The position numbers were made by a program, and so were the translations under genes. From IMG/VR virus record IMGVR_UViG_3300042341_001047: a DNA stretch of 64,000 bases, one strand, 5' to 3'. Below are positions 1 to 64,000 of the stretch, piece after piece. The notes under the pieces are model-generated. The model saw only the letters and a list, made by a program, of their open reading frames with translations, had not been told where the DNA came from and searched no databases. This DNA comes from a virus. Numbering within the stretch: the first letter of the stretch is position 1; every line of letters starts with the position of its first letter.

Positions 1-244
1 CCCAAGTAAGTTTCTAACAAAAGAAAGATTTGAACTAGTTAAAGATTACTACAAAGTAAGAATGGAGAAGGATGAAATTCTAAGATATAAAAATGTAAAC
101 CAATGGATTAACCCTAAAGGTTGGAGTGTGTATGATATCTTAGATGAAGTTACTTTGAAAAAGATTAAAGAAGTTTACAAAAAATACTACAACTTTGATA
201 ACTTTTATATTTCTAATGATAAGAAAGAATTTAAAATTAAATAA
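1..244 (+). CDS. hypothetical protein (possibly 5'-truncated)
   Basis: ORF track 62..244; may extend beyond the window start. Confidence 0.4.
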   Translation, partial: PSKFLTKERFELVKDYYKVRMEKDEILRYKNVNQWINPKGWSVYDILDEVTLKKIKEVYKKYYNFDNFYISNDKKEFKIK

Positions 245-261
245 CAATTAAAAAACATAAT

Positions 262-498
262 ATGAAAAGTAAAATAAAATCACCAGCTATGAAAACAGAA
301 AAAGCAATCTCTACTGAACCAGTTAAGAGAACAAGAACTACAAGAGCTAAAGTAGTATCTCCTATTCAAACAGAAATGACTAAATTAGAAACTGCTTTTA
401 TGGCAGCAATGACTGGTCAAATGAAATTCAAAGAAGTTAAATCTATCTTCCTTGAAATTCATAAAGAAATCAAAAAATCTGCAAAGTCAAAAAATTAA
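262..498 (+). CDS. small basic hypothetical protein
   Basis: 78 aa K/R/T-rich ORF with AT-rich leader. Confidence 0.6.
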   Translation: MKSKIKSPAMKTEKAISTEPVKRTRTTRAKVVSPIQTEMTKLETAFMAAMTGQMKFKEVKSIFLEIHKEIKKSAKSKN

Positions 499-507
499 TA
501 ATTTTAG

Positions 508-1230
508 ATGCTGATACCTTATCTAGGAGAAAAATCTAAATTTGCTAATTTTATAGTACCGAACATTCCTAAAGATATTTCTACTTATGTAGAACCATTT
601 GGTGGGATGTTTGGTATTTTTTTTGCATTAGACTTTACTAAGTTTAATGATGTTAAATTTATCTACAATGATAAAAACAATCTAAACTATCTACTTTTTA
701 AAAATCTTCAAAACGATAAATTCATTGAGTTAGTTAGATACACTGAAGTCAATAAAGAATATTATAGAAGTTGTCTTAAAAATCTAATCATAGAAAAAGA
801 TGAAATTTTACTTTCCTTATATTGGTTAGTAATTTTAACTTGCTCTTCACCTTATGAAATAGGCAAAGACTCTTGGAGAAACAATAGTGAATTTGAAATA
901 TTCAAAATGAAATACAGAGCCTATAGTCATCATCTGAATAAAATTGATGAAATACATAACTATGATTATCAAAAATTAATTGATATGTATGATTCTGAAT
1001 CGACATTCTTTTATGTAGACCCACCTTATATGGGTAAAGAAGAGTATTATATTAATCATGATTTTAATAAAGATACTCATAAAGAACTATCTGAAGTTCT
1101 TAATAATATTAAAGGAAAATTCTTGTTAAGTTATTATTACTTTGATGGAATAGAAGACCTTTATCCTAATTGTAGATTTGATTCTAAAATTACAATAATG
1201 GGAACAGAGTTAATAATTATGAATTATTAA
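508..1230 (+). CDS. dam: DNA adenine methyltransferase (Dam/D12 class)
   Basis: PYLGEK, YVEPFGG (SAM binding), IYND and DPPY catalytic motif. Confidence 0.9.
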   Translation: MLIPYLGEKSKFANFIVPNIPKDISTYVEPFGGMFGIFFALDFTKFNDVKFIYNDKNNLNYLLFKNLQNDKFIELVRYTEVNKEYYRSCLKNLIIEKDEILLSLYWLVILTCSSPYEIGKDSWRNNSEFEIFKMKYRAYSHHLNKIDEIHNYDYQKLIDMYDSESTFFYVDPPYMGKEEYYINHDFNKDTHKELSEVLNNIKGKFLLSYYYFDGIEDLYPNCRFDSKITIMGTELIIMNY

Positions 1231-1233
1231 ATT

Positions 1234-2145
1234 CTAAAGGATAGTTATAAAATTATGAACTATACTTTTAATATCTTCGGTGATCTCGTATTTTTTACCA
1301 TCATACTCTATTACAACATTTTTAATATTATCTTTATTAAAACCTAGGTCTATTATATCTTTATCTGAAATAATATAGTCTATTTTAATAGAGTCAGTAA
1401 TTATTGATAAATTAATAGGCGATGTAATATTGTAGAAATATATCTCTACATTTTTATCAGATTTTGATATGAAATATTTCACACCTTCTATATTAGAATA
1501 ATTATGAATGTCCATATTTTTATAATAATATATTTCATCATCCACATAACTATTTTCTAGAGTATAGTTGAATTTATTGGATTTTAATAGGTTAAATAAC
1601 CAATCTTCAGTTATACCATGTATTTTTAGATATTCATCTAAAGTTAGATTTGGAAGAAATTTTATTAAGTGCTCTCTATCAAATACCATAAGATGTAAAC
1701 TAACTTGATGTTCATGAAAATGATAGAAGTTAGATTTCTTATCATTTGATGATAAAGCATTTATAACAACATCATCTATTTTTAGGTCATAAATAATATG
1801 ATAGAAAATATCATAATTATATGTTAAAGCATATTCTGATAGTTTTTTAACTTGATATATATTAGCCCAACCATAATCAGGAAGTCCTCTACTTATTTTA
1901 ATTGATTTAGTTGGTGTTTTATGTAAAACCCAAGAGTAAAGTATCTTTTTACCAAAATTTAATACCGGATTTTCTTTTGTCTGAATATAATAATCACATA
2001 AGCCAGTAACTTCAGTTGGTAAAATAATAGGGCTATTAAGCATAACATCTAGCCCTAATTTTTTTAATATTCCAATATTTTTAACTAGAACATCTATTTT
2101 CTCTTGTGTGTTACAATAAGAACTTATAAGTACAATTTTTTTCAT
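1234..2145 (-). CDS. hypothetical protein (possible glycosyltransferase-like N-terminus)
   Basis: 303 aa ORF; no decisive motif. Confidence 0.55.
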   Translation of the reverse strand: MKKIVLISSYCNTQEKIDVLVKNIGILKKLGLDVMLNSPIILPTEVTGLCDYYIQTKENPVLNFGKKILYSWVLHKTPTKSIKISRGLPDYGWANIYQVKKLSEYALTYNYDIFYHIIYDLKIDDVVINALSSNDKKSNFYHFHEHQVSLHLMVFDREHLIKFLPNLTLDEYLKIHGITEDWLFNLLKSNKFNYTLENSYVDDEIYYYKNMDIHNYSNIEGVKYFISKSDKNVEIYFYNITSPINLSIITDSIKIDYIISDKDIIDLGFNKDNIKNVVIEYDGKKYEITEDIKSIVHNFITIL

Positions 2146-2154
2146 TAATTAGTT

Positions 2155-2601
2155 TTATATCCTATAAATTCCCGGTTCATCAGATTCATCTAAGAATCTT
2201 CCAACTTTTATCATAACTGGATATGATGGTAAATAATGAGTTGAATACTTCCCGTGTTGGTCACGAAAGTCCCAATCAATCTTCTCCAACTCACCAACTG
2301 AGTAAACACATCTAATAGAATTAGGAATTCCTTGTCTTTCAGCTAACTCACAAAATTGATTATACATATCAGTGGCAATTTCTTCAACTGATTCTGGTGT
2401 AGTTGTACAACCAGGATGAACATCAATATCCATTGGTATTACAATACTATCTGAATACTTAGTATTGATATTATTAGCAATATCTTCAGCATTTTTTTGA
2501 AATGATTTAGGAGTTGCGGATAAGATATGACAATATTTTATCCAATCACCTGGTGTTCCATCTTTAGGACAAACTTTTATGTAAATAACTCCGTATTCCA
2601 T
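2155..2601 (-). CDS. hypothetical protein
   Basis: 148 aa ORF coupled to the upstream HD gene. Confidence 0.6.
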   Translation of the reverse strand: MEYGVIYIKVCPKDGTPGDWIKYCHILSATPKSFQKNAEDIANNINTKYSDSIVIPMDIDVHPGCTTTPESVEEIATDMYNQFCELAERQGIPNSIRCVYSVGELEKIDWDFRDQHGKYSTHYLPSYPVMIKVGRFLDESDEPGIYRI

Positions 2602-3191
2602 TAGTAGTTAGTTTTTACCCAATCAACCAATTTAAGTAAGTTCTCAGTATTGTGAGGATATTTATTTAAAATAGATTCTAAGAATTTTAATCTACCTTCT
2701 TTATATAACTCACCATAAGCTTTAAATTCTTCATGTATTCCGTTCTCCCACTCTAATAGTTGATCGAAATCTCTTTCAACAATACTCATATCATAGTGAT
2801 TAAATGACTCAGAAAGGTTTGTTGTAGCTTGGTGAGTCTTCGTATCTAAAATCATCTGTCTTACTTCTAAGACATCTTTATTTGACTTATCTGAACAACA
2901 TTCCATAAAGAAATCTGCTGATTTTTCTTCGTTATCACTTTTCATCGGATCATAAACACAATCGTGAAAAAGAGCAGTTAACATTAACTTCTCATATTCT
3001 TTATCTGAGTATTTTGATTTACTTTCATTGATTTGGTCAATCACATCATTTAAGTGATTTAATGTATGGTAAGATCTATGAGATTCATTCCACATTGAAA
3101 GTAATGTATTAACATCACATTTAATATTCCATTTGTTAAGTAATTCTTGTAAGTTCATATTTTTATTTATTTTTATAAAATTCAACTCCAA
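2601..3191 (-). CDS. HD-domain phosphohydrolase (likely start 3158)
   Basis: RSYHTLNH, ALFHDCVYDP, DNEEKSA, ILDTKTH. Confidence 0.8.
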   Translation of the reverse strand: MELNFIKINKNMNLQELLNKWNIKCDVNTLLSMWNESHRSYHTLNHLNDVIDQINESKSKYSDKEYEKLMLTALFHDCVYDPMKSDNEEKSADFFMECCSDKSNKDVLEVRQMILDTKTHQATTNLSESFNHYDMSIVERDFDQLLEWENGIHEEFKAYGELYKEGRLKFLESILNKYPHNTENLLKLVDWVKTNY

Positions 3192-3525
3192 ATTTATTTG
3201 AAATTTGTTCAGCTTTTTCTAAATTTTTTTCTTCAACAAAAAACACCCATTTGAATCCAGGATATTTATCATTTATTTCAAAGATATTATGATTATTTAT
3301 AATATTACCAGTATTATCTACAAATTTAGGTGGAGTGGAGAATCCTTGATTCCACATAAGATTGTCCATTTCTTTTCTAATATTCTCTTTTGTTCTAACA
3401 CTAGTTTTAATAAAGTCCATAATAACAGAAGGATATACGATTTTTTCAATACCCCTACTATTAGTAAACGTAATAGGACTTATCAAAAAACCATCTAAAT
3501 TTTCATTAAATCTTTTAATTTTCAT
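3163..3525 (-). CDS. putative head-targeted protein (MKIKRFNE leader)
   Basis: N-terminal leader motif; TAATATATA on minus strand at 3530-3538. Confidence 0.6.
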   Translation of the reverse strand: MKIKRFNENLDGFLISPITFTNSRGIEKIVYPSVIMDFIKTSVRTKENIRKEMDNLMWNQGFSTPPKFVDNTGNIINNHNIFEINDKYPGFKWVFFVEEKNLEKAEQISNKFGVEFYKNK

Positions 3526-3528
3526 AAA

Positions 3529-3750
3529 CTATATATTAAATATAGATTTGATTCTTTCTTTTCTTATTCTAACTCTTTCATATTTAGAGTGAAGACTATG
3601 CCATTCCATTAAAGAAGCATTAATACTTGACTTACCAGTTTGTCTAGACTTCAACATAATCATATTTTTACCACTAAGTAATTGGCCAAAGACATCAAGA
3701 GTTTCTTTATTATCCATAAATTCTTTTAATTTTTTCTTTTCGTCTTTCAA
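3529..3750 (-). CDS. tagged mini-protein carrying a terminase Walker A fragment
   Basis: MIMLKSRQTGKS plus C-terminal RKERIKSIF. Confidence 0.7.
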   Translation of the reverse strand: MKDEKKKLKEFMDNKETLDVFGQLLSGKNMIMLKSRQTGKSSINASLMEWHSLHSKYERVRIRKERIKSIFNI

Positions 3751-3892
3751 TTTTATCTCTATACTTACGAGAATTAGACATTATTGTATAAATTTCTTTA
3801 CTAAATTTTTCTAAAATATTATTTTGATATTTAGATTTACTCTGATTTATCATACCAATATGATCCAATACAATAATATCTCTTTTAATCAT
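3710..3892 (-). CDS. tagged mini-protein carrying an SF4 helicase Walker B-like fragment
   Basis: DIIVLDHIGMI plus C-terminal RKEKIKRIY. Confidence 0.6.
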   Translation of the reverse strand: MIKRDIIVLDHIGMINQSKSKYQNNILEKFSKEIYTIMSNSRKYRDKIERRKEKIKRIYG

Positions 3893-4124
3893 TTAATAGT
3901 TGGTCAATCTTATTATTTCTTTTTTCCGCTTTTTCTTTAGCCAAACGGATAGCCTTTCGTTCTTCAGATTCTTCTGTTAAATTTGTTGAGTTATAATAAA
4001 CTCCAAGTTGGTCTATTAAGTCCTCATAGTTACTATATTTAGATTCAGATTTATCTAAACCATAAACCATATAATCACCATATTTAGTACCACCAAATAT
4101 GTCTTTGTAATATTCTTCTTTCAT
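3885..4124 (-). CDS. tagged hypothetical protein
   Basis: C-terminal RNNKIDQLL. Confidence 0.65.
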   Translation of the reverse strand: MKEEYYKDIFGGTKYGDYMVYGLDKSESKYSNYEDLIDQLGVYYNSTNLTEESEERKAIRLAKEKAEKRNNKIDQLLND

Positions 4125-4459
4125 TCTAATATATTTTTAATTTTCCAATCTCTTACATTTTCATAAAAATCAATAAAACTATTCATTCTATGATTCTGAA
4201 TATTTTTGAATGATTCTATTTTATTAATAATATCATCAATCAATTCTTTTTCTTCAATTAATTGAGAACCATCTGAACCAGGATATCCTAACCAGATTTT
4301 AGGCTCCTTGTTCTTCCTACCATCTAAACAAATTTCAATTTCATCACTATTTAAATGATGGTCTGATAAGTATTTAGACCATTGTGGTCCACCTAAATTA
4401 CATCTTAGAGAGATAGTTCCCCCGTCTCTATATGAGTCAAAACTTTTTATATTAAGCAT
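4121..4459 (-). CDS. tagged hypothetical protein
   Basis: C-terminal RDWKIKNIL. Confidence 0.65.
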   Translation of the reverse strand: MLNIKSFDSYRDGGTISLRCNLGGPQWSKYLSDHHLNSDEIEICLDGRKNKEPKIWLGYPGSDGSQLIEEKELIDDIINKIESFKNIQNHRMNSFIDFYENVRDWKIKNILE

Positions 4460-4460
4460 T

Positions 4461-5195
4461 TTAAATGTTTTTTAAATCATTTTTGATTTTTTCCATACCG
4501 GTTGATGCCAATTCTTGGTAATGAGTAAATAAGTGTGTTCTATATTCTGGTATATAAAAATCAACATCTGATAAATCTACATAATAAATAGAAGCACTTT
4601 CTTTGGTTAAGAATGGAATTGTGTTAGCAGGTGATACTTTCATTGAAGTTCCAACAACAATACAAACATCACATTCTTTAGCAGCAGTCGTAGCCATATC
4701 AACAAAATTTGGATCTAGATTTTCACCAAACCAAACAATATGAGGTCTTAATTGAGAACCAGTTGTTGGACATTTATCACCAATTTTAATTGGATTATAT
4801 CCTATATCAATAACGGCATCTAATGGTGATGTTTTATGATCATACATACAACCTCTAGCCTTTGTTAACTCACCATGTAAGTGAATTACATTAGTTGAAC
4901 CAGATCTTTCGTGTAAATCATCGACATTTTGAGTCACAACGGTAACATCATAGTCTTTTTCTAATTCAGCAATTATTTTATGTGCCAAATTTGGTTCAAC
5001 TTCATTCATTTGAGCACGTCTCATATTGTAGAAATTAAGAACTTTTTCTCTATCTCTACGCCACCCATCAGGGGTAGCAACATCTTCTATTCTGTGATTA
5101 TACCAAAGCCCATCGTCTCCAGTTCTGAATGTAGCAACACCACTTTCAGCTGAAACTCCCGCTCCAGTAAAAATCAATACTTTTTTCTTTTCCAT
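4461..5195 (-). CDS. cobB: Sir2/CobB NAD-dependent deacylase
   Basis: TGAGVSAESGVATFR, TQNVDDLHERSG, HLHGE, RPHIVWFGE, VGTS. Confidence 0.93.
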   Translation of the reverse strand: MEKKKVLIFTGAGVSAESGVATFRTGDDGLWYNHRIEDVATPDGWRRDREKVLNFYNMRRAQMNEVEPNLAHKIIAELEKDYDVTVVTQNVDDLHERSGSTNVIHLHGELTKARGCMYDHKTSPLDAVIDIGYNPIKIGDKCPTTGSQLRPHIVWFGENLDPNFVDMATTAAKECDVCIVVGTSMKVSPANTIPFLTKESASIYYVDLSDVDFYIPEYRTHLFTHYQELASTGMEKIKNDLKNI

Positions 5196-5250
5196 AATAT
5201 TTTACAAATTTAATTAATTAAAGTTTAATATCAAAGAAACTCTTAATAAA

Positions 5251-5259
5251 TAATATATA
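5251..5259 (+). promoter_or_regulatory. putative phage late promoter TAATATATA (representative copy)
   Basis: Same motif shortly upstream of starts at 9800, 15578, 34299, 35776, 38466, 48806, 50071, 52446, 55209, 61422, 61866 (+) and 3530, 21684, 23411, 27054, 40425, 47852, 60445 (-). Confidence 0.65.
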
Positions 5260-5281
5260 CATAAAAGAATTACAGAGTTTA

Positions 5282-8200
5282 ATGGCAAATTTTTCAGACT
5301 ATCCACTTAGGCCAAAAATACCTAATCTAGGAACATCCTCAATACCAGCTGTGGTAGCAACTACATCGATGAAATCACCGTTGGATAATTCTTTTATTAA
5401 AAATATGAGTTCTATCATATCCAAAAAACCTTTATTAATTTCAAAGGCAGATTTAATAGGTCTTGGGAAAAATAAAAAGTTAGTTGGATATAATCCTTTA
5501 CAAGACTTAGTATCAGATGCTGGTAAATCATTTAGTCCTAGAATTATAAACTGGGTTGAACCATATGAAATAAATGGTATTGATAAAAGTTTATTTTACA
5601 CTGAAGTCAATTCAGGACTTAAAGTTGGAGATAGAGTATTTATATTAAATGGAAATTATGATAGTGATAGTTTAATTATATCCAATAAATATAAAAAAGG
5701 CAGAGACGGGTATAAAGTTCTTTTTGTTGATAATTGTCAAATAGTCTTAGATATAGATTATACTGGAGTTTTACCATATTTAGAAGAATCAATAGATAAA
5801 TTTATAAAAGTTTATTACATAAAAAATGTACAAGATTTTTTACATGCTAATAGACATGCAACTACTGGATCTGCTGAATTTGATTATAAATTTAACTACT
5901 ACCAAAATAACATAGCATTTATTGACCAAGATTATACAACAACAACAAGTTGGGGTAGAAATGGTGGTATTATAGGTTCACCTGGATTCTTTGTAAAATC
6001 TGGTATAACACAAAGTTGGACAAATATTAGTAATGATTTAATTAATAGTGGATCATATTCATATGCACTTTCACCTATTTATTCAAATAATGATAGAATA
6101 AAAATAATGGAAAGTGACTTTACCTATAATGGTAAAACATTTCAAGAAGGATTTGTATATAAATGGAATGTAGGACCTACTCAATCAGAGTGGATAGTTG
6201 ATGTTAAATACTCTAAACCACTTATAACAAAGGGTAATTTTAGAGATGGTAATTTTAATGGATTTTGGAATACTGGTTTATTTGGTAGTCAAAATAAACA
6301 AATAAAGTGGGAGGGCAAAACTTCAACTTGGAAATCAGGAACTTTATTAAATACAAATTGGATAAAAGGAACATATGAGGCTTTATATACATTACCAGAG
6401 AGTTATTACTCTGGGTTAAATGATGATGGATTTCCATATCAGAAACTAAATACACCTAATAATTCAGGTAGGAGTTTTAATTTTATAATAGACTCTATTA
6501 TAGAACAATCAACAATTAATAATGGTACAATTATTAATTCAATAATAGGAACTTCATCAGCAACTTATTCAGTTGTTGAAAACTATTTGATGAATTATAC
6601 AACACCTTATCCAAATCTTATTAAGAAAGCTTATTTTGAAGATTGTAATTTTAATAATGCTTACATTTCTAATTCTGAATTAAAAAATATTAAAACAAAT
6701 AACTCAAAGTTTGAAAATGTAAAATCAGTAAACTCTTATTTTAGAAACTCTGTTTTTATCAACTCAAATTATAATAGTGATAACATTATAAAAATATTAG
6801 GATATGATGAGTTAAATGCAACTGAATATCCAAGTATAGGTTCAACATTTAGTATTGGTGGATCATATGCTTCATTAAATGATGTATCTCAAAAAGTTTA
6901 TAAATTTTATATAAACGAAAGTGGTTATAATAGATTAAAAACTGGAGATAAACTATACATAAAAGGTATAAAGTTAAATAATAGTAGTAAAGAAATACTA
7001 AATCTATTTGATAAGAAATTAAGATTAGGGTCTTGGACAGAATATATTGATGATTATAACATCTATACAAATAAATTCTTTAAAAGAGGTATTGATGTCT
7101 CTGCATTTTTATCTTCTCCTTTAGAGAATTCATATTTATTCGAAAGTGTTAGAAAACCAATCGATCCATTGAACACAACTTCACCTGATACTTATCACAC
7201 TTCAGTTTATTCTGCTAACCCAAATAGTAATCTTTATTCAATAGATATTTGGATGAGTATTTATGATATAAATGATGAAGTTTTATTACCTTCTAGTCCA
7301 GGTTTAAATGGTATGACATCACCAACACCAAATAGACCATTTTTGAAAGAATATTTAAATATAAATACTAGTTGGGAATATCCAACTAAATATGATTATA
7401 TTTCAGCAACTGGATCAGGCCCAGTAAAATTAGGAAACATAGTAGATGTGACAAACGCATATATCGTTGATGCTGATTTTGAAAGTGGTATTTTTGAAAA
7501 CTCAAATTGGAATAGTGGATATCATATAAATTCTCAAACTGACTTAAATATAACAGATTCGTCAGCAACTTCATCATTAAATGATGGAGTTTATAACTTA
7601 TCATTTACTTCAAGTAATAGTTTATTAGCAACTTCTTTATATAATCAATTTCATCAAGAAACTGAATATCCTTTATTTGTAGGAGAGGTTGTATTTTTAG
7701 ATGGTGTTGATTTTAATGATGGTACAACCATTACAAGATTACCAGATGCTTACAAAGTAGTTTCAAATAATTTATTAGGAGTTTATAAATTAGAAGAGTT
7801 AGTAACAGGTACAGTTAGTATCATATCATCATTAACTCAATCAACAGGAACTTTCTCTACAACTAATGCGGGTAATAGATATGGTTATATTAAATCACTT
7901 AAATTCAATAAATCAAAAATAAAATCTGGTATCTTTAGAAGACCTTATATCACAAACTCTATAATTGAGAACGATTCTTATGATTCTTTGGATAAAGATT
8001 TTAGTGATATACCAAAACTTAGAAACTTAGTAGTAACAGACTCTTTATTTACAAATAAGTCAAATAGATTATCATCAGCTACTTATCTTTATTCATCGTT
8101 TTTATCTGGTAGTGATAGTTGGAATAATGGTATAATACAAAACTCTATATGGGTTAATGGTACTTTCTCAAGTGGTGTTATAAAAGAATCATCTTGGTTA

Positions 8201-9772
8201 GATGGTGTATTCACTGGTGGTCAGTTTTATGGATCAAGAAGTTTCAACGATAACGCAACATCAGATTATCAATATTATGATACTAATAGAATTAGAACTT
8301 ATTATAAAAATGGTTATACTTATGGTAGTCCATATACAGTAGTTGTTGGAACTACTTCAAATGATAGATATTCTTGGAGAGGTGGAGTTTTCTTAAATGG
8401 ATTATTCTCTAAGAGTGATTGGGAAAGTGGTACTTTCTCAGGTGGTCAGTTTTTCAACTCAAAATGGTATGATGGTATTTTTGAAAATGGAACTTTAGGA
8501 AGTAATCAATTATCAACAAGTGATACAATTTTCTACAATGGAACTTTTAGTTATGTAACAGTTGAAAATGCTTTAATTTACGCGAGTGATACAAGTCATT
8601 CAGGAATGTCAAGTTCCACAATTGTTTGGAAAAATGGAGTATTTAATAATGGTATATTCTCTACGGATTATCAACAATCAGCATTAAATAGTACATCAAA
8701 TACAGCAACTTGGGAAAATGGACTATTTAATGGTGGTCAATTTGTATCAATGGCTAAGTGGAAAAGTGGAACATTTAATAATGGTAAATTTACATCAGCA
8801 TATGGATGGTCACAAAGCAGTTCAACACTTCAATCAGATTATAGTTGGGAAAGTGGTAAATTTAACGGAGGTGAATTTGGAAATGCAAACGGATTAAGTA
8901 ACTCAACTTGGTATACAGGAGAGTTTAATAATGGAGTATTCAAAGGTAGAGTTTGGAACGATGGTATATTTTTATATGGTGAATTCCAAGGTAGTGGAGA
9001 TAGTCCGGTAAGTGGATTAACTTGTGGAAACGCATCTGATTTTGTTAACGCATATACATACTCATATTGGGGACATTGGAGAAATGGTATATTCACAGAT
9101 GTAAAAGATAAATTTATAACAGATATAAAACTTTACACAAAGATTAAAAAGTCAATGGATGTTGAAACTAGAGGAGCAAGAGCTAAGTTTAAAAATGCTT
9201 TATGGGAATCCGGAACATTTAGTCATCCAAGTGGAGAAATGTTTAGTTCGGTTTGGTTAGATGGTTCTTTTGAAAGTGGTAAATTCAAATCAAGTTCATT
9301 CAATCCATATGTAAAAAGAGGAGGTTCTTTACAACCATCATTTAACTTAAATGATGATACTTGTTATTGGGAAAATGGTCAATTAGAAGATAGTGATTTT
9401 TATATTTCTAGATGGAAAAATGGAACATTCACTATAGGTACAGCAACGGGTATGATATGGGAAAATGGTGTTAATAATTATATGAACGCATTTAATGTAT
9501 TCTGGGAAGCAGGAACTTGGAAAAATGGAAACTGGTATGGATCTTCTTTTCAATTTGATGGAGAAGTTGATGATGATTATACAATGCAAATACTAATGAG
9601 AGGAATGTATTGGAGTGGAACATCTTCATGTCATGTTTGGAATATATTCTTGGATAATGAATATGAACCATCAGTTATGAGTTTTACAGCAAGTACTCCA
9701 GTTTTATCACCTCGAAATCTTGGACCACAAGATCAGTCCCCTCTTCCTATAGATACTAACCCAGTAGAGTAG
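5282..9772 (+). CDS. large probable virion structural protein with W-x-N-G-x-F repeats
   Basis: 1496 aa, S/T/N/G-rich, many WENG.FNGG.F repeats; late-type promoter. Confidence 0.65.
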   Translation: MANFSDYPLRPKIPNLGTSSIPAVVATTSMKSPLDNSFIKNMSSIISKKPLLISKADLIGLGKNKKLVGYNPLQDLVSDAGKSFSPRIINWVEPYEINGIDKSLFYTEVNSGLKVGDRVFILNGNYDSDSLIISNKYKKGRDGYKVLFVDNCQIVLDIDYTGVLPYLEESIDKFIKVYYIKNVQDFLHANRHATTGSAEFDYKFNYYQNNIAFIDQDYTTTTSWGRNGGIIGSPGFFVKSGITQSWTNISNDLINSGSYSYALSPIYSNNDRIKIMESDFTYNGKTFQEGFVYKWNVGPTQSEWIVDVKYSKPLITKGNFRDGNFNGFWNTGLFGSQNKQIKWEGKTSTWKSGTLLNTNWIKGTYEALYTLPESYYSGLNDDGFPYQKLNTPNNSGRSFNFIIDSIIEQSTINNGTIINSIIGTSSATYSVVENYLMNYTTPYPNLIKKAYFEDCNFNNAYISNSELKNIKTNNSKFENVKSVNSYFRNSVFINSNYNSDNIIKILGYDELNATEYPSIGSTFSIGGSYASLNDVSQKVYKFYINESGYNRLKTGDKLYIKGIKLNNSSKEILNLFDKKLRLGSWTEYIDDYNIYTNKFFKRGIDVSAFLSSPLENSYLFESVRKPIDPLNTTSPDTYHTSVYSANPNSNLYSIDIWMSIYDINDEVLLPSSPGLNGMTSPTPNRPFLKEYLNINTSWEYPTKYDYISATGSGPVKLGNIVDVTNAYIVDADFESGIFENSNWNSGYHINSQTDLNITDSSATSSLNDGVYNLSFTSSNSLLATSLYNQFHQETEYPLFVGEVVFLDGVDFNDGTTITRLPDAYKVVSNNLLGVYKLEELVTGTVSIISSLTQSTGTFSTTNAGNRYGYIKSLKFNKSKIKSGIFRRPYITNSIIENDSYDSLDKDFSDIPKLRNLVVTDSLFTNKSNRLSSATYLYSSFLSGSDSWNNGIIQNSIWVNGTFSSGVIKESSWLDGVFTGGQFYGSRSFNDNATSDYQYYDTNRIRTYYKNGYTYGSPYTVVVGTTSNDRYSWRGGVFLNGLFSKSDWESGTFSGGQFFNSKWYDGIFENGTLGSNQLSTSDTIFYNGTFSYVTVENALIYASDTSHSGMSSSTIVWKNGVFNNGIFSTDYQQSALNSTSNTATWENGLFNGGQFVSMAKWKSGTFNNGKFTSAYGWSQSSSTLQSDYSWESGKFNGGEFGNANGLSNSTWYTGEFNNGVFKGRVWNDGIFLYGEFQGSGDSPVSGLTCGNASDFVNAYTYSYWGHWRNGIFTDVKDKFITDIKLYTKIKKSMDVETRGARAKFKNALWESGTFSHPSGEMFSSVWLDGSFESGKFKSSSFNPYVKRGGSLQPSFNLNDDTCYWENGQLEDSDFYISRWKNGTFTIGTATGMIWENGVNNYMNAFNVFWEAGTWKNGNWYGSSFQFDGEVDDDYTMQILMRGMYWSGTSSCHVWNIFLDNEYEPSVMSFTASTPVLSPRNLGPQDQSPLPIDTNPVE

Positions 9773-9815
9773 TAAATTTTTATTACAATGAAAGTAAAAT
9801 AATATATATAATAAT

Positions 9816-12800
9816 ATGAGTTGGAATACATCAGTATCAGGAATATCGTCAGCAGATTGGAGATTAACAACAATAGGCACTGGAGGGCCCACTCCAATTA
9901 GAATGCGTGTTAATAGTCAAGTATCACCATCAAAGTTAACAACCTTAACATATGTTAGTTCAACCAACTATCAATTTAAAAGTGGTAAAACTTATCAATT
10001 TGTTACAGATGTTTATTATTATATGAATAATTTAAATCCAAATTCAGCGTCCTTTTCGATATCAACTCCGATTGAAACAGTATCTAATTTTCAATGGGAT
10101 GAGAGTTTAGATTATAATAAATTTAAAGGAACAAGTCCTTCGATTTTAGGAACAGGAACATCAGTTGGTAGATTTCCAGGTATTACAAATTCTAATTTTT
10201 ATTTTTACGCGACTCCACCAAGTGATATATCAACAAAAAATATTATTGAGTATAATGCTAATAATAAATTTGGAACTGCTAGTAATACAGAAACAATTAG
10301 CGCCGGTATAACCAACTTCAATTTATCTGAAATGGATTATAGAATCCAAGGTTTTGCCTTTTATAAATGGGGTGATGCTCCATATTCAAGAGCCGGAACA
10401 TCTTCTACTTTCACAGGAGCTTATCCACAAAATGGACTTGGGTGGACATATGATGCTAACTATAATTCTGGTGAGCTTTTACACTGGTATGACGATTCAC
10501 AAGTTAATCTTAATCCAGTTGGTGGTGGACGAACAACTAAAATAGGATCGGTTGGATATAGACAAAATAATTATATAGCAAAATTTGTACCATATACTTA
10601 CTTTAACTTCTCATTTAATTATCAAAATCAACATGGTGATTTTCCACTTGAGATATATTTATCAAGTACACTACCAACAAATAATCCGGGATCATTTTCA
10701 AAACCAACTAATGCGTTATTAATTGGAACACTAACTCAAAGTATTTCTGTAATAGCTGGTGTGACCTATTCATCTCGCTCATATTCAATACCTCACAAAT
10801 TCTTCTCATTAGAAGGTGGTAGATATATTTATTTTAAAGGACCATTCGTAGGAACCCAAAGTTCAGCTACATATAGTAGTATTTTCATAACAGATATAGT
10901 GGTAGAGGGTGGATATCATCCAGGCAATAATGAGCAATATCAAACTTCAAATGTTACTAGTATAATACCATATGGACTAATTGGTGCAACATATTCAACA
11001 TATGTTGGTAATGGAAACACAATAAACGCAACACAATCACTATCAATAAGTCAAATTAATGCAAATATAGGAAATGGAACTTTCAAGTCTGGTGTTTGGG
11101 AAAATGGAGTCTGGAATAGCGGATGGAGATATGATGATAGTGTTCAAGAATTTAGTAAAATATACCAATACTTCACCTACAATAAATCAAAAAGATGGAG
11201 AATTCAAATAGAAGGACCATCAGACGCGGTAAATAGCTTTGAAATTGGAGATAAAGTGTCTATTGGTAATATAATAGCTATAGATATTAATGAGAATAGA
11301 AAAACAATTAAAGGATATTTCACAATAATAGCCAAAACTGATTTTACAATTATTGTAGAATTTGATAATGATTTTCCTTTAAGAAGAATAGAAAAAGATT
11401 CAGACAATCACAGAATATATGTAACTAAAAATGTATGGTTATCAGGGGCATTCTTTAATGGATATTTCAGAGGAGTTTGGAATTATGGATTATTTAGAGG
11501 ATATCCAATGATTACTGAAATGTATGACACACATTGGGTAGATGGTATATTTGATGGTGGACATTTTAACACAAGCTACTACACAGTACCTAAATTTGTT
11601 GATACTTTATTTTATCCTAATGAAACATTTGGTGGAAGAGTAGGACTTACATTCTCTAGTAAACACGGATTGGCTGTAGGTGATACAATATTAGTAGATA
11701 AAGATAATAAAAATATCAATCCACAATATGATGGTGAAACGACTATTGATAATGTAATTAATGACTATCATATTGTAACTGCTTTACCTTGGGGGAATGA
11801 CTCAACAAGTGAAGGTGGTACAGTATCTGTAACTTTATCTAAAGGAGTTGTTCAAAAAATGCAATTTAAATCTAAAAATAGATCTAAAATAACATCAAAT
11901 CAATCATTAGAAAGTACATCTGTATTTATTTATGACTCATGGATGGATGTAAACTACTACAATACAAGTGCTGTTAATATTGGAAAACCTCAATCATTAG
12001 TAAATACTTTATCTGGAAAAGATTATTCTGAAAATAACTTATATGGATATCCAACAAATGATGTTTTAGAAAGCTCATCAACATTTAGAGATAGTTTTTC
12101 CACAACTATAAGAGAGTATAGTTTAGGAACAAAATATAAGATATTTAACAATTATATAGGCGATGCTGGTAATTTCCAAGAACAATTTGGAAGCACAAGA
12201 GATTACAATCCAATTGGAACACCTACCGAAAGTGTAGAGAGAAATAGTTCAGATAGTAAATTTATAAATCTTGGTTGGACTTATTCAAGATACAATGCTT
12301 CATCTTTAACATTCTCAAGAACTTTTGACCTAGGTGAAGAGGGAGTTATAGGACAGGAGTTATTAGTAAGAGCTATAGGAAGAGGTGGTATTTTAGATAT
12401 TTATCCATTAACAGATGATGAAATAATAGCTAATAGAACAAATGATACAATAAAGAAATTAAGATATACTGCTATTGAGTTTGATTTAGTTAGTCACTCA
12501 GAACTTCTTGAGGATGGGGGTACTTTTATAGAAAGTTCAGTTCCAACTTTACCTATACTCACAAAAAAATCTTTATTCCCAACTGGAAGTCAAGGAGGAT
12601 ACCCTATACCAATGTTACATTTTAATAATATAAACACGACTCTAAGAAATATTTATTACTCAACTTTAGGTGCAGGTGGTGGTACAGTATCAACAATAAT
12701 ACCAGCATCTTATTTACCGATTAGTTCAAATGTCAATCACTTATCTACAAGTAAGAAAAGAAAAATTGAATATTTTTATAATAAGAAAAATCTATCAATG

Positions 12801-13154
12801 AATTTTAGTGGGTACGTTGGATATACTGTTCAATCAACTTTTAATTATGTAATAGATAACATTAAATTTATAGAGATTGATATGATTCCCTTTTTCCAGT
12901 ATTTCGTTGAATCAAATATTAATAAAGGTATACAAATTCCTTTTCAAGGAATATCACCTTATATAGATTATAGTAATCCATTCTTTAATTTCTTAGATAA
13001 TATATCACTTGGTGTTAGCAGTATTGCTGTATCAAATTCAAATGTTGCAGTTAGTGGAGTAGGTGTTGGTGTTTCAACAAATAATCCACCAGCAAATAAT
13101 CCAGCAGGTGGATTATTTGAGACCGGAATAGGAACTGAGGGTCGAGGTGATTAG
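9816..13154 (+). CDS. large probable virion structural protein
   Basis: 1112 aa; GVWENGVWNSGW and GYFRGVWNYG repeats shared with the neighbouring gene. Confidence 0.6.
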   Translation: MSWNTSVSGISSADWRLTTIGTGGPTPIRMRVNSQVSPSKLTTLTYVSSTNYQFKSGKTYQFVTDVYYYMNNLNPNSASFSISTPIETVSNFQWDESLDYNKFKGTSPSILGTGTSVGRFPGITNSNFYFYATPPSDISTKNIIEYNANNKFGTASNTETISAGITNFNLSEMDYRIQGFAFYKWGDAPYSRAGTSSTFTGAYPQNGLGWTYDANYNSGELLHWYDDSQVNLNPVGGGRTTKIGSVGYRQNNYIAKFVPYTYFNFSFNYQNQHGDFPLEIYLSSTLPTNNPGSFSKPTNALLIGTLTQSISVIAGVTYSSRSYSIPHKFFSLEGGRYIYFKGPFVGTQSSATYSSIFITDIVVEGGYHPGNNEQYQTSNVTSIIPYGLIGATYSTYVGNGNTINATQSLSISQINANIGNGTFKSGVWENGVWNSGWRYDDSVQEFSKIYQYFTYNKSKRWRIQIEGPSDAVNSFEIGDKVSIGNIIAIDINENRKTIKGYFTIIAKTDFTIIVEFDNDFPLRRIEKDSDNHRIYVTKNVWLSGAFFNGYFRGVWNYGLFRGYPMITEMYDTHWVDGIFDGGHFNTSYYTVPKFVDTLFYPNETFGGRVGLTFSSKHGLAVGDTILVDKDNKNINPQYDGETTIDNVINDYHIVTALPWGNDSTSEGGTVSVTLSKGVVQKMQFKSKNRSKITSNQSLESTSVFIYDSWMDVNYYNTSAVNIGKPQSLVNTLSGKDYSENNLYGYPTNDVLESSSTFRDSFSTTIREYSLGTKYKIFNNYIGDAGNFQEQFGSTRDYNPIGTPTESVERNSSDSKFINLGWTYSRYNASSLTFSRTFDLGEEGVIGQELLVRAIGRGGILDIYPLTDDEIIANRTNDTIKKLRYTAIEFDLVSHSELLEDGGTFIESSVPTLPILTKKSLFPTGSQGGYPIPMLHFNNINTTLRNIYYSTLGAGGGTVSTIIPASYLPISSNVNHLSTSKKRKIEYFYNKKNLSMNFSGYVGYTVQSTFNYVIDNIKFIEIDMIPFFQYFVESNINKGIQIPFQGISPYIDYSNPFFNFLDNISLGVSSIAVSNSNVAVSGVGVGVSTNNPPANNPAGGLFETGIGTEGRGD

Positions 13155-13864
13155 ATTTTATTCTTTTTCAATAAAAGGTAACCAACTTTACCAGGCTCTG
13201 TTTTTGAAACATTACCCATAGCAGGTATTTTTGTCTCATCACCTTCTAATTTGATTTTAGTTATTTTTTGTTTTCCTAAAATTCTTTTCTCACCATTACA
13301 ACTCTTACAAGGATTCAAACCAACTTTACCTTTACCCATACAGAATGAGCAATCATATCCCATGTATTTACCACTACCATCACAGAAGTCACATCCATCA
13401 TCACCATCAAAAGTTTTAAGTATATTACCATCAACATCTTTAATAACTATCTTAGAAGACATATCTTTACCAGTTCCGTCACAAGGTTTACATTTAACAT
13501 ACCTTTCATATTCTATATTACCATCAAATGAATCATCAATATTAATATAGATATCAAGTACTTCTGTTTTCTTAAAGTTGTCTAAATGGTCTTTACTTTT
13601 ATGATAATCAAACTCAACATTTATTTCAAAAAACTCAAAATACTCATTATAGTTATTTCCAAACTTACTTTTAACATCATAATCTTTTCTTTGTTCTCCG
13701 CAAAGTATATCATATGCTTCTGTCATTTCACCAAAAGTAACTGGATCCCCACCTTTATCCGGGTGGTGTGTAAATGAAAGTTTATAATAAGCCTTTTTTA
13801 TTATTTTTTCATCGGAATTATTATCAACTCCAAGAATTGAATAATAGTTTTTATTTAAATTCAT
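13151..13864 (-). CDS. dnaJ: DnaJ-like co-chaperone (J domain plus Zn finger, no G/F region)
   Basis: NYYSILGV, HHPDKGG, four CxxCxGx(G) motifs. Confidence 0.88.
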   Translation of the reverse strand: MNLNKNYYSILGVDNNSDEKIIKKAYYKLSFTHHPDKGGDPVTFGEMTEAYDILCGEQRKDYDVKSKFGNNYNEYFEFFEINVEFDYHKSKDHLDNFKKTEVLDIYINIDDSFDGNIEYERYVKCKPCDGTGKDMSSKIVIKDVDGNILKTFDGDDGCDFCDGSGKYMGYDCSFCMGKGKVGLNPCKSCNGEKRILGKQKITKIKLEGDETKIPAMGNVSKTEPGKVGYLLLKKNKI

Positions 13865-14066
13865 AGAATCCTATATTTTTTAATTTCTCTTTCATTTCAG
13901 ATTTGTTTTTTGTTAAACCAACAATATCACAAACTTGTTTTGAAATACCACCAGATTCTATTATAAGAGCATCCGGTTTTGTTACATAGTTAATTAGATA
14001 ATCCAATCCTTGTTTAGCGGCAGATTCTAAGTTTTCTAATTTGATATATCTTTTATTAAAGCTCAT
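13851..14066 (-). CDS. hypothetical protein
   Basis: 71 aa ORF in a coupled minus-strand operon. Confidence 0.6.
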   Translation of the reverse strand: MSFNKRYIKLENLESAAKQGLDYLINYVTKPDALIIESGGISKQVCDIVGLTKNKSEMKEKLKNIGFYEFK

Positions 14067-14256
14067 TTTTATTCAGTATTTGTTCAATTTTATAGTCTCT
14101 ATTTTTTCTAAAGTTTATAATAGAGAATGATTCTTCAGATCTAAATCCACAATGTTTACAAATATAAACGAGTGGTTTTGGAATGTATCCATAATTAGAA
14201 ACAGGTTCTGAAAGACTTGTTTTAATATCAGTAGATTCACATTCTGGACAATTCAT
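14056..14256 (-). CDS. tagged Zn-ribbon protein
   Basis: CPEC...CKHC; RDYKIEQIL. Confidence 0.7.
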   Translation of the reverse strand: MNCPECESTDIKTSLSEPVSNYGYIPKPLVYICKHCGFRSEESFSIINFRKNRDYKIEQILNKNEL

Positions 14257-14546
14257 ATATCTAATATCTGATTAATTTTTTTTTCTCTTAAAATTGCTTT
14301 ATTTGTTCTTTCAAATTCACCTCTTTCATCTTTATAACCACAATCATTACAAATACTTTGTGATGGAATAGTCGGTTTAGAACCATCGGTTGGTATAAAA
14401 AACTTCCATTTAATATTCTTACTTTTACAATTCGGACAACCTGATAAATCTTCTAAAGTTCCTATAAATCCTGACTTTTGTAATTTTCCTAAATCATATG
14501 TTTTATTACTTTGATTAGGAAACAAACTAAGTAATTTTTTAATCAT
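14253..14546 (-). CDS. tagged Zn-ribbon protein
   Basis: CPNC...CNDC; REKKINQIL. Confidence 0.7.
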   Translation of the reverse strand: MIKKLLSLFPNQSNKTYDLGKLQKSGFIGTLEDLSGCPNCKSKNIKWKFFIPTDGSKPTIPSQSICNDCGYKDERGEFERTNKAILREKKINQILDI

Positions 14547-14730
14547 TACTTCTATATTTCTTATTAATATAAGCAGCTCTACTTTTAGCGGCTCTCTTTC
14601 TATCAGATTTAGGAATAAATTCTTTTCTATCTCTAATTTCTTTAATAGCTTTAGTTTTGTCCCATTTTCTTTTTAGAACTTTCAAAGCTTTTTCAATTGG
14701 TTGTTTACTATTTACTTCTACAATTAACAT
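14539..14730 (-). CDS. rpsU: ribosomal protein bS21 (phage-encoded)
   Basis: MLIVEV...IEKALKVLKRK...KEIRDRKEFIPKS.RKR...AAY matches the bS21 pattern. Confidence 0.85.
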   Translation of the reverse strand: MLIVEVNSKQPIEKALKVLKRKWDKTKAIKEIRDRKEFIPKSDRKRAAKSRAAYINKKYRSND

Positions 14731-14740
14731 ATATTTTAAT

Positions 14741-15547
14741 TTATTTTATAATACAATAGATTGGACAATGGTCCGATATTTTTCTAGCTAACTTTAAATC
14801 TTTAAAGTCATTAAAGAATAAGATAACATCACTTTTACTTAAAACTAGTAGTGATGATATAAAAAAGTTATCATATTCCATATTTAACTTAACACCATTA
14901 TCTTCTTTCATTTTAAGTGAAGTCTTTTTACCTATCAAGGTTGGTTTAGACCATTTTTTAAGTTCATTAAATCCAGGGTCAGATTGTGATAAATTTAAAT
15001 CTCCCATTATAATTATTCTTTTATCCTTGTAAGTATTTTTCAATGTTGCTAAATGAACTGCCTCCAAAGCTGGATTTTTATCAGTTGGGACTAAGTGTTC
15101 ACTGAAAAGATAATATTCATTATTCTTAAATATAAAAACTGCTCGAAATGGTTCTCTATTTATTTTATCTTGTATAGACTTCTCTAGTCCAGATTCTTTT
15201 AATTTAACTCTATTTTTTTTATATAAATAAGCGTATCTTTCCGAACCATCACCAGTTGTTGGATCAGAAACAACATAGTCCCAAGATGTTCCAGTTCTAT
15301 CTAATAAGTCATCTAATTTAGCAACCGCTTGTGCTCCAAATTCAGAAGTAGATACTTCTTGAATAGCAATAATATCGTAGTTTTTAATTTTATTACAGAT
15401 ATAATTCATTGTAGTATCATTTTGTGATTTACTTCTACCAAAGTTTTGAATATTCCAAGATATTATATTTAGATAAGATGTGTCTGTCTGTGAATATCCA
15501 AATAGTGATATAAGACAAAATAGAATTGATAATTTTAATCTTTTCAT
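14741..15547 (-). CDS. DNase I-like exonuclease/endonuclease/phosphatase with signal peptide
   Basis: SWNIQNFG, DIIAIQEV, ERYAYLY, REPF, GDLN, SDHCP; hydrophobic N-terminus. Confidence 0.88.
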   Translation of the reverse strand: MKRLKLSILFCLISLFGYSQTDTSYLNIISWNIQNFGRSKSQNDTTMNYICNKIKNYDIIAIQEVSTSEFGAQAVAKLDDLLDRTGTSWDYVVSDPTTGDGSERYAYLYKKNRVKLKESGLEKSIQDKINREPFRAVFIFKNNEYYLFSEHLVPTDKNPALEAVHLATLKNTYKDKRIIIMGDLNLSQSDPGFNELKKWSKPTLIGKKTSLKMKEDNGVKLNMEYDNFFISSLLVLSKSDVILFFNDFKDLKLARKISDHCPIYCIIK

Positions 15548-15612
15548 TGAAAATTATTTTTTTGTAAATTATATATTTAATATATACTCTTATATAAAAT
15601 ATATTAATAAAG

Positions 15613-17145
15613 ATGTTAAAAAGATACTTTGATTTTGTAAATGAATCTCTAAACTTAATACTAGAGTCCGATGTTGTTTATTCTAGTAAACTTAGAAATG
15701 TATTATCTAAAATAGATAGTGAAATCTCTAGAAAACTTATTGAGATAGAAAATAGAGACCTTCCAGTTAGAAGTAACTATTTTGATATCATTTCAGATAA
15801 AAATGATATGGTTTCATTTATACCAGATAGAAAAGCTCAAGAAATACTTAAAGATGTTAAAGAATTCTGGAGATTCAATGGATCTGGCGGAGGTTGGTTA
15901 AAACACTCAGAATCAAATGCTGAATTGTTTTCTAAATTAGGATATGTTCCAGAAGGAAATCCTTATTCACCAAACTCAAGAGATATTGGTGAAATAGTTG
16001 CAGAAACTACTTCAGAAACATCTGGTAACACATATTGCTGGGTTAAATTCATGAATGGTACTGGAGAATATATTGGACAAGGAGTTTATAATAAAGAAAA
16101 ACTTATAAAAGCAGAAGGAATTAAAGAGAAAGAAGTTTGGACTAAAAGTAGACAAGAAATCGGTGTAGGTAGAGGAATTAGAGCTTTATTATTAACAACT
16201 GGTGAAAAGTTTTTAGATAAAGATATTGAACAATTTGTTAATATTTATAAAGCAACAATTGATAAATTAAACGATAAGTTTAGTTTTTTTGAAGTTGTTA
16301 GTGGAACAGATATTCATTATTGGTATAATTATGATAATTATTACCAAAGAAGTGGATCATTAGGAAGTTCTTGTATGGCAAGTGCAAGAGCAAGTTGGTT
16401 AGAAATATACACTGCTAATCCAGAACAATGTTCAATGGTTATATTCAAATCACCAGATGATATTAATAAAATAGTTGGAAGAGCTATCTTATGGACTTTA
16501 ACAGATGGTAAAAAGTTCATGGATAGAATCTATACTATAAATGATTCAGATGTTCAGTTGTTTAGAGAATACGCTAAAGAAAATGGATGGTATGCAAAAT
16601 ATCATAATAGTAGTACATCAAATTCCGATGCTTACGCACCAGATGGTACAAAAACAAACTTGAATTTAAGGGTTAATCTTTCTCAGAAAGACTACGACTA
16701 TTTTCCTTATTTAGATACTTTAAAATATTTTACACCAGGAAGTGGAATATTAAATAACACTGATGGTGAATATGCACTCGAAGATACTGGAGGTGGTCAT
16801 TCATCTTGTGATTGTTGTGGTGGAAGTGGTAGAACTGAATGTGGTGATTGTGATGGAAGAGGAGTAGAAGACTGTAGTAATTGCGATGGAAGTGGAAAAG
16901 AAGAATGCTCAGAATGTGATGGTAATGGGAAAAACACTTGTAATAATTGTGATGGTTCAGGAAAAGTAGAAGATGATGAAGGAAATGAGATTGATTGTGA
17001 TGAGTGTGATGGAGATGGTGAATTAGAATGTGATGATTGTAATGGAAGAGGTAAAGTAGATTGTGATGAGTGTGATGGAGATGGTGAACACGATTGTAAT
17101 AGTTGTGGTGGAGATGGTGAAGTTGATTGTTACGAATGTAACTAA
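15613..17145 (+). CDS. head-leader protein with SCM/RAILW/MDRIY domain and C-terminal CxxCxGxG array
   Basis: Paralog of 33339..34292; nine CxxCxGxG repeats plus terminal CxxC. Confidence 0.7.
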   Translation: MLKRYFDFVNESLNLILESDVVYSSKLRNVLSKIDSEISRKLIEIENRDLPVRSNYFDIISDKNDMVSFIPDRKAQEILKDVKEFWRFNGSGGGWLKHSESNAELFSKLGYVPEGNPYSPNSRDIGEIVAETTSETSGNTYCWVKFMNGTGEYIGQGVYNKEKLIKAEGIKEKEVWTKSRQEIGVGRGIRALLLTTGEKFLDKDIEQFVNIYKATIDKLNDKFSFFEVVSGTDIHYWYNYDNYYQRSGSLGSSCMASARASWLEIYTANPEQCSMVIFKSPDDINKIVGRAILWTLTDGKKFMDRIYTINDSDVQLFREYAKENGWYAKYHNSSTSNSDAYAPDGTKTNLNLRVNLSQKDYDYFPYLDTLKYFTPGSGILNNTDGEYALEDTGGGHSSCDCCGGSGRTECGDCDGRGVEDCSNCDGSGKEECSECDGNGKNTCNNCDGSGKVEDDEGNEIDCDECDGDGELECDDCNGRGKVDCDECDGDGEHDCNSCGGDGEVDCYECN

Positions 17146-17555
17146 TCTATAACTTGATTAATTTTCTTATCTCTTATAAATGATCTATATATCTGGAAAT
17201 ATTCAGATTTCTCAGATGCTATTGTTTCTTCAAAATTACTATAATTTAGTTCAATTTCAATTGAAAGTGGTATAAAATTACCATACCAATCAAAACAATC
17301 ATTTTGTATTTTTACAATAGTGGATGAATTAAATATACTAAGAACCTTAAATTGATCAAAAATTATAATTGTTCTTTTATCAAAAACATCAATAGGATCA
17401 TTGGTATACTTATTCATCCATTCTTTGAAAAATCGGATAGAATTTTCACAATTTGTAGTAACCTTTATATAAGACCTACCTGTTTCAGATACCATATTAA
17501 CTTTAGATATCTCACCTATAACATTTAATCCATTTTTGTCATCTATTAAAATCAT
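17142..17555 (-). CDS. tagged protein, possible degenerate tail-tube-like fragment
   Basis: FFKEWMN...KRTIII...FDW...SIEIELNY; RDKKINQVI. Confidence 0.55.
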   Translation of the reverse strand: MILIDDKNGLNVIGEISKVNMVSETGRSYIKVTTNCENSIRFFKEWMNKYTNDPIDVFDKRTIIIFDQFKVLSIFNSSTIVKIQNDCFDWYGNFIPLSIEIELNYSNFEETIASEKSEYFQIYRSFIRDKKINQVID

Positions 17556-17842
17556 ATACCTAAATCTTTTAGTTTTATTTGTCTATTTATATTTTTAAGA
17601 CATAATGAATAATCATAAATACTACAATTGTAAACTTGTTTACAATAATCATCTATTATTTTATCGCAAGTATTCCAATCAATAAACTCACCATCGGGTA
17701 TTAATATATTAAATATTTCTTTTGATTTAATACGCTCTTTATCTCTAGCAATAGCAGCCTTCTCATATTTTTGACAAAAAATAGCTTCTTGCTTTTCTTT
17801 CATAGCTTTAAGATATTCTATAATTAAATTATCAATTTTCAT
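17552..17842 (-). CDS. tagged UVR (UvrB/C, ClpC M-domain-like) coiled-coil protein
   Basis: KEKQEAIFCQKYEKAAIARDKE; RQIKLKDL. Confidence 0.7.
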   Translation of the reverse strand: MKIDNLIIEYLKAMKEKQEAIFCQKYEKAAIARDKERIKSKEIFNILIPDGEFIDWNTCDKIIDDYCKQVYNCSIYDYSLCLKNINRQIKLKDLGI

Positions 17843-19580
17843 AATTAAGATTCACTTCTTCAATTGATGAGAATATTTCCTTATTTATTTTTAGTATCCT
17901 ATCAAACATTTCCTGGTTCAAAATAGCATGATGTACAACAAATATATTAATGTTATAATCGTTTGCAAATGACTTTAATAGTGCTAAAATAGAATCTATA
18001 CCTTCTATGTCAATTGAAGAAAAAACTTCATCTAAGAAGAGAATATTGATATGCCTTTTAGTTCTAATTAACTTCAAATAAGCAATTAAGATACTAATAT
18101 TTACTTTTTTAGTTTCTCCAGTTGAAAGTGAATCATGTTCAATTACAGAACCCAATTGTCTTATTTCAGCAGTGAATGTTTCATCTAACTTAACATCAAA
18201 TGGTAACATCATTTTTTTAATATTCTCAGATATAAAATGATTAATTGGTTTGATAATACCAGAAATGATAGACTTCTTAACACCATCTTCACCAAAGATA
18301 CGATTTAGCTCTTTGTAATAAAGTTCTTTTTCTTTACAAACGGTAATGTTATCACTACTAACTACTTTCTTTTCCTCAAGCTCTTCAATGGTATTTTGAA
18401 ACTCTTGAATATTAATAGAAGGTGTTGTATTAGTAGGTGCTTTTTGACTAGCTTTCTTTTGAGTTAGTTTTTCAATCTCAGATTTATAGCTTTTAAGTAA
18501 ATAACTTAAATCATTAAAAGAGTTTGTTGTTGTTTCAGATAAACCCTTTAACTTAATTTGTCTTTCTTTTACTAATTTTATATTATCTTCAATCTCAGAT
18601 TTAATTTTCTCATATCCAGCTTTCTTTTCAACAAAAGAATCTCTTAGCGTAACAAAGTGATCAGAATTAAAATCTGTTCTACAAGTGGGGCATTTACCAG
18701 AGTCATATAAGTCAATTTCTCGTTGTACATTTTTAATATCATTTTGTGTATTAATATACTGCTTTTTCTCATTATCCAATTCATTATTTAATTCGGTTTC
18801 TTTTTCCTTGATTTTATCCATCTTTTCTTTCAAAGATTTATAATCATCTTTTCTAGAATTCATCTCATTTGTGATTCTATCAATCTCAGATTGAATATCT
18901 TCTTTCTCACGTTCTAAGGCTAGTCTGGCTTCTTCTTTTTGTCTTTCAATAGCTTTATCAATAGACCTTTGAATAGATGAAATTGAATCATCTAAAGTTC
19001 TAATTTCTGCATCAAAAGAAGCTGCTCTAGTTTTATTGTTTTTTGCGATATCTTTTAAGATACCATTTAAGATATTGATAACTTCTAAGTTGAACAACTT
19101 ATCTAAAAGAAGTTGTTTTTCCTCGTTTGAGAGTGAGATGAAGTTTTTGAAGTCATTAATAGACATTGATATAAACGACTTAAAAGTCTCTATATCCATA
19201 CCAACATACTTTTCGATTTTCTCATCGACATTAGCTTTACCAGCTCTTTCATTAACTACACCATTTTCGGTAAGTTCAAGTACACTTGGTGATATACCTC
19301 TTTTTATTTCTACCTCAGTTCCTAATGATGTAAACTTTATACGATTTAAAAGTTCACCATTAATTCTATTTGGAAGTGTTGATAGAGTAGCCCATCTTTT
19401 TTTACGACCTCTAACTTTTCCGTAAAGAGTATAATCAAATGAGTCTAATAAAGATGATTTCCCAGCTCCATTGTTTCCAACAAGAAGTATAAGTTCACCT
19501 TTTTCTGTATTTAATTTTAAAATTTGTTCGTTGTTACCATAAGATTTAAATCCTCTAATTCCTAATTCATTAATAAGCAT
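17832..19580 (-). CDS. gp46/SbcC/Rad50-like recombination endonuclease ATPase subunit
   Basis: GNNGAGKSS Walker A, CPTC hook, LSTGE signature, FLDEVFSSID, coiled coil. Confidence 0.92.
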   Translation of the reverse strand: MLINELGIRGFKSYGNNEQILKLNTEKGELILLVGNNGAGKSSLLDSFDYTLYGKVRGRKKRWATLSTLPNRINGELLNRIKFTSLGTEVEIKRGISPSVLELTENGVVNERAGKANVDEKIEKYVGMDIETFKSFISMSINDFKNFISLSNEEKQLLLDKLFNLEVINILNGILKDIAKNNKTRAASFDAEIRTLDDSISSIQRSIDKAIERQKEEARLALEREKEDIQSEIDRITNEMNSRKDDYKSLKEKMDKIKEKETELNNELDNEKKQYINTQNDIKNVQREIDLYDSGKCPTCRTDFNSDHFVTLRDSFVEKKAGYEKIKSEIEDNIKLVKERQIKLKGLSETTTNSFNDLSYLLKSYKSEIEKLTQKKASQKAPTNTTPSINIQEFQNTIEELEEKKVVSSDNITVCKEKELYYKELNRIFGEDGVKKSIISGIIKPINHFISENIKKMMLPFDVKLDETFTAEIRQLGSVIEHDSLSTGETKKVNISILIAYLKLIRTKRHINILFLDEVFSSIDIEGIDSILALLKSFANDYNINIFVVHHAILNQEMFDRILKINKEIFSSIEEVNLNYEN

Positions 19581-19631
19581 TTATGTTATATTATTTTTAT
19601 AAATATTATATTAGAAATAAATGAATTGTTA

Positions 19632-19982
19632 TTACTTATCCTGAGAATTTATATCATTTTCATCAATTTCTTCACCAAATGAAGATGATGTGTCGGGCGT
19701 GAGATGATCTGAAAAGTTCATTTCATCAAGTCTGTTAATAATCTCGTCATAAGGAACTACTTTTTTAAGTATAGATACTAATAAATCTCTATAACCACCC
19801 CATAGTTCAATTGGGCCTATTTCTCTTTCAATACTCTCATCAACAGTTAATGCTAGCATTACATCAGAATAATATAAAGTACCATCTGAAAAACTATTAT
19901 TATAGTTTATTGAAAGTAAAACAAGAACACCATTTTCGTATTTACCAAGATAGTCTATTACATCAGCTGTTATATTAATCAT
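19632..19982 (-). CDS. hypothetical protein
   Basis: 116 aa ORF. Confidence 0.6.
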   Translation of the reverse strand: MINITADVIDYLGKYENGVLVLLSINYNNSFSDGTLYYSDVMLALTVDESIEREIGPIELWGGYRDLLVSILKKVVPYDEIINRLDEMNFSDHLTPDTSSSFGEEIDENDINSQDK

Positions 19983-19988
19983 TTGATT

Positions 19989-20267
19989 TTAGATTTTTTC
20001 TCCTAAAATAAATTCTATCTTTTTGAATCTATCATCAGTATCAGTGAAGATAATGAATACCCTATCGATATCTTTAAATTCTTTTGATTCGCCAGTAAAT
20101 TCATTAACCATTACATCTTTTTTGTAAACAACATCAATTCCAGGTTCTTCACCTAAAAATCTACGCATATCTTCTTTAATCTGTGATAGTTTCCAGTCAT
20201 CATTTTTAAAATCAATCTTAGAGATGTAGTCTCTAATCGCCATTTCTTTCATTGAGCTCATATTCAA
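19989..20267 (-). CDS. hypothetical protein
   Basis: 92 aa ORF. Confidence 0.6.
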   Translation of the reverse strand: MNMSSMKEMAIRDYISKIDFKNDDWKLSQIKEDMRRFLGEEPGIDVVYKKDVMVNEFTGESKEFKDIDRVFIIFTDTDDRFKKIEFILGEKI

Positions 20268-20295
20268 AAGTATTTTTTTATTTATATTCTATTTA

Positions 20296-20631
20296 TTAAT
20301 ATAGTTTACCTGTTTCTAAATAGTAGGTATTATTTGTAGTTATCATTTCAAATGTTTCGTGTATTGATTCACATTTTACCATAAATGATTTTACATCTTC
20401 ATCAGTTAAATCAAACCACTCACCATTTACTTTTTTAGTTTTAAATGTTCTATGTAGTTGTGATTCTATTTTTGTTCCCCATTTTGACTTGAAAGAATTT
20501 ATAACATATAGTTCAGAACCATTACCCGTCTTTAACTCTTTAATTCTTTTAGAGACTTCTCTTCTTGTATAACCTATTTTATACAATCTTCTTCCTTCAA
20601 ATTCAGCACATATTAAGTAAATATTAAACAT
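20296..20631 (-). CDS. GIY-YIG superfamily (T5orf172-type) protein
   Basis: IYLI...YKIGYT..V.KRIKELKTGN...IESQLH...NGEWF. Confidence 0.85.
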   Translation of the reverse strand: MFNIYLICAEFEGRRLYKIGYTRREVSKRIKELKTGNGSELYVINSFKSKWGTKIESQLHRTFKTKKVNGEWFDLTDEDVKSFMVKCESIHETFEMITTNNTYYLETGKLY

Positions 20632-20661
20632 TAGAGTATATATTACTCTATCATGTTCTCA

Positions 20662-20907
20662 TCACCAGATTTGTGGGAAGTTAGTTGGTCCTTTTGGAGT
20701 AGAAGTTATAATAACATTAGGAACATCTATTCCAAATATTTTACCTATTTTTATTTTTCTTAAATATCTTTTAGAATATTCAACACCTGATGTATCTTTT
20801 TCAATGAAGTGAATACCTGGTCTCACATATCTACCTATTCTGTTCATTTGATTTCTTCTTTTTACTTCTTCTTGTTTTCTTGTGAGTTTTAGATGATTCA
20901 GCTCCAT
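20662..20907 (-). CDS. tagged mini-protein carrying a terminase coupling-motif fragment
   Basis: RKIKIGKIFG followed by VIITSTPKGPTNFPQIW. Confidence 0.65.
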   Translation of the reverse strand: MELNHLKLTRKQEEVKRRNQMNRIGRYVRPGIHFIEKDTSGVEYSKRYLRKIKIGKIFGIDVPNVIITSTPKGPTNFPQIW

Positions 20908-21328
20908 ATTTATAATCTAAATAGAATAAAGTACCTGATGGAGCAGACATTGGAGTTACTCCTTTTTTCATCAACTCTTTATATTCTTCATCATCTTCTA
21001 ACTTCTTTTCAGTAAATTCACCACCTTCAATAACAGCTTCAATTTTACCATCACGATTTTCAGAATTTACTCTACTTTTTACATCATCAATTTCTTCTTT
21101 TGATGCGAATCCTATTATTTCATTGGACATTAATTTTGATGATACTTTCATAGCCATTGGTAGTAAACTTGGAAACTCTTCAGTTTTAGTTTCTTCTAAT
21201 ATTTGATTTGATTGATTTTCGGCTAACTGAGCTAAATTGTCTAATTGAGATCCAGTCATACCCATAGACCCTAAGATAGGAGCCCATTTTTTCATTAATT
21301 CTTCTTTATTTGGTTGTTTCATAAACAA
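20831..21328 (-). CDS. tagged fragment of T4-type major capsid protein (N-terminal part)
   Basis: LMKKWAPIL, AENQ, LLPMAMKV, GVTPMSAPSGTLFYLDYKYG; internal RDGKIEAVI. Confidence 0.7.
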   Translation of the reverse strand: MFMKQPNKEELMKKWAPILGSMGMTGSQLDNLAQLAENQSNQILEETKTEEFPSLLPMAMKVSSKLMSNEIIGFASKEEIDDVKSRVNSENRDGKIEAVIEGGEFTEKKLEDDEEYKELMKKGVTPMSAPSGTLFYLDYKYGAESSKTHKKTRRSKKKKSNEQNR

Positions 21329-21367
21329 AAAAACTTTTCTTGTTATAGAAAAGTTTTTGTTTTTAGT

Positions 21368-21679
21368 TTAGTAGTTAAAGTTTAAGAAATCATATTCTTT
21401 AAGTATAAGTTGTTTGACTTTTTCAAAGTTTTCATCTGATAAAACATAATACTTTTTATTAAACCAACCAATCATTTGATTAATAATAACATCTTCTGCT
21501 TCTCCATTTCCTGAGGTAGAGTAAAAATCAGGATCCTCTTCATCTGGAATCCATTGTTTGATTTCTTTTTCTAACATTTTCTTTACAGAATCAGATTTAT
21601 ACTCTTCTTTAATTTTAGTAATTGCAAAAGTAGTATCTTGTTGTTCTACATTCTCGTTATATTTTTTTAAGTATTTCAT
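21368..21679 (-). CDS. putative head-targeted protein
   Basis: MKYLKKYNE leader; TAATATATA upstream. Confidence 0.6.
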   Translation of the reverse strand: MKYLKKYNENVEQQDTTFAITKIKEEYKSDSVKKMLEKEIKQWIPDEEDPDFYSTSGNGEAEDVIINQMIGWFNKKYYVLSDENFEKVKQLILKEYDFLNFNY

Positions 21680-21694
21680 AGTGTATATATTAAT

Positions 21695-22444
21695 TTATAG
21701 TCCAAATATATCTTTCATCTTAGAAAGAAAGTTATTAATAAAGTCTTTATCTTTTTCAGAACCATCTTCAAGTATATTTTGAACCCAAGTTTTATTTTCA
21801 ATATATTGATAAGCTTGAAGTTTATCAGAATAATCAAAGTTATCCATCTTCTTACCTATATAGGATTCGATATCTTTTTCAAAATCCTCTTCAGAAGTCC
21901 ACATACCAATATCATTTTCATCTTCTTCAATATCATCTAATCCAGAGATAACATCATCTATATCAGATGTGTCAAAACTCCCATCAGTTTCATTCTCATA
22001 AATCCAAGATTTATCCATCTTATTTAAGATATGTTCAGCGTCTTTACCTAATCTATTAATATCATCTTCTGCCTTTTCATCTAATGTTAAGTTGAAAAGA
22101 CCTACCAAGTCATCCAATGAACTAAATAGTGACTGGTCAAATTCTGCCAATTTATTTTCTCTATAGATTTCTTTTTCAAAAAGATTTATTACAGAAAGAT
22201 AATCTTCAGTAATTGTAAATTCACCTTTAATAGCAGCATCAATTAAATCATTTAATGAAGTTTTAAATCTATCATAAGATGATAGTTTATTATCATTGTA
22301 ACACTTTTCTTCATGAAGTCTAACTATTTTAAGAATAGCTTGTTTCATCTTTCCAATGTTTGATAGAAAGTCAAAGTCAAAATCATTATTAGATTCTTCT
22401 TTCTTCTTGTTCCAAAAAGCTTCATATAATTTAATTACTTTCAT
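21695..22444 (-). CDS. acidic putative head-targeted protein
   Basis: MKVIKLYEAF leader. Confidence 0.6.
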   Translation of the reverse strand: MKVIKLYEAFWNKKKEESNNDFDFDFLSNIGKMKQAILKIVRLHEEKCYNDNKLSSYDRFKTSLNDLIDAAIKGEFTITEDYLSVINLFEKEIYRENKLAEFDQSLFSSLDDLVGLFNLTLDEKAEDDINRLGKDAEHILNKMDKSWIYENETDGSFDTSDIDDVISGLDDIEEDENDIGMWTSEEDFEKDIESYIGKKMDNFDYSDKLQAYQYIENKTWVQNILEDGSEKDKDFINNFLSKMKDIFGL

Positions 22445-22446
22445 AA

Positions 22447-23406
22447 CTATTTTATTTTTATATTTAAGTAAACCCAGAAAGACATAGGATTTACACTTAT
22501 TAATACTTTACCTCCCCACTTCTTAGAAAGTAACCAAGTTGTAAAGTTATTTTTAATATTTAGATATTCTCCTTCATCCAATTTACCATTATCCCATCTA
22601 CCTATACCATAATAACCAAATGAAATAACTCTATCTTTTATAATAGGTGTTAATTTCTTTTCGTGATATCCTGGGTTAAATGTTAACATATCTGTTTTAA
22701 TTTTACCAAATGTTAAAACATCAGATAATGTTAAATTCACAAGCTCTTTCTTCAATGAAGAAGCAGACTTAGACTCAATTTGACAAATCCATTTAATAAC
22801 AGATTGTGATAATTTAAATTGGCCAAGTGGAGTTGGTGTATTATAATGTAAACCATATTCAAAATTACCATCACATTTAACACCGAAATATAAATCAACT
22901 TCGTTCTTTTGATAGTCAATTAAATCTAAATATCTTGAAAGTGATTTAAATCTTGAGAATATTTGTTTCAAATCCTCAGATTGAATATTAGAGAAATGAT
23001 AGTATAATAAAAAACTTTCAGGACATCTTTCCCAATTTGGTTGAGATTCTTTATGACCTAAACCAGTCAATGATTTAAGAAATGAAGTAAATATTCCTTT
23101 ACCAGCTACTGATATTTCAGACTCTGTTAATGGTTCTAAATCAGTAGATGCTAAAAGTTGAGGTTCTTTCTCTTCTATTCCATTTTCTAAATAATGATCT
23201 ATTTGAGCTTTTATCTCTTGTTGTTCTTTATCATCTAATACATTTATAGCATTTGATAAATCAATAGATAAATCAGAACCTTTTGTATATCTAGTAACTA
23301 TATTCTGAATATACGAATCATCTATTAGTGATTCGACCCATTCTCCTAAAGAATTGAATCCATTGAAATGACCTTCATTTATAAATTCTATATATTTTTT
23401 AATCAT
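22447..23406 (-). CDS. putative head-targeted protein
   Basis: MIKKYIEFINE leader; TAATATATA upstream. Confidence 0.6.
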   Translation of the reverse strand: MIKKYIEFINEGHFNGFNSLGEWVESLIDDSYIQNIVTRYTKGSDLSIDLSNAINVLDDKEQQEIKAQIDHYLENGIEEKEPQLLASTDLEPLTESEISVAGKGIFTSFLKSLTGLGHKESQPNWERCPESFLLYYHFSNIQSEDLKQIFSRFKSLSRYLDLIDYQKNEVDLYFGVKCDGNFEYGLHYNTPTPLGQFKLSQSVIKWICQIESKSASSLKKELVNLTLSDVLTFGKIKTDMLTFNPGYHEKKLTPIIKDRVISFGYYGIGRWDNGKLDEGEYLNIKNNFTTWLLSKKWGGKVLISVNPMSFWVYLNIKIK

Positions 23407-23435
23407 AGATTATATATTAAATTTAGAATTATAAA

Positions 23436-26147
23436 TTATCTTATATCCTCAACATCAATATAGTATTTATCAGCTAAAGAAGAATCTGATAAACTTGAAA
23501 TTCTTGTAATCTTTATCTTCTTACCTTTATTTAATGAGAAATAAGGTGTGTTTGAAAGTAAAGTAGAAGAAGTTCCATGTAAATATAAAGGAAAAGAAGC
23601 CGAAGCACCATAAGCAACTAAATCCGGATTTGAATCAGCGTTTAGATTAATATAAGAACTTGTTAATCCACCCAATGAGTCAACAACATATTGACCAGAG
23701 AAGTCATATATTGATGCAGTACCAACATAAAGATTGTTAAGATACAAGACATCACCTGGTTTGATAGAGTTATTTATAATTGTAGTATTTCCTGTTAAAG
23801 GAACTTCAAGAATATTACCAATTGTATATTGAATAGTTTGTGTAAAATCAATATCAAAATTAAAATCCTTCCACAAAGAAGCTGAATTAGGTAACTGACT
23901 TGTACTATTAAAGAAAACAGGCAAATCAATATCACCTATTAATAAAACTTCTGATGTAACACTTGGATTATCAGGTATAGCACTATTAATATAAATATCT
24001 AATTTTTTATTTTGTGTTGAGAATTCATTTGATTTGATGAAAATTTCTATTGATTGTTTATGATCTAAATCTCTATCAATAACAACTGTTAATTTATCAT
24101 TATTTGGTAAATCTAATTGAACTTCATCATTATTGTTTATAACTATTAGTAAATTCTTATTAGTTGGAACCGAAACATTTAATGGAACGATACCATCGGT
24201 TCTATACAAGTCAGTAGTTTTGATACTATCAATTCTTGTATAAGCTGGTTCTCTATTTGTTAAAGTAATATTATTAGATAGATTATTAACCTCTATACTT
24301 TCATTAGAAACAATTTGATTAGTAGAATATAATCTTAATAAGTTTTCAAGACTTTTAATCTTTGTATTAATAGTATTAAGGTCTGTTTGTGTATAAAGTA
24401 ATTGTCTAACACTACTAACTTGATCTCTCAAATCACCTTGTTCAGCAATAATATTTAAAAAACTATCATTAGTAGATGATAACTTAGCCATAGCTTGGTT
24501 AAATAAATTCATACTAAAAAGTGAATTTATAGCTTCTGGGTTATATGTTTGTTGTGGATTATCATTTAGAATATTAAAGTTAAGATTCAAACTAAAAGCA
24601 TAAGAAGTACCATCATGTTTACCATTTGAAACAAGCTTTTTATAAACTGGAAATCTAATTCCAATTTCTTCTTCTGTTGTATTATTTGATGGACTATCTA
24701 AAAACGAAACTCCATATAAGTTAGTTTTAGTAACTTGATTACCGCTAGCATCTTGTTTTTGAACAGTGTAATACCATAAAATAGCATTAAATTCAAAGTC
24801 ACTTGGTGGTTCGTTATTAACTTCTAAAGCGTTAAATTGGTCAAAGTTAGTTAAAACTCTATTGAAAATATTCATTTTAACATAGTGACTAGTGTTGAAG
24901 TCAATATTGATACCATCAATTGTTGAACTATCAACAATTGGATTATTAATATCACCACTAACACCAAAATATTTACCACTTCTTCTTAAAGTATCACCAG
25001 TTGATGTCTCATAAGTAAAGTCAGGTGTATCAAATTGTGCGAAATATGAACCTGGGTAATTTTGAGGAAAACTTACAATCGGTGAATTAAATAACTCAGC
25101 ACCTAATATCTCAGGTTGAAACTGACTTGGTAGAATAGGAAAATTAACATTTGGTTTATAATTAACATCCACCATTGTTCTAAATAAAATATCTGGAGTT
25201 TGTCCTGTATGGTCAGGAATATGAGCATAAACCTCAGTATAATTTCTATTAGCTTCTTGAACATTACTAACACCAGTAACCTCACCTACATATTGAACTA
25301 ATCTATGATAAACCAATTCTGCTTTACCTGTAGTTTCATATTCTTGAGAAATTGTAGTTTCAACATTTATAATAATTCTTTGACCTTGTGTTGGACTTGC
25401 TGGAATAACAGCTAATATATCAGTTTGAATACCTTCAAAAGTATCAGAACCATCCATTTCTGAATTAGATAAACTATTTGTGTTTATAGTAGAGTTACTA
25501 ACATAGTATATTTTAATCTTATCACCAACTTTGAAATTAGTAGTTCCAATAAACTCTATTTCCATTTTTGTTGTATAACCAACTTCACCACTTTGATAAT
25601 AGGAATAAGTGTCCCAAGGTAATATTTCTCTTTCTCTCCAAAGATACTCTTGAAAATATTGGTCATCATTTATATTTCTTCTTTCAAATTCAGCAAGATT
25701 ACTAAAATACTCATCAGAAGGAACAGCAGGTTCAAAATCAACTAACCCTAACTTCTTACACCACTTAAAAAATATTTTCTCAGTAGGTGTTTCAAGTGCA
25801 TTAGTATCATAGTAATATTTTGTATTATTTAATCTAGACTCTCTAATTACAGTTTCTTGATTACCCACATAATTTCTTAATGATTCTATTATTTGGTCAC
25901 TAAAGTTAGTAGCTGGTGTAGCATTTACCGACTTTTCAAAACTATTATCAAAGTCAAAATAAATTTTATTAGACATAGTACCAGATGTCAAATTCTGTTT
26001 TGGGAAATTTAACAAAACAAACTTTGAAAAATACATTTTATAATTTGAATTCTGGTAAGCTGCCGATATATCTTCAGCCGCACCTGGGAAAGCATAAAAT
26101 GATGTTCCATTAGATTTCAGAAACTTATAAAGAGGTGTAGACGCCAT
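23436..26147 (-). CDS. large probable virion structural protein
   Basis: 903 aa, N/S/T-rich with a central coiled coil. Confidence 0.55.
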   Translation of the reverse strand: MASTPLYKFLKSNGTSFYAFPGAAEDISAAYQNSNYKMYFSKFVLLNFPKQNLTSGTMSNKIYFDFDNSFEKSVNATPATNFSDQIIESLRNYVGNQETVIRESRLNNTKYYYDTNALETPTEKIFFKWCKKLGLVDFEPAVPSDEYFSNLAEFERRNINDDQYFQEYLWREREILPWDTYSYYQSGEVGYTTKMEIEFIGTTNFKVGDKIKIYYVSNSTINTNSLSNSEMDGSDTFEGIQTDILAVIPASPTQGQRIIINVETTISQEYETTGKAELVYHRLVQYVGEVTGVSNVQEANRNYTEVYAHIPDHTGQTPDILFRTMVDVNYKPNVNFPILPSQFQPEILGAELFNSPIVSFPQNYPGSYFAQFDTPDFTYETSTGDTLRRSGKYFGVSGDINNPIVDSSTIDGINIDFNTSHYVKMNIFNRVLTNFDQFNALEVNNEPPSDFEFNAILWYYTVQKQDASGNQVTKTNLYGVSFLDSPSNNTTEEEIGIRFPVYKKLVSNGKHDGTSYAFSLNLNFNILNDNPQQTYNPEAINSLFSMNLFNQAMAKLSSTNDSFLNIIAEQGDLRDQVSSVRQLLYTQTDLNTINTKIKSLENLLRLYSTNQIVSNESIEVNNLSNNITLTNREPAYTRIDSIKTTDLYRTDGIVPLNVSVPTNKNLLIVINNNDEVQLDLPNNDKLTVVIDRDLDHKQSIEIFIKSNEFSTQNKKLDIYINSAIPDNPSVTSEVLLIGDIDLPVFFNSTSQLPNSASLWKDFNFDIDFTQTIQYTIGNILEVPLTGNTTIINNSIKPGDVLYLNNLYVGTASIYDFSGQYVVDSLGGLTSSYINLNADSNPDLVAYGASASFPLYLHGTSSTLLSNTPYFSLNKGKKIKITRISSLSDSSLADKYYIDVEDIR

Positions 26148-26196
26148 TTAAACAATTTAATTTTATACTCTATATATAATTATTTTCATCTTCTGT

Positions 26197-26688
26197 TTGT
26201 TTGAAAAACAAAACAAAGAAATATTAATAGATATAATCTTTATGATCGGTCACATATATTATTTAATTGGATTAGTTGTATTCTTCTCTATAATATCTAT
26301 AATATTTAGATTCAAAAAAGTCTATTTTATTAGAGAATGGAAAGATAAATATGAAAAAGTAACTGGTAACAAGCCACTTAAATCACAATTTAGAACAAAA
26401 ACAGAATACTCAAAACTTGAATCATATAATATATTAGTGACTTTTGAGTTAATATGGGTATTATTTGGTTTGATATCAAATAGTTGGTCTATTTTCTTAT
26501 CTATTATTATAATATCTTATATACTAAATATTTTGATAAAGCCAATAAAATACACAATGTTACATAGATTAACTATACACCTTTTTATAATAGCAAAATT
26601 ACTGGTTTATGGATATCTAATAGTAAATCACTTCTACTTACACATAGAAAATTTAGATATAATTAAAGGGTTTTTACAACTTCAATAA
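26197..26688 (+). CDS. membrane protein (likely start at MIGH)
   Basis: About four hydrophobic segments. Confidence 0.6.
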   Translation: MFEKQNKEILIDIIFMIGHIYYLIGLVVFFSIISIIFRFKKVYFIREWKDKYEKVTGNKPLKSQFRTKTEYSKLESYNILVTFELIWVLFGLISNSWSIFLSIIIISYILNILIKPIKYTMLHRLTIHLFIIAKLLVYGYLIVNHFYLHIENLDIIKGFLQLQ

Positions 26689-27049
26689 CAGCCTTTTCAG
26701 TGCCATTAATTATATAGTCATATAATCCAAAAGTATTAGACTCACTTGGAACTTCATCAAAATATTTTATATCATTTAGAAGTTCATCTATATCATTTCT
26801 GAATTTAAGGTAAAACTCATAGATATCAGAATCATTTATAAACCCCTCGATTTTAACATCTTCAGGAGATTTAATAAACTTCTCAGTAAAGGACTTAAAC
26901 TCACCACCACTATTCTCAATAGTCTTTTCAATCATTGATTTAACTTCACTTGATAACTCAGTGTATTTAGAATTATCAGTCTTAGTCTCAGGTGTCTGAA
27001 CCTCAGTCTCATCAGCTTCTTTTATAAATTGTAAATATTTTTTTACCAT
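26663..27049 (-). CDS. putative head-targeted protein
   Basis: MVKKYLQFIKE leader; TAATATATA upstream. Confidence 0.6.
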   Translation of the reverse strand: MVKKYLQFIKEADETEVQTPETKTDNSKYTELSSEVKSMIEKTIENSGGEFKSFTEKFIKSPEDVKIEGFINDSDIYEFYLKFRNDIDELLNDIKYFDEVPSESNTFGLYDYIINGTEKAVIEVVKTL

Positions 27050-27077
27050 AATCTATATATTAACTTTCAAACTTAAT

Positions 27078-30000
27078 TTACATCCAAGTAGCTTCAAATA
27101 CACCGTTATACCAGATACCGCCTTCCCATAAACCAGTGTCAAATAAACCATTTGTCCATATTCCTGACTTCCAATTTAGGTTTGTAAATTTACTAACAAC
27201 TCTCAAATTTGTCTCAACTAAGTTAATAGATGTACCTGAAAGATTATAATTAACATATATTGTTGTAGTCTCATTGATATTATCTTCTTCAGTAAAAAGT
27301 ACTTTATATCTACCCGGTGCTGAATTCGATCCGTATATAGAATAAGTTCCACCAATTTGATTGTCTATAATATAGATATCGTCACCTATATTAAATTTGA
27401 AAATTCCATTAAGTGTGAATGTATTATTAACAGTATCTACACCAACAACTTGAATATCTTCAAGTATACCACCATACCAAGTACCTAATTTCCAATCCAT
27501 GTTATAAGCAATACCACCATACCACTCTCCAGATAACCATTTACCTGTTTTCCAGATTGAGTATTTATGTTTGTCTGAAACATCTAATTGACCATCACTA
27601 TTTCTATTAAGTTCAGAGTAAAAACTTCCACTAACCCAATTTCCAGCTTGCCAAGTGGACGTTCTACTATTGAATGATTTAGTACCAAATCTAGATTCGC
27701 CATTCTTTTGTTGCCAGTTACCATTATACCACATACCATTCTCAAAGTCACCGCCATTCCAGTTACCATCTAACCAATAAGCAGGTTCACTATCACAATT
27801 GAAAATACCTGTATTCCAAGTACCTAATATCCAAATACCTCCTTGAAATAATCCGTTATTCCAAACACCATCATTCCAAGTACCTTTATACCAAATACCA
27901 TTATTCCAAGTACCATCATACCATCTACCATTATTCCAAGTACCATTATTCCAAGTACCAGTATACCATCTACCAGTATACCAAATAGACATCTCTTTAT
28001 CTACGGTTTTAGTATCAACACTAACTGATAGAATTCTATCATCAATTTTATTTGAGTTCCAAGTACCACCGTACCAATCACCACTCATCCAAACTCCAGA
28101 ATGCCAAGTTCCGCCGAACCATCTACCACATTCCCAAGTTCCTTTATACCAAACCAATTCTTCAGTACCAAGACCAATAATAGCTCCTGATATCTCAGCT
28201 TCTAGAATCCAAGGATATGATAAAGAAATAGTCTCTAGGTTTAATCCATCCACTAATCTATATCTATATTTATCATAGTCTATGTCAATCAATGAATAAA
28301 CACTACCAGATAACTTAAGATTTTCGACTGTTAACTCAATTGATTGTTTACCTCTTTGATCAGCACCATAGTCAATCAAATCAATCGGTTGATAGTTTAA
28401 GAATGGATCTTGTCTAGTATATCTAACATATCCATCATCATTACCTAAAAGAGGAGTTGTTCCATAATCTATATCTACTACAAAGTCATAATCAGTTACT
28501 TTTATAACCGGATGATATCCAAAATATTGTTGATTAAGTTGTTGTGAAGAACCAGTACCTCCAGTAAATTCAAGATTCACACCATCCCCAGTAATCAATT
28601 CATGTTTTTGTGAACAAGAAATATATAATTTACCTGGAACATATATAACAGAACCAATTCCTGTTTGACTGGTATTTAATATAGGAATAGAATATTCTTT
28701 AGCTAATCTCGTTATATTCATTGCCAATTCATTTTTATAATCGACATAAATTATAGCTGATAACTTACTAACCGTATTTGCATCCGATAATAAAATTTTA
28801 GCATAAGAGTCTGTAGGTATTTTGAAGTTTAACTCATTTTCATATGACTCATAATTAAAAAGACCTTGATCTTTCCAAGAGTTTGTTTTACCTTTTGTTC
28901 TTTGTATATTATTTAACTCTTGTAAATCTTCACTTATTTGAGAAAGATATCTTCTGGATACAATATCTAATGTACCTGATAATATAGCAGTATCACCAAG
29001 TACAAAGTTTAACCTTTTATGAAACTCAATAACATAAGCTTCTTGTACCTCATCATAGTACTTATCCATAACTAATAATTTTTCAGTTGTATAAGTTGAA
29101 GAACCATTTATATTAACATCAACAAATGTATTTATGAAAATACTATTCCATTCTAAATAAAGGTCATTACCAAATAGTATTTTATTACCTTGTGAATTTA
29201 AATCATAAGAAGCTGTCATACCATTATAATCAATATAAGCTGTTGAGGCGGTCAAACTACCCAATGGTATATTTCTATACTCTGGCATTGCTAAATATTC
29301 TTTAGTAGCATAAAAAGTTGGATTCAAATCACCAAAACCATTTATACCCTCTAAATAACTTAATAAATTATAAGTAGGTGAGTATCCAAAATTTAAAAAT
29401 CCAGAAGTATATTTCATTTCAGAATAATTACCACCAATTATAACATTTGTTGCTAAGTTATAATAACTAGTTAGATTATTAAAATCAGCACTCATTTTAA
29501 GAATACTTGATGTAGAACTTAAAACATTACCATAAGAATCTGAATATTCTAATTTATAAGCATTTCCAATAGGGTGTTCATTAAATCGATAAGTCAACTC
29601 ATCAATTGTCTGATATCTATTTAAGTTTGTTAAAGTAATGCTATAAGTTGTACTTTGAAGTTCCTTAATAATATTACCATTAAAATCAGTAAACATATAG
29701 ATGTAATTACGACCAGAAAGTGTCTCAACTCTATTTACAACAAATTGACCATCAACAACAGAACTATTAAATTGAATAACATCTCCTACACTAACCGGAT
29801 AAGATGTAGTAACTTTATAAACCATTAAATAATCATAGATATAGATGTCATACGGTGATGTTGGAGCAGATATAACCGGCAATCCTTGTGAATCATATCT
29901 ACTTTGAGTAGCAAGTGTAATCATAGGAGCCAAATATGATATCTGAGAAGCTGAACCTGTTATAGATGATATAGTATTTGATGTCGAAACTGAACTATAT

Positions 30001-32240
30001 GAAAAAGTAGTTGACATTAAAACACTAACTGACTCATCCATAGGAGTATTAGTATAAAACTGGAATGTTTTTTGTCTATCACTCCAATAAGTGATCCAAT
30101 TTGTTTCAGATTGTGTCATAAAACTTGGAGCAGTTGCTGAAATAATAAGTGGTTCAAACGCTAAATAAGAACCAACAAGAGATGTATCACTAAAGGTCAA
30201 TGAGTTTGGAAGTCTATAATCACCAGCATCTGTAAAGAAGTTTAATTTACTAGCAATATCATAATCCAATACCAATAATTTAGACTTTAATTTCTCTTCA
30301 AAAGTAGGATCTAAAACATTAAAGTTTAATACACTATATGTAGATGATTGTAATAGTGATGTATTACCACATATTATCAATTCACTACCGTCATAATCAA
30401 AAATTTCATTAGGATAAGTAACATATTCAAAAGTAGCCGCTGTTAATCCAACAGTTTTATTTGAATAAGAACTACCTGTTCCTAAATATTGAAAGTTATT
30501 AATATCGAATGAGAAAATCCCATCTTGATTAGTGACATTATCAGTACCTGTAAAATAAAAATAATCTGTGTTTTTTCTTCTTGTAATACTTCTTATATCA
30601 CCATAATAATTTGAAAAGTCAAAATAAATAAAGTCAGTTCCTAAATCAGAGAATGAACTATTAATATCATAAGCTATAATATTACCATTATCAGTAGCTA
30701 AGAAAAGTAAATCTTTCTCAGTTGGTATTGAATAAGTTGAATATGAGTAAGAAGCTGCCCAAGTTGTTAACTTTGTTTTATAAATATCATTAATATTATC
30801 AACTAAAACATATTCATCTTCTTCATCATTTATCTTAGATATTCTTCTTTTATAAGCCACCCAACCGTCAATACTATCAACCATCTCAATCAAAACTCCT
30901 GTATTACCTGCTATAAAAAAGCTAGTAGCTGTTGAAAATAAAACTTTATTATAATTATAAGAATTAAAATCATCTAATTCAATTCTTGTCCAAGTATAAC
31001 CACCATTTTTAGTAACTAAAATCGTATTTAATTCACCAACAATAACCCCTCTAAGATCATTAAAAAATGACACTGAATAAATATTTGTCTTTATTATTTG
31101 AGGTTGTAAGGAAGTAACATCTTCTATTTTTATTCTTTCTATTTCAAAGTCGTGTTTTCTTACTTTTAGTAAAGTATTACTATCACCACATATCCAGTAG
31201 TATTGAGATGTCTCTGATATACCTCTTAGATTTACTTTATACTTATTTTTGATAATATTTGACTTACCTTCTTGTGTATTTAGAATAACTCCAAATTCAC
31301 CTACTGATATGGTTCTTGTAGGAATAGTATATGTTATATTTTCAAAAGTATATGATTGTGTTCCATTTTTTATAACATCAAAATAGTTTATTTCAAATAA
31401 GTTATTATAATCAACTCTGTTTCTTAAAATCCAATTTTTCTTTTCTTTGAATTCAATTGGTTGACTAAGTGCAGTAGTTGGATAAAAACCATCTAATAAT
31501 CTAGATAGATGAAGTTGTTTACCAGCATTGTTAGTTCCTAATTTAACATTAGTGCTAAACCTAATACATTTTTTATAATCATCAAGAATTATATCTCTTA
31601 CTAGTTTACCACCTTGATAAGTATAAATACCATTCTCTTCATTATAATATTGATATTCAATAGTAGCTCCAAGGTCTAAAGTGATTGTATATCTACCAGT
31701 AAAATAAATATCTGGGTCAGTACTATTTAATAAAGTAACATTTGTAACTTGATCTTTTACTAAAACTTTATGACCTTCTTTAAGTCTAATATCATCAATA
31801 TAATAAGGATCTGTAACTAATGTAAGGTCTATTTGTTCTGTTGTAGCCACATCAACATAGTGATAGTTTTTTAAAGAATCTTTAATTAATCTAGATGGTG
31901 TAAATAAGTTTTTCAGAGTTAAACCATATTCTGATACAGATTTGTTATAAAAGTCATAAGAACTATCATTTGTGATTTGAGAGGCATCTTGTGGTGGTAT
32001 AGTAGATATACTATACGGAGAACCTATTATTTGTGGTATATACCAATTTCTAAATTGATACTCTTCTATAATATCATAAATATTACTTAAATCATTAACT
32101 GGTAGATATGTAGCACCACTTAAACACTTAGAGTAAAGTCTTGTAGAACTAAGTTCTTGTTTTAGATAATTAAAGTCACTCTTTGTTAACTTATCATCTG
32201 TTGATGACCACTTATTAAAATCACTATTGTATTTCCACAT
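27078..32240 (-). CDS. large tail/baseplate-associated protein (fibre-like N-terminus, beta-propeller repeats, GxWxx solenoid)
   Basis: VDVATT...LKEGHKVLVKDQ...ENGIY; VGELNTILVTKNGGYTW; GTWNNGTWNNGRWYDGTW repeats. Confidence 0.7.
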   Translation of the reverse strand: MWKYNSDFNKWSSTDDKLTKSDFNYLKQELSSTRLYSKCLSGATYLPVNDLSNIYDIIEEYQFRNWYIPQIIGSPYSISTIPPQDASQITNDSSYDFYNKSVSEYGLTLKNLFTPSRLIKDSLKNYHYVDVATTEQIDLTLVTDPYYIDDIRLKEGHKVLVKDQVTNVTLLNSTDPDIYFTGRYTITLDLGATIEYQYYNEENGIYTYQGGKLVRDIILDDYKKCIRFSTNVKLGTNNAGKQLHLSRLLDGFYPTTALSQPIEFKEKKNWILRNRVDYNNLFEINYFDVIKNGTQSYTFENITYTIPTRTISVGEFGVILNTQEGKSNIIKNKYKVNLRGISETSQYYWICGDSNTLLKVRKHDFEIERIKIEDVTSLQPQIIKTNIYSVSFFNDLRGVIVGELNTILVTKNGGYTWTRIELDDFNSYNYNKVLFSTATSFFIAGNTGVLIEMVDSIDGWVAYKRRISKINDEEDEYVLVDNINDIYKTKLTTWAASYSYSTYSIPTEKDLLFLATDNGNIIAYDINSSFSDLGTDFIYFDFSNYYGDIRSITRRKNTDYFYFTGTDNVTNQDGIFSFDINNFQYLGTGSSYSNKTVGLTAATFEYVTYPNEIFDYDGSELIICGNTSLLQSSTYSVLNFNVLDPTFEEKLKSKLLVLDYDIASKLNFFTDAGDYRLPNSLTFSDTSLVGSYLAFEPLIISATAPSFMTQSETNWITYWSDRQKTFQFYTNTPMDESVSVLMSTTFSYSSVSTSNTISSITGSASQISYLAPMITLATQSRYDSQGLPVISAPTSPYDIYIYDYLMVYKVTTSYPVSVGDVIQFNSSVVDGQFVVNRVETLSGRNYIYMFTDFNGNIIKELQSTTYSITLTNLNRYQTIDELTYRFNEHPIGNAYKLEYSDSYGNVLSSTSSILKMSADFNNLTSYYNLATNVIIGGNYSEMKYTSGFLNFGYSPTYNLLSYLEGINGFGDLNPTFYATKEYLAMPEYRNIPLGSLTASTAYIDYNGMTASYDLNSQGNKILFGNDLYLEWNSIFINTFVDVNINGSSTYTTEKLLVMDKYYDEVQEAYVIEFHKRLNFVLGDTAILSGTLDIVSRRYLSQISEDLQELNNIQRTKGKTNSWKDQGLFNYESYENELNFKIPTDSYAKILLSDANTVSKLSAIIYVDYKNELAMNITRLAKEYSIPILNTSQTGIGSVIYVPGKLYISCSQKHELITGDGVNLEFTGGTGSSQQLNQQYFGYHPVIKVTDYDFVVDIDYGTTPLLGNDDGYVRYTRQDPFLNYQPIDLIDYGADQRGKQSIELTVENLKLSGSVYSLIDIDYDKYRYRLVDGLNLETISLSYPWILEAEISGAIIGLGTEELVWYKGTWECGRWFGGTWHSGVWMSGDWYGGTWNSNKIDDRILSVSVDTKTVDKEMSIWYTGRWYTGTWNNGTWNNGRWYDGTWNNGIWYKGTWNDGVWNNGLFQGGIWILGTWNTGIFNCDSEPAYWLDGNWNGGDFENGMWYNGNWQQKNGESRFGTKSFNSRTSTWQAGNWVSGSFYSELNRNSDGQLDVSDKHKYSIWKTGKWLSGEWYGGIAYNMDWKLGTWYGGILEDIQVVGVDTVNNTFTLNGIFKFNIGDDIYIIDNQIGGTYSIYGSNSAPGRYKVLFTEEDNINETTTIYVNYNLSGTSINLVETNLRVVSKFTNLNWKSGIWTNGLFDTGLWEGGIWYNGVFEATWM
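27855..27985 (-). repeat. 15-bp-period coding tandem repeat (GxWxx pentapeptide)
   Basis: Repeated ccattattccaagta-like units. Confidence 0.75.
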
Positions 32241-32243
32241 ATT

Positions 32244-32456
32244 TTATTTTTTAACTTTTAATTCCCATAGAACGGTTTTACTATCCATTACTATGTTACT
32301 TTTTGATATTTTAACCTTGGACTTTTTAAGCACACTCTTTATCATTGAAACAAACTCAGTATATTGATATATGTCTGTTATATAATCAGATATATCAATA
32401 ATAAAAGATTCTTGTTCCGAAAATATCAAACTATAGATTAAATCATCTTTTTTCAC
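32244..32456 (-). CDS. hypothetical protein
   Basis: 70 aa ORF directly upstream of the large structural gene. Confidence 0.55.
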   Translation of the reverse strand: MKKDDLIYSLIFSEQESFIIDISDYITDIYQYTEFVSMIKSVLKKSKVKISKSNIVMDSKTVLWELKVKK

Positions 32457-32543
32457 TTTAACTCAGTCTTTGACTTATATATTAAAAGTATGCATCTCTA
32501 ATGAGGGAGAAAATGGAATATCAATATATAAAATAAAGAAATA

Positions 32544-33302
32544 ATGTATATGAGTAAAAAGGGCGACGCTAACAATCAAATACAAGAAGGAATTCAGGAA
32601 TTTGAATACAGAAAAAACATCAGAAAAAAGAATTCTCTGACTAAAGAAGAATTTCAAAAGTCTAATGTACATTTAAGTGATAAACAACAAAGCTTATATA
32701 AAGGAATAAGAAACAGCACATTAACTGTTGTTCACGGACCAGCAGGAACCTCAAAAACATATACAACCTGTTACGCAGCTTTAGCACTATTAGCTGATAA
32801 GAAAATCGAAAAGATTATTATAACAAAACCTATACAAGAATCTGGTGAGAATTTAGGTTTTTTACCTGGAAGTATGGAAGATAAACTACTTCCATATAAA
32901 CAATCTTACTATACAACATTTTGTAAAATCATTGGTAAAGTATCAACTGATATGTTATTTGCTACAGAAGAGATTGTATTCGAACCATTAGCTTATATGA
33001 GAGGTTCTACTTATGATAATTGTATAATGTTATTAGATGAGTGTCAAAATGCTTCAATCAAACAATTAATGCTTTGGGTTACTCGTTTGGGTAAAGATTC
33101 AAGAGCCGTAATGATGGGAGATACATCACAATATGATGTTAGGAAAAAAGACTCAGGCTATAATGACTTCATTAAGATGGTAGATGGTATGGATGAACTT
33201 TGTATGTTTGAATTTAATAACTCTGATATTGTTAGAAATAAATTCTTAATACAAATTGCTAATAGATACGATAAATATCGTTCAGAACAAAAAGAGTTTT
33301 AA
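32544..33302 (+). CDS. phoH: PhoH-like ATPase
   Basis: GPAGTSKT, GENLGFLPG, LAYMRGST, LDECQN, TRLG, GDTSQYD, DIVRN. Confidence 0.95.
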   Translation: MYMSKKGDANNQIQEGIQEFEYRKNIRKKNSLTKEEFQKSNVHLSDKQQSLYKGIRNSTLTVVHGPAGTSKTYTTCYAALALLADKKIEKIIITKPIQESGENLGFLPGSMEDKLLPYKQSYYTTFCKIIGKVSTDMLFATEEIVFEPLAYMRGSTYDNCIMLLDECQNASIKQLMLWVTRLGKDSRAVMMGDTSQYDVRKKDSGYNDFIKMVDGMDELCMFEFNNSDIVRNKFLIQIANRYDKYRSEQKEF

Positions 33303-33303
33303 T

Positions 33304-33334
33304 AAAAAACCCACTAAGATTTAGTGGGTTTTTT
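33304..33334. terminator. bidirectional intrinsic terminator
   Basis: aaaaaacccactaa-gat-ttagtgggtttttt between convergent genes. Confidence 0.8.
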
Positions 33335-33338
33335 ATTA

Positions 33339-34292
33339 TTAATTATCAAATTCAAAATTTCCATCATCATCATAAAATTCTTCTTCAGGTTCAGGATCTC
33401 TTTCGGTCTGACCATTACTTTGTACTAAAATATAGTCAAAACTATATCTATCAGAGTTTGAAAATCTACCCGTATTTTCATTATAAAACTTAAAGGTATC
33501 TAAATAAGGATAGTATCTAAAATCATAATTCTCCAAGACAACATAAAGTGATTTTATACAAGGACTTCCATCCACATCAAAAATTAACTCAGATTTAGCA
33601 TTTTGTTCCCATTTTGATAAGTAACCATTTTCTTTTGCCCAATCTTTGAAAAATGCAACATCATGATCGTAGATATAATATATTCTATCCATTACTTTGT
33701 ATTCTTTTTCTATTTCTTTATGCTCTTTAACACCTTCCCAAAGAAGTGCTCTAGCTCTCACTTTTCCATCATCTTCTAAATAAACTAACATTTTAATATT
33801 AGGATTTTTAGAATAAATCTCCATGAACTTATTTCTTTCTCTTTGTCTCATACAAGAGTTCCATAAAGTTCCAATTTTCATACCATTTGACAAATGGTAA
33901 TTATCTTCTAAATAATACTTTAGAATATCTTCACCAGAAACTATCTTTAGTTTAGATTTATCTCTTGAGAAGAAAGATTTATAAAGATTTACAAATCTTT
34001 CAATTGCGTTATCATTTATATTAAAATTAGATATTGAGAACTCAGTTAGGAATTTTCTTATAAATCTACCAATTTTAATTTTTGTTCGACCTGAACTCCA
34101 AACATCTTCTACTTTTTCATATTTAGAACGAGGTAGAAAAGATATAACATCTATTTCAGACTCTTCTACTTTTATATAATTACCCTCATCGGTTAAGTGC
34201 GAACCATCACCATTTAGTAGTATTTGAGAAATGATATCTCTTGATGCGAAGTGTAAGAATTCAACAAAATTTTTATCGAAAATAAGTCTCAT
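33339..34292 (-). CDS. SCM/RALLW/MDRIY-domain protein (paralog of 15613..17145)
   Basis: GTLWNSCMR, RARALLW, MDRIY, YPYLDTFK. Confidence 0.7.
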   Translation of the reverse strand: MRLIFDKNFVEFLHFASRDIISQILLNGDGSHLTDEGNYIKVEESEIDVISFLPRSKYEKVEDVWSSGRTKIKIGRFIRKFLTEFSISNFNINDNAIERFVNLYKSFFSRDKSKLKIVSGEDILKYYLEDNYHLSNGMKIGTLWNSCMRQRERNKFMEIYSKNPNIKMLVYLEDDGKVRARALLWEGVKEHKEIEKEYKVMDRIYYIYDHDVAFFKDWAKENGYLSKWEQNAKSELIFDVDGSPCIKSLYVVLENYDFRYYPYLDTFKFYNENTGRFSNSDRYSFDYILVQSNGQTERDPEPEEEFYDDDGNFEFDN

Positions 34293-34311
34293 AGATTTTA
34301 ATATATAGTAT

Positions 34312-34524
34312 ATGAAATTTTTATTAGAGTTTAAGTCTTTTTATAATGTAGATGATATTGTTCTCATTGAATACTGGTATGGTGATATGGTTACTCCTGT
34401 TAAAATTGTTGAGAAACTATCGAGAGTTTCTTATAAAGTTAGCCATAATGTTCCAAATTCTAAAATATTTAATGCTCCCGATGAAATCATCAAATCATCG
34501 GATATAATTGATATTAGTCGATAA
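34312..34524 (+). CDS. small SH3/Tudor-like protein with leader-like N-terminus
   Basis: 70 aa; TAATATATA at 34299. Confidence 0.55.
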   Translation: MKFLLEFKSFYNVDDIVLIEYWYGDMVTPVKIVEKLSRVSYKVSHNVPNSKIFNAPDEIIKSSDIIDISR

Positions 34525-35713
34525 CGTTACCTAATAAGTAGTCATAAAATGTTTTATCATTTACACTATTCATATCAAGATATTGGTCTTTAACAACATC
34601 TAATTCTGATTTTGATAGATTTTTATCTAAAATTTTATCAATAATAGAATCATAGTAATCTTCTTTCTTATCAACAGATTTAGGTGTAATATCAATTAAA
34701 CCCGAGCCATTGTCAAAGTATTTCTTACCACTACGTCTTGTCTTTTTGAAAGAAGCATATTCTTTTTCACCTGGCCAATCTTCTTCAAGATCATCTTCTA
34801 AATCATCCTTAGGACCATCATACCAATCATCATGATATCCATAATCTCTACTTCTCCAGTTACTTCCTTTTCCTTTCCAACTACTTGAAGAACTTCCATA
34901 ACTTTTTTGTTTGTTTCTACCAAAAGAACCATAACAACCATAATCATAAGACTTATATTCTGTTTTAGAAGGATCTCTTCTAGTTGGTAAGTTTTCCCAG
35001 TCAATCAATAAACAAGCGTCAGCCAATTTGACCAAGTGTTTAATATCTTGAGACTCGTTAGTAGTGTGTTCTTTATAATAACCAACTGATATATTAGTAC
35101 ATTCTGGAATTAAATGTGTAAACTCAGCGGAGTCTGTATAAACACCACCATCATCTTTCTTATAAGACATACCACCTCTTTTATTAAGTTGTTTACTTAA
35201 TTCATCGGCGAACGCATCTGAACAACATCTTGAAGATGATTGGAAAGTAATAACAGAACCTGTATCTCGTCTATCAAAAGAAATTATTCTATCATATAAT
35301 CCTTTGAATTTATCGTATTTAGCAGCCAAACCCGAACCAATACAACCAACTTCCTCACCAATGAAAAAGTAGTAAAGACCTGGGATTTTATTTTTAATAA
35401 GATGTAGTAATATAGTGACACCTGCTTTATCATCAGCTCCTAAAATTGTTTTACCATCTGTTTTAATCATATTTCCATCGAAAACATGAGTAACTGGAGT
35501 TGCTTCTTTGCAAGCCGTGTCAAGGTGTGATGCGAAAATGGTTCTTGATTTACCAATTTTATAGTAGTAGTTACCATGTGAATCTTTTTCTAAATCAGGA
35601 AATACTCCTTGACTTATCATACTCTCAACAAGAGTATCTTCAGTACCATAAGGATAGGTACGATTTGTTAGTCGTAAAAATGTTTCTAAAATATAATTTT
35701 CTTTTTTACTCAC
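34514..35713 (-). CDS. M28/M20-family zinc peptidase-like protein
   Basis: SHLDT, LGADDKAG, GEEVG, FDRR, YTDS, NISVGY..EHT. Confidence 0.85.
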   Translation of the reverse strand: MSKKENYILETFLRLTNRTYPYGTEDTLVESMISQGVFPDLEKDSHGNYYYKIGKSRTIFASHLDTACKEATPVTHVFDGNMIKTDGKTILGADDKAGVTILLHLIKNKIPGLYYFFIGEEVGCIGSGLAAKYDKFKGLYDRIISFDRRDTGSVITFQSSSRCCSDAFADELSKQLNKRGGMSYKKDDGGVYTDSAEFTHLIPECTNISVGYYKEHTTNESQDIKHLVKLADACLLIDWENLPTRRDPSKTEYKSYDYGCYGSFGRNKQKSYGSSSSSWKGKGSNWRSRDYGYHDDWYDGPKDDLEDDLEEDWPGEKEYASFKKTRRSGKKYFDNGSGLIDITPKSVDKKEDYYDSIIDKILDKNLSKSELDVVKDQYLDMNSVNDKTFYDYLLGNVID

Positions 35714-35739
35714 TTTATCAATTTTATTTATAATTATAA

Positions 35740-35747
35740 CAAATATA
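35740..35747 (-). promoter_or_regulatory. Bacteroidetes-type -7 promoter element TAnnTTTG
   Basis: TATATTTG; further copies at 41079-41086, 41959-41966, 46999-47006 and 55176-55183, all just upstream of minus-strand starts. Confidence 0.7.
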
Positions 35748-35788
35748 CGAAAAAAATTAGAAAAAACAATACTTTTAATATATAATTT

Positions 35789-36340
35789 ATGAATTTTAAA
35801 GTAGATAATTCAATTTTATGGGATAATGTGTTCTTTATCGAAACCGATAGTGGTGTAAAGTATGTTGCTAAATTAGAAGAAACATCACCGGGATCAGGGG
35901 TATGGACACTTTTCTTCCTTTTAGTAAATGGTATACCAAATTCTAGAGAAATATTTGGAACAATGAATACTCTAACTGAGAATCTTATAAATGTACTAAA
36001 TCAAAAAGGTATAGATTCTCTATTAGTTTGGATTGCTGGAAAAGATAGAAAAGAAATAGACCAAAAAACTAAAGTATTTTTAAGATGGGTAGAGTATCCA
36101 TTTGAATATACATTAGATGAAAATCCAGAAATTAGAATACAGGGTAAGAATGAAACCATATATCCGAATACAAATTTTATACACATAAAAAGAATTGTTA
36201 AACAAGAAGTTAAGGAAGTTAAAAAAGATGTACAAGTTCCAATTTCAAACATTAAAGTAAAATTCTGTTTTAATTGTGGAATGGAAAATAAAGATTATAA
36301 ATTTTGTCCTGGTTGTGGAACAAATTTAAAACAAACATAA
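35789..36340 (+). CDS. hypothetical protein with C-terminal double Zn ribbon
   Basis: CFNCG...FCPGCG. Confidence 0.65.
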   Translation: MNFKVDNSILWDNVFFIETDSGVKYVAKLEETSPGSGVWTLFFLLVNGIPNSREIFGTMNTLTENLINVLNQKGIDSLLVWIAGKDRKEIDQKTKVFLRWVEYPFEYTLDENPEIRIQGKNETIYPNTNFIHIKRIVKQEVKEVKKDVQVPISNIKVKFCFNCGMENKDYKFCPGCGTNLKQT

Positions 36341-36455
36341 AGTTTTTCAATATATAACATTAGCTGTTCGCTACACTTATGTCGGGTATCATTAGGATAC
36401 CTTTGAGATTTAGAAATGAATCAAAGATATAGGATAAAATAAAAAAAGAATAACT

Positions 36456-37469
36456 ATGGCAAAATCAATTGCACAAACTAGCACTAAACCAAGTGCTTGG
36501 ATCGTAACTCCTAACGACAAAGGGAGAAAATCAATTAAAAGTGGTAAAATCTTCTTAGAAGATAAAGAAGAATTTGAAATAGAATTATTTAACCCACTAA
36601 CCGTTTCAGTTCTCGCTGATATTAAATTAAACGGTCAATCAATATCAAAAACAGGATTAGTTTTAAAACCAGGACAAAGAGTTTATCTCGATTGTTTTAT
36701 TGACGACAAAAAGAAATTCATATTTTCTACATATGAAATCGATGGTGGTTTAGAATCATTAAACGCTACTCAAAACAATGGTCTTTTAGAAGTTTTTTTC
36801 TATAAAGAAGATGTTATCACTTTAGATAACTGGAGATCTCGTTTTGATAGAGTAATCGTTGAAAAGTGGTATCCTGCTTACTACCCATCACATAACTATC
36901 CTTGGAACAACATCTATTGTGGTGGTTCTTTCGGAACTGGTGGGTATGGAACTACTCTAACCAATGGTATTATTGGAAGCACTACAACTACTAATGTTGA
37001 TTTATCTAATATAAGTAGTAATATCAATTCATCATATACATCTGACTCTAATGTTTCATATGGTGGAACTACGGTTAATAATTTATTTTCATTAAATAAT
37101 ATAGAAACTGGTAGAGTTGAAAAAGGTGAAGTTTCAAAACAAAAATTCACTGAAGTAGAAATGGACTTTGAAAAGAATTATATCTCTTCAACTATTATTC
37201 AGATATTACCAGAAAGTAGAAAACCAGCAGAGATTAAAAATGTTAAAATTAATATTGAACTTCCTAAAGGTGATTGGTCTAAAGAACAGATAGAAGAAGC
37301 CAAAGAAGTAGTTCAAAATTTCTTGTGGAAAGAAGATACCCAAGAAACACAAAAAGAAATGTATAAAAACATAGAACTAATTAAAAAATTAGCCGACTTA
37401 CATTCAGCAGGTATCTTAACAGATGAAGAATTCTCAACAAAAAAAACAGAATTACTAAGTAAAATCTAA
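36456..37469 (+). CDS. hypothetical protein with C-terminal SHOCT-like domain
   Basis: FEIELFNP...DIKLNG...NNGLLEVFFYKE; IKKLADLHSAGILTDEEFSTKKTELL. Confidence 0.7.
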   Translation: MAKSIAQTSTKPSAWIVTPNDKGRKSIKSGKIFLEDKEEFEIELFNPLTVSVLADIKLNGQSISKTGLVLKPGQRVYLDCFIDDKKKFIFSTYEIDGGLESLNATQNNGLLEVFFYKEDVITLDNWRSRFDRVIVEKWYPAYYPSHNYPWNNIYCGGSFGTGGYGTTLTNGIIGSTTTTNVDLSNISSNINSSYTSDSNVSYGGTTVNNLFSLNNIETGRVEKGEVSKQKFTEVEMDFEKNYISSTIIQILPESRKPAEIKNVKINIELPKGDWSKEQIEEAKEVVQNFLWKEDTQETQKEMYKNIELIKKLADLHSAGILTDEEFSTKKTELLSKI

Positions 37470-37491
37470 AAATAAATAAGTGAACAGCTTA

Positions 37492-37521
37492 AGAAGAGAG
37501 TCATTTTGACTCTCTTTTTTT
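37492..37521. terminator. intrinsic terminator
   Basis: aagagagtc-atttt-gactctcttttttt. Confidence 0.8.
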
Positions 37522-37523
37522 AA

Positions 37524-38447
37524 TTAAATTGTAGTAGGAGTATCAACTGCTCTACCAGTTGATTTATCTCTTGTATTTATTACCATTGTTGATTTATCTA
37601 TCCAAGACTTAGTAGTAATATAAAATTCGTCTTCTAATTTCCCACTAACTCCTAATAAATCTAATATCTTATCTGGATTTTCATGACCAGCTGCAATCAA
37701 CATAGTTCTAACATTTTCAGCAGTATACATCTTATTATCTAAATCAGGTTTGTCAGTTGCTTGCCACCAATTACAATATTGATAAATCGAAGTTCCTTCA
37801 TCATTTATGTTTATATGTTCTCCTTTATTTTTTGACAAATTTCTACTTTCAATGTTCTTTAACAACCAATCAAATGGTGTGAATAAAATCCACTCAGTAA
37901 TTTGACCCTTAAAATAAGATTTTATACCTATACTTATATCATCAAATATAATTGTTTTACAATTATCGGGTAATAAATCAGCACACCAAGCCATTCCAGT
38001 AATTCTACCATCTGGACTATTACGAGGTATATTATTTTGTATATTTTGAGATATTGTTAATGGATATTTTTTACAAATTTCTTCAAATGCCTCGACTTCT
38101 TCGACAGGTGCTGTTTTTTTCCAATCCATATACTCTTTTTTATAAAAGACTTTTGTTCCATCAGACTGACCAAATGTCCAAGGCCAATCTGATATAGTAT
38201 CAGCAAGTGTATTCATACCTCTTTCTCTTAATAGTTTTTGGAAGTCTTCAAAGTATTTACCTCCACCAAAATTATCTGTACCAACTAAAACTACAGGAGA
38301 TAGATTTTCATACCAATCAGTTGCTCCTAATTTTTTTGCCAAAGTTGATTTCCCAGACGCACTTGGACCAGAAAATAAAATAAGTTTTTTTCCACTAATT
38401 GATTCTTTTATCAATCTAAATTTTTCGTATAGTTTTAAGTATCTCAT
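37524..38447 (-). CDS. P-loop kinase-like protein with head leader
   Basis: FSGPSASGKST; IIFDD; MRYLKLYEKFRLIKE. Confidence 0.7.
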   Translation of the reverse strand: MRYLKLYEKFRLIKESISGKKLILFSGPSASGKSTLAKKLGATDWYENLSPVVLVGTDNFGGGKYFEDFQKLLRERGMNTLADTISDWPWTFGQSDGTKVFYKKEYMDWKKTAPVEEVEAFEEICKKYPLTISQNIQNNIPRNSPDGRITGMAWCADLLPDNCKTIIFDDISIGIKSYFKGQITEWILFTPFDWLLKNIESRNLSKNKGEHININDEGTSIYQYCNWWQATDKPDLDNKMYTAENVRTMLIAAGHENPDKILDLLGVSGKLEDEFYITTKSWIDKSTMVINTRDKSTGRAVDTPTTI

Positions 38448-38481
38448 AAATTGTAATGAAATTTTTAATATATATTAAGAA

Positions 38482-39837
38482 ATGAAACTTAAAAGATATA
38501 TTCAATTTATTAAAGAGTCTATTAAAGAAGATATAGAAGAAGGAACTCTTTGGAAGTTAACCGAAGATGATATCACCGATTATATGTTAGAAATAACAGA
38601 TGCTGGATATTATGTTTCAGTTGAATTTGGTTTTTGCGAAACTATACAAGAAACAAATTGGTCTACTAAAGAGGTAAAAGATAAAGATATTTTTACTGAG
38701 AAAGTAAAATCAGGAGATAAAGTTAGACCGGCTTATTGGATTAAAATAGATAAAAGTGGTAGAGTTAAAAATGATGATGTTACTTCTACATTTCAATTTG
38801 CTTGTGGTATTATAGGTGAAGAAGCCAATACTGAAATATCAATAAATGATGCTGATGGTAACCTTGGAGATATAGACGGAATAGAAATTAAAGGTGGTTT
38901 ATTCTACACAGATAATTGGAATTCAAATGAACCAGAGTTATTAGAGGCTGAAGATTATATTGCTATTTTTGCTAAATCAAAAGAAACCATTACATTCACA
39001 CAAGAAAATTTAGTAGAGTATTATAACTGGTCAGATGCTATTGTAAAAGATGGTAGAATTTATATTGAAATAGATACAGAAGATTTATCTGATATTATGT
39101 TATCTAGAAGTTCTAGTTATAAAGACATCTTAGTAAAAGGTGAGGAAGATATGTATGATAATTACTATGGTTCTGATTATCAACCAGATATTACATCAAT
39201 GTTTCAATATTCTTTAGATAAAGAGAATGAAGTTTTATTAGTAAAAGCTATGATTAAAGAAATGGGTGGTTTAGAAGACACTATTAATCATATTGGTGAT
39301 GAATGTTCAGATGAAACATACGAAAGTGTTAAAGGTAAGTCAGAAGAAGAAGTCATTCAATTCCTATTAAAAGAAAGATTCTACGAAACATTAAAACAAT
39401 TATGTAAAAATTCTGAAATCTGTCAAGATATTAGACAAACTATTGGAGATTGGGAAATGAACGCTCACGTTGACACAAACTATAAAGAAATTCTTCATGA
39501 ATTTGATGAAGTTGTTGAAAGTGAATTCACATTTACAAAAGAAGATAAAGAAATTACTAGGTATTATAAATCAAAAGATGCCGAAGGAAATGAAACCAAA
39601 AGAGAGTATAAAGAAATAGTGACCTATTATACCATTCCTTATAGTAATGATTGGATAGATAATGAAGATGCCGAAAGACTAAAAGGTAATAGTTTATTTG
39701 ACATATTCAAAGAATGGTGTGGGGAACAATACTTTACATATGAATTGAAACCTTATTTTTCCGACCATGGTGATGTTGATTCAAAAGCTCTTAATCAGGA
39801 TTTGAAATCAGATTTAGAAAGATATCTTAAAAAGTAA
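38482..39837 (+). CDS. acidic putative head-targeted protein
   Basis: MKLKRYIQFIKE leader. Confidence 0.6.
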   Translation: MKLKRYIQFIKESIKEDIEEGTLWKLTEDDITDYMLEITDAGYYVSVEFGFCETIQETNWSTKEVKDKDIFTEKVKSGDKVRPAYWIKIDKSGRVKNDDVTSTFQFACGIIGEEANTEISINDADGNLGDIDGIEIKGGLFYTDNWNSNEPELLEAEDYIAIFAKSKETITFTQENLVEYYNWSDAIVKDGRIYIEIDTEDLSDIMLSRSSSYKDILVKGEEDMYDNYYGSDYQPDITSMFQYSLDKENEVLLVKAMIKEMGGLEDTINHIGDECSDETYESVKGKSEEEVIQFLLKERFYETLKQLCKNSEICQDIRQTIGDWEMNAHVDTNYKEILHEFDEVVESEFTFTKEDKEITRYYKSKDAEGNETKREYKEIVTYYTIPYSNDWIDNEDAERLKGNSLFDIFKEWCGEQYFTYELKPYFSDHGDVDSKALNQDLKSDLERYLKK

Positions 39838-40404
39838 TTAAATATTCATATACTCTTTTAACTTCAATAACATATAATCTGTTACTAAGTCAGATGTATT
39901 TAATGAAGAAAGATATTTAATATCAACTTTAACAGCCTTACTCATTTCCTCTTCTTTAGAACCATCACCTTTAGCAACTACTTCATGATAGTCTCTCTCA
40001 TTTAATGGTAGAATATAAGGATAATATTTGTTGGCTGATGCTTTATTAATAAAAAGTGGTCTCAAAGCTTCTAATTGATAATCTTCTCTTAAAACTATAC
40101 CAGCTTCTTCTTCTAATTCTCTTAGAAGAGCTTTATCAGGAGTTTCACCTTGTTCAATTCCACCACAAACTAAAGTAACATGGTATTCTTGACCATCAAC
40201 ATATTTAAATGTTGGAATATATTCATATCTTAAAACTATCTGATTAGTTTCAATCAAATATGGAATACAAACTACCGCATCTCTTTCTTTAAGAATTGAC
40301 CAATCCTCAAATTGAACTATTTGGAAATGTTCATCTTTATAAAGTACTTTTTCTTTAGAGTCGTCAAACTCGTCTTTTGGTTTTAATTTTGAAAATTTCT
40401 CCAC
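39838..40404 (-). CDS. Nudix hydrolase (ADP-ribose pyrophosphatase-like)
   Basis: GGIEQGETPDKALLRELEEEAG. Confidence 0.88.
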   Translation of the reverse strand: MEKFSKLKPKDEFDDSKEKVLYKDEHFQIVQFEDWSILKERDAVVCIPYLIETNQIVLRYEYIPTFKYVDGQEYHVTLVCGGIEQGETPDKALLRELEEEAGIVLREDYQLEALRPLFINKASANKYYPYILPLNERDYHEVVAKGDGSKEEEMSKAVKVDIKYLSSLNTSDLVTDYMLLKLKEYMNI

Positions 40405-40435
40405 GGTAATTTAATTGTTTTTCTTATATATTAAA

Positions 40436-41074
40436 TTAATATTTGTAGTTCTTAGTCGCCTTACGACATTTCAACTGACTTTTAACATTATTCAATTCAG
40501 ATGTTCCCATTTCAAGACGAGCACTCTTACGCTTCATAACTAAACCTTCAATCATATCGATTGGTGTTAGTTTATCAAATAAGTCTTTAAATCCATTTAA
40601 GTAAGATTTAACACGATAAACATTTGTTGTAATATTATAAAGGTAATCTTTTTCAGAATCGACTTGACCGTAAATATTATCCAATAACTGAACTCTTTCT
40701 TGAAAAGTCTTACCAACTAAATAGTCACCATCTAAAGCAAGAATGTCAAAAATAACAAACTTATGGTTGAATGGTTGTCTAGTTTCATCAGATTTGTTCT
40801 TATTCATATACTCACCATTAAGAACGGTCCATCCACCAGTACCTCGGTAGATGTCTTTTACTTCTTCATCACTTAAACGGAAGTTAGTTAGTCTTTGATT
40901 ATGACGATTCATAACTATTGATTTAACACCATTAGTGAAAATCAAACAATTAGAACCGTTAAGTTTTGGCTGAGCAATTAGGCTATCATCATCCCAGAAA
41001 TCTAGTTCACTATCAGGAATAGCATTCTTAGGTCTTGGTGGATAGATATATCGATATGTTATAAATTTAGACAT
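40436..41074 (-). CDS. ATP-dependent ligase adenylation-domain protein (no OB domain)
   Basis: QPKLNG, LNGEY, FDIL, EGLVMK, C-terminal LKCRK. Confidence 0.8.
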   Translation of the reverse strand: MSKFITYRYIYPPRPKNAIPDSELDFWDDDSLIAQPKLNGSNCLIFTNGVKSIVMNRHNQRLTNFRLSDEEVKDIYRGTGGWTVLNGEYMNKNKSDETRQPFNHKFVIFDILALDGDYLVGKTFQERVQLLDNIYGQVDSEKDYLYNITTNVYRVKSYLNGFKDLFDKLTPIDMIEGLVMKRKSARLEMGTSELNNVKSQLKCRKATKNYKY

Positions 41075-41093
41075 AACACAAAGATAATAAAAC

Positions 41094-41708
41094 TTATGAT
41101 AGTTGCCAAGACATTTGACCGAAAATTTGAGTTAAATCTTCATTATGTTTACGGGATGTTGAACTATAAACTTTTGTATTAATAGCCATATTCAACTTAT
41201 AATCCATTATTTCTAAAGGATTGTGAACTTTAAGTTTTTTCCCATTGAAGTCAAATATTATAAAAGAAGCATTATTATCATTATGAAAGAAATCAACTTT
41301 ATATTCTTTGTATTTAGGGAATAATTGTAATTTCTCGATACTAATTAAAGGTTTCTTTTTATATTTAAAATCAACATATCCTAATCTATTAGGTGTTGAA
41401 AATTCATCATCATATCCGTCTTTAGAATACTTAGAATATCGATTTTTATCATCAATAAGAATATCAATATCATTTGTATCTCTGTATATGAGACCAAGAA
41501 TATTTAGAGCTAATGAACCACTGATGATATCATTGGGAAATTCATCTGAAATAAAGTAAAGTAAATCTTTGTATTTCTCTTTCAAAGTAGGTTTGAAATC
41601 AATCTCACCATTGAGAACTTTCAGTTTATAATCTCTGAACTCTGTTTGTAACTCAGTAGGAGTTAAATAGTTGGTATGTACCGTACCTAAACGATATGAA
41701 TTTGCCAT
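41094..41708 (-). CDS. pol-beta superfamily nucleotidyltransferase-like protein with N-proximal tag
   Basis: ISGSLAL...DTNDIDILI, KVDFF; RDYKLKVL. Confidence 0.7.
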   Translation of the reverse strand: MANSYRLGTVHTNYLTPTELQTEFRDYKLKVLNGEIDFKPTLKEKYKDLLYFISDEFPNDIISGSLALNILGLIYRDTNDIDILIDDKNRYSKYSKDGYDDEFSTPNRLGYVDFKYKKKPLISIEKLQLFPKYKEYKVDFFHNDNNASFIIFDFNGKKLKVHNPLEIMDYKLNMAINTKVYSSTSRKHNEDLTQIFGQMSWQLS

Positions 41709-41722
41709 TAAAATAAAATTAG

Positions 41723-41793
41723 AGGTCGGGGGTAGTAACTAACTACCGTATCATCATTTGCAATGATGTACCTAAGATCTCGGTCACCCGACC
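41723..41793 (-). tRNA. tRNA-Cys(GCA), atypical T-loop, no encoded CCA
   Basis: GGTCGGG/CCCGACC acceptor, ACC/GGT D stem, CATCA-TTGCAAA-TGATG anticodon arm, GGTAG-TTAGTTA-CTACC T arm, U discriminator. Confidence 0.8.
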
Positions 41794-41801
41794 ATATAGT
41801 A

Positions 41802-41942
41802 TTAAGAGTTTATTTCCTCTTGTAGTTCCGACATCAATAATTGATATTGGTAATCTTGTGCCATTGAAATTAAATCAGAAAGTGAATTCACATCCATTTC
41901 TGGGTTTTCTAAATAATCATTAATAACTTGTGTAGCGTCCAT
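41802..41942 (-). CDS. small acidic protein (46 aa, MDATQVINDY...)
   Basis: ATG lies downstream of the TATATTTG element; the longer ORF call would span the promoter. Confidence 0.55.
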   Translation of the reverse strand: MDATQVINDYLENPEMDVNSLSDLISMAQDYQYQLLMSELQEEINS

Positions 41943-41970
41943 ATCTTTTATATTTATACAAATATAGTAA

Positions 41971-42366
41971 TTATTTTCTAGATTCCAAAATATCACCAAT
42001 AGTTGTTTTAGAATAACCTATCATTTTTTCAACCCCTAAGATATGATTAATTCTTTTTTGTCTTAAAACATCTTTTGGATAAACAGAGTTTAAATCAATC
42101 AACCGACCAGTTGAATAAGTATGCTTAGTTACTCTGATACCTCTTTTACTCACATACTCAACATATTTTGGTTGAAATTCTTCTGGTAGGTATTCATAAC
42201 CAACACATTCATATCCATTACAATAATATCTACCACAATCACAATTCCAATAATAGTAATCATCATCGTAATCATCATCCCAATAACCCCAATAGTAATC
42301 ACTACCAAGTTCAGCCTTGGTTATTATCTTATCAAGAATTTCTGTTCTATTTTTTCTCAGTGCCAT
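41971..42366 (-). CDS. tagged hypothetical protein with D/Y/W-rich segment
   Basis: RQKRINHIL near the C-terminus. Confidence 0.6.
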   Translation of the reverse strand: MALRKNRTEILDKIITKAELGSDYYWGYWDDDYDDDYYYWNCDCGRYYCNGYECVGYEYLPEEFQPKYVEYVSKRGIRVTKHTYSTGRLIDLNSVYPKDVLRQKRINHILGVEKMIGYSKTTIGDILESRK

Positions 42367-42754
42367 TTATTAATTCGCTTAATCTCCAATCCCTGATGTT
42401 GATTTTGAAATCATCAAAAGAATGAGAATTTGACATTATATCTATTCTTGTATTTATTTCTTTTATTAAGTCACTTATTTCCATATCTCTATTTCTACAT
42501 TGACCATCATAAACACATTCAATACTTGTTTTATTAGAAGCTAATATCCACATAGTAATATTTGAGTAAATATCAAACATTCGTTTTACTTGTGCTAAAT
42601 ACTCTTCAGCAGATTGTCTAGACTTACCAGATACATCAACATGAACGGTAAAGATAGGATTATTTAAATTTAGTTCAATTTTTTCTGGAGCAACACCATA
42701 TGAGTGAGTAAATGGATTGTTATTTATAGCATTTTGAAGATTTTGAAAAGACAT
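42347..42754 (-). CDS. tagged mini-protein carrying a portal-like fragment
   Basis: APE...IFTVHVDVSGKSRQSAEEYLAQVK; RDWRLSELI. Confidence 0.6.
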   Translation of the reverse strand: MSFQNLQNAINNNPFTHSYGVAPEKIELNLNNPIFTVHVDVSGKSRQSAEEYLAQVKRMFDIYSNITMWILASNKTSIECVYDGQCRNRDMEISDLIKEINTRIDIMSNSHSFDDFKINIRDWRLSELINGTEKK

Positions 42755-42788
42755 AATAATAAATTTTTATTTATTATATCTACTTTAC

Positions 42789-43268
42789 TTAAAATGTTTC
42801 TAATACAGAAGCTGTCTTGTGGAAGATTTTATCTTTAGCTTGTTCTTTATCTAAAAATCCAGCCCAATCAATCTCTTCAATTTGAAGTCTTTCTTTTGGA
42901 ATAACTTCCGAATCTAAACCAATTTCAGAGACATCATTTATATGAACCGTATATAAAGTTATACTTTTATACTTTATGCCTTTCTTATTTTCATAAAAAA
43001 CAACAATAGGATTTTTAATATCTAATATTTGACTCTTACTAATTATAACTGAGGTTTCTTCTTTTAATTCACGAAGAGCAGCATCTAAAGTAGATTCACC
43101 TTCTTCTATACCACCTTTTGGAAATGAATAAGTTCCGAACCAACGAGAATTGGATGGATGACAAAGTAAAACTTTCTCACCTTTTAATATAATTACAACA
43201 CCGGCTGATTTCTTCATCTTGCTATCAAAAGGATCAAACTCAAAGAATTTATTGATTCTACTTAACAT
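42789..43268 (-). CDS. Nudix hydrolase
   Basis: SAGVVI, FPKGGIEEGESTLDAALRELKEET, EEID. Confidence 0.88.
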   Translation of the reverse strand: MLSRINKFFEFDPFDSKMKKSAGVVIILKGEKVLLCHPSNSRWFGTYSFPKGGIEEGESTLDAALRELKEETSVIISKSQILDIKNPIVVFYENKKGIKYKSITLYTVHINDVSEIGLDSEVIPKERLQIEEIDWAGFLDKEQAKDKIFHKTASVLETF

Positions 43269-43750
43269 TATTTCATGTGTCTCACATCTTTATGTGATGA
43301 TTTAGGATTATTACTATGTGACCACAATCTAGCAAATGGAGTTTGAAAGAAATCATTATAGATTAGTGTATCATCTATATGAAGTGATATATTTTGCTCT
43401 TTACAATATTTAGCTTTAACATTATCCCAAACACCGTCTTCAAACTTCTTTTGAATAGTACCATCTGGAAACTGAATCTCTCCAGTTATGGTAGATCCTG
43501 TCTCAATTAAATAATCATATACTGAAAATTTATGTGTCCACTTGATACCAAAATCATTTAATTGTTTTTCAAAATCTTCATTCCAATGACCACCTGTTAT
43601 AAGGTGAACTTCACCACCATTCTTAACAAATGAATCAGTTAAGAATGAGAAAAAATCCGGCATTGAATCTACAACACCATGTATATCTAAACCTAGTTTA
43701 AATGTACCTGTACTAACTTCTTCATTAATCATTTCACTGAATTTTAACAT
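43268..43750 (-). CDS. HAD-like protein with head leader
   Basis: GLDIHGVVD, LITG, KAKYC, LHIDD. Confidence 0.7.
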   Translation of the reverse strand: MLKFSEMINEEVSTGTFKLGLDIHGVVDSMPDFFSFLTDSFVKNGGEVHLITGGHWNEDFEKQLNDFGIKWTHKFSVYDYLIETGSTITGEIQFPDGTIQKKFEDGVWDNVKAKYCKEQNISLHIDDTLIYNDFFQTPFARLWSHSNNPKSSHKDVRHMK

Positions 43751-43772
43751 AAACTATATATAAAATTTATTT

Positions 43773-44171
43773 CTACAATAAATTTCGCCAACCCCCTCTT
43801 TCAACCGGAATTACTTTACAAAGATAATCATTTTGAGAAAAAACAGCATTACAATAATAAATTTCTTCTTCTGAATTTTCAAAATGCATATCGATTTTAA
43901 GTCTCATTAAATGAGAAAACTTCCATTCTCTATTTGTGAAGTTAATATCAGTTATTCCAAGTTTATTAGCCAACTCATAAACAACAACGTGTTCATTTTT
44001 TATTCCAAGATTTTTATTTTTTTCATCATATCTTCTTGTAACTATACAAACATCATGTCCTTCTTCAATATATTTTTTTGCTAATTGTTGTATTTCCTCT
44101 TTTTGATGATTGATAATCTTTCCACCAAATTCATCATCTAAAGTCCCATCAAAATCAAAACTTATTCTCAT
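43773..44171 (-). CDS. HAD-superfamily phosphatase-like protein
   Basis: ISFDFDGTL, IVTRR, K, HFEN. Confidence 0.75.
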   Translation of the reverse strand: MRISFDFDGTLDDEFGGKIINHQKEEIQQLAKKYIEEGHDVCIVTRRYDEKNKNLGIKNEHVVVYELANKLGITDINFTNREWKFSHLMRLKIDMHFENSEEEIYYCNAVFSQNDYLCKVIPVERGGWRNLL

Positions 44172-44173
44172 TT

Positions 44174-44794
44174 TTATTTATTAAAAGTTTTTTCATAAAC
44201 ATTCCTAATGGCTTTTATACCATTTGGTTGAATCTCTCTTGTTCCTATACCCGCAAAATTTTGAGAAGTTATAGAAGGAACATCTTTCATTTCAACAAAT
44301 TGAAGAGTTGAGTAAGACCATCTAAACCACTTATCTCTAACTTGATCAAATACAAATACTTCTTTTTTATTATTTATACCCATCATTACTGCATATCCGG
44401 TACCACCATCGACAATATCAAATTCACCTTTATTGTAATATCCTTTTGAATTTTTGTGACCAGATTTAATAATTGTGCTAATTGCAAATATTTGATCCGA
44501 GTATTTCACTTGAGACCAATTACGAGCTAGCAAATTCATATACTTATGAATTCCATATCTATTTAGAAACTTATTTGCTTTATTAACTTCAATAACACCT
44601 TCATTATAATCATCATCTGAAATTTCAACTTTATTAGGTGATGTGTGTTTAGGTGTTTTATGAGAGTAGGCTCTGGTAGTAACATCATAGGTAACTCCTT
44701 CGTTTTCCCAGACGGTATCCGCTCCGACTGCACCACCAGAATGACAAACTACTTTTGTCAAGTCAATGGGTTTTTTATCAAAAATATCAATCAT
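44174..44794 (-). CDS. SLOG-superfamily protein
   Basis: HSGGAVGAD, VDGGTGYAV, FAGIGTR. Confidence 0.7.
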   Translation of the reverse strand: MIDIFDKKPIDLTKVVCHSGGAVGADTVWENEGVTYDVTTRAYSHKTPKHTSPNKVEISDDDYNEGVIEVNKANKFLNRYGIHKYMNLLARNWSQVKYSDQIFAISTIIKSGHKNSKGYYNKGEFDIVDGGTGYAVMMGINNKKEVFVFDQVRDKWFRWSYSTLQFVEMKDVPSITSQNFAGIGTREIQPNGIKAIRNVYEKTFNK

Positions 44795-45041
44795 TTAGTA
44801 TTTTGTTTATTAAAAATTCTCTCTTTATCGATAAATCCTTTTCAAAAAATAGATTTATCGAATTTTCTCCACTAAAAGAGCTATAGATATTCAATTTATA
44901 TTTACAATCTTGATAATGTTTATCTAAGTATTTAATTATTAAATATCTAGCATCATCTATATTGGTTACTTTATCACTATACGGAACATCAAAACTCTCC
45001 ACTAAGTTTTTATTAGTTTCTAAATAAATATTTATCATCAT
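44787..45041 (-). CDS. tagged hypothetical protein
   Basis: C-terminal KREFLINKIL. Confidence 0.6.
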   Translation of the reverse strand: MMINIYLETNKNLVESFDVPYSDKVTNIDDARYLIIKYLDKHYQDCKYKLNIYSSFSGENSINLFFEKDLSIKREFLINKILND

Positions 45042-45904
45042 AGTTTTACCTCCATACCTTGAGTGTTCCAGATGGCCAATGCACCATCCATCCTAAAATA
45101 CAGGTCTCTTATATCAATCGGTTCATTAAAAATGTATTTTTTAAGACAAAGAAAAAATCTATTTCCATTACAACCAACCATTTCTTTATGTAAGATATTA
45201 TTACCTACATCAATATAAGAATTAATTCTAAAATTCTCAACTCTTTCTACCGTAAATATCTTAGTACTAAATACTAAATCGATTGTATCCAATATTTCTT
45301 TAATCTCTGAGAAATCATTAAATGAATAAATCACTTCATCGTTTTTAATACAAGCAATTTTTAATCCTAAATGATTATATTTATTTATAACATCTTCAAT
45401 AATAACACGTTGTGCTTTACCCTGTCTCTTTGGATTAATATTACCGAATATATATTGTCGGAATTGTTTAGAGTGGTTAAAAATCTCAGGGAAATCAAAT
45501 TTTGATAAGAAATCTTCATATGAGTTTCCCAATTCATTTAGGAAATCAGGATCATATTTTTTAAGAACCTTCCAGTTTGCTTTTTTAATATCTATAGATA
45601 TATACTTACAATCTTCTGAATATTCAAAGTTTTTAGTAACTGGATAATCAGGTATTAAATTATCATCTTGAAGCTCATTATAAGCTCTTGTATTTTTGAG
45701 AAAATCAATTATCTGATTTGATTTTTCAATTCTATATTCATAAAGATCACCATACTTTTCTTCAGCTTCTTCATAAAGTCTAATTAACTCTTTAATATTT
45801 TTCCACTTCTCCAACTTAGAGAATTGTTCTATATAATAGTCAAAGTGTTCGTATTCGGGAACACTTATGTCCATTAATTTACAAAATCCTTTTACGTCTT
45901 TCAT
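45038..45904 (-). CDS. hypothetical protein (weak polymerase-palm-like motifs)
   Basis: ISIDIKKAN and IKNDEV. Confidence 0.55.
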   Translation of the reverse strand: MKDVKGFCKLMDISVPEYEHFDYYIEQFSKLEKWKNIKELIRLYEEAEEKYGDLYEYRIEKSNQIIDFLKNTRAYNELQDDNLIPDYPVTKNFEYSEDCKYISIDIKKANWKVLKKYDPDFLNELGNSYEDFLSKFDFPEIFNHSKQFRQYIFGNINPKRQGKAQRVIIEDVINKYNHLGLKIACIKNDEVIYSFNDFSEIKEILDTIDLVFSTKIFTVERVENFRINSYIDVGNNILHKEMVGCNGNRFFLCLKKYIFNEPIDIRDLYFRMDGALAIWNTQGMEVKL

Positions 45905-45905
45905 A

Positions 45906-46235
45906 TTAGTTTAATACCTGTTTTATTTTTTCGTCTCTTTGATAAGCTTTATAATCTTCTCCTTCCGTGATAAAATATTCTGACATTTCTTGTTCAGTAA
46001 AATAATACCACTTTATTCTCTCACTATATGGTAAATTCCACCAATCTTTTCTACCAGAATGATATCCATGTTGATCATCTTCAACACAAAAACCATATCC
46101 TTTTCTACCATTAACTTCTGGATCAGCATTAAATTCTAAATTACCTCTTCCTTTGATATCATAATGACTACCAACTTTAATAGTTTTGTATTCTTTGACA
46201 CAAACAACTCTTTGACAATCCCATCTATCTTCCAT
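45906..46235 (-). CDS. tagged hypothetical protein
   Basis: C-terminal RDEKIKQVL. Confidence 0.65.
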   Translation of the reverse strand: MEDRWDCQRVVCVKEYKTIKVGSHYDIKGRGNLEFNADPEVNGRKGYGFCVEDDQHGYHSGRKDWWNLPYSERIKWYYFTEQEMSEYFITEGEDYKAYQRDEKIKQVLN

Positions 46236-46392
46236 CGAATAGTTTTTTAATTTTATATTTTCTAGCTTTTATAACATTAACTCTACATCTTAACTTGGAT
46301 AACTCTGAGTAAACATCAGTTACATTCATAGCACCGTAGCTCGAGTTCAAAATCATCTTGTAATAAGCTAATTTACTTTCTAATTCTCTCAT
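46225..46392 (-). CDS. unlisted 55-aa tagged mini-protein carrying the family B DNA polymerase motif
   Basis: Manual translation MRELESKLAYYKMILNSSYGAMNVTDVYSELSKLRCRVNVIKARKYKIKKLFDGR; overlaps both neighbours (ATGA coupling upstream). Confidence 0.75.
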   Translation of the reverse strand: MRELESKLAYYKMILNSSYGAMNVTDVYSELSKLRCRVNVIKARKYKIKKLFDGR

Positions 46393-46994
46393 AAATCTCC
46401 GTGATGGTCAATTTTTTCCATAGTTCTCTTTGACATTATATTAGTAATATCACCTATGTTAAAAGGTCGATATTCACCAAACATTTTATAAGCAACATCA
46501 ACTCCAACGTCCATAGAACGACCAAAGTCTGGGATAGAACCGTGTGAGTGACCATAAAGATGTATAACACCTTTGTGACTACCTAACCAAACTCGATGTG
46601 AGTAGTGAGAAAGGAATAGTTTTGTTTTACCAATATCTAAAGTTAAAACATCTTGAACTGATGAAAAAAGTTCAATTGGGTTAAATGATGTATCGTGATA
46701 TTTTATTTCTTTGTCTACTATGTGTTGGTCATGATTTCCTAAAATAAGATGTACATTTTTACAAACAATGTAGTTTCTAAATTGAAGTATGTTATGAACT
46801 CCACCGAAACTCCAATCACCTAAGTGATAAAGAATATCATCTTCTTTAACATATTTGTTGATACCATCAACAAGTGCCATATTCATTTCATGTACAGAGT
46901 TAAAATCTCTATATCCTGAAGACCAGTTCGATATTTTGGGACCAGCTATGTTAGTGTGTCCAAAGTGTGTGTCTGATGTAAACCATATATTCAT
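46389..46994 (-). CDS. calcineurin-like metallophosphoesterase
   Basis: SDTHFGH, HLGDW, GNHD, LSHY, GHSH. Confidence 0.9.
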   Translation of the reverse strand: MNIWFTSDTHFGHTNIAGPKISNWSSGYRDFNSVHEMNMALVDGINKYVKEDDILYHLGDWSFGGVHNILQFRNYIVCKNVHLILGNHDQHIVDKEIKYHDTSFNPIELFSSVQDVLTLDIGKTKLFLSHYSHRVWLGSHKGVIHLYGHSHGSIPDFGRSMDVGVDVAYKMFGEYRPFNIGDITNIMSKRTMEKIDHHGDL

Positions 46995-47063
46995 AATACA
47001 AATATAAGGATTTAAAATAAAAAAACCACTCTATTGAATGGTTTTCTAATTTTTTTCAGATTT

Positions 47064-47828
47064 TTATTTTTTGACTTCTTTCCAAAAGTGCTTTTGTCCA
47101 GGTTCTTCTTGAATTTTCCCATCTTTAAATGCAAACTTTTTCAAACCACCAACTGGTATTTTATATGAATCGGACTGATTAGGTGGGGTAGGTGGAGTAT
47201 CAGTAGAATCTTTGAATCTACCAGTAAACTTATCATTTTCAGGTCTATAATAACCAACAGCCGCACTATCAGTACCATCATATCCAAAAAATTCAAGAAT
47301 CTTAGTTAATAACCAACTAACCACAAACGATCCTATCCAATATAAAGCAGCAATAGAACCACTACCATCTGTCATAAATAATCCTGTAACAAATGCCGGT
47401 AATCCAAACCAACCAGCAATATTCAATCCGAATAAATATTTAAGAGTTGCCAATATTTTTACTATAATGTTTTCACCTTCTACTGTATGCCACTCATCAC
47501 TTTGACTCTCTTTAACAGGACTTAGTTTAAGAGCCTCTATCATTTTAGAAACATTTTTTGAATCTAACTCTGGAGTAATTGTTCCAAAATTTTTCATCAT
47601 AAAGTCATATATTTTCTTTAATGATTCTTTACTTGGTTTTATAGAATTCAAAATATCATGACCTTTATCTTCTAACCATTTCTCAACAGGTTTAACCATT
47701 GTGTTTTTTATTTCATTATAGATTGATTTATAAACATCAGCTGCTCCAGCGATTGGATCAACTGGCATAAACATCATGTCCATAGTTTCATTTACATTGA
47801 AAGATTCAAATTTTTTAATATATTTCAT
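47064..47828 (-). CDS. head-leader protein with transmembrane segments
   Basis: MKYIKKFESFNVNE; hydrophobic hairpin in the C-terminal half. Confidence 0.6.
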   Translation of the reverse strand: MKYIKKFESFNVNETMDMMFMPVDPIAGAADVYKSIYNEIKNTMVKPVEKWLEDKGHDILNSIKPSKESLKKIYDFMMKNFGTITPELDSKNVSKMIEALKLSPVKESQSDEWHTVEGENIIVKILATLKYLFGLNIAGWFGLPAFVTGLFMTDGSGSIAALYWIGSFVVSWLLTKILEFFGYDGTDSAAVGYYRPENDKFTGRFKDSTDTPPTPPNQSDSYKIPVGGLKKFAFKDGKIQEEPGQKHFWKEVKK

Positions 47829-47929
47829 AATATAAGTAATTTTTTATAACATATATATTATTTTTCTAAATATATTTTTCATCAAACTATCATTTTTTAG
47901 ATATATAAACTATAAAAAAATCGTATTTA

Positions 47930-48802
47930 ATGAAAAATCTATCATCTCAAGTTGGTCAAACTCCACTAATTCAAATATCAGAAAGAATCTTTGCAAAATT
48001 CGAAGGTCAAAATCCAAGTGGATCCATAAAAGATAGAATGGCATCTTTTATAATCAATGATGCTGAAAAAAACAATCTTATTAAAAAAGGTGATACAATT
48101 ATTGAAGCAACATCAGGAAACTCTGGAATTGCTTTTGCTTTCTTAGCAGCAGAAAGAGGTTATAAATGTATTATTATTATGCCTTCTAATATGAGCGAAG
48201 AACGAAAACAAATGTTAAGAATTTATGGAGCTGAACTTATTGAAGTTCCTGATGGTAAATTTGATGATGCGATTGCTTTAAGAGATAAAATGGCTAAAGA
48301 AAATGGATACTTTAACCCTAATCAATTTCATAACCCTCTAAATATACAAGCTCATTATGAAGGAACGGGTGTTGAGATTCTACACCAACACACAGAGAAA
48401 ATTGCTGCTTTTGTTGATGGAACAGGAACTGGAGGTACTCTTATGGGTATCTCTCGTCTTTTAAAGATGTATCATCCATGGATGAAAGTTGTTGCTGTTG
48501 AGCCAGCAGAATCTCCAGTTATGTCAGGTGGTCAACCAGGAATTCACGGAATTCAAGGAATTGGCGATGGTTCTAAATTCTTAGTTAATCTAAAAGAAGT
48601 TGATGATATTATGATTATATCAACTGAAGAAGCTAAAGAAAGAGCTAGAAGACTAGCTAAAGAACAAGGTTTATTTGTTGGTATCAGTTCGGGAGCTAAC
48701 ATTTTAGCATCAGAAAGGTTATTAGAAAAGTACCCGGATATGGAAGGTAATATCATTACTATATTATGTGATAGAGGAGAAAGATATCTTTCTTGTTTAT
48801 AA
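47930..48802 (+). CDS. cysK: cysteine synthase (PLP-dependent)
   Basis: GQTPL, NPSGSIKDR, EATSGNSG, GTGTGGT, HGIQGIG, GISSGAN, DRGERYLS. Confidence 0.93.
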   Translation: MKNLSSQVGQTPLIQISERIFAKFEGQNPSGSIKDRMASFIINDAEKNNLIKKGDTIIEATSGNSGIAFAFLAAERGYKCIIIMPSNMSEERKQMLRIYGAELIEVPDGKFDDAIALRDKMAKENGYFNPNQFHNPLNIQAHYEGTGVEILHQHTEKIAAFVDGTGTGGTLMGISRLLKMYHPWMKVVAVEPAESPVMSGGQPGIHGIQGIGDGSKFLVNLKEVDDIMIISTEEAKERARRLAKEQGLFVGISSGANILASERLLEKYPDMEGNIITILCDRGERYLSCL

Positions 48803-48819
48803 AAATAATATATAGTTTA

Positions 48820-50073
48820 ATGAAACACTTAAAATCTTACAACGAAGGATTCTTAGACTATTTTAAGAAAGATAGTAGTGATGACAAACTCACACTGGAT
48901 ATGATGCATCGTCTTGAAAAAGTTAAAGATAATAACCCATATGAAATTCATGATATAATGAAAGAAGATATGAGGTTACCTGCTTGGATGCAAAATGCAG
49001 CAAGTACTTCAGAAAATGGAGCTGGATCTGAATATTATAGTGTAATATACATTGTTAGATTTGATGATGTTGATGTATTAATATCAAATGATAGACATAA
49101 TCTAGTTAATGTTCAAACTGGAGCACCAGCAGGTCATAAGAAGTGTGTTAATAAGTGGAAATTATTTATTGGAAATAACACAGGTTTATGTGAAAGAATT
49201 AGATCTAAAGAATTATATCGTATAAAGTTATTTCACTTAATAGAGAAAATCTATAATGAAGATATAGAAAGAAAAAGAATTGATAGAATTCAAACTGAGA
49301 TTAACCCAGCGGCTGATTTATTAGAAGAAGGTCTTTTTGATTTCTTTTCTAAGAAGGAAACTGAAGATGATAAAATTGCTTCAGCATATATCAAAAGATT
49401 AAAGAAGGTTAGAGGTATTTGTCCTTATAAAATAACAAAAGACGATACTAGTAACGGAGATTCATACACAATAAATAAATGGGAAGTAGATTTTGAAGAC
49501 ACTCCTATTAAACTATGGTCTATAATATCTACTAGATCATCTGGATTTGATGAACAATCACAACAACTTTTACTTAGCAAAAAATTAGCAAAATATAGCA
49601 AATATGAGTTTTACGGACTAAATATTAAATGTGAAGGTGAACTTGAAAATTGTAAAGCAAGTGCTAAAGTGCTAAAAGAATTGGTTGAATTGGTAGAATC
49701 TGTATATGAAAATGATAAAGAAGCTAGAAGAATTGAACATATAAGAGTAAATATGAATGATGCTGCTGATTTAATTGGAGAATCCATATACGAAAGAGAA
49801 GTAGTATTCACTAATAAAAGAAACCCAAGATTAGTAATTGCAATTAAGAAGAATCCTGATGGTAGAATAACTGAAATTCAAAATGAAACCGGTATGAGAT
49901 TTCCTTTCTCAGTTGGTCAAATTCTAAATAGAACAGCTGAAGTTTGGGCTTGTAATAATAACTTCTTAATGGATGGTAAAGATACTTGTCCTGATAAAAA
50001 GATATTTGGTATTAAAACTAAAGATGTTCCACAAGGACACGAATGGAGACATATTTTCCCTCACAAATTTTAA
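48820..50073 (+). CDS. head-leader protein with tandem duplicated domain
   Basis: MKHLKSYNE start after TAATATATA at 48806; two EG(F/L)xDxF...AADL repeats. Confidence 0.65.
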   Translation: MKHLKSYNEGFLDYFKKDSSDDKLTLDMMHRLEKVKDNNPYEIHDIMKEDMRLPAWMQNAASTSENGAGSEYYSVIYIVRFDDVDVLISNDRHNLVNVQTGAPAGHKKCVNKWKLFIGNNTGLCERIRSKELYRIKLFHLIEKIYNEDIERKRIDRIQTEINPAADLLEEGLFDFFSKKETEDDKIASAYIKRLKKVRGICPYKITKDDTSNGDSYTINKWEVDFEDTPIKLWSIISTRSSGFDEQSQQLLLSKKLAKYSKYEFYGLNIKCEGELENCKASAKVLKELVELVESVYENDKEARRIEHIRVNMNDAADLIGESIYEREVVFTNKRNPRLVIAIKKNPDGRITEIQNETGMRFPFSVGQILNRTAEVWACNNNFLMDGKDTCPDKKIFGIKTKDVPQGHEWRHIFPHKF

Positions 50074-50083
50074 TATATAAACT

Positions 50084-50587
50084 ATGAAAAAAATAAAAGA
50101 TTTCAAATCATTCAATGAAGCACTAGCAGGTCATATGGGAGCGGTTCATTCAGCTACAAGGAATATGAAGTCAGCTTCTGGTGAAGAACCTTCTACTAAA
50201 TCAGATGAATTCTCACTACACATTTGTACCGATCCATTATATAAAAGGTTTGCTAACTATAACTACAAACTAAAAGATGTGGAAATTGAAAAAGTTGAGC
50301 CTAAAAAAGGATTTATGTCTAAATTATTTAGTGGTAGTTCATCTATTGATTTTACATTCACTAAAGTAAAAGACAACTCTGAAGCTTTTTTATCTTTAAA
50401 ATTAAAAGGAGATAAATTTGTTTTAGCCAATTCTTCAACAAGTGAGAACATTATGGCTACTATTCCGGATTTAGAACAAGCTAAAAAGTTTCTTAACTTT
50501 CTATTAGGACAATCCCAATGGAAAGATGAATTAACTAAGAATTTTGAAAATATAAAAGAATCGCTAACAATTGAATCTTTCAAATAA
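50084..50587 (+). CDS. putative head-targeted protein
   Basis: MKKIKDFKSFNE leader. Confidence 0.6.
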   Translation: MKKIKDFKSFNEALAGHMGAVHSATRNMKSASGEEPSTKSDEFSLHICTDPLYKRFANYNYKLKDVEIEKVEPKKGFMSKLFSGSSSIDFTFTKVKDNSEAFLSLKLKGDKFVLANSSTSENIMATIPDLEQAKKFLNFLLGQSQWKDELTKNFENIKESLTIESFK

Positions 50588-50596
50588 AAAATAAAA

Positions 50597-51028
50597 ATGA
50601 TTATGAAACACATAAGAAAATTCAATGAATCAATTGAAAACGAAGAAATCAATGAAAACGAAATAAATGAATTCTTAAATAATGGAGTTAGAATTAATGT
50701 ATTTTTAACTGATTTACTTTATGATACAAATCTTATTTTACTTATGACCAATGGTGAGATATATGAAAGAAGAGCTGGTAATAAAAAATTCACTATTTAT
50801 TCATCAAAAGATGAATTCAAATCAAAAACTGGGGCTTCTTTAGATGATGAGTATGCTGGAAATGCTTCTCCTGCTTTAATCAATCTTTTTGGTGAGGTGG
50901 ATGATTATAGAGGTGGTTTAATTGAAATGGCTTATATTGATAGCCAATTTGATAATCCACTTTTAGATAGTATTCTAAAAAACTTTGAAAATATAAAAGA
51001 ATCATTAACAATTGAGTCTTTAAAATAA
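50597..51028 (+). CDS. putative head-targeted protein
   Basis: MKHIRKFNE leader; C-terminus shared with the previous gene. Confidence 0.6.
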   Translation: MIMKHIRKFNESIENEEINENEINEFLNNGVRINVFLTDLLYDTNLILLMTNGEIYERRAGNKKFTIYSSKDEFKSKTGASLDDEYAGNASPALINLFGEVDDYRGGLIEMAYIDSQFDNPLLDSILKNFENIKESLTIESLK

Positions 51029-51041
51029 ATAAATAAAAACT

Positions 51042-51665
51042 ATGATAAAGAAATTTAACCAATTTGTAAAAGAAAATGTTTCACTAAGTAATTCGGCAGC
51101 TAGAATATACATTGATAGTGATGAAGCCGAAATGTTTACTACTGAACCAGCTTTGCAAAAATTAGTATCAGATAGAAAAGTATCTCTACTACCACCAGAA
51201 CTTTATTTTGAAGCAGAAGATAAAAGTACAATTGAGATACTTAAAGGATATTTTCCAGATGTTGATTTTGAGGATGATTTTGAGGATGAACATTATAGTG
51301 GTGACGATGAGGACGAGGATGATTCAGATGGATTTGACGATGATGACTACGAAATGAGTAATGAAGAAATTAACTTAAAAGGCCTTGCTGCTGGAGCAAT
51401 GATGGCTTTAATGACTGCTTGTCATAATGGTGAAATAAATGGTGAGCCATATGAAGGATATACTGGCGATATGTTAGTAAAAAAGATTGAAATGGGTGGA
51501 GGTAAATACAACCACTTTCTTGTACACGGACTTGATGAAGATGGTAAATATGTTGAATTTAGAACAGATAATCTAACTTTTAATGTAGGAGATTCTATTC
51601 ATGTTGACTTCTCAAAAGAAGAAGCTTATCCACTAGATGATAAAGAAAATATAGGAAAATTCTAA
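51042..51665 (+). CDS. head-leader protein with acidic linker and internal lipoprotein-signal-like segment
   Basis: MIKKFNQFVKE; NEEINLKGLAAGAMMALMTAC. Confidence 0.6.
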   Translation: MIKKFNQFVKENVSLSNSAARIYIDSDEAEMFTTEPALQKLVSDRKVSLLPPELYFEAEDKSTIEILKGYFPDVDFEDDFEDEHYSGDDEDEDDSDGFDDDDYEMSNEEINLKGLAAGAMMALMTACHNGEINGEPYEGYTGDMLVKKIEMGGGKYNHFLVHGLDEDGKYVEFRTDNLTFNVGDSIHVDFSKEEAYPLDDKENIGKF

Positions 51666-51667
51666 AC

Positions 51668-51696
51668 AAAAAAGACCAGTTTAACTGGTCTTTTTT
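51668..51696. terminator. bidirectional intrinsic terminator
   Basis: aaaaaagaccagtt-t-aactggtctttttt. Confidence 0.8.
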
Positions 51697-52409
51697 GTTT
51701 TAATATAGTTTGATAAGTTCTCCCAAAGTATTTTATAAATATCATCAAATTGATTATACCTAATTCTAATTGAATCAATATAATTATCTTCACAATAATC
51801 TTTTTTTATTTTATCTACTTCTTTAATTAAATAATGTTCTTTACTTAAATACTCAATTGTAGTTCTTCTATTAGGTAAATAAAATTGAAATATATTATTA
51901 TCTAAGTTTTTATTTTCATCATATTCAATTTGATACTTATCTAAAAACTCTTTAATATCATTTATTCCTTCTTTATCACAATTATTGATCTTATCTCTTA
52001 ATAGACTTTCCTCGTTATTTCTAAATTCAGGAGCAAGGCCTAGTAAGTGTGAGCTAGACCTTTGTTCGTAAACAATACCATTATAAATTATCTTAATATT
52101 ATTAAGAGCACCAGTATATTCAGTTAAAGAGTAATCATATTTGTCTTTCCAAATATTTTTGGCTTCTAAAATAAAATCTTCAGTTGTCTTTCTTTTAATA
52201 GACTTCTCAGGACATCTACCCATCAAATGTTTAGAGATGGATTGAGTATAAATCTCACCATTATATTCAATTTCTATTCTATCATTTAAGGTAACCTTAT
52301 CTGATAAATTTAAATAATTGTATTTATAACCGTGTGTATTTCTAGCTTTTTCTAAAAATTCTAACCTTTTCATATAGTATATATAAAAATCTTTACCTCC
52401 TTTCAACAT
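51681..52409 (-). CDS. degenerate homing-endonuclease-like protein (DUF723-like repeats plus Vsr/PD-(D/E)xK-like C-terminus; likely start at MKRLEF)
   Basis: FLEKARNTHGYKYNY, TTEDFILEAK..W.DKYDYSLTEY, FYLP...IEY...HY...DKIKKDYC...IRIRY. Confidence 0.7.
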   Translation of the reverse strand: MLKGGKDFYIYYMKRLEFLEKARNTHGYKYNYLNLSDKVTLNDRIEIEYNGEIYTQSISKHLMGRCPEKSIKRKTTEDFILEAKNIWKDKYDYSLTEYTGALNNIKIIYNGIVYEQRSSSHLLGLAPEFRNNEESLLRDKINNCDKEGINDIKEFLDKYQIEYDENKNLDNNIFQFYLPNRRTTIEYLSKEHYLIKEVDKIKKDYCEDNYIDSIRIRYNQFDDIYKILWENLSNYIKTKKTS

Positions 52410-52477
52410 TTTTTTAATTTTTCTTGAAAGAGGGAGTAAGTTTCTTAATATATAAAGTATAAAAATAATTAATTAAA

Positions 52478-53716
52478 ATGGCAAAACAATCAGGTAAAGA
52501 AGTAAAAAGATTCGAATTTAGTAAGGTAGGAACTATATTAGATAATATAGCAAAATCAACTCCAATTTTAATCGAAAAAGAACTGAAAGAAAGAAATTAT
52601 ATTTCAACTGGAAATTATCTTTTAGATGCGGCTCTTTCTGCAAAATTAGTAGGAGGTGGTATTTTAGGAGGTAGAATATTCGGACTTTTAGGAGAATCTG
52701 GTGCAGGTAAGTCATTTATCGCTTACTCTATATGTAAATCAGCTCAAAGAAAGCAAGATTATAGTGTGATATACATTGATACTGAGAACTCAATAGATAT
52801 CGAAGGTATAGCTAAAATGGGCATTGATAACTCACCAGAAAAATTCAGATTAATTAGATCTAATAAAGTTGAAGATATAAATATTACATTAACACAACTA
52901 TTAGATGAATTAAAAAATCAAAAAATGGCAGGATATGAAATTCCAAAGATTCTAATAGTATTAGACTCTATTGGTATGATGTCTTCTAACAAAGAAAAAG
53001 CGGATTTACTAAAAGGTGATATGAAACAAGATATGACTAGAGCTAAACAATTAAATGCTCTTTTTAGAAGTATTAGTTCTGATCTTGGATATTTAGATAT
53101 CCCCATGGTATGCTGCAACCATACATACTTGACACAAGATTTATTTCCAAGAGAAATAAGTAAGGGTGGTATGGGTCTAGTTTATTCAGCTTCAGTTTTA
53201 GGTTTTCTATCTAAATCAAAATTGAAAACAGGAGATGAGGATGATATGGACTTAGGCCAATCAGGTATCTCGGTTCTTTTCAAAACTCAAAAGAACCGTT
53301 TAGCCAAACCTAAGAAAATTAGATTTGATATCTCTTTTCTAAATGGTTTAAATCCTTACACTGGATTAGATGCTTTCTGTCGTCCAGAATATTTTGAACA
53401 AATTGGTATCGCTAAAGGTAAAATGGATGTTGATAAGAAAACAGGCGAAATGACTTTCATCCCAGGTGGTATCAGATGGTATGTTAATCACTTAAATAAA
53501 TCAGTTACAACAAAACAATTATTTTCATCTGAGATATTTACTCAAGAAGTTCTTGAAAAAATGGCACCAATTGTAAATGATTATTTCAGATTTAGATCAT
53601 TGGATGAAATTGAAGATGTTGAAAAACAATTTAATAGTGTAATCGGAGAAGATGAAGACGAAGATGAATCAAATGGATTCACAGATGCCGCTGACGCAGA
53701 TGATATCTTTGGATAA
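52478..53716 (+). CDS. uvsX: UvsX/RecA-like recombinase
   Basis: ISTGNYLLD, GESGAGKS, YIDTE, VLDSIG, DMTRAK, NHTY. Confidence 0.92.
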   Translation: MAKQSGKEVKRFEFSKVGTILDNIAKSTPILIEKELKERNYISTGNYLLDAALSAKLVGGGILGGRIFGLLGESGAGKSFIAYSICKSAQRKQDYSVIYIDTENSIDIEGIAKMGIDNSPEKFRLIRSNKVEDINITLTQLLDELKNQKMAGYEIPKILIVLDSIGMMSSNKEKADLLKGDMKQDMTRAKQLNALFRSISSDLGYLDIPMVCCNHTYLTQDLFPREISKGGMGLVYSASVLGFLSKSKLKTGDEDDMDLGQSGISVLFKTQKNRLAKPKKIRFDISFLNGLNPYTGLDAFCRPEYFEQIGIAKGKMDVDKKTGEMTFIPGGIRWYVNHLNKSVTTKQLFSSEIFTQEVLEKMAPIVNDYFRFRSLDEIEDVEKQFNSVIGEDEDEDESNGFTDAADADDIFG

Positions 53717-53769
53717 TATTAAAAATAAAGTCGAAGAGTACTTAACTCTAAAAAATAAAATAAATTAAA

Positions 53770-53946
53770 ATGACAAAACAAGAAATCTACGAACAGTTAA
53801 AACAACTTTGGGAGCAATTCGAAGCTGGACACAATGGTACAACTAAAGTATCTGATTCAAGAGCTCGTAAAGCTTTAGGTGAAGTTAAGAAATTAATTAC
53901 TCCTTACAGAGCAGCTTCTACTGAAGAAGGTAAAGCAAAAAAATAA
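53770..53946 (+). CDS. unlisted 58-aa Hc1 (histone H1-like) family protein
   Basis: Manual translation MTKQEIYEQLKQLWEQFEAGHNGTTKVSDSRARKALGEVKKLITPYRAASTEEGKAKK. Confidence 0.7.
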   Translation: MTKQEIYEQLKQLWEQFEAGHNGTTKVSDSRARKALGEVKKLITPYRAASTEEGKAKK

Positions 53947-53962
53947 AACAAAATCAATTCCA

Positions 53963-54181
53963 ATGAAAAATATGATAAAATCGCTATTAGTGGAAAGAAA
54001 TGTGGAAAGTAAAAACTTTTCAGATGAAATATTATATAAAGTTGGAATGGACAATGTTAGAGATAACATTGAATTCTATCACGACAAAACATTCACTTGT
54101 GAGTCAGTGATAAAAGAATTGTTTATTAGAGGTATAATTAATTATATCGAGAAAAATAGGTTTCCTTATTTAGAAAAATAA
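53963..54181 (+). CDS. hypothetical protein
   Basis: 72 aa ORF following the Hc1-like gene. Confidence 0.5.
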   Translation: MKNMIKSLLVERNVESKNFSDEILYKVGMDNVRDNIEFYHDKTFTCESVIKELFIRGIINYIEKNRFPYLEK

Positions 54182-54217
54182 GGTGGTGGATGTTCGGAAG
54201 TGATTCGGGCCCAAAAG

Positions 54218-54252
54218 AAAACCCTCTGAATTAATTTTCAGAGGGTTTTTTT
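54218..54252. terminator. bidirectional intrinsic terminator
   Basis: aaaaccctctgaa-ttaatt-ttcagagggtttt. Confidence 0.8.
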
Positions 54253-54707
54253 GTTGACGTATAAATAGTTCTGTATATAGAAATACACCAATAAATAATA
54301 TTTAAACCACCATAGACTAAATATAAACTTAAATTCATTCCAAAAAGCTTAAATACTATATCTAAAATGATAAAAAAACAAACAGATATTAAAAAATACC
54401 TATTTAGTTTATCAAATTTTTGAGTGACTACAAATTTTTGAAATTTATACTTTATAATTAAGTAAGGATGTTGTAATAAAGATATTTTTCTATCTCTACT
54501 ACAAGGTATGCAGATTTTTGAATAATCCTCTGATTTCATCAATCTTTCGAAAGTTTCTTTTTCAGATAAGTTCAAATCATCTTTGCAATTATAGCATATT
54601 TTACCTTTTTTTATCTCCCAACTTAATGAGTTTCTTTTTTTCAAAATTAAAATTTGAAAAAAAACAAAAAATATGGGTAAAAAACAATATATGATTGAAA
54701 ACATCAT
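54231..54707 (-). CDS. membrane protein with CxxC pair and internal tag
   Basis: CYNC...CIPC-S-RDRKISLL; three hydrophobic segments. Confidence 0.6.
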   Translation of the reverse strand: MMFSIIYCFLPIFFVFFQILILKKRNSLSWEIKKGKICYNCKDDLNLSEKETFERLMKSEDYSKICIPCSRDRKISLLQHPYLIIKYKFQKFVVTQKFDKLNRYFLISVCFFIILDIVFKLFGMNLSLYLVYGGLNIIYWCISIYRTIYTSTKKPSEN

Positions 54708-55156
54708 CCTAAAATTAATTTTAAAAAATTATCTCTCTTATCCATCTTAGATAAAGACTTAACACACTCTGGCCCTAAACCATTTAAGATACTAGAAGGT
54801 ACAGTAAGTGTTCTACCACATTTACCACATTTACCCTCGTGCCAAGCTTCAATGAAGTCAGGTAGAGTATTTGTTTTTAGTTTATTAAGAACATACTCAA
54901 ATACTTTAACGGATTGAGCATCTTTAGAAATTGCTGATTTTTTACCATGTCTATAGATACCTTCAATACAAGTACCAATATAGGAATATGTTTCAGGACC
55001 CGTCAAAACACTAATAAAAAACATATTAGAGTCTTTGGCTTGTTTTACTTTGAATGTAAAACGATTTCCTGTTTTTGAGTTAAGTAATGTAACAAGTGAT
55101 TTACCTGCAAAGATAAATTTAAGTGCTTCTGAGTTATTTAATTTATGTCCTTCCAT
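54704..55156 (-). CDS. tagged protein with C-terminal Zn finger (CGKCGRTLTVPSSI..GLGPEC)
   Basis: Common phage domain plus KRDNFLKLIL. Confidence 0.7.
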   Translation of the reverse strand: MEGHKLNNSEALKFIFAGKSLVTLLNSKTGNRFTFKVKQAKDSNMFFISVLTGPETYSYIGTCIEGIYRHGKKSAISKDAQSVKVFEYVLNKLKTNTLPDFIEAWHEGKCGKCGRTLTVPSSILNGLGPECVKSLSKMDKRDNFLKLILG

Positions 55157-55221
55157 TTTGTAGTGATTTATAATACAAATATAAGGAAAATATCTTAATA
55201 GTCAAATATAATATATAAATT

Positions 55222-55623
55222 ATGATTAAAAGATTTCAACAATTTATAACTGAAAGATTCTCACTTCAAAATGATTTTGGAGTGACATATAGTGAATTGG
55301 ATGAGATAATGTATTATATTACTGATGAATTTCAAAATCTAGGATGGTCAGTTGAAGATTCATCACAATCATCTTTAATAGAACAAGATGATAATTGTTT
55401 TATAATTGAATTATATGATAAAACGATTGATTTCCCATCTGATATGCCAGTTCTTCATTATATTGAACCAAAAGTTTTCGAGTTAATATCAGATGTTAAT
55501 AGTCAATTAAAACAATATGAACTGGAAGTTTACACATCAGACTTTGGATCAACTGATGCTTATTATGAGTTAGTAATATCTAAAATAGACCACACACCTA
55601 AAGATAGACAAAGAGGTTGGTAG
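55222..55623 (+). CDS. putative head-targeted protein
   Basis: MIKRFQQFITE leader; TAATATATA at 55209. Confidence 0.6.
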   Translation: MIKRFQQFITERFSLQNDFGVTYSELDEIMYYITDEFQNLGWSVEDSSQSSLIEQDDNCFIIELYDKTIDFPSDMPVLHYIEPKVFELISDVNSQLKQYELEVYTSDFGSTDAYYELVISKIDHTPKDRQRGW

Positions 55624-55642
55624 ATTCTTACTATATAGAATT

Positions 55643-56365
55643 ATGAATATAGTAGCAGTCGATCCATCACTTATTTCAACAGCTCTTGTAGTTACATCAG
55701 GAGATACATTTAAGATTTATAATTATTGTAGAGAGTCATCTGCTTTTGGTAAAACAGGTATCAAAAAATGGTTCAAATTAGCTGAAGAGTTTGTAACTTA
55801 TAAGTTTATTGAATATAGAGAATTTGAAGATTACTCAGAAGGAGAACTAACAAAGTTAAAAGATTATGATAAAATAACAGATGATATCATAAAAGATATT
55901 TTAGATAATATAGATTCAACTAAACCAACTAAGATAGGAATCGAAGGTTATTCATTCTCATCAACTGCTGGTGATATTATTGACTTAGTTACATTCTCAA
56001 CTCTTTTAAGAAAGAAACTATTTGATGAAATATCAGAAGATATTACGGTTCTTTCTCCATCAACACTTAAATTAGAGTCTTGTAAATTGACTTATCCACC
56101 TATTATTAAAGAAATTGGAGGAAAGAAACCAAGACAAGAATTTATTTGGAGGAATTCAATTGGTGTTTCTGGTGGAAACTTTAAAAAACCAGAGATGTTC
56201 AAGTCTATTATTGATAATAATGATTTAAATGATTTTTGGGCAAAACATTGTAAGTTATCAAAATCAGATGTTTTATCTATTTCGGTTATACCAAAACCAT
56301 ATGAAGATGTTAATGACGCTTACTTAATCTATAAAGTATTAGAAAAACAAAACCCACTTAATTAG
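55643..56365 (+). CDS. RuvC-like Holliday junction resolvase
   Basis: VAVDPSL.STA, IGIEGYSF, SPSTLK, EDVNDAY. Confidence 0.8.
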   Translation: MNIVAVDPSLISTALVVTSGDTFKIYNYCRESSAFGKTGIKKWFKLAEEFVTYKFIEYREFEDYSEGELTKLKDYDKITDDIIKDILDNIDSTKPTKIGIEGYSFSSTAGDIIDLVTFSTLLRKKLFDEISEDITVLSPSTLKLESCKLTYPPIIKEIGGKKPRQEFIWRNSIGVSGGNFKKPEMFKSIIDNNDLNDFWAKHCKLSKSDVLSISVIPKPYEDVNDAYLIYKVLEKQNPLN

Positions 56366-56376
56366 GTGGGTTTTTT
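56349..56376. terminator. bidirectional intrinsic terminator
   Basis: aaaacccacttaattaggtgggtttttt. Confidence 0.7.
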
Positions 56377-56379
56377 AAT

Positions 56380-58371
56380 TTAACTTTCATATTGTTTAAT
56401 CTTATCTTCAAGATATTCAATTGTTTTCTTTTTAATTTCAGGTGATGTTTTTCTACTATGACTTAACCAAGTTAAAGCTGCTTTGAATCCACCTTTAACA
56501 CCTTTTTCTATCATTATATCAATGAAATCTAATCTACCATACTCTGCTGCCCATTTAACTGGCATGTTTCTACCAGAATCATCTGCTAATTTAGCACCAT
56601 ACTTAACAAGTAATTGGAATACATCTAAGTATCCTTCTCCAATATCATCAATATTTTTCCAACCACCTCTACAACATCTTCTTATTGGAAGTGAGTTGTC
56701 AAAGTTAGGATTTAATCCTTGTTTCAAACAATATTCAACAGCATTAACATCATTACAAATATTATTAAATACTTCTCCTGTTAATTCAGAACCATTAGAT
56801 ACCAATAATTTAATCATATCTAAGTCTTGAGCTTTATTAACAATAGCGTCTGCTTTACTTCTTAAGTTTGGAGAACCACCTAATTCTAAAATAACTTTAG
56901 CTTTCTCGTGATTGTTTTCTTCAACAGCATGTAAGAGAGCTACACAATTATCTTTATTGATATTAGCGCCATCTTCTTTAACATATTGTTTAATCTTTTC
57001 AATTGAAAGTCCTTTCTTAACTATTTCTCTTTCAGCAAGTTTTGCTCTTTCTCTTCTAGTGATTTCTTCTTGAGTCATTGGTTTAAGCTGAGCAAAAAGA
57101 TCTTCCTTAATATCATATTCACCTTCCCATTTTTTAAGAAGATTTTTAATTGAACTAAGAATATTAGCGTCGTCTTTAGCATGAGCCGCTCTTACTGATT
57201 GACCTGGTTGAATAGTAATACCAATAGTAGATAAGTTATCATATTGAGGAATATTAAAGTTATAAATATAATATTGTTTGTTATTATGGTTACCAACATA
57301 GTTTTCCCACTGAGAAGAATAATCTTTAATACAATGTCGTGTATGACCATTTAACATCTGATTAGCTTGAAAAGACTTAACTTCAATAATTAAGATACCA
57401 TTATCTTCAAATACGGTATCAGAACCTAAGTAACCATACTTCTCATTACAAGCATTAATCTTATCATAAAAAGCAATAATTGAATCATTTTCTGATGATT
57501 TCAAGTAGTTCTGAGCCGCTTTGATAAACTCTCTAATATTTTTATATCTGAAAAGAGGTCCGAAATATCTTTTATCACCTTTCTTATAAGCTTTACCATG
57601 AATAACTTGGTCAGCATCAATTATTCTAACCTCACCAAAGAATGATTTCCATAGTCTTTCTTTTTTAACTTCATCTTTACCACCTAATTGATCAAATCCT
57701 CTACAAACTTCAGCAAATTGGTCTTTAATAACTTCTGGTGAATCCATATAATCTTTTTTCAACACCGGAGTTAATTTATCAATTACTTTTTTAATTTTTT
57801 TATAATCCTCTAAACTATCTAATCCATCAATAAGTGCCTCTGCATTATTTGGAATATTTGGATCGATAAAATTAGCATCAAACTTTTTAGGAAGTCTATC
57901 AAGTAATCCAGAATATTCAACAAGTTTAGATAGAATGTTATTAGGTGCTTCAATTTCTTTACCATCAACTTCAATTTTCTCTACTCTTGTAAATAACTCT
58001 TCCATTGAAACCATCTCAACAAAAAAGAAATAAGTAAATGGATAAGTCCACCCTATGTGTTTTTGACCTAAATACTCTCTAATCTTTAAGAAGTCTGGAT
58101 TTCTCTCAATATTTCTTACTTCTTCATCTTTTAGTCTAAGTTCTCTTAACTTTAATTTGATCTCACTTTGTTGTTCTGGAGTAAAGTCACCTAAAGTCAA
58201 ACATCTTTTTTCTTTATGATCCAACTGAGCTTTTAACTCACCTTCAACAAATCCAAGGTTAGTAGCAGCAGTAGTTAACAAATAAGTATCTTTCAAGAAT
58301 TTTTTAGCCTTATCAAGATTTTCGTTTAATGGTTTCTCACCTAAAAATTGATTATATTTAAATAGTTTCAT
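56380..58371 (-). CDS. head-leader protein with PcfJ-like segment and C-terminal ankyrin repeats
   Basis: GHTRHCIK...QYYIYNF; GANIN, ALLHAVEENNHEKAKVILELGG, VKWAAEYGRLDFIDIMIEKG. Confidence 0.7.
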   Translation of the reverse strand: MKLFKYNQFLGEKPLNENLDKAKKFLKDTYLLTTAATNLGFVEGELKAQLDHKEKRCLTLGDFTPEQQSEIKLKLRELRLKDEEVRNIERNPDFLKIREYLGQKHIGWTYPFTYFFFVEMVSMEELFTRVEKIEVDGKEIEAPNNILSKLVEYSGLLDRLPKKFDANFIDPNIPNNAEALIDGLDSLEDYKKIKKVIDKLTPVLKKDYMDSPEVIKDQFAEVCRGFDQLGGKDEVKKERLWKSFFGEVRIIDADQVIHGKAYKKGDKRYFGPLFRYKNIREFIKAAQNYLKSSENDSIIAFYDKINACNEKYGYLGSDTVFEDNGILIIEVKSFQANQMLNGHTRHCIKDYSSQWENYVGNHNNKQYYIYNFNIPQYDNLSTIGITIQPGQSVRAAHAKDDANILSSIKNLLKKWEGEYDIKEDLFAQLKPMTQEEITRRERAKLAEREIVKKGLSIEKIKQYVKEDGANINKDNCVALLHAVEENNHEKAKVILELGGSPNLRSKADAIVNKAQDLDMIKLLVSNGSELTGEVFNNICNDVNAVEYCLKQGLNPNFDNSLPIRRCCRGGWKNIDDIGEGYLDVFQLLVKYGAKLADDSGRNMPVKWAAEYGRLDFIDIMIEKGVKGGFKAALTWLSHSRKTSPEIKKKTIEYLEDKIKQYES

Positions 58372-58379
58372 TTTAGTTA

Positions 58380-60137
58380 TTATTTTATTCTTGTATGAAA
58401 GCTATGGCCCTCATTAATTCTTTCTAATTCTTTTAGATAAATTTCTTTACCTTCTTTCATATATTGAGCTAACATTTGAACTTTTTTATAGTCACCCTCA
58501 TCTAAAGCAGCATCAATTAACTCTTGTAATTCTCTTGGAGTTAAATCAGCATAATCTACTTCACCTTCAGTTTCTTCAGATCCACCATATAAACTTTGTT
58601 TAACTAATTTATCAATGTCAGATTCTTCTTCTTCTTTACCTGGCTCCATAGTACCATCTTCTTCCTCTTCTTGACGATATTTTTCTTCTTCCTGACGATA
58701 TTTTTCTTCTTCTTGTCTTTCCTTTTCTTCTTGTTCCCATTCAGCAATTTCTCTATTATAGTCTTCGATATCTTCAACGATATAGTCAACTATCTTTTTG
58801 ATTTCTGTTTTAGCTAAAGATGAATTGAATTTTTGTTCATTAATAACAAATTCAATTTTACCACCTCTTTCAACACTATCAAATACAGAGAACATACTTT
58901 TCATAATATCTAAGAATTGTTTATCAGTTCTAGCAATATCTGCTTTCTTTTTCAAAAATTGTTTATGTTCTTCAGGAGCATTTTTAACTTCTTCTTGAGC
59001 TCTTTCTTTATCAACAGCTAACATTGTAAATACTCTTGTTTCTAATCTTTTATAATCATTAGATTCAGAAAATTTATTAACAAAAGTTAATAACATTTGT
59101 AAAGCTGGTGGTCCATATCTAAAGTCTTGAGCTTCATCCATAAAAGATGAAGTAGCTTTTTTAACTATTTCTGCAGTTTTCTTATCTTTCTTGATAGCAC
59201 CAGATTGTAAGAAAAGGAATATACCTTTAATTGTCTCGTGAATCAACATTGGAAAATCAACACCAGCAGATTTAATAACTATTTTAGTAGCTTCTTTTTC
59301 TAAAAGAAGATTCATATTATAAAAGTTACCTGACAAACTTTCCCATTTAACTTGAACAGCTCCAGCCATACCACCTGGTTGATTTCTCATCATACTAGCT
59401 TTTCTATCAATTGGAATAACCCAGTCCATTTTATCAGCGATATCTGACATTTGAACCCATAAGTTTAATATTGTTCTATAACCATCACCGAAAATTTGTT
59501 GTAAACCTTCATCAACAATATCAGAAGCTCTAATAATATCTTTTGTAGATTTACCAGCGGCTTGAGTAATCATATTAAGAATCTTTTTCTTTTCAACCGC
59601 ATCAACTAAATCAGTTCCAGGAACTTCTTCTTGTTCTTCATCTGATCCAGACTCTTGATTTTCATCTTGGTCCTCATCTTGGTCCTCTTGGTCTCTCTCA
59701 TCTTGCTCTTCTTGGTCTTGTTCAGTAGGCTGTTTAGCTTGTTGAGGAACTTCATTAATATCTCCAATTTCTCTATTAACAGAACCCATCGGTACTAATT
59801 TAATATCTAATTCAATTGGCTTAATAGATGAATCTAAAATTTCACCGAATTGATCTCTTACTACTTTCTCAGCTAACTTTTCTAATTTAGCAATTCTTTC
59901 TTGTACTTCTTGTTGTGATAATCTTTGTCCATTAGGACCTGTTGATAAAATTTGTTGAGATTGTCTCATAGCACCTTCAAAAGATGGCCAAAGATTTCTC
60001 ATTTGAGACTCATCATCAGGTCTGATACCTAAATTTCTTGCAGCTTCTTCATCAGATTTACGCATGAAATCAGTAGGGACTCCCTTATTTCCTCTCAAAT
60101 CAACTTCTTCTTTTATAAATTTTTCAAAATTTTTCAT
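58380..60137 (-). CDS. head-leader protein with acidic repeats and IDEAL-like C-terminal helix
   Basis: MKNFEKFIKEE; FPMLIHETIKG; EEEKYRQ repeats; LIDAALDEGDY. Confidence 0.6.
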   Translation of the reverse strand: MKNFEKFIKEEVDLRGNKGVPTDFMRKSDEEAARNLGIRPDDESQMRNLWPSFEGAMRQSQQILSTGPNGQRLSQQEVQERIAKLEKLAEKVVRDQFGEILDSSIKPIELDIKLVPMGSVNREIGDINEVPQQAKQPTEQDQEEQDERDQEDQDEDQDENQESGSDEEQEEVPGTDLVDAVEKKKILNMITQAAGKSTKDIIRASDIVDEGLQQIFGDGYRTILNLWVQMSDIADKMDWVIPIDRKASMMRNQPGGMAGAVQVKWESLSGNFYNMNLLLEKEATKIVIKSAGVDFPMLIHETIKGIFLFLQSGAIKKDKKTAEIVKKATSSFMDEAQDFRYGPPALQMLLTFVNKFSESNDYKRLETRVFTMLAVDKERAQEEVKNAPEEHKQFLKKKADIARTDKQFLDIMKSMFSVFDSVERGGKIEFVINEQKFNSSLAKTEIKKIVDYIVEDIEDYNREIAEWEQEEKERQEEEKYRQEEEKYRQEEEEDGTMEPGKEEEESDIDKLVKQSLYGGSEETEGEVDYADLTPRELQELIDAALDEGDYKKVQMLAQYMKEGKEIYLKELERINEGHSFHTRIK

Positions 60138-60145
60138 AGTTAAAA

Positions 60146-60418
60146 TTATTTTTGTTCGAAATAGGAGTCTATTTCTTTTTTATCTTCTTTTGAAGCATCT
60201 GAATAAACAGAACTAAGTCTATCAATTACTTTTTCAGCTGACGCTAAAGGAGCATCTTGTTCAGATGGAACTTCAGTTGGTGTTATACCTGGTCTACTTG
60301 GTCTCGGTCTCGTTGGAGTAGGAGTTGTAGTCGGTGCTGGAGTTGTAGTCGGTGCTGGATTTGCACCCATTACCAATTCCTCACTAACAAAACTCTCAAA
60401 CTTTTTGATAATTCTCAT
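60146..60418 (-). CDS. small head-leader protein with Pro/Thr repeats
   Basis: MRIIKKFESFVSEE; PAPTTTPAPTTTPTP. Confidence 0.6.
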   Translation of the reverse strand: MRIIKKFESFVSEELVMGANPAPTTTPAPTTTPTPTRPRPSRPGITPTEVPSEQDAPLASAEKVIDRLSSVYSDASKEDKKEIDSYFEQK

Positions 60419-60470
60419 ATATAAGTTTATAATTTTTACATTATTATATATTAATTTCTAATCTTCAAAA

Positions 60471-60956
60471 ATGACATTAAAACCAATAAAAAGTTATTAT
60501 GATTACAAACAAGCTAAAAAATACCTAGAGTCTGTATCTTATAATGAATTAACGAAAGAAGAATCTAATGATATTGAAATTCTATCTATTCTAATAGAGG
60601 ACTTTGAAAGAAGAGGTAAACCAAACTTAGAAGATGTAGTTATTGAGCCAATAATTGATTATGTTTACGATTTAGTTGAAAACGCATCTAAATATGAGAA
60701 AAACGGATTAATAGAAAAGGGTCTAAAACTAGGAGAAGAATATGGTGAGTTATCAGCCGAGATTTTAAAATTAAAAGGATATAAAAAAACAACCGAAGAT
60801 GAAGGTAGAATAAACTATAATATTCTATTGGAATCAACCGATTGTTTAATAATGGTATTTGATATTATGTCATCTATGGGATTCACTAAAAAACAAATAT
60901 GTGATATGTCAGAAAAACAAGTTAATAAGTGGTTAAAAAATATAGAAATTAAGTAG
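60471..60956 (+). CDS. HigA-like N-terminal domain fused to a MazG-like NTP pyrophosphatase
   Basis: LKPIKSYYDYKQA...DIEILSILIEDFE; KLGEEYGEL...LESTD. Confidence 0.7.
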   Translation: MTLKPIKSYYDYKQAKKYLESVSYNELTKEESNDIEILSILIEDFERRGKPNLEDVVIEPIIDYVYDLVENASKYEKNGLIEKGLKLGEEYGELSAEILKLKGYKKTTEDEGRINYNILLESTDCLIMVFDIMSSMGFTKKQICDMSEKQVNKWLKNIEIK

Positions 60957-60957
60957 T

Positions 60958-61389
60958 ATGAAAAAAGCGTATGTTATTTTAAAAAAAGGATTTGAGTATG
61001 ATGATAACATCTACAATGAATCAGATGGTGGTACACCAAATCTAATTGTATTTTCTAAAGAAGATGCTCAATTAAAAGTAAATGAATTAAATATTCAAGA
61101 ATTAAAAAATTGTTCAATATCAGAATACTCATATGATATGGAAGATATTCTTAATGTAGAAATTGATGAATATGATAAATTCAACGAATCTCTAAATACC
61201 AAGTATGGTAAACCAGAATCTAAAAATAGATGGGATTCATTTGAGAATAAACTACATCCAATGGCTAATGAAGAAGAAGCTAATCAATATGTTAAAATGG
61301 TTTCTATTAGTTTTTACGAGGCTGTTGAAACGGATATTGATGTTCAATCTCTTAGAGAAAAACAAGTTTCTAGTATTTTAGACAAGTAA
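60958..61389 (+). CDS. tagged hypothetical protein
   Basis: C-terminal REKQVSSIL. Confidence 0.6.
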   Translation: MKKAYVILKKGFEYDDNIYNESDGGTPNLIVFSKEDAQLKVNELNIQELKNCSISEYSYDMEDILNVEIDEYDKFNESLNTKYGKPESKNRWDSFENKLHPMANEEEANQYVKMVSISFYEAVETDIDVQSLREKQVSSILDK

Positions 61390-61481
61390 ATCAAAATAAT
61401 TATAAATTATCCTCATAGTTTTAATATATAGACTATGAGGATTATTTATTTTAAATAGTTTATAAAAATACCTAATGGAAA

Positions 61482-61868
61482 ATGAAAAAATTTACTAAAA
61501 TATTAGAAGAGGTAGAAAGTGAAAGATTCTACAAAGTAACAGCACAAGTTGAATTAATTATACCTGCTGAGAATGAAGGAGAAGCTGGATATATGTCAGA
61601 CTCTATATTAGCATCTATTGAATACGGTTCTAACTATACAATTGATTTAATCGATGAGACAGATGAAAGAGTAGTAACAGAATCAAAGTCGGAGATAAAA
61701 TCAGAAGTAAAAGGTAATGATTATCAAATGGTTTCTGGTATTATAGATATCCTCAATAAAGTAAAAGATAAAGAAAATAGAATGGAAATAGCAAAAGATA
61801 TGATTTCTCAATTTAAAAGAGAAGATATAAAATTTGATTATGATAAGTTTTTAGATTCAATAAAATAA
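61482..61868 (+). CDS. putative head-targeted protein
   Basis: MKKFTKILEE leader. Confidence 0.55.
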   Translation: MKKFTKILEEVESERFYKVTAQVELIIPAENEGEAGYMSDSILASIEYGSNYTIDLIDETDERVVTESKSEIKSEVKGNDYQMVSGIIDILNKVKDKENRMEIAKDMISQFKREDIKFDYDKFLDSIK

Positions 61869-61897
61869 TATATACTACATAAAAATAAAATATTAAA

Positions 61898-62464
61898 ATG
61901 AAAAGATTTTCAGATATTAAAAAAGTAAAAGTTAAAAAAATCAACGAAGCCGAAGGTGAATCAAATTTACCTTCAAACTACGAAGATATGTCAAAAGAAG
62001 AACTTTTAGCTCTTATGTCAGGTAAAAAAGAACAACCTGAACCAGAAAAGAAAGAAGAAGAAAAGAAAGAAGTATCTAACGAAGGTGGTGATGTTTCTAA
62101 ATTCATCTCTAAATTGTTAGAAAGTAGAGAGATGGCTCAAGTTTATCACTGGACGGTTAAAGGTGATATGGGTTCACACGCAGCTCACTTAGCATTAGAA
62201 GCTTACTACAGTGGTGTTATTGAATTTATTGATGATATCGTTGAGGTTTATCAAGGTCAATATGGTTTAATTGAAGGATATGATCAAATTGCTACAGATG
62301 AAACAAGATCTAAAGATAAATTGGATTACTTCAAAGAAGTTGTTGAATTTGTTAAATCAGAAAGAAGTTGCATTAAAGTAGAAGATACACACTTACATAC
62401 TATAATAGATGAGGTTGTAGTTCTTATTTACAAAACAATCTACAAATTAACTTACAATAAATAA
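61898..62464 (+). CDS. ferritin/Dps-like four-helix protein with leader
   Basis: YHWTVKG..GSHAAHLALEAYY...DDIVEVYQGQYG...IIDE...YKL. Confidence 0.7.
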   Translation: MKRFSDIKKVKVKKINEAEGESNLPSNYEDMSKEELLALMSGKKEQPEPEKKEEEKKEVSNEGGDVSKFISKLLESREMAQVYHWTVKGDMGSHAAHLALEAYYSGVIEFIDDIVEVYQGQYGLIEGYDQIATDETRSKDKLDYFKEVVEFVKSERSCIKVEDTHLHTIIDEVVVLIYKTIYKLTYNK

Positions 62465-62465
62465 A

Positions 62466-63014
62466 ATGAAACACATTAAAAAACATCCTATTAATGATAA
62501 AGCTCAGAAGCTTTCAAAGGATATAAAAAAACAAGATCATAGTAAACCAGCATCAAAAAAGAAATTAGACGCTGATAAATCTTTAAGTGATCCTGAGGTT
62601 TCAATGAAGGTAACTAAACCATCAAATAAAAAATTAAATGGTGAAAAGTTTTTATCTAACCCTACAATCAATACTAAAAAGCCTAATAAACCTTCTAATA
62701 AAAATTTAGATGGTGAGAAGTTCTTAGCAGAAGGACTTAATCATTTAAAAAGATTCAATGAAGAATTCGATTCAAGTGGATATCAATCACACTGGACTAA
62801 ATTTGCTCAATGGTTATGGGAAAAAGACTTTGAATTATATGGTGGTGGAGAAGACCTTCACAATAAATTTATGGAAGTATCTAATGATGATAACTTATCA
62901 TCAGAAGATAAAGCTAGTCAAATTACAAATTATTTAGATGAAAAATGGGGAGTCTATGATGGATATATGTCAGTATATAATTATTTAGAATCTTTATTCA
63001 TGGATGAAATTTAA
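62466..63014 (+). CDS. basic repeat protein with internal leader motif
   Basis: KP(A/S)(S/N)KxLxx(D/E)KxL repeats, then HLKRFNEE. Confidence 0.6.
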   Translation: MKHIKKHPINDKAQKLSKDIKKQDHSKPASKKKLDADKSLSDPEVSMKVTKPSNKKLNGEKFLSNPTINTKKPNKPSNKNLDGEKFLAEGLNHLKRFNEEFDSSGYQSHWTKFAQWLWEKDFELYGGGEDLHNKFMEVSNDDNLSSEDKASQITNYLDEKWGVYDGYMSVYNYLESLFMDEI

Positions 63015-63016
63015 CT

Positions 63017-63045
63017 AAAATCCCACTTAATAAGTGGGATTTTTT
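63017..63045. terminator. bidirectional intrinsic terminator
   Basis: aaaatcccactta-a-taagtgggattttt. Confidence 0.8.
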
Positions 63046-63284
63046 ATTTCTATAGTTCCGTAAAAGTTATTATTTATAATCTTTTTAGAGTATCTACTCA
63101 TAATTGATTTACTTGGTGAGAATTCATCTTTAACATCTAAACCTAAACCAAATATCTTATTAATCTTTCTTTTTCTACTTACATTCTTAGAAGTATATCC
63201 AGATATAACAGAAGTGGTTGTCAATGGAATATAAGGAGCAAAAACATAACCTTGTTCTAAATTACTTTTCTTTCCTATTATCAT
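63027..63284 (-). CDS. tagged fragment of T4-type major capsid protein (C-terminal part)
   Basis: GYVFAPYIPL...[RKRKINKIFG]...FSPSKSIMSRYSK...FYGTI. Confidence 0.72.
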   Translation of the reverse strand: MIIGKKSNLEQGYVFAPYIPLTTTSVISGYTSKNVSRKRKINKIFGLGLDVKDEFSPSKSIMSRYSKKIINNNFYGTIEIKNPTY

Positions 63285-63420
63285 TGAATATTTTTTTAAT
63301 TTTTTCTTTTCTTTTATCTTTTCTAAGAAAAGAACTTAAAAAGTTCATAGAAGAATAGTCATGTAATCTACTTCCAGGTCCACCTAGTACAACATTCCAC
63401 TCATCTCTCGCTTTTATCAT
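63262..63420 (-). CDS. unlisted 52-aa tagged mini-protein
   Basis: MIKARDEWNVVLGGPGSRLHDYSSMNFLSSFLRKDKRKEKIKKIFNDNRKEK. Confidence 0.6.
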   Translation of the reverse strand: MIKARDEWNVVLGGPGSRLHDYSSMNFLSSFLRKDKRKEKIKKIFNDNRKEK

Positions 63421-63535
63421 ATAATCTTTTGATTTTATTTTTTCTCTTTTCAGATCTTTCTTTTTTAGACCATCTGAAAATTGAATCTGTTATAGACTCT
63501 TGAAACTCTTTTGATTGATTTTCCCAAATTGACAT
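63401..63535 (-). CDS. unlisted 44-aa tagged mini-protein
   Basis: MSIWENQSKEFQESITDSIFRWSKKERSEKRKNKIKRLYDKSER. Confidence 0.6.
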   Translation of the reverse strand: MSIWENQSKEFQESITDSIFRWSKKERSEKRKNKIKRLYDKSER

Positions 63536-63557
63536 AAATATTATACAATAAAATTAA

Positions 63558-63875
63558 CTACTTGTTTTCTGTGTACATATACTTTCTACCAGTATCATTA
63601 TAATCCATTAGATTATTAACAACGGTATCAATCTTATCTTTAGAATCATCAACATCTTTTTTGATAACTTGAAGCGCAGCAATTGAATCATCTATCTGAT
63701 CATTTCCTTTTTTAGAATCACTTTTGAAATTATTTAATTCATTTAGTAATGATTCTACTGATTTTGATTTATCATCCATGATAGAAGCAAAGTCTTTTAA
63801 CTCCTCAATAATTTCTGCTACTCTTTCTGATGAAATATCTACTTGTTCATCTTCATTGAATCTTCTAATTTTCAT
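63558..63875 (-). CDS. coiled-coil putative head-targeted protein
   Basis: MKIRRFNE leader. Confidence 0.6.
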   Translation of the reverse strand: MKIRRFNEDEQVDISSERVAEIIEELKDFASIMDDKSKSVESLLNELNNFKSDSKKGNDQIDDSIAALQVIKKDVDDSKDKIDTVVNNLMDYNDTGRKYMYTENK

Positions 63876-63910
63876 ATTAATAGTTTAATATTTTAATATA
63901 TATATTAATT

Positions 63911-64000
63911 ATGAAACGTAAGAATAAGCTTATATTAGAATTCACAGAATTTAACATGCAAAGAATGAACCCTGATTCAGCGGCTCAAACAGTTGGAGGT
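63911..64000 (+). CDS. partial CDS (MKRKNKLILEFTEFN...)
   Basis: ATG after palindromic TAATATATATATTA; open to the window end. Confidence 0.5.
   Translation, partial: MKRKNKLILEFTEFNMQRMNPDSAAQTVGG

Follow-up and report, generated by a model that had tools for sequence, protein, structure and literature searches.

Tagged genes in the analysed region

The window is a stretch of 64,000 nucleotides from the virus record IMGVR_UViG_3300042341_001047, held on a contig of 175 kb. It is part of a T4-like megaphage related to LR745206 and LR756502 (about 640 kb), phages of a type whose hosts are predicted in print to be Bacteroidetes. The genome has 29% G+C and is Lys/Ile-rich. A series of ORFs carries a short motif, here called the tag, with the consensus R-x-x-K-[IL]-x-x-[IL]-[LF]. 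Two tag classes were found, a commoner one that is acidic at +1 and +5 (Asp-class) and a basic one with a Phe end (Lys-class). Tagged proteins that resemble pieces of core phage proteins are called baits.

3529..3717, minus strand: terminase bait, 62 aa; ATPase Walker A strand-loop-helix and Lys-class tag (3538-3564)
3710..3892, minus strand: helicase bait, 60 aa; DnaB-like helicase Walker B strand and Lys-class tag (3716-3742)
3885..4124, minus strand: tagged protein, 79 aa; tag 3894-3920; no core match
4121..4459, minus strand: tagged protein, 112 aa; tag 4127-4153; no core match; dN/dS 0.28
14056..14256, minus strand: tagged protein, 66 aa; two CxxC pairs; tag 14074-14100
14253..14546, minus strand: tagged protein, 97 aa; two CxxC pairs; tag 14262-14288
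17142..17555, minus strand: tube-like protein, 137 aa; predicted tail-tube/Hcp-like fold, short beta-hairpin; tag 17148-17174
19989..20261, minus strand: borderline-tag protein, 90 aa; score 13.1
20662..20907, minus strand: chimeric bait, 81 aa; tail-sheath N-terminal arm, internal Lys-class tag (20734-20760) and terminase-like IITSTPxG
20831..21322, minus strand: capsid bait, 163 aa; capsid N-terminus and presumed Gol-equivalent region, split by a tag-bearing insert (tag 21029-21055)
41971..42366, minus strand: tagged protein, 131 aa; tag 42037-42063; no core match
42347..42754, minus strand: portal-clip-like protein, 135 aa; possible portal-clip segment; tag 42368-42394
44787..45041, minus strand: variant-tag protein, 84 aa; tag 44796-44822
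45906..46235, minus strand: tagged protein, 109 aa; tag 45912-45938; no core match
46225..46392, minus strand: polymerase bait, 55 aa; family B polymerase motif B helix (K-x3-N-S-x-Y-G) and Lys-class tag (46237-46263)
54704..55156, minus strand: weak tag-like end, 150 aa; sub-threshold, score 9.4
60958..61389, plus strand: weak tag-like end, 143 aa; sub-threshold, score 7.7
63027..63284, minus strand: capsid bait, 85 aa; capsid strands from the C-terminal part, of canonical T4 type; Lys-class tag internal (63150-63176)
63262..63420, minus strand: Lys-class tagged protein, 52 aa; tag 63286-63312; no recognisable parent; dN/dS 0.26
63401..63535, minus strand: Lys-class tagged protein, 44 aa; tag 63419-63445; no recognisable parent

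Frequency and nature of the tag

The last 25 residues of each ORF were shuffled in 1,000 rounds. The tag was far above chance, being present in the last 20 residues of 18 ORFs of the contig against a shuffled mean of 0.26 (maximum 3). The first-pass annotation had counted about 22 tagged ORFs; 18 were recovered in the window by position-specific score, along with about three weaker ones, and the ten tags it quoted were all present at the ORFs it had assigned them to. None of the 10 orthologues of 19989 scored above the tag threshold, and its tag is probably due to chance.

The strict pattern occurred in frame 17 times and out of frame once. Its Arg/Lys codons matched genome usage, its Ile/Leu codons at +7/+8 leaned towards A/T, and the tag score was much the same with or without an overlapping downstream start (21.2 vs 20.2), the next start being overlapped by 62% of tagged genes. 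Since codon usage is ordinary and tag strength independent of overlap, the tag is a protein motif and not a DNA site; a DNA-level element or a translation-start artefact was ruled out by the frame test, codon usage and overlap comparison. The broader suspicion that the set consists of composition look-alikes, in-frame translation-start signals or pseudogene debris draws on the low G+C, the Lys/Ile richness and the frequent overlaps, but is scarcely credible, as the shuffles, frame test, codon usage, synteny over at least five genomes and dN/dS are all contrary to it.

In LR745206, 120 of 137 tags lay in the last 20 residues; overall the tag may stand at the C-terminus, at the N-terminus or inside a loop, and it falls in a predicted helix of the structure model. 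Each complete relative carries it on about 130 of 1,000 genes (about 13%), and a family of giant uncultured bacterial viruses is thereby found to bear one short helical tag across roughly an eighth of its genes. More than 85% of tagged proteins have no core-protein match, and two full-length helicases are among the carriers. The observation is thus confirmed and its extent is larger than first described, while the proposed library of 'bait plus common tag' proteins fits one subclass only, because the tag is genome-wide and most tagged proteins are not core fragments.

Could the tag be an amphipathic helix that goes to the membrane by itself, needing no protein reader? Such a role, which concerns the tag only and is compatible with any bait role, agrees with the predicted helix and with the MinD and FtsA targeting helices, which are basic with a Phe end like the Lys-class tags. 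We consider it improbable: the commoner class is acidic at +1 and +5, which together with the nearly fixed Arg, Lys and spacing suggests a protein pocket, and a transmembrane helix is present anyway in about 8% of tagged proteins, as it is in untagged ones.

The T4 capsid-targeting sequence is, like the tag, a short peptide address common to many unrelated proteins, but it is N-terminal and cleaved. The tag has neither the N-terminal position nor the Glu cleavage-site end; the phage has a separate leader of this type, and the tag was absent from proteins bearing it (0 observed vs 9, 10 and 6 expected). The hydrophobic spacing 4-7-8 fits a clamp-binding (PIP-like) motif; three Pfam models detected no sliding clamp, although a clamp loader is present. 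From the three-helix domain DUF6576 (PF20216), the tag resembles the first helix only, and one of the DUF6576 proteins inspected was tagged. The distribution of ClpC, UVR and DUF6576 genes over genomes did not follow that of the tag; ClpC is encoded by phages with the tag and by phages that lack it. A predicted complex between the tag helix (42347 residues 88-135) and the phage's ClpC scored 0.00, which counts neither way. No anti-defence family stood among the top Pfam/PHROG matches of 109 tagged proteins, in libraries that cover few inhibitors.

Core-protein fragments

Profiles of bait families, with the tag removed, were searched against 525 long proteins. The four best matches of 3529 (73 aa if read from an upstream TTG) were all large terminases, with a best E of 0.01, and it matched phrog_2 at E 0.017; its RQTG[KR]S is kept through synonymous changes, with a dN/dS of 0.26. 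The two best matches of 3710 were DnaB-like helicases of the family (E 0.006, against 1.2 in the reversed control), and its dN/dS was 0.30 to a close relative and about 1 to distant ones. For 46225 the profile E-value was about 1, and the only invariant columns among 26 orthologues were those of the motif B helix and the tag; distant clusters kept the motif in 35/49 and the tag in 35/49, and dN/dS was 0.27. The earlier assignment of these three to terminase Walker A, helicase Walker B and PolB motif B is supported by these E-values of 0.01 and 0.006 and by the invariant motif. The relatives' own polymerase has N-G where 46225 has N-S, and the baits with Walker A and motif B seem nearer to the canonical form than do the enzymes of the family itself. 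A promoter scan of 3000-5400 stayed near shuffle level (24 vs 17 +/- 5).

The two capsid assignments are strongly supported. With 11 orthologues, 20831 matched PF07068 at E 9e-4, phrog_138 at E 1e-5 and the own-type capsid at E 3e-11 to 2e-9; its last strand is of canonical type (E 1e-4). Going by the layout of gp23, we take a region of 20831, and of a bait in LR756504, to be the equivalent of the Gol peptide. A tblastn search with 63027 returned 13 records, and 11/11 annotated matches were capsid genes of other phages; E was 2e-10 to a foreign capsid vs 0.04 to its own, and dN/dS 0.22. PF07068 scores of 19.2 and 19.7 bits, both below the 24.4 cut-off, mark fragments only, with no complete HK97 fold.

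The ORF 20662 had been read as a terminase coupling motif. It does contain IITSTPxG, otherwise found only in large terminases, overlapping a sheath KGPxNxP, but its four best matches were sheaths (E 1e-6), and the tail-sheath N-terminus, missed at first, is strongly supported as its main part. A portal-type bait occupies this locus in LR745206.

An AlphaFold2 model of 17142 (pLDDT 55) points with moderate confidence to a tail-tube fold: most of the top 50 structural matches were tail tubes, Hcp or related tail proteins, the best with Z 6.7 and rmsd 3.6 over 104 aligned residues, from a model of this low pLDDT. Profile searches against Pfam, PHROG and the long proteins gave no sequence match, and an atlas search with it came back empty. 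The earlier portal call for 42347 (323 homologues; dN/dS 0.24) is weak. Its pairwise profile match to the own portal (p 4e-4 over 19 columns) was not top in the open search; portals appeared for the beta-alpha-beta-beta model only at E 0.1-0.3, and a structure search returned only generic helical pairs. Most of the seven baits plus one first proposed thus match core-protein profiles, the portal weakly and the tube by fold only.

Enrichment, selection and origin of the baits

Foreign core-protein matches were found for 14/55 Lys-class proteins, against 0/165 short Asp-class and 12/1131 untagged proteins and 0/55 reversed Lys-class sequences, so core fragments are concentrated in the short Lys/Arg-rich tag subclass. 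A motif panel gave 13/33 Lys-class families against 1/121 and 6/882; it was drawn from the baits and is partly circular, the profile-match enrichment being the unbiased version. The parents named are capsid, prohead protease, sheath, tube, portal, terminase, polymerase, helicase and ribonucleotide reductase, a catalogue biased to fragments recognisable by conserved motifs. At 44-163 aa, compared with 442-1306 aa for parents that the contig or its relatives encode at full length in intact genes, the baits cannot do the parent's job. Larger tagged proteins present whole folds, namely capsid C-terminal halves (E 2e-16 and 8e-8), a protease-like protein and the predicted tube-like fold; the two capsid halves and the protease-like copy lie near head genes.

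The neutral evolution that the first-pass annotation had set as grounds for refutation was not seen. Five baits pooled gave a dN/dS of 0.27 (p 4e-12), which indicates purifying selection, and the baits are syntenic; pseudogene decay is ruled out by their conservation and dN/dS. Neighbouring untagged genes are held more tightly (0.13). Three independent chimeras join two proteins: sheath and terminase (20662), ribonucleotide reductase and PolB motif A (LR745206), and capsid and protease (LR756504).

These features bear on whether the tag might itself be the working part, with gene fragments as ready-made foldable carriers or starts whose motifs persist by stabilising a small fold. The spread of the tag over about 130 unrelated bodies, the swapping of baits at one locus while the tag stays, the weaker selection on baits than on their neighbours and the two Lys-class ORFs of the window without recognisable parent all speak for it. 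We nevertheless hold it to be rather unlikely, because the residues kept in motif B (Asn, Ser, Tyr, Gly, Lys) and in the Walker A loop serve catalysis and not fold stability, because only one tag subclass contains core fragments, and because the chimeras join two signature motifs.

Two capsid baits, 63027 and a mid-capsid bait of the contig (L003:1492-1704), are of foreign type, with 29-38% identity to canonical T4-like capsids, including that of Flavobacterium phage immuto, vs 18-24% to the capsid of their own lineage. The AU test, run over 59 and 39 columns and with only four canonical capsids sampled, rejected trees joining them with the own capsid (p 0.0003-0.0008), which rules out recent duplication of the own capsid gene. 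The sequences may have been captured from another phage or may have been kept since before the Lak phages split off; both histories fit equally. As for the earlier view of decoys of the phage's own triggers, several baits are of own type (20831, two capsid C-halves, protease, scaffold repeats, sheath), but these two are not, being nearer to the capsids of other T4-like phages.

The fragments could instead be dominant-negative pieces (capsid strands, sheath arm, portal clip, tube monomer) that join in when proteins of co-infecting T4-like phages fold or assemble, the tag dragging the captured protein to a sink. The rejected own-capsid trees and the canonical look of the Walker A and motif B baits agree with such poisons, and assembly contacts are made through the sheath arm and through the capsid strands. 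Own-type baits, however, would poison the phage itself, and Walker A, Walker B and motif B serve catalysis and do not form assembly surfaces. We rate this as a credible if somewhat doubtful alternative; it comes close to the blocking of host sensors set out below, and the foreign-type baits fit it at least as well.

Putative function

The baits resemble defence triggers in sequence or fold. Their catalogue overlaps the known triggers, which include capsid, portal, terminase, tube, polymerase and RecA-fold helicase (PMC13581612), as well as the prohead protease (PMC13728456), and this overlap was counted in favour of a library of mimics that would block host anti-phage sensors while held by a shared docking helix, to which we give a probability of about one in three. 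The tiny core-fragment proteins look like decoys. The tag would be a portable amphipathic helix, recognised by a partner common to all its carriers, and would mark some 130 accessory proteins outside the virion for a single place or partner. The bait subclass would then comprise selected mimics of the most conserved core-protein parts, from the own lineage and from other T4-like phages, each a partial ligand that may occupy a sensor without activating it and so block it competitively, the tag holding or concentrating the sensor-bait complex. A common reader, early expression, sensor binding and inhibition rather than activation are steps that we infer.

The Gol peptide is a short capsid motif that activates Lit (PMC3014915), and DSAD1 offers a precedent for sensor blocking by a trigger mimic (PMC10973363). 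Avs sensors wrap round whole folds through broad interfaces (PMC13581612), so that the larger folded baits would fit better than peptides of 45-85 residues, and peptides of 50 residues may not bind. Catalytically dead or trimmed core domains still activate Avs sensors (PMC13581612), so that folded baits could trigger rather than block.

The baits might also act within the phage's own programme, as adaptors or regulators that occupy parent-handling factors (EF-Tu, chaperones, phage ClpC/ClpP) and time assembly and replication. The family encodes ClpC without an N-domain, ClpP, ClpS, DnaK and DnaJ, EF-Tu is a binding partner of the Gol region (PMC3014915), there are ClpC adaptors of phage origin (Gp53, PMC6873191), and some baits lie near head genes as described. 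Such a role has a small chance, since ClpC is also present in tag-less relatives, foreign-type baits have no own substrate, and the tag on full-length helicases speaks against a plain degradation signal.

Relation to known systems

Known inhibitors of sensors that watch essential phage proteins are, to our knowledge, single proteins. Satellite and prophage assembly inhibitors and eukaryotic microProteins, small or reduced to a fragment of one domain, disturb a larger homologue or the assembly of a rival; we know of none with a shared tag, a multi-protein library or motif chimeras. DSAD1, the DSR2 inhibitor of SPbeta, is a small tail-tube mimic that could occupy the sensor, and the predicted tube-like fold of 17142 is comparable; DSAD1 is one dedicated protein with binding shown (PMC10973363), whereas here the tag is common to dozens of recognisable fragments. 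The Gol/Lit/EF-Tu system reads a short motif, a likeness to the baits, and in T4 Gol lies within the capsid protein and sets off defence (PMC3014915). The presumed equivalent, most conserved capsid segment occurs in 20831 and the LR756504 bait, here as a free mini-protein into which the tag insert is set. The targets of Avs/STAND proteins overlap the bait list, but these are the host side and read folds, not motifs, and no fragment-based inhibitor is described there (PMC13581612). SPO1 Gp53, an adaptor-like ClpC protein, is a model for a tag docking cargo on a Clp protease, without sequence link to the tag (PMC6873191).

In the literature covered, incompletely, under decoy, truncated capsid, shared motif and DUF6576, no description of a tagged core-fragment architecture was found. 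As far as this coverage goes the gene architecture appears new; the claim of novelty concerns the architecture, its function being putative. Tentatively, giant T4-like phages may keep a renewable peptide library, taking up the most conserved motifs from essential proteins of their own and of rivals, joining them into mini-proteins on a docking helix and so neutralising host pattern-recognition sensors or rivals in bulk. If so, tagged trigger fragments would be a general answer to sensors of essential, hard-to-mutate proteins, would show which phage motifs host immunity watches, and would predict sensors for sheath, ribonucleotide reductase and scaffold. Should the decoy reading prove wrong, the presence of one motif in about 1/8 of the genes of a 640-kb genome would still point to an undescribed sorting or docking hub. 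Baits of 50 residues are easy to synthesise.

The tag

The short helix-like motif R-x-x-K/R-I-x-x-I/L-L/F (the tag) had been described in the first-pass annotation, and it is far more frequent than in shuffled C-termini. R-x-x-[KR]-[ILV]-x-x-[ILV]-hydrophobic was found within the last 20 residues of 18 contig ORFs (0.26 in shuffles), and C-terminal copies numbered 111 and 97 in two complete relatives (shuffles ~2.5), where a score-based search gave 137 and 126 tagged genes of ~1,000. Seventeen occurrences were in frame and one was out of frame, Arg and Lys codons within the tag matched genome usage, the next gene started in two frames relative to the tag and at variable distance, and the tag was equally strong where no downstream start was present. 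It was predicted to be located in a helix. The tag is also found close to N-termini and inside proteins, among them a 555-aa conserved helicase and another helicase of LR745206, and therefore no free end is needed.

In LR756504, 52 of the 733 sampled genes have a variant of the tag with Arg-Lys, and about eight paralogous tagged genes of 136–145 aa each are in tandem (L206:5076–10309). Among the other genomes scanned (LR756501, LR756511, LR756508, Lak-A2, immuto and Mel-JY01), the tag was at or near chance level. DUF6576 is appended to 3–6 proteins per genome, also to genes in pieces L004 and L005 of the own contig, and the tag may have arisen from the first helix of this domain. In LR756502 (320919 and 381760; L130, L133), the tag is fused to UVR coiled-coil motifs resembling the ClpC middle domain, and in a 67-aa ORF of genome G004 (445982–446185, L098) the first DUF6576 helix is a perfect tag.

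Two subclasses were distinguished. Proteins in which the tag Arg is followed by Asp, Glu or Asn had a median length of 113 aa (n=286), and Leu was mostly their tag end; those with Lys or Arg had a median of 55 aa (n=34) and usually a Phe or Tyr end. With the tag removed, 14/55 Lys-class proteins had hits (E < 0.01) in a set of long proteins from two unrelated T4-like phages (reversed control 0), compared with 0/165 for the short Asp class and 12/1,131 for untagged proteins (reversed 10). Orthologues enter these hit totals repeatedly, but the contrast was also seen against own-family profiles (Lys class 15/54, reversed 2). Most tagged proteins had no match to anything known. The dispersed library of bait-plus-tag mini-proteins proposed earlier is thus real, but forms a minority of the tagged set. 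No description of the tag or the library was found in a literature search short of most subscription papers, and the architecture appears undescribed.

Phage, host and core genes

The contig holding the window is 175,660 bases long (29% G+C), and its capsid protein shares 73–80% identity with the capsid proteins of LR745206 (635 kb) and LR756502 (642 kb). The five genomes larger than 634 kb were assigned to the Mahaphage clade, with Bacteroidetes hosts predicted (Al-Shayeb et al., PMC7162821). A phage-encoded ribosomal protein S21 (14539–14730; PF01165, E 3e-10), A-rich gene starts without a Shine-Dalgarno signal and DUF6576 domains, confined to Bacteroides among 14 control genomes, are consistent with such a host. 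Two tagged Cys-motif genes follow immediately downstream of the S21 gene.

Capsid, portal, terminase, prohead protease, sheath, tube and DnaB-like helicase are present as full-length genes in the own contig, outside the window. Family B polymerase is encoded by two distant genes, divided between the two fingers helices (L002:3319–4845; LR745206 130568–131992), and the half with motif B was found in relatives only. The site in L001 that precedes the 483-aa gene (contig ~73,450–74,900) is notable for a Ro60/TROVE-like gene with a 600-base gap on its upstream side.

Core-protein baits

Bait family profiles, with the tag removed, were searched against 525 long proteins and reversed controls.

Baits in the window, by start coordinate
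3529: top four matches terminases, best E 0.01
3710: DnaB-like helicases top-ranked, E 0.006
17142: no sequence match to core proteins
20662: top four matches sheaths, E 1e-6; IITSTPxG, elsewhere only in terminases
20831: own-type capsid N-terminus, E 3e-11; terminal strand canonical-type
42347: plausible portal-clip topology in the model, without significant support
46225 (46225–46392): weak profile score; in 26 orthologues, columns are invariant at the motif B helix and at the tag only
63027: canonical capsids, E 2e-10; own capsid, 0.04

Baits elsewhere in the contig
L003:1492–1704: mid-capsid bait
L003:8734–9480 and L002:18200–18973: capsid C-terminal halves
L004:8784–8951 and L004:2501–2947: protease-derived proteins
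L002:8945–9460 and L002:16393–16923: degenerate P-loop proteins, weak matches only

The earlier assignments of 20831 and 63027 to capsid were strongly supported, and those of 3529 to terminase, 3710 to helicase and 46225 to PolB motif B were supported. Bait 20662 had been called a terminase fragment; it is best read as a sheath-terminase chimera, though the sheath alignment by itself spans the entire body. For 17142, named as a weaker tail-tube case, a low-confidence model retrieved almost exclusively tail tubes and Hcp (best Z 6.7), and clearer portal baits than 42347 are contained in relatives. Motif B is kept in 35/49 of the distant clusters of bait 46225. By eye, the second helix of this bait (DVY, then periodic Lys/Arg) is similar to the polymerase's other fingers helix, at the end of the N-terminal half, and the bait might be a fingers hairpin in circular permutation.

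Signature motifs are also combined in chimeras of LR745206 (reductase and polymerase motif A) and LR756504 (capsid and protease). A conserved 191-aa tagged protein of G004 (L086:13890–14462), whose LR745206 orthologue matches a helicase profile (E 6e-4), looks like a dead DnaB/RecA-fold domain.

Capsids of the own family, LR756501, LR756504 and Lak form one derived sequence type. Bait 63027 and the mid-capsid bait were 29–38% identical to canonical capsids and 18–24% to the derived type, and trees put them on the canonical side (support 100/100 and 99/99). Joining them to the own capsid clade was rejected (p 0.0003–0.0008, few columns). Because alignment columns are few, the safe statement is that they are not recent copies of the own capsid gene; most simply, they were captured from a T4-like phage in a co-infection. 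Motif B of the baits is the canonical Asn-Ser, whereas the relatives' own polymerase has Asn-Gly.

Selection and gene order

Neutral evolution was not seen in five baits compared with close relatives (pooled dN/dS 0.27, p 4e-12); values were 0.38 for other tagged genes and 0.13 for untagged neighbours. Against distant relatives dN/dS was mostly 0.2–0.7, with some values near 1 (3710, the mid-capsid bait and one 20662 pair). Motif codons showed synonymous variation. Bait gene order is kept in four related contigs, and the bait that follows 20831 is the sheath-terminase one in the own contig, of sheath type in LR756502 and of portal type in LR745206. The four tagged ORFs at 3529–4459 form a run led by a sirtuin gene (4461–5195), and relatives keep this order.

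Possible function

Since catalytic and assembly motifs are selected in proteins too small for them, we infer that the baits would bind a partner. Host anti-phage sensors are the strongest candidate, as they would account at once for baits of own and foreign type and for enzyme and structural motifs alike. The decoy function proposed in the first-pass annotation is given a probability of about 0.35. Published defence-trigger lists overlap the bait list (PMC13581612, PMC13728456), short capsid motifs are read by Lit and CapRel (PMC13581612), the 29-residue Gol is one such motif (PMC3014915), and DSAD1 is a precedent for sensor blocking through mimicry (PMC10973363). Against sensor decoys, Avs proteins require whole folds, and dead or trimmed domains still activate them (PMC13581612). 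Poisoning of rival phages would account for the foreign-type baits but leave the own-type and catalytic baits unexplained.

The family encodes a proteostasis set of ClpC without N-terminal domain, ClpP, ClpS, DnaK, DnaJ, rhomboid and stand-alone UVR-motif proteins.

Proteostasis genes
G004 L090:7443–9572 and relatives
Window 13151–13864 and 17552–17842
L004:16901–17182

ClpC, ClpP, ClpS, DnaK and DnaJ are candidate tag readers, although the distribution of ClpC does not track the tag. No sliding clamp was found in profile searches.

N-terminal leader

A separate leader, M-K-x-I-K-x-F-x-x-F...N-E, begins many unrelated genes (62–78 per complete relative) and resembles the T4 capsid-targeting sequence.

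Examples of leader genes in the window
3163–3525
21368–23406
47064–47828
50084–51665
56380–60418

Genes with both leader and tag numbered 0, 0, 0 and 1, against 8.6, 9.7, 5.7 and 2.8 expected. As the two almost never co-occur, they mark different gene sets.

Follow-up and report, generated by a model that had tools for sequence, protein, structure and literature searches.

A conserved, tagged mini-protein of huge T4-like phages that may carry a diverged piece of the large terminase

The window, meaning the whole 64,000-nt stretch of viral DNA that was analysed, has a G+C content of 28% and is part of a 175,660-bp viral contig, whose nearest public relatives are LR745206 and LR756502, uncultivated phage genomes of 634 kb and 642 kb. 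Position 1 of the contig corresponds to window position 210; window positions 1-209 lie outside the contig, yet sequence and an open frame are present there. An alternative genetic code was considered and rejected: translation table 11 already yields dense, long ORFs, so that recoding is not needed. The gene under study lies in a string of same-strand genes, several of which end in a common short motif (the "tag"), and the locus contains the following features (window coordinates):

4461..5195, minus strand: sir2-family gene (Pfam SIR2, E=5.5e-47), heading the same-strand gene string
4121..4459, minus strand: tagged 112-aa gene, C-terminal RDWKIKNILE (ORF list and tag scan)
3885..4124, minus strand: tagged 79-aa gene, C-terminal RNNKIDQLLND (ORF list and tag scan)
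3710..3892, minus strand: upstream tagged 60-aa gene, C-terminal RKEKIKRIYG (ORF list and tag scan)
3718..3750, minus strand: in-frame extension of the mini-protein frame up to a TTG, overlapping the 3' end of the upstream 60-aa gene
3529..3717, minus strand: mini-protein coding sequence, 62 aa (ATG at 3717-3715, stop TAG at 3529-3531)
3592..3708, minus strand: segment resembling the large terminase (TerL), residues 4-42 (BLASTP and hhalign against the phage's own TerL)
3628..3648, minus strand: SRQTGKS, terminase-type Walker A, residues 24-30 (read from the sequence)
3532..3603, minus strand: predicted amphipathic basic helix, W39-I62 (AF2 confidence and invariant residues)
3538..3564, minus strand: tag RKERIKSIF, residues 52-60, fitting R-x-x-[KR]-[IL]-x-x-[ILV]-[FLY]
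3529..3540, minus strand: motif TTTAATATATAG, which coincides with codons F60-N61-I62 plus the stop and is separated by 3 nt from the ATG (3525) of the following gene
3163..3525, minus strand: downstream 120-aa gene with no function assigned, preceded by the start-associated motif

Ten nucleotides upstream of the sir2 start, at window 5205-5235 (minus strand), we observed TTTG-N19-TAAATTTG, which fits the Bacteroidota promoter consensus; the general pattern TTTG-N17-21-TAnnTTTG is not enriched in the window (7 occurrences against 4 expected).

The original prediction had described a protein of 73 aa at 3529-3750. This TTG-initiated frame exists on the minus strand, but the ATG at 3717 is the likelier start and gives 62 aa, and the stretch from 3718 to 3750 is probably an over-extension that is not translated. 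This ATG and the stop of the upstream 60-aa gene overlap in ATGGATAA, most homologues begin at the equivalent position, and gene callers predict proteins of 62-63 aa at the conserved syntenic place in related contigs. Homologues in related huge T4-like phages form about 70 sequence clusters of 45-74 aa. A word-indexed search returned 31 homologue clusters (46-76 aa, 59-100% identity), and an exhaustive profile search returned 42 representatives at E<=1e-3 that span 30-108 aa, almost all of them 30-74 aa, once two repeat proteins outside this range are set aside as false matches. A tblastn search of the mini-protein against 50,697 phage records gave no match. The gene order is kept in relatives, running from sir2 through small genes to the mini-protein gene and then to a 186-aa gene. 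At the syntenic position of LR756502 (L002:3596-3748, minus strand) lies a tagged 50-aa gene that ends in RRINKIKKILG and has no recognisable P-loop, so that the terminase-like motif can vanish while the gene and its tag persist.

Frame, length, start and stop are retained in homologues down to 30% identity. In the close family, K23, R25, Q26, G28, K29, S30, W39, K45, E47 and R48 are invariant, as are R52, K53, I56, K57, F60, N61 and I62 in the C-terminal part. Among the nine loci for which DNA was available, the codon for Ser30 switches between TCA, AGT and TCT, and the codons at a basic position of the tag switch between CGT, CGA, CGG and AGA, which indicates that selection acts on the protein. 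Pairwise dN/dS values are mostly 0.3-0.65; the L006 lineage gives values >1 against both the mini-protein gene and a near-identical copy of that gene. Altogether, this comparative evidence establishes the mini-protein as a conserved and, by every sequence indication, translated 62-aa gene product of huge T4-like phages.

The true TerL of this phage is a 709-aa protein encoded at contig 137181-139310 (minus strand), 135 kb away from the mini-protein gene. It matches Pfam Terminase_6N and the solved T4-type gp17 (E=4e-22), and its closest cultured relatives infect Tenacibaculum. The original prediction had likened the loop of the mini-protein to the Walker A region of such large terminases, and several independent methods bear this out, if modestly. 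The mini-protein carries the S/A-R-Q-x-G-K-S/T form of Walker A after a hydrophobic strand, and the core pattern RQxGK[ST] occurs only twice in the 422 ORFs of the contig (65,888 residues; 0.038 expected from composition), once in the true TerL (SRQVGKT) and once in the mini-protein (SRQTGKS). BLASTP aligned residues 15-53 of the 73-aa form with TerL 96-130 (E=0.001; 36% identity over 39 residues), placing KETLDVF...SRQTGKS on KEMLDNF...SRQVGKT, and this part of TerL maps onto the solved gp17 (2o0h) around SRQLGKT. What the two proteins share runs from the helix that follows the adenine-binding motif through strand beta1 and Walker A into the beginning of helix alpha1. Using hhalign, the family profile was aligned in the correct register with TerL alone (P=5e-5) and with an alignment of 60 TerL sequences (P=1e-4).

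Searches in the opposite direction also led to TerL. When the family HMM was run over the 422 ORFs with no filters, TerL was the only match outside the tagged proteins (E=1e-4, through the N-terminal part of the HMM), and no further P-loop protein of the contig was matched. We also searched four complete relative genomes of 630-735 kb in six frames with the family profile: the Walker A region of TerL was matched in LR745206, LR756502 and LR756504 (E=0.002-0.003) and was the only match in the latter two, so that the profile picks TerL in four of five genomes, the contig included. Among the 38,880 PHROGs families, the only recurrent matches were four TerL families, with 11 of the 35 family members matching phrog_2 and the non-terminase matches being singletons, and every Pfam-named neighbour in the ESM-Atlas comes from a TerL ATPase family. 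The PHROGs, family HMM and ESM-Atlas results point to a terminase-type rather than a generic P-loop. The profile match that was called for does exist and is weak: Pfam reported nothing on the mini-protein, which stays below the gathering threshold of Terminase_6N (PF03237), and a terminase in only 1 of the 35 family members (E=0.036), and a PDB profile search listed T7 terminase alone (E=1.5). The mini-protein and TerL genes share 59% of their nucleotides where they align and use different Arg and Gln codons, which indicates that the copy is old; a recent duplication of, or gene conversion from, TerL was rejected on these grounds. We conclude, with modest strength, that a diverged piece of terminase is the best reading of the N-terminal segment, with descent from a helicase or from a generic ASCE protein as a live rival.

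A separate observation concerns the TerL loci of the related viral contigs L076, L080, L082 and L083. Before TerL ...TISSSIF... their reading frame is unrelated, and its last two residues, HN, stand immediately in front of Thr, a pattern that, as far as sequence can tell, marks an intein inserted into the Walker A of the terminase (between SRQVGK and T).

As had been predicted, the mini-protein has neither a Walker B motif nor a nuclease domain; it also lacks motif III and stops 32 residues after Walker A. With these elements missing, no ATPase activity would be possible, and the mini-protein is predicted to be unable to hydrolyse ATP or to package DNA. It is not one part of a split gene either: a frameshifted terminase in the flanks was rejected, since tblastn with TerL found nothing near 2-6 kb. 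As for the upstream 60-aa gene, its frame is a different one, it is variable among relatives, its match to TerL is only at E=1, and it resembles P-loop proteins weakly (E=0.066). The mini-protein does not have the adenine-binding Y-Q: YQKEMLDNF of TerL corresponds to NKETLDVF, in which K, D and F are retained and N-K replaces Y-Q. In the wider family, which includes forms of 45-50 aa that lack the N-terminal helix and consist of a strand, the P-loop, a helix and a basic tail, K23 and G28 are invariant and R25 and S30 nearly so, and roughly one member in four has A, M, S, R or Y in place of the Walker lysine. The combination of a conserved Walker A lysine and a Walker B acidic residue that marks P-loop NTPases is thus absent. 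Using the family alignment, AF2 predicted one long helix, confident only from residue 31 (pLDDT 84-95 over residues 31-60, about 60 over the TerL-like half), and no strand-loop-helix. Considering the loss of Y-Q, the variable Walker lysine and the single predicted helix, a functional nucleotide-binding site is unlikely.

The tag that had been noticed at the C-terminal end turned out to be real and strongly enriched. Its motif is found in 22 of the 211 likely genes, compared to 1.3 (maximum 5) in shuffled proteins, and it falls within the last 16 residues in 16 genes, compared to 0.07 in shuffles; in some tagged proteins it is internal rather than C-terminal. The three genes directly upstream of the mini-protein gene are likewise tagged, and the C-terminal part of the family HMM matches other small tagged ORFs. 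Homology of the mini-protein's tag to helix alpha2 of TerL (DKIKSIY) was considered and not adopted: a global hhalign alignment pairs the two at low posterior confidence, and TerL is not selected by an HMM made from the tags of the other tagged genes. We also considered the tag as a clamp-binding tail, which is unsupported: several large proteins instead end in acidic EFEF/DDIFG tails. These acidic-aromatic tails (DDIFG, GGEFEF, EFEFIF, NFEFDN; contig 52269-53507, 123380-125095, 68026-69684 and 33130-34083) are distinct from the basic tag and reminiscent of SSB- or clamp-type docking tails. Another protein, of 190 aa and with no Pfam family (contig 94001-94573; L089:14002-14574, plus strand), contains a hydrophobic stretch and four repeats that weakly resemble the tag (EKLNKVLG, GRIKQLLG, SKIMQIFG, YKINDIV).

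The end of the mini-protein gene coincides with a DNA motif. TTTAATATATAG has 16 sites in the window compared to 3.6 expected, and 43 of the 45 genome sites of TTAATATATA (often TTTAATATATA[AG]) lie 0-52 nt upstream of a same-strand start, with spacings that cluster at 5-6 nt and 20-27 nt. This motif resembles a promoter or a translation-initiation signal of the phage; many large genes have it in front of them, whereas the capsid and terminase genes do not. At the end of the mini-protein gene, its nucleotides are invariant in 9 of 9 homologous loci. Since the last three codons and the stop coincide with this start-associated motif, "FNI" may be constrained at the DNA level by a regulatory signal, while the remaining tag varies synonymously. 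The motif was found upstream of only 1 of 22 tagged genes, compared to 52 of 189 others, and the idea that tag, stop and start motif travel as one mobile cassette was rejected, as the combination is unique to the mini-protein gene.

Several other tagged proteins have bodies that resemble parts of core phage proteins or of P-loop proteins:

contig 102988-103203 (L090:2989-3204), minus strand: tagged, 71 aa, Pfam Gp23 E=4e-10, above threshold, profile positions 132-185
contig 110230-110979 (L090:10231-10980), minus strand: tagged, 249 aa, Pfam Gp23 E=1.2e-3, profile positions 174-301
window 63027-63284, minus strand: tagged, 85 aa, Pfam Gp23 E=6.5e-4, profile positions 306-354
window 20831-21328, minus strand: tagged, 165 aa, Pfam Gp23 E=9e-4, profile positions 26-58
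window 20662-20907, minus strand: ORF of 81 aa with internal tag RKIKIGKIF, then VIITSTPKGPTNF
contig 90941-91459 (L089:10942-11460), minus strand: tagged, 172 aa, AAA_22 E=2e-4, the phage's 442-aa protein E=4e-4
contig 98389-98922 (L089:18390-18923), minus strand: tagged, 177 aa, looks like a small or degenerate P-loop domain

The four Gp23-like proteins cover different, largely non-overlapping segments of the major capsid protein profile, and VIITSTPKGPTNF of the 81-aa ORF (IITSTP.G) resembles motif III of TerL, IIITSTPNGMNLF (BLASTP E=0.023). The tagged 172-aa protein appears to be a small or degenerate AAA_22-like P-loop domain. Like other members of this set, the mini-protein is small, has its tag near the C-terminus and has a body that resembles a core-protein fragment. 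The likenesses to TerL, Gp23 and motif III in proteins with the same tag argue that a core-protein fragment joined to a common tag is a real, repeated design in this phage genome, of which the mini-protein appears to be the terminase Walker A member.

The reading that we tentatively favour, as possible rather than probable, is that the mini-protein acts by binding, as a molecular mimic or competitor of the conserved TerL segment: it would belong to a genome-wide set of tagged fragments of core proteins and act as a decoy or antagonist, and the tag helix would provide a common docking or assembly function. It would most likely target a factor by which conserved stretches of phage core proteins are read, for example a host sensor, a protease or a chaperone. 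A wider proposal, which we consider doubtful, is that the phage encodes a library of about 20 such mini-proteins, each joining one common helix to a short, conserved piece of the phage's own core machinery (terminase, major capsid protein, others), as decoys or antagonists of a host pattern-recognition immunity that reads core proteins. The original prediction had suggested a possible minimal decoy of terminase-sensing Avs proteins (Avs1-3). Sensors of the Avs type are reported to be directed against capsid, terminase, portal and helicase-type proteins and to recognise the folds of these targets (PMC13581612). The TerL element that is copied here is buried in the TerL fold rather than exposed on its surface, and a 40-residue piece of a buried core would not reproduce a fold, so that the target could equally plausibly be a protease, a chaperone or a sensor that reads linear or nascent segments. 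Mimicry is also less easily reconciled with the AF2 model, in which the predicted single long helix leaves the TerL-like half at low confidence, and with the replacement of the Walker lysine in about a quarter of the wider family.

The same fragment could instead act on the terminase itself, and we regard as rather doubtful that it is a dominant-negative or regulatory "microProtein" that captures folding intermediates or subunits of TerL, either of the phage's own TerL, with an effect on packaging timing, or of that of a co-infecting relative or satellite in a competition between them. The residues retained are terminase-specific (R-Q before G-K-S) and the best match within the genome is the phage's own TerL; fragments of a buried core could pair only with an unfolded or nascent parent protein, and the likewise tagged capsid fragments point to a common strategy directed at assembly proteins. 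However, the phage would run a risk of poisoning itself, and the beta1/P-loop/alpha1 element is, to our knowledge of the gp17 structure, not a known subunit interface.

The assignment to terminase has to be weighed against an unlikely but live alternative, in which the P-loop half does not come from terminase and was derived from, or converged on, another ASCE ATPase, such as the phage's SF2 (ResIII/DinG-like) helicase, and the TerL likeness reflects a shared ancestral pattern of Q-motif helix, beta1, P-loop and alpha1. In LR756501, the most distant genome, the family profile indeed finds its best match not in TerL but in the P-loop region of an SF2 helicase (P=6e-5), and the invariant W39 aligns with a Trp of the helicase family where TerL has His; the lack of a terminase match in Pfam fits as well. 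However, the phage's own helicase matches the family profile at P=0.12 only, compared to 5e-5 for TerL, and the SF2 motif I (A-x-T-G-x-G-K-S/T with an upstream Q motif) is not what the mini-protein has, since its loop is one residue shorter than that of the helicases and contains the R-Q that they lack. The exclusively terminase matches among recurrent PHROGs families and named Atlas neighbours, and the selection of TerL in four of five genomes, also argue for a terminase origin.

It is quite improbable that the mini-protein is a stand-alone beta-(P-loop)-alpha protein that binds phosphate ligands or nucleic acids as an oligomer, with help from its basic tail. The reduction of the wider family to a strand, P-loop, helix and basic tail in 45-50 aa would suit such a function, and oligomers of engineered 40-residue prototypes, of which it would be a natural counterpart, bind ssDNA, NTPs and polyphosphate (bioRxiv 10.1101/2020.07.30.228619), but the Walker lysine is not conserved in the wider family, AF2 shows no strand, and the other tagged mini-proteins are not P-loops, so that the set would be left unexplained. 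Lastly, it is scarcely credible that the locus is a decaying relic, or does not code for protein, and is preserved only through DNA-level signals, among them the start-associated motif at the 3' end: the last 12 nt do form a recurrent, regulatory-looking and nucleotide-invariant motif and LR756502 has a 50-aa gene here with no clear P-loop, but homologues with as little as 30% identity still have the frame, length, start and stop, the invariant residues include some far away from the motif and are accompanied by synonymous serine and arginine codon switches, and dN/dS is mostly below 0.65.

Our literature searches found no described family of such mini-proteins, and we know of none of this kind. 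Two aspects are new even with no function assigned: a conserved natural mini-protein that would consist of the strand, P-loop and helix element of a terminase on its own, and a short tag common to fragments of unrelated parent proteins. If mimicry is what these proteins do, huge phages would counter the recognition of core proteins that they cannot change with a battery of tagged peptide copies instead of one inhibitor per defence system, a counter-strategy so far undescribed. The tag itself is a simple handle with which to find the whole set in metagenomes.

Among the closest known systems is the N-terminal ATPase subdomain of T4 gp17-type TerL (PDB 2o0h; Terminase_6N), with which the mini-protein shares, in collinear order, the helix, beta1, SRQxGK[ST] and the start of alpha1. 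However, it represents only about 40 of roughly 700 residues, it has no Y-Q, Walker B, catalytic Glu, motif III or nuclease, it stays below the Pfam threshold, and its AF2 model is helical. Vyas et al. (bioRxiv 10.1101/2020.07.30.228619) designed beta-(P-loop)-alpha peptides with a canonical P-loop and showed that they bind ligands. These prototypes share with the mini-protein a length of 40-60 aa, a lone strand/P-loop/helix element and a basic character, but in part of the mini-protein family the Walker lysine is dispensable.

The microProteins, a eukaryotic concept, are small proteins that are derived from larger ones, keep an interaction domain and act by sequestration. Like them, the mini-protein is small, non-catalytic and a piece of a larger functional protein; unlike in microProteins, the piece kept here is an element of a buried catalytic core, and it is joined to a tag common to fragments of unrelated parents. 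Abortive-infection systems are known to read linear phage peptides, as Lit does with the Gol segment of T4 gp23 and PrrC with Stp. These are likewise short conserved segments of phage proteins that are active alone, which recalls the capsid fragments with the same tag in this genome. However, Gol and Stp are triggers seen by the host and not separately encoded, tagged genes, and we know of no Gol/Lit- or Stp/PrrC-like host system for this phage. Further counterparts of the mini-protein are the other tagged mini-proteins, such as the product of the 71-aa Gp23-fragment gene, which have the same tag, a small size and a body that resembles a core-protein fragment, but from another parent than TerL.

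Follow-up and report, generated by a model that had tools for sequence, protein, structure and literature searches.

The window analysed here, a stretch of 64,000 nucleotides from a giant lake phage, belongs to a 175,660-bp IMG/VR virus record that is itself a fragment. Its nearest neighbour among phage records is LR745206.1 (634,780 bp), from an uncultured phage. The phage genes are densely packed, with a G+C content of 28% around the gene studied here. This gene lies on the reverse strand and encodes a protein of 96 aa (Table 1); it was found at the place given in the original prediction, and the two strings quoted there correspond to residues 15–36 and 87–94. Its ATG overlaps the stop codon of the upstream gene, which encodes an SbcC/Rad50-like ATPase, by 11 nt. 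At the other end, the 96-aa gene shares the 4 nt around its stop with the start of the downstream gene; this 137-aa ORF, which ends in a canonical copy of the C-terminal tag discussed below, is present at two related loci (L003 and L008) and absent from three others (L005, L009 and L011). All-against-all BLAST gave no paralogs of the 96-aa protein in the window, and the one candidate considered, a 242-aa ORF at 51681–52409, was rejected as its weak match (E = 0.014) was not reproduced with the family HMM. The CysK-like gene of the phage is closest to freshwater Bacteroidota MAGs (64–78% identity), and for this reason Bacteroidota genomes were chosen for the searches that follow; the host phylum is likely Bacteroidota.

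Table 1. The 96-aa protein gene, its parts and its two neighbours, in window positions
Feature	Positions	Strand	Basis
96-aa protein gene	17552..17842	(-)	ORF list; stop codon counted in the span
Helical hairpin of residues 9–47, very probably a homologue of the UVR-type middle domain (M-domain) of ClpC	17702..17818	(-)	Model helices 2–22 and 26–47; profile alignment
Hairpin tip, residues 24–37, core Q-K-Y-E-K-A-A-I-A-R-D-K-E-R	17732..17773	(-)	Alignment to 6emw
C-terminal two-helix module, residues 53–96 (helices 56–70 and 78–93)	17555..17686	(-)	Model; C-half HMM
Tag-like tail R-Q-I-K-L-K-D-L-G-I, residues 87–96	17555..17584	(-)	Core tag pattern
SbcC/Rad50-like ATPase, 582 aa, upstream	17832..19580	(-)	phrog_77 (E = 1.9e-72); SMC_N, AAA_23 and SbcC_Walker_B
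137-aa ORF, downstream, canonical tag (tail RDKKINQVID)	17142..17555	(-)	Tag matrix, 24.5 bits

The 96-aa ORF is a genuine, conserved gene. A word-based search found 12 close homologs, all but one of them (11/12) also 96 aa long, and in an exhaustive profile search the family comprised 95 representative clusters (E≤1e-3), of which almost all measure 90–110 aa and align from end to end. Mean column identity across 79 clusters is 25%, and K17, Q24, an aromatic residue at position 26, A29, R33, D/E34, E36 and R87 are kept in 89–100% of them. Longer fused forms were sought in a set of 5.8 billion proteins and none was found at E≤1e-3, a search that is in itself weak evidence. A scan of IMG/VR with the close family alignment gave 3 records only, the Protein Atlas returned a viral ‘UvrB/uvrC motif’ cluster at a sub-threshold score of 0.75, and searches of PHROGs and NCBIfam gave nothing useful. 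The AlphaFold2 model built from the close alignment (pLDDT 93.5, pTM 0.83) is compact and consists of the four helices listed in Table 1. When this model was compared with known structures by Foldseek (PDB) and VIA-align (wide), only generic helical hairpins and bundles were found (E≥1.1, Z≤6.2); the best matches, to the MIT domain, FliS and designed repeats, are non-specific, and chains of S. aureus ClpC in its resting state appear at Foldseek ranks 24 and 41 and are not significant. The protein diverges faster than SbcC, with 33–66% identity among relatives compared to 74–89%, and at one related locus (L008) it is 47% identical whereas its neighbours are 83–93% identical. Such speed would suit a protein whose interaction keeps changing, and also an accessory gene under loose constraint.

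The front half of the protein forms a helical hairpin for which homology to the middle domain of ClpC (the M-domain, or MD) is very probable. When the family profile was run against all PDB sequences, M-domains of ClpC/ClpC1 and nothing else came up with E-values from 2e-5 to 1.2e-3 (12 distinct sequences, of S. aureus, B. subtilis and M. tuberculosis); profile positions 9–52 align with residues 418–461 of S. aureus ClpC and 419–461 of B. subtilis ClpC. Weaker matches were to ClpC1 (E = 0.03), a ClpC-like entry (0.04) and McsA (0.46). The same picture emerges in bacterial genomes: for all five Bacteroidota genomes searched, the sole significant match of the family profile is the MD of a ClpC of about 850 aa (33–36 bits, E about 2e-8 per genome). 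These ORFs were checked as ClpC-type and have two Clp_N repeats, AAA, AAA_lid_9, UVR, AAA_2 and D2-small domains, and the GVGF loop for ClpP. An HMM of the N-terminal half alone scores 38–42 bits on the MDs of phage ClpCs and 37.8 bits on one Bacteroidota ClpC. The window protein itself is 52–55% identical to Bacteroidota ClpC across 22–23 residues of the tip, and the two have in common R-D-x-E-R and a Y at the position that F occupies in Firmicutes. The 96-aa ORF stands alone and contains no AAA domain, unlike the ClpC MD, which sits within the small subdomain of AAA-1 in an Hsp100 ATPase.

The hairpin had originally been described as a fit to the UVR motif, which holds at the level of the family, where Pfam UVR (PF02151) matches 44 of 79 relatives at E<0.01 (best 2.1e-7) and one relative, P0012, carries a precomputed PF02151 match; the window protein taken alone, however, remains below the 21.5-bit cut-off of this model, with 12.1 bits (E = 0.17). 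The core of the UVR hairpin, [FY]-E-x-A-A-x-x-R-D, is present as Y26-E-K-A-A-I-A-R-D34, at the turn between the first two model helices. The more particular claim of a likeness to the ClpC M-domain is borne out, and by its sequence the hairpin is specifically of the ClpC kind, its resemblance to ClpC being much stronger than that to UvrB, UvrC or McsA. An unfiltered hmmsearch of all UVR-bearing proteins from three Bacteroidota genomes gave 29.5–29.7 bits for ClpC on the family profile, compared to 5.5–6.7 bits for UVR proteins of about 205 aa, 1.5–3.6 for UvrB and below zero for UvrC; on the generic Pfam UVR model all four kinds of protein score 28–36 bits. Since UVR motifs mediate the contact between UvrB and UvrC (Pfam description of PF02151), the protein could be a UVR module of a generic kind that dimerises, in the course of DNA repair, with a nucleotide-excision-repair protein of the host (UvrB or UvrC) or with another copy of itself, and the gene does adjoin a DNA-end-processing ATPase. 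These genome scores speak against such a module, as does the PDB search, where no UvrB or UvrC chain was matched by the family profile even at E≤10, and we consider it extremely unlikely.

The phage family keeps the contact positions of the M-domain tip while its remaining sequence drifts. Across the 79 clusters, Q24 is kept in 70, an aromatic residue at position 26 in all 79, A29 in 74, R33 in 77, D/E34 in 73 and E36 in 77. Alignment to 6emw places Y26, R33 and D34 at F436, R443 and D444 of S. aureus ClpC, the residues that make the resting-state contacts; mutation of the tip in S. aureus ClpC results in constitutive, adaptor-independent and toxic activity, and F436 is also crucial for the binding of MecA (Carroni et al., PMC5699869).

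The C-terminal half is a separate module, since the HMM of residues 53–96 finds nothing in ClpC: across 24 ClpC sequences it scores at most 0.7 bits anywhere, and the possibility that this half too is copied from ClpC was rejected. Conserved in the module are I63, Y66, Y71, R87, L91, L94, G95 and I96. The original prediction had described the end of the protein as a tag, fused to the UVR coil. A canonical tag, R-x-x-[KRNQ]-[ILVM]-x-x-[ILVM]-[ILFMY], ends 19 of the 215 ORFs in the record compared to 0.6 expected, and its core, R-x-x-[KR]-[IL]-x-x-[ILV] within the last 14 residues, is seen in 16 of the 215 tails compared to 0.45 expected. The 96-aa protein has this core, in the form R-x-x-K-[IL]-x-x-[IL], in R87-Q-I-K-L-K-D-L94, and within its family R87 is kept in 79/79 clusters, K90 in 57/79, L or I at position 91 in 75/78 and L or I at position 94 in 77/78. 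Its score on a strict matrix that summarises the 19 canonical tags is, however, only −2.4 bits (rank 40 of the 215 tails), compared to 17–30 bits for the canonical tags, owing mainly to a G where the canonical tag has L, F or Y (position +8). The L-G-I ending is itself conserved across the 96-aa family; the idea that it is kept as the ribosome site and start codon of the next gene was rejected, for at L005 the ending is kept where no gene follows in the same direction. The best non-self matches of the C-half HMM in the phage proteome are canonical tagged tails, at 91150–91668 (E = 5e-4) and 14253–14546 (E = 8e-3), both of them short matches. The core pattern agrees with the tag and the short HMM matches may point the same way, while the strict matrix shows that the tail is not a canonical copy; we therefore read it as a divergent, family-specific relative of the phage's common tag. 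The model places the tail inside the compact four-helix fold, as an integral helix and not as a free appendage.

A tag-related tail on a copied domain has another possible explanation, namely that the tagged mini-proteins are a set that copies signature pieces of the phage's core proteins. The 96-aa protein would then copy the M-domain of the phage's own ClpC, and would work through the partner of the tag, as a mimic or decoy, without regulating ClpC. The phage lineage does have a ClpC of its own, with the N-half HMM matching its MD at the scores given above, and the excess of canonical tags over expectation, the relation of this tail to them and the fast evolution of the protein, as at L008, all agree with a decoy. 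The failure on the strict tag matrix and the predicted place of the tail as an integral helix of the fold do not, and the selective conservation of the MD tip is what would be expected of a protein that engages an MD partner. On balance a decoy, which the original prediction had named as an alternative alongside a ClpC inhibitor, seems unlikely, though it overlaps with action on ClpC or its partners and does not exclude it.

The original prediction had linked the protein to the Clp protease, and the genes of the phage lineage, together with the conserved MD-tip residues and the complex prediction reported below, make such a link plausible. LR745206.1, which is complete, has a member of the family (107 bits), a 701-aa ClpC that lacks Clp_N, and two ClpPs. 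Its ClpC keeps both the GVGF loop and the M-domain (R-S-Q-K-Y-E-E-A-A-R-L-R-D-V-E-R). The family gene is never adjacent to a Clp gene; in LR745206.1 it is at 296 kb, and the Clp genes are at 424 kb (ClpC) and at 75 and 124 kb (ClpPs). ClpCs without the N-domain are common on contigs of huge phages, with at least 576 relatives; among the matches listed, the alignments start at residues 1–59 of the 701-aa ClpC query. When 20 large IMG/VR records with a phage ClpC were searched for the family, a full-length member was found in two (385 and 476 kb), and two further records have other small ORFs that carry an MD-like motif, one of 93 aa (24 bits) and one of 118 aa (20 bits). Phage ClpC does not therefore generally need the family, as most of these ClpC-bearing records have no full-length member. 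The 476-kb record (G010) has a family member, an N-domain-less ClpC and a ClpP together. The window's own record has a ClpS gene (67 bits); no ClpP or AAA_2 domain was found in its 175 kb, which, the record being a fragment, is uninformative either way. The relevant ClpC may be the phage's own instead of the host's.

It is quite possible, though tentative, that the 96-aa protein acts by binding ClpC or a partner that binds the MD. The tip of the free hairpin would dock on the M-domain tips of a ClpC-type hexamer, which might be the phage's N-domain-less ClpC, the ClpC of the Bacteroidota host, or both. Once docked, it would compete with the head-to-head MD–MD contacts that lock ClpC in its inactive form. 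The most likely outcome would be an activated ClpC/ClpP, and the alternative would be a block of MD-binding partners; taken by itself, activation as the net effect on ClpC is somewhat doubtful. For the phage's own enzyme the idea draws on work with Delta-N ClpC, which has no proteolytic activity unless the MD–MD contacts are also abolished, and which, with these contacts broken, degrades GFP-SsrA as well as the MecA-activated wild type (Jenne et al., PMC12583610). As Delta-N ClpC needs its MD–MD contacts broken, an MD cap could supply the missing activator. A free M-domain hairpin could equally deregulate the ClpC of the host or block those proteins that read the MD tip.

The original prediction had also suggested modelling the protein together with Bacteroidota ClpC. 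With the family alignment and the AAA1 and MD regions of Bacteroidota ClpC, the complex prediction gave a weak pass at 0.48 (runs 0.50, 0.45 and 0.48), graded ‘weak support’, compared to 0.00 for the best of 3 controls; the runs agree in 100% of contacts and the partner has a pLDDT of 86. Of 80 solved complexes 58 pass the mark, as do 2 of 110 mismatched pairs, and passes at or below 0.60 comprise only 7 of those 80 complexes and both of the passing mismatches. Because MD–MD contacts have already been solved, the pass may stem from likeness to these. The distance of the gene from the Clp genes, the scarcity of the family among ClpC-bearing records and the generic outcome of the structure searches all count against ClpC binding, and so do two further points. 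To our knowledge, regulation of ClpC through a resting state is established for Firmicutes and not for Bacteroidota, and the conserved neighbour and translational partner of the 96-aa protein is the SbcC-like ATPase.

This ATPase is the main rival as a partner. The 96-aa protein could serve the SbcC/Rad50-like enzyme of the phage, either regulating it or joining it as an accessory subunit, with its hairpin docking on the Rad50-type coiled coil or recruiting a factor to DNA ends. The overlap of the sbcC stop with the family start is found in the window and in 7 relatives, over 8–20 nt and down to 33% identity, which points to translational coupling. It is this small gene that follows sbcC, and not the SbcD-like nuclease, a phosphoesterase gene located about 135 kb from sbcC in the phage; moreover, a conserved internal R-Q-x-K-L-K-x-L in SbcC resembles the tail of the 96-aa protein. 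However, synteny is weak evidence here, since all the phages concerned form a single clade whose gene order is conserved, and two family members (P0064 and P0083) sit behind other small genes and not behind sbcC. Neither in SbcC nor in the rest of the phage proteome does the N-half HMM have a match, the hairpin is ClpC-type and not UvrB/UvrC-type, and the identities given above for SbcC and for the 96-aa protein give no sign of matched constraint. A role with SbcC is accordingly unlikely, about as much so as that of a decoy.

When the binding of ClpC is considered together with the tag-like helix, a more elaborate picture can be drawn, in which the phage would carry a degradation machine with this protein as its dedicated activator and adaptor: the MD copy would uncap the resting state of the N-domain-less ClpC, and the tag-like helix would join it to the approximately 20 tagged mini-proteins. 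The tag would then be a phage-private address for timed degradation or remodelling by ClpC/ClpP. We think this very unlikely as a whole, more so than either of the two alternatives just weighed. Self-association of the tags, a bridge from the tagged baits to ClpCP and the degradation of tagged proteins, all raised in the original prediction, are hypothetical.

Among known proteins the closest likeness is to the M-domain of ClpC/ClpC1 itself (S. aureus 6em8 and 6emw, B. subtilis 3pxg and 3j3s), a helix-turn-helix hairpin of equal length that the profile matches over about 44 residues, with the core Q-x-[YFW]-E-x-A-A-x-x-R-D-x-E-R and the equivalents of F436, R443 and D444 all kept. The phage protein differs in being free, 96 aa long and joined to an unrelated two-helix module, whereas the MD is an insertion in an AAA+ module. 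The PF02151 UVR domains of UvrB, UvrC and McsA belong to the same motif family, but the phage family is far closer to ClpC. We rate the 96-aa protein as a putative addition to the known phage modulators of Clp and the UVR-domain partners of ClpC. For instance, Gp53 of phage SPO1 is an adaptor-like modulator of B. subtilis ClpCP that binds ClpC (PMC6873191); in both cases a small protein encoded by a phage has a shown or proposed role in reprogramming ClpC, which for the 96-aa protein we infer, but Gp53 is not described as a copy of the M-domain. A similar example is found in plastids, where UVR-domain proteins are among the most enriched interactors of CLPC1 (PMC8889267). CLPF and the other plastid UVR proteins trapped on CLPC1 likewise combine a UVR domain with association to a ClpC-type chaperone, though they are larger and of other architectures, and that work does not establish that their UVR motif takes a direct part in binding ClpC.

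A free-standing copy of a ClpC domain also has a cellular counterpart. ClpC2 of M. tuberculosis copies the N-terminal domain of ClpC1, and not its M-domain. It has been described as a ‘partial homologue of ClpC1’ (PMC10030653) and has a regulatory or decoy role; it is comparable to the 96-aa protein as a free-standing ClpC-domain copy but is cellular and not viral. A literature search, which was not exhaustive, gave no description of a free M-domain mimic in a phage, and the reading of the 96-aa protein as a mimic of the ClpC M-domain is new.

ClpC is silenced by the contacts of its M-domains, and breaking these, whether by mutation, adaptors or antibiotics, results in proteolysis that is toxic to the cell. 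If the phage protein does act on these contacts, it would represent a new mode of Hsp100 control, by competition for the regulatory coiled coil and not by binding of the N-domain, and would give a first insight into the function of a member of the phage's tagged mini-protein family. The setting of the 96-aa family is one of giant phages whose genes also include an N-domain-less ClpC, ClpP and ClpS.

LR745206.1, the complete 634-kb relative of this phage, encodes a 701-residue ClpC that keeps the M-domain and the GVGF loop for ClpP but is without the Clp_N domain, along with two ClpP genes (loci L085 and L086; frames of 221 and 248 residues). Relatives of this N-domain-less ClpC number at least 576 and lie on IMG/VR contigs that reach 476 kb in length. 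Two further huge-phage records bearing ClpC have small frames with a motif like that of the ClpC M-domain, one of 93 residues in record G018 (locus L194; 24 bits on the profile of the 96-residue protein family) and one of 118 residues in record G006 (locus L195; 20 bits). Both differ from the 96-residue family, and small M-domain-like proteins may thus be a recurrent theme.

The phage record itself carries a gene for the adaptor ClpS. ClpS requires a ClpA or ClpC that bears the N-domain, and its partner here is presumably such a protein of the host. As to the host, the CysK-like auxiliary gene finds its matches in freshwater and groundwater Bacteroidota MAGs, although the closest of these, at 78%, may be a mis-binned phage contig; these identities support Bacteroidota as the putative host.

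Features of the window, the phage record and the relative LR745206.1
Feature	Location	Strand	Remarks
DnaJ of the phage	window 13151-13864	-	J-domain and CxxCxGxG region
Endonuclease/exonuclease/phosphatase-family protein, 268 aa	window 14741-15547	-	PF03372, E 8e-15
510-aa protein	window 15613-17145	+	C-terminus an extended array of CxxCxGxG-like zinc-finger repeats
R-Q-I-K-L-K-G-L, residues 340-347 of SbcC-like ATPase	window 18540-18563	-	within coiled coil
CysK-like auxiliary gene	window 47930-48802	+	64-78% identity to Bacteroidota MAG genes
ORF pair with common C-terminus	window 50084-50587, 50597-51028	+, +	adjacent
ClpS adaptor gene	G000:C1:136954-137148 (locus L199)	+	PF02617, 67 bits; outside window, same phage record
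N-domain-less ClpC, 701 aa	L084:256-2361; LR745206.1, about 423.2-425.3 kb	+	Clp_N absent

The tail of the 96-residue protein is nearly identical to a stretch of the SbcC-like ATPase, where [RK]-Q-x-K-L-K-x-[LI] is conserved in all nine homologs checked. The resemblance may be due to chance, the coiled coil being rich in lysine and leucine. The sbcC-like gene is interrupted in one sub-lineage (L005:2233-6011; also L006 and L200). At L005, the codons for residues 1-42 lie about 2 kb upstream of those for residues 42-580, a 513-residue ORF separates the two parts, and the interruption may be a mobile insertion (an intron, intein or homing element).

The phage DnaJ gene lies near that of the 510-residue protein, the middle of which has a paralog in ORF 33339-34292 (E 3e-33). 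In relatives, this block retains a gene for ribosomal protein S21 together with a TackOD1-like zinc ribbon. The PF03372 protein has a hydrophobic N-terminus resembling a signal peptide. Finally, the paired ORFs end in nearly identical 20-residue C-termini (80% identity, E 3e-5) with the sequence N-F-E-N-I-K-E-S-L-T-I-E-S-[FL]-K, which is distinct from the common tag.

Follow-up and report, generated by a model that had tools for sequence, protein, structure and literature searches.

A 163-residue protein encoded on the minus strand of the 64,000-nt window analysed here reproduces, as judged by sequence and profile comparison, the first ~130 residues of a major capsid protein (MCP) of the T4 type as a protein in its own right; into this copy a 49-aa insert bearing a peptide motif common to many small proteins of the same virus has been placed. 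We propose that it imitates the N-terminal arm of the MCP and is linked by this motif, or tag, to a partner, a reading to which we assign a probability of about 45%. The window is the beginning of a 175,660-bp IMG/VR virus record; the named genomes nearest to it are those of two uncultured 'huge phages' of 635-642 kb, LR745206.1 and LR756502.1. The ORF was called with 165 codons from a TTG, the length adopted in an earlier sequence-only reading. This length was revised, since all homologues begin at an ATG two codons 3' of the TTG and the TTG at 21328, which adds 2 residues, is situated within a conserved hairpin and U-run; the TTG start is probably not used. One homologue, P0001, is 163 aa long and 100% identical to the ORF. 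The gene was thus taken as 20831-21322, and residue numbering throughout is that of the 163-aa form. The features of the locus are as follows.

20831-21328, minus strand: ORF as called, 165 codons from TTG; the ATG form, 20831-21322, has 163 aa
20831..21322, minus strand: whole gene, 163 aa plus stop, with the stop codon at 20831-20833
21323..21362, minus strand: hairpin and U-run between the stop of the upstream gene and the ORF ATG, dG -12.1 kcal/mol, z -3.9
21203..21313, minus strand: copy of the MCP delta region, residues 4-40 (KKWAPILGSMGMTGSQLDNLAQLAENQ), from BLASTP and hhalign, collinear with T4 gp23 3-44
21110..21175, minus strand: residues 50-71 (FPSLLPMAMKVSSKLMSNEIIG), equivalent to MCP 90-110 (GQNLLPVAMKIAAQTIGLDLV), from hhalign
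20963..21109, minus strand: 49-aa insert, residues 72-120, with no MCP counterpart, modelled as a helical hairpin
21029..21058, minus strand: tag NRDGKIEAVI, residues 89-98, from family conservation and matrix scan
20903..20962, minus strand: residues 121-140 (GVTPMSAPSGTLFYLDYKYG), equivalent to MCP 111-130, from hhalign (E 8.9e-5), collinear
20834..20902, minus strand: basic tail, residues 141-163 (..HKKTRRSKKKKSNEQNR), from sequence and family alignment

The record encodes one full T4-type MCP of 583 aa (L001:1450-3201, minus strand; 95.5 bits on Pfam Gp23), a separate protein to whose residues 6-131 the ORF is homologous. By BLASTP, residues 7-40 of the ORF matched residues 7-40 of the MCP with an E-value of 3e-6, and residues 123-141 were also aligned to MCP 111-129. 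Profile-profile comparison was performed with hhalign, using the ORF-family alignment A1 against A2, an alignment of 15 megaphage MCPs. Residues 4-71 of the ORF matched MCP 6-110 (97.9%, E 5.8e-13), confirming the earlier claim that the motifs of the ORF are collinear with a T4 gp23-type MCP, and the 20-aa C-segment GVTPM...YKYG by itself matched MCP 112-129. It had also been claimed that an insert of roughly 50 aa containing RDGKIEAVI splits a normally contiguous DI.G/VQPM segment. When the 49 insert columns were deleted, ORF 5-92 aligned contiguously to MCP 7-131 (98.8%, E 1e-16) and the hhalign score rose from 92 to 111, in agreement with this claim, while the insert alone did not match the MCP (E 0.72).

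Comparison with the reference families gave the same picture at lower scores. The ORF matches phrog_138 (major head protein) with an E-value of 1e-5, and its residues 123-155 reach 19.1 bits on Pfam Gp23 (PF07068; E 9e-4), below the cut-off of 24.4 bits, covering profile positions 26-58 of 376 (~9%); the expected match to Gp23 was thus found, at this sub-threshold score. T4 gp23 is the top PDB sequence match and is collinear (3-41 to 3-44 and 120-142 to 113-135), at an E-value of 0.21 that is non-significant alone. Residues 50-71 correspond to the N-arm segment immediately preceding the first core strands, and residues 121-140 are equivalent to T4 gp23 113-132, with a HMMER alignment to gp23 113-135. 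The T4 prohead protease recognises sites of the form L/I-x-E, and the I-L-E at residues 41-43 occupies the place of I-N-E in the MCP. In gp23, L106 is the first ordered residue and residues 132-160 form the first insertion-domain linker (PMC9546572), so the ORF stops about where the MCP leaves its N-terminal arm and first strand-turn-strand. From these alignments, the copy comprises the delta helices, the N-arm segment and the first strand-turn-strand, with its end at the start of the gp23 insertion-domain linker. On Pfam Gp23, the 48-aa C-terminal piece of the ORF reaches 18 bits; no match is obtained with the equivalent 46 aa of the resident MCP, and the first 145 aa of that MCP give 11.8 bits. 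The C-segment is therefore closer to the Gp23 consensus than the resident MCP is, and the ORF is not a recent copy of it.

An AF2 model built from 110 sequences had a mean pLDDT of 77.8 and a pTM of 0.40 (pLDDT 50 in a run with a shallow alignment) and consisted of helices at residues 6-18, 24-38, 75-99 and 112-120 with the remainder as coil. The two delta helices, 6-18 and 24-38, were modelled at pLDDT ~80 and the insert at 90-97, the latter as helix 75-99, a loop and helix 112-120 with the tag near the C-terminal end of the long helix. The N-arm segment (residues 41-70) reached only 53-55 and the C-segment was modelled as coil, and the MCP-like part is predicted from the model to be unfolded by itself. 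No fold match was found for the model in PDB or BFVD. At 163 aa and without a P or A domain the protein cannot form an HK97 fold, as the sequence-only reading had supposed.

In the window ORF the insert lies between ...NEIIGF and GVTPM, and residues 72-120 are the best conserved stretch of the family. R90 is the sole invariant column in the alignment of 110 sequences, N89 is nearly so, and P55, Y134 and D136 are also nearly invariant; a motif of the tag kind is present in 123 of 149 representatives. The family carries the shared motif NR[DE]xKI[DE]xI[LIV], and in the ORF its position is internal (89-98 of 163), not at the extreme C-terminus. Elsewhere in the record the tag is C-terminal: 17 of the 208 called ORFs (~8%) end with the pattern [RK]xx[RK][ILVM]xx[ILVMF][ILVMFYW], examples being IRDKKIDQIFNK, NRDYKIEQILNK and QRDIKIDNILDG. 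The identification of RDGKIEAVI as this tag stood at the level of the family and not at that of the single sequence. Scored on a matrix of 12 C-terminal tags of the genome, the RDGKIEAVI of the ORF obtained 5.2 bits, at about rank 58, and the window motif alone is weak evidence for a tag. In the converse test, which was decisive, the matrix was derived exclusively from motifs lying inside 111 distant members (consensus QENRDRKIDSILEG); run against the ORFs of the genome, it gave 8 matches of at least 10 bits against 0.05 expected from shuffles; among its top 20 non-self matches, 12 end at most 3 residues from the C-terminus. Since a matrix made of internal motifs picks out tags at the C-termini of otherwise unrelated proteins, the internal and the C-terminal motif are one and the same element, and the sequence evidence at the family level is strong. 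The motif is helical in the model, lying within helix 75-99.

A word-based search returned 724 homologues, the best 120 of which are nearly all 152-169 aa long. A HMMER scan of 1.84 billion representatives yielded 322 clusters (50% identity), of which 142 had an E-value of at most 1e-10; among the 150 clusters listed, lengths ranged from 46 to 236 aa. No relatives of 322-2000 aa were found in a length-restricted search, which is weak evidence. The family was absent from cultured phages in a collection of 50,697 records. Pairwise dN/dS over residues 1-141 was 0.18-0.47 with six close orthologues and reached its minimum in the C-terminal capsid-like segment, where four of the six comparisons gave 0.04-0.26. 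The low dN/dS and the many clusters indicate a real gene in which both the MCP-like part and the insert are kept by selection. The description of the ORF as a 'fragment' therefore does not hold; at this locus the ORF represents a large family under selection.

Members of the family differ in where the insert sits, in their N-terminus and in their tail. VxPM lies before the insert in 47 classified representatives and after it in 40, so that the insertion inside DI.G/VQPM seen in the window is not a family-wide site. In the syntenic LR745206 orthologue the insert follows AVKPIGG, unlike in the window, and in P0146, P0163 and P0268 it precedes TIGxDLVSVxPM; judging from the alignments, these sites look as if they mark where the helix, the first strand and the second strand of the MCP segment meet. 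About one half of classified members have no delta part; their sequence opens immediately ahead of LLPxAMKV, right after the site equivalent to I-L-E. Two or three tags occur in P0261, P0128 and P0239. The stop after YKYG with a basic tail, described earlier for the window ORF, is present there but the tail is restricted to a subclade: HKKTRR[SA]GKKHKKK recurs in the distant members P0121, P0123, P0125, P0148 and LR745206, and elsewhere GGTSS.. or short acidic ends are found instead.

Four further small proteins derived from the MCP are present in the record, and all bear the motif.

71 aa: Gp23 profile 132-185 (40 bits, 4e-10), C-terminal tag
249 aa: Gp23 profile 174-301, C-terminal tag
258 aa: Gp23 profile 184-305, internal tag-like motif (25.0 bits)
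85 aa, window 63027-63284: Gp23 profile 306-354, weak internal tag-like motif

Together with the ORF (26-58) these four pieces tile most of the Gp23 profile, from 26 to 354. The next gene after the ORF, of 81 aa and with a probable ATG start at 20847 that the final 17 nt of the ORF overlap, begins IGRYVRPGIHFIEKDTS, matching the N-terminus of the resident 1306-aa sheath (IGKYKRPGIFIEEFDNS); this is followed by the tag-like RKIKIGKIF, an internal motif match, and by an end, IITSTPKG..NFPQIW, that is putatively terminase-like in sequence. Since MCP pieces and a sheath/terminase-like chimera carry the motif, the ORF is one member of a wider design. Two other origins for the ORF were considered and rejected. 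It is not a fragment of a second MCP or vertex paralogue, as the complete 634,780-bp LR745206.1 contains one full MCP plus small pieces only. Nor is it a split or frameshifted MCP continued by the 81-aa ORF, which is a separate conserved gene; the end of the ORF is kept in the 322 clusters, and longer relatives were not found.

At syntenic loci, the gene order is a ~900-aa protein, a 320-aa protein, a ~100-aa protein and then the ORF, after which come the small chimera with its tag, a T5orf172 gene, a tagged protein of 90 aa and, at a greater distance, gp46. Synteny is retained down to the 40%-identical LR745206.1 orthologue. Locus searches with P0134 or P0239 as the query found nothing, and a search with alignment A5 gave five new loci. 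In the loci read, the family was never found in the portal, protease/scaffold and MCP module; its neighbours are small tagged genes, gp46, GreA-like or NusG-like genes and glycosyltransferases, and the divergent members lie among small tagged genes adjoining GreA-like or NusG-like genes. The hairpin and U-run upstream of the ATG have a core, CTTTTCTATAAnAAGAAAAG, that is invariant in 7 loci, including that of the LR745206.1 orthologue, and occurs in no second copy within the window; the element is a putative terminator-like structure or translational operator. A second upstream element, the promoter-like 8-mer AATATATA, was present in 42 of the 95 upstream regions that are non-coding, where 1.8 were expected, and sits 4-5 or 19-28 nt 5' of the ATG. 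Genes with T4-CTS-like leaders carry it, as do large structural genes and the operon with the MCP; it is absent from the upstream regions of the ORF and of all 17 C-tagged genes. The ORF is directly downstream of three genes with T4-CTS-like leaders, two of which have their own AATATATA at 4 nt, and the hairpin and U-run separate these three genes from the ORF ATG. A scan for sigma-70 promoters and terminators showed no enrichment. With a link to GroEL in mind, phage chaperonin genes (Cpn60/Cpn10) were sought in G000 and LR745206 and none was found. LR745206 encodes a 670-aa translational GTPase.

The region of T4 gp23 that the ORF copies has several described partners. In gp23, residues 1-65 are removed by cleavage, and the flexible stretch 66-105 is turned towards the scaffolding core of the prohead; residues 1-105 contact the scaffold, and mutations there alter head length (PMC9546572). 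The gp23 N-terminus directs fusion proteins to GroEL (PMC3012670). The Gol peptide, 29 residues from the most conserved region of gp23, binds EF-Tu and sets off Lit, a protease of abortive infection (PMC3014915). The binding is to domains II/III of EF-Tu. By sequence, the ORF would include the stretch equivalent to this peptide, but it is a stand-alone protein of 163 aa in which the Gol equivalent is split by the tag-bearing hairpin and is not 29 contiguous residues. We take the coordinates of Gol to be ~93-122 of gp23, in the conserved stretch that leads up to and takes in GVQPMNSPTG. With the Gp23 family itself (HK97 fold; PDB 6uzc and 7vs5) the ORF shares the first ~130 residues, and its best Pfam, PHROG and PDB matches are all MCPs; it differs in scoring below the gathering threshold, in being without the HK97 fold and in coexisting with the separate 583-aa MCP.

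The tag and the truncated design can each be compared with known systems. Peptide address tags include the T4 CTS of IPI-III and Alt, C-terminal clamp-binding tails and encapsulin cargo-loading peptides, and the present case resembles them in that one short peptide is common to many unrelated small proteins of one virus. A peptide shared by many proteins suggests one common reader. The motif NR[DE]xKI[DE]xI[LIV] is unlike the CTS, being helical and usually C-terminal, although internal in the ORF; nor does the ORF have a CTS-like leader, as it starts with the MCP-like KKWAPIL and the upstream genes with MKYLKKYNE or MIKKYIEF. MicroProteins, described in plants and animals, are small truncated paralogues which pair with larger proteins in a dominant-negative fashion. 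Like them, the ORF is a small protein that keeps an interaction segment without the functional domains of the larger protein, but it comes from a virus, has in addition a docking tag in common with other proteins, and is one of a set whose pieces together tile the parent protein. In the literature, no paper was found on tagged capsid fragments or decoys, nor on this design.

In the mimicry that we favour, the MCP-like part would serve as a 'bait' that binds whatever reads the N-terminal arm of the unassembled MCP, and the tag as a 'handle' that would dock the complex onto a partner common to all tagged proteins. The favoured bait partner would be a host factor or sensor that recognises the most conserved MCP peptide, because the corresponding region of T4 gp23 contacts the scaffold, targets GroEL and holds the Gol peptide acting through EF-Tu and Lit. 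Within the mimicry reading we put the odds at 45% for a host sensor or factor, 35% for the phage's own head-assembly machinery and 20% for the MCP of a competitor phage. The varying insert site fits a handle that is tolerated in any bait loop. Insertion inside the Gol-equivalent stretch might destroy, rather than preserve, an interaction of the EF-Tu/Lit type, and because the bait does not track the resident MCP, a decoy for sensors of the phage's own MCP is not straightforward. The whole-protein pTM of only 0.40 also counts against the mimicry reading. A broader form of the idea, which we hold as a doubtful extension, is that huge phages carry a library in which pieces of core proteins (MCP, sheath, terminase, portal and polymerase) on a shared handle intercept immunity. 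Host pattern-recognition systems that sense core proteins, such as the Lit/Gol, CapRel and Avs families, would then be intercepted, the handle would route captured sensors to one phage-encoded hub, and the ORF would be the Gol-region member.

A rather unlikely alternative, which is nonetheless to be taken seriously, is that the protein serves in head assembly or is packaged in the head. Its delta and N-arm parts would join the scaffolding core or the shell interface of the prohead, where it would tune a very large capsid or be packaged, perhaps with processing by the protease, and the tag would be a helix targeting the core or capsid. The scaffold contacts of gp23 1-105 and their effect on head length speak for this, as do the I-L-E at the place of I-N-E, with delta-less members starting right after it, and the position of the gene just below the three genes with CTS-like leaders and AATATATA, an element that precedes structural genes and the MCP operon; this position would suit a prohead-associated role and argues against mimicry. 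However, the terminator-like hairpin stands between the ORF and those genes, and the ORF, like all 17 C-tagged genes, is without a AATATATA of its own. The exclusion of the gene from the portal-protease/scaffold-MCP module in the loci seen and the place of divergent members by GreA-like or NusG-like genes also weigh against a function in the head, and terminase, sheath and polymerase pieces that bear the same tag are hard to fit to a head-only role.

We consider it very unlikely that the protein is a weapon against competing phages, in which a bait that retains the canonical T4-type sequence, lost from the resident MCP, would add onto or cap the MCP of co-infecting canonical T4-like phages, or titrate their assembly factors, and so poison the building of their capsids while sparing the resident. 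The better Gp23 score of the C-segment relative to the resident MCP is as expected for this, and the 71-aa MCP piece, with its Pfam match of 4e-10, likewise has no BLASTP match to the resident MCP. But some members (P0239) closely copy megaphage-type MCP and the neighbouring chimera copies the resident sheath N-terminus, so the baits are not generally 'foreign', and the difference between bait and MCP may reflect faster divergence of megaphage MCPs. The ORF might also be a decaying remnant of a partial MCP duplication, left for example by the neighbouring T5orf172-type endonuclease gene, or its motifs might resemble those of the MCP by chance. The T5orf172/MUG113 gene lies 200 nt downstream, the Pfam match is below the gathering score and the PDB match to gp23 is non-significant. 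This explanation is effectively excluded by the profile-profile E-values (6e-13 to 1e-16), the 322 clusters, which are alike in length and conserve the point at which the capsid-like part ends, and the dN/dS well below 1; the insert and tag being the most conserved part and the synteny with the 40%-identical orthologue also count against it.

If mimicry of the MCP N-terminal arm is correct, it would represent a design of accessory proteins in which a conserved segment of a core virion protein is combined with a universal docking helix that can be grafted into any loop. The ORF is the clearest case found here, with the best-studied T4-type capsid peptide as its bait and an internal handle whose position differs between orthologues. 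The finding would bear on how bacteria sense capsid proteins and how huge phages might blunt this sensing, or else on the assembly of very large capsids. Should the protein instead be an ordinary accessory of head assembly, it would still define a family, of 322 clusters, that is without a Pfam model.

Besides the ORF (20831-21322, minus strand), which copies the N-terminus of the major capsid protein (MCP), four small proteins of the whole record (G000) match successive parts of the Pfam Gp23 profile. Positions on C1 of G000 are converted to window positions by adding 209.

Further MCP pieces in the record (L002, L003 and L005 are loci of G000)
L002:1450-1665, minus strand, 71 aa; Gp23 profile 132-185; motif C-terminal
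L003:1258-2007, minus strand, 249 aa; Gp23 profile 174-301; motif C-terminal
L005:1201-1977, plus strand, 258 aa; Gp23 profile 184-305; motif internal
window 63027-63284, minus strand, 85 aa; Gp23 profile 306-354; motif internal, weak

The tag motif was present in 4/4 of these pieces, weakly so in the 85-aa one. The 71-aa piece matched Pfam Gp23 at 4e-10 and gave no BLASTP match to the resident MCP. The four pieces and the ORF together tile the capsid protein.

In the relative IMGVR_UViG_3300032288_004964, a deletion has removed residues 20-45 from the delta-like part of the ORF's orthologue (L011:4007-4426), the rest being intact. Like the many members without a delta part, this loss fits a delta part that would be dispensable. 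In another relative (L009:5635-8429, IMGVR_UViG_3300015608_002982), a gp46/SbcC-like gene is split directly 3' of its Walker A loop GNNGAGKS by about 2 kb coding for a 513-aa protein plus a Hint-like segment ending in SHN, after which SSLLDSF follows; the arrangement resembles the insertion of an intein or a homing endonuclease. The huge-phage relative LR745206.1, a complete genome of 634,780 bp, encodes a 670-aa translational GTPase at 31157-31969 on the minus strand (GTP_EFTU domain, E 1.5e-65), and neither Cpn60 nor Cpn10 was found in LR745206.1 or G000.

Three features surround the ORF.

Features near the ORF
21323-21362, minus strand, hairpin and U-run directly 5' of the ORF's ATG
20662-20907, minus strand, stitched chimera gene next after the ORF, probable start 20847
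20296-20631, minus strand, T5orf172/MUG113 (GIY-YIG-like) gene, 111 aa, Pfam E 5e-20

The hairpin occurs only once within the window, and its core CTTTTCTATAAnAAGAAAAG shows no variation, even in the locus that holds the 40%-identical orthologue. It may act as a terminator, a translational operator or an RNA stability element. The chimera, kept beside the ORF in most loci, begins with IGRYVRPGIHFIEKDTS, a copy of the N-terminus IGKYKRPGIFIEEFDNS of the 1306-aa resident sheath protein (G000:C1:146022-149942), continues with an internal tag-like RKIKIGKIF and ends in a terminase-like IITSTPKG..NFPQIW. The T5orf172/MUG113 gene holds the same position in every syntenic locus, with an AATATATA of its own lying 5 nt upstream of it.

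Across the whole record, 95 non-coding upstream regions were scanned and 42 contain AATATATA, where 1.8 were expected (for example at window 21691, 23418 and 20644, minus strand); the motif probably serves as a phage promoter. It stands in front of large structural genes and of genes whose leaders are of the MK[YI][LI]KK[YF]xE type, and in front of none of the 17 C-tagged genes. Its distance upstream of the ATG falls into two sharp classes, 4-5 nt or 19-28 nt; the former class implies leaderless mRNAs.
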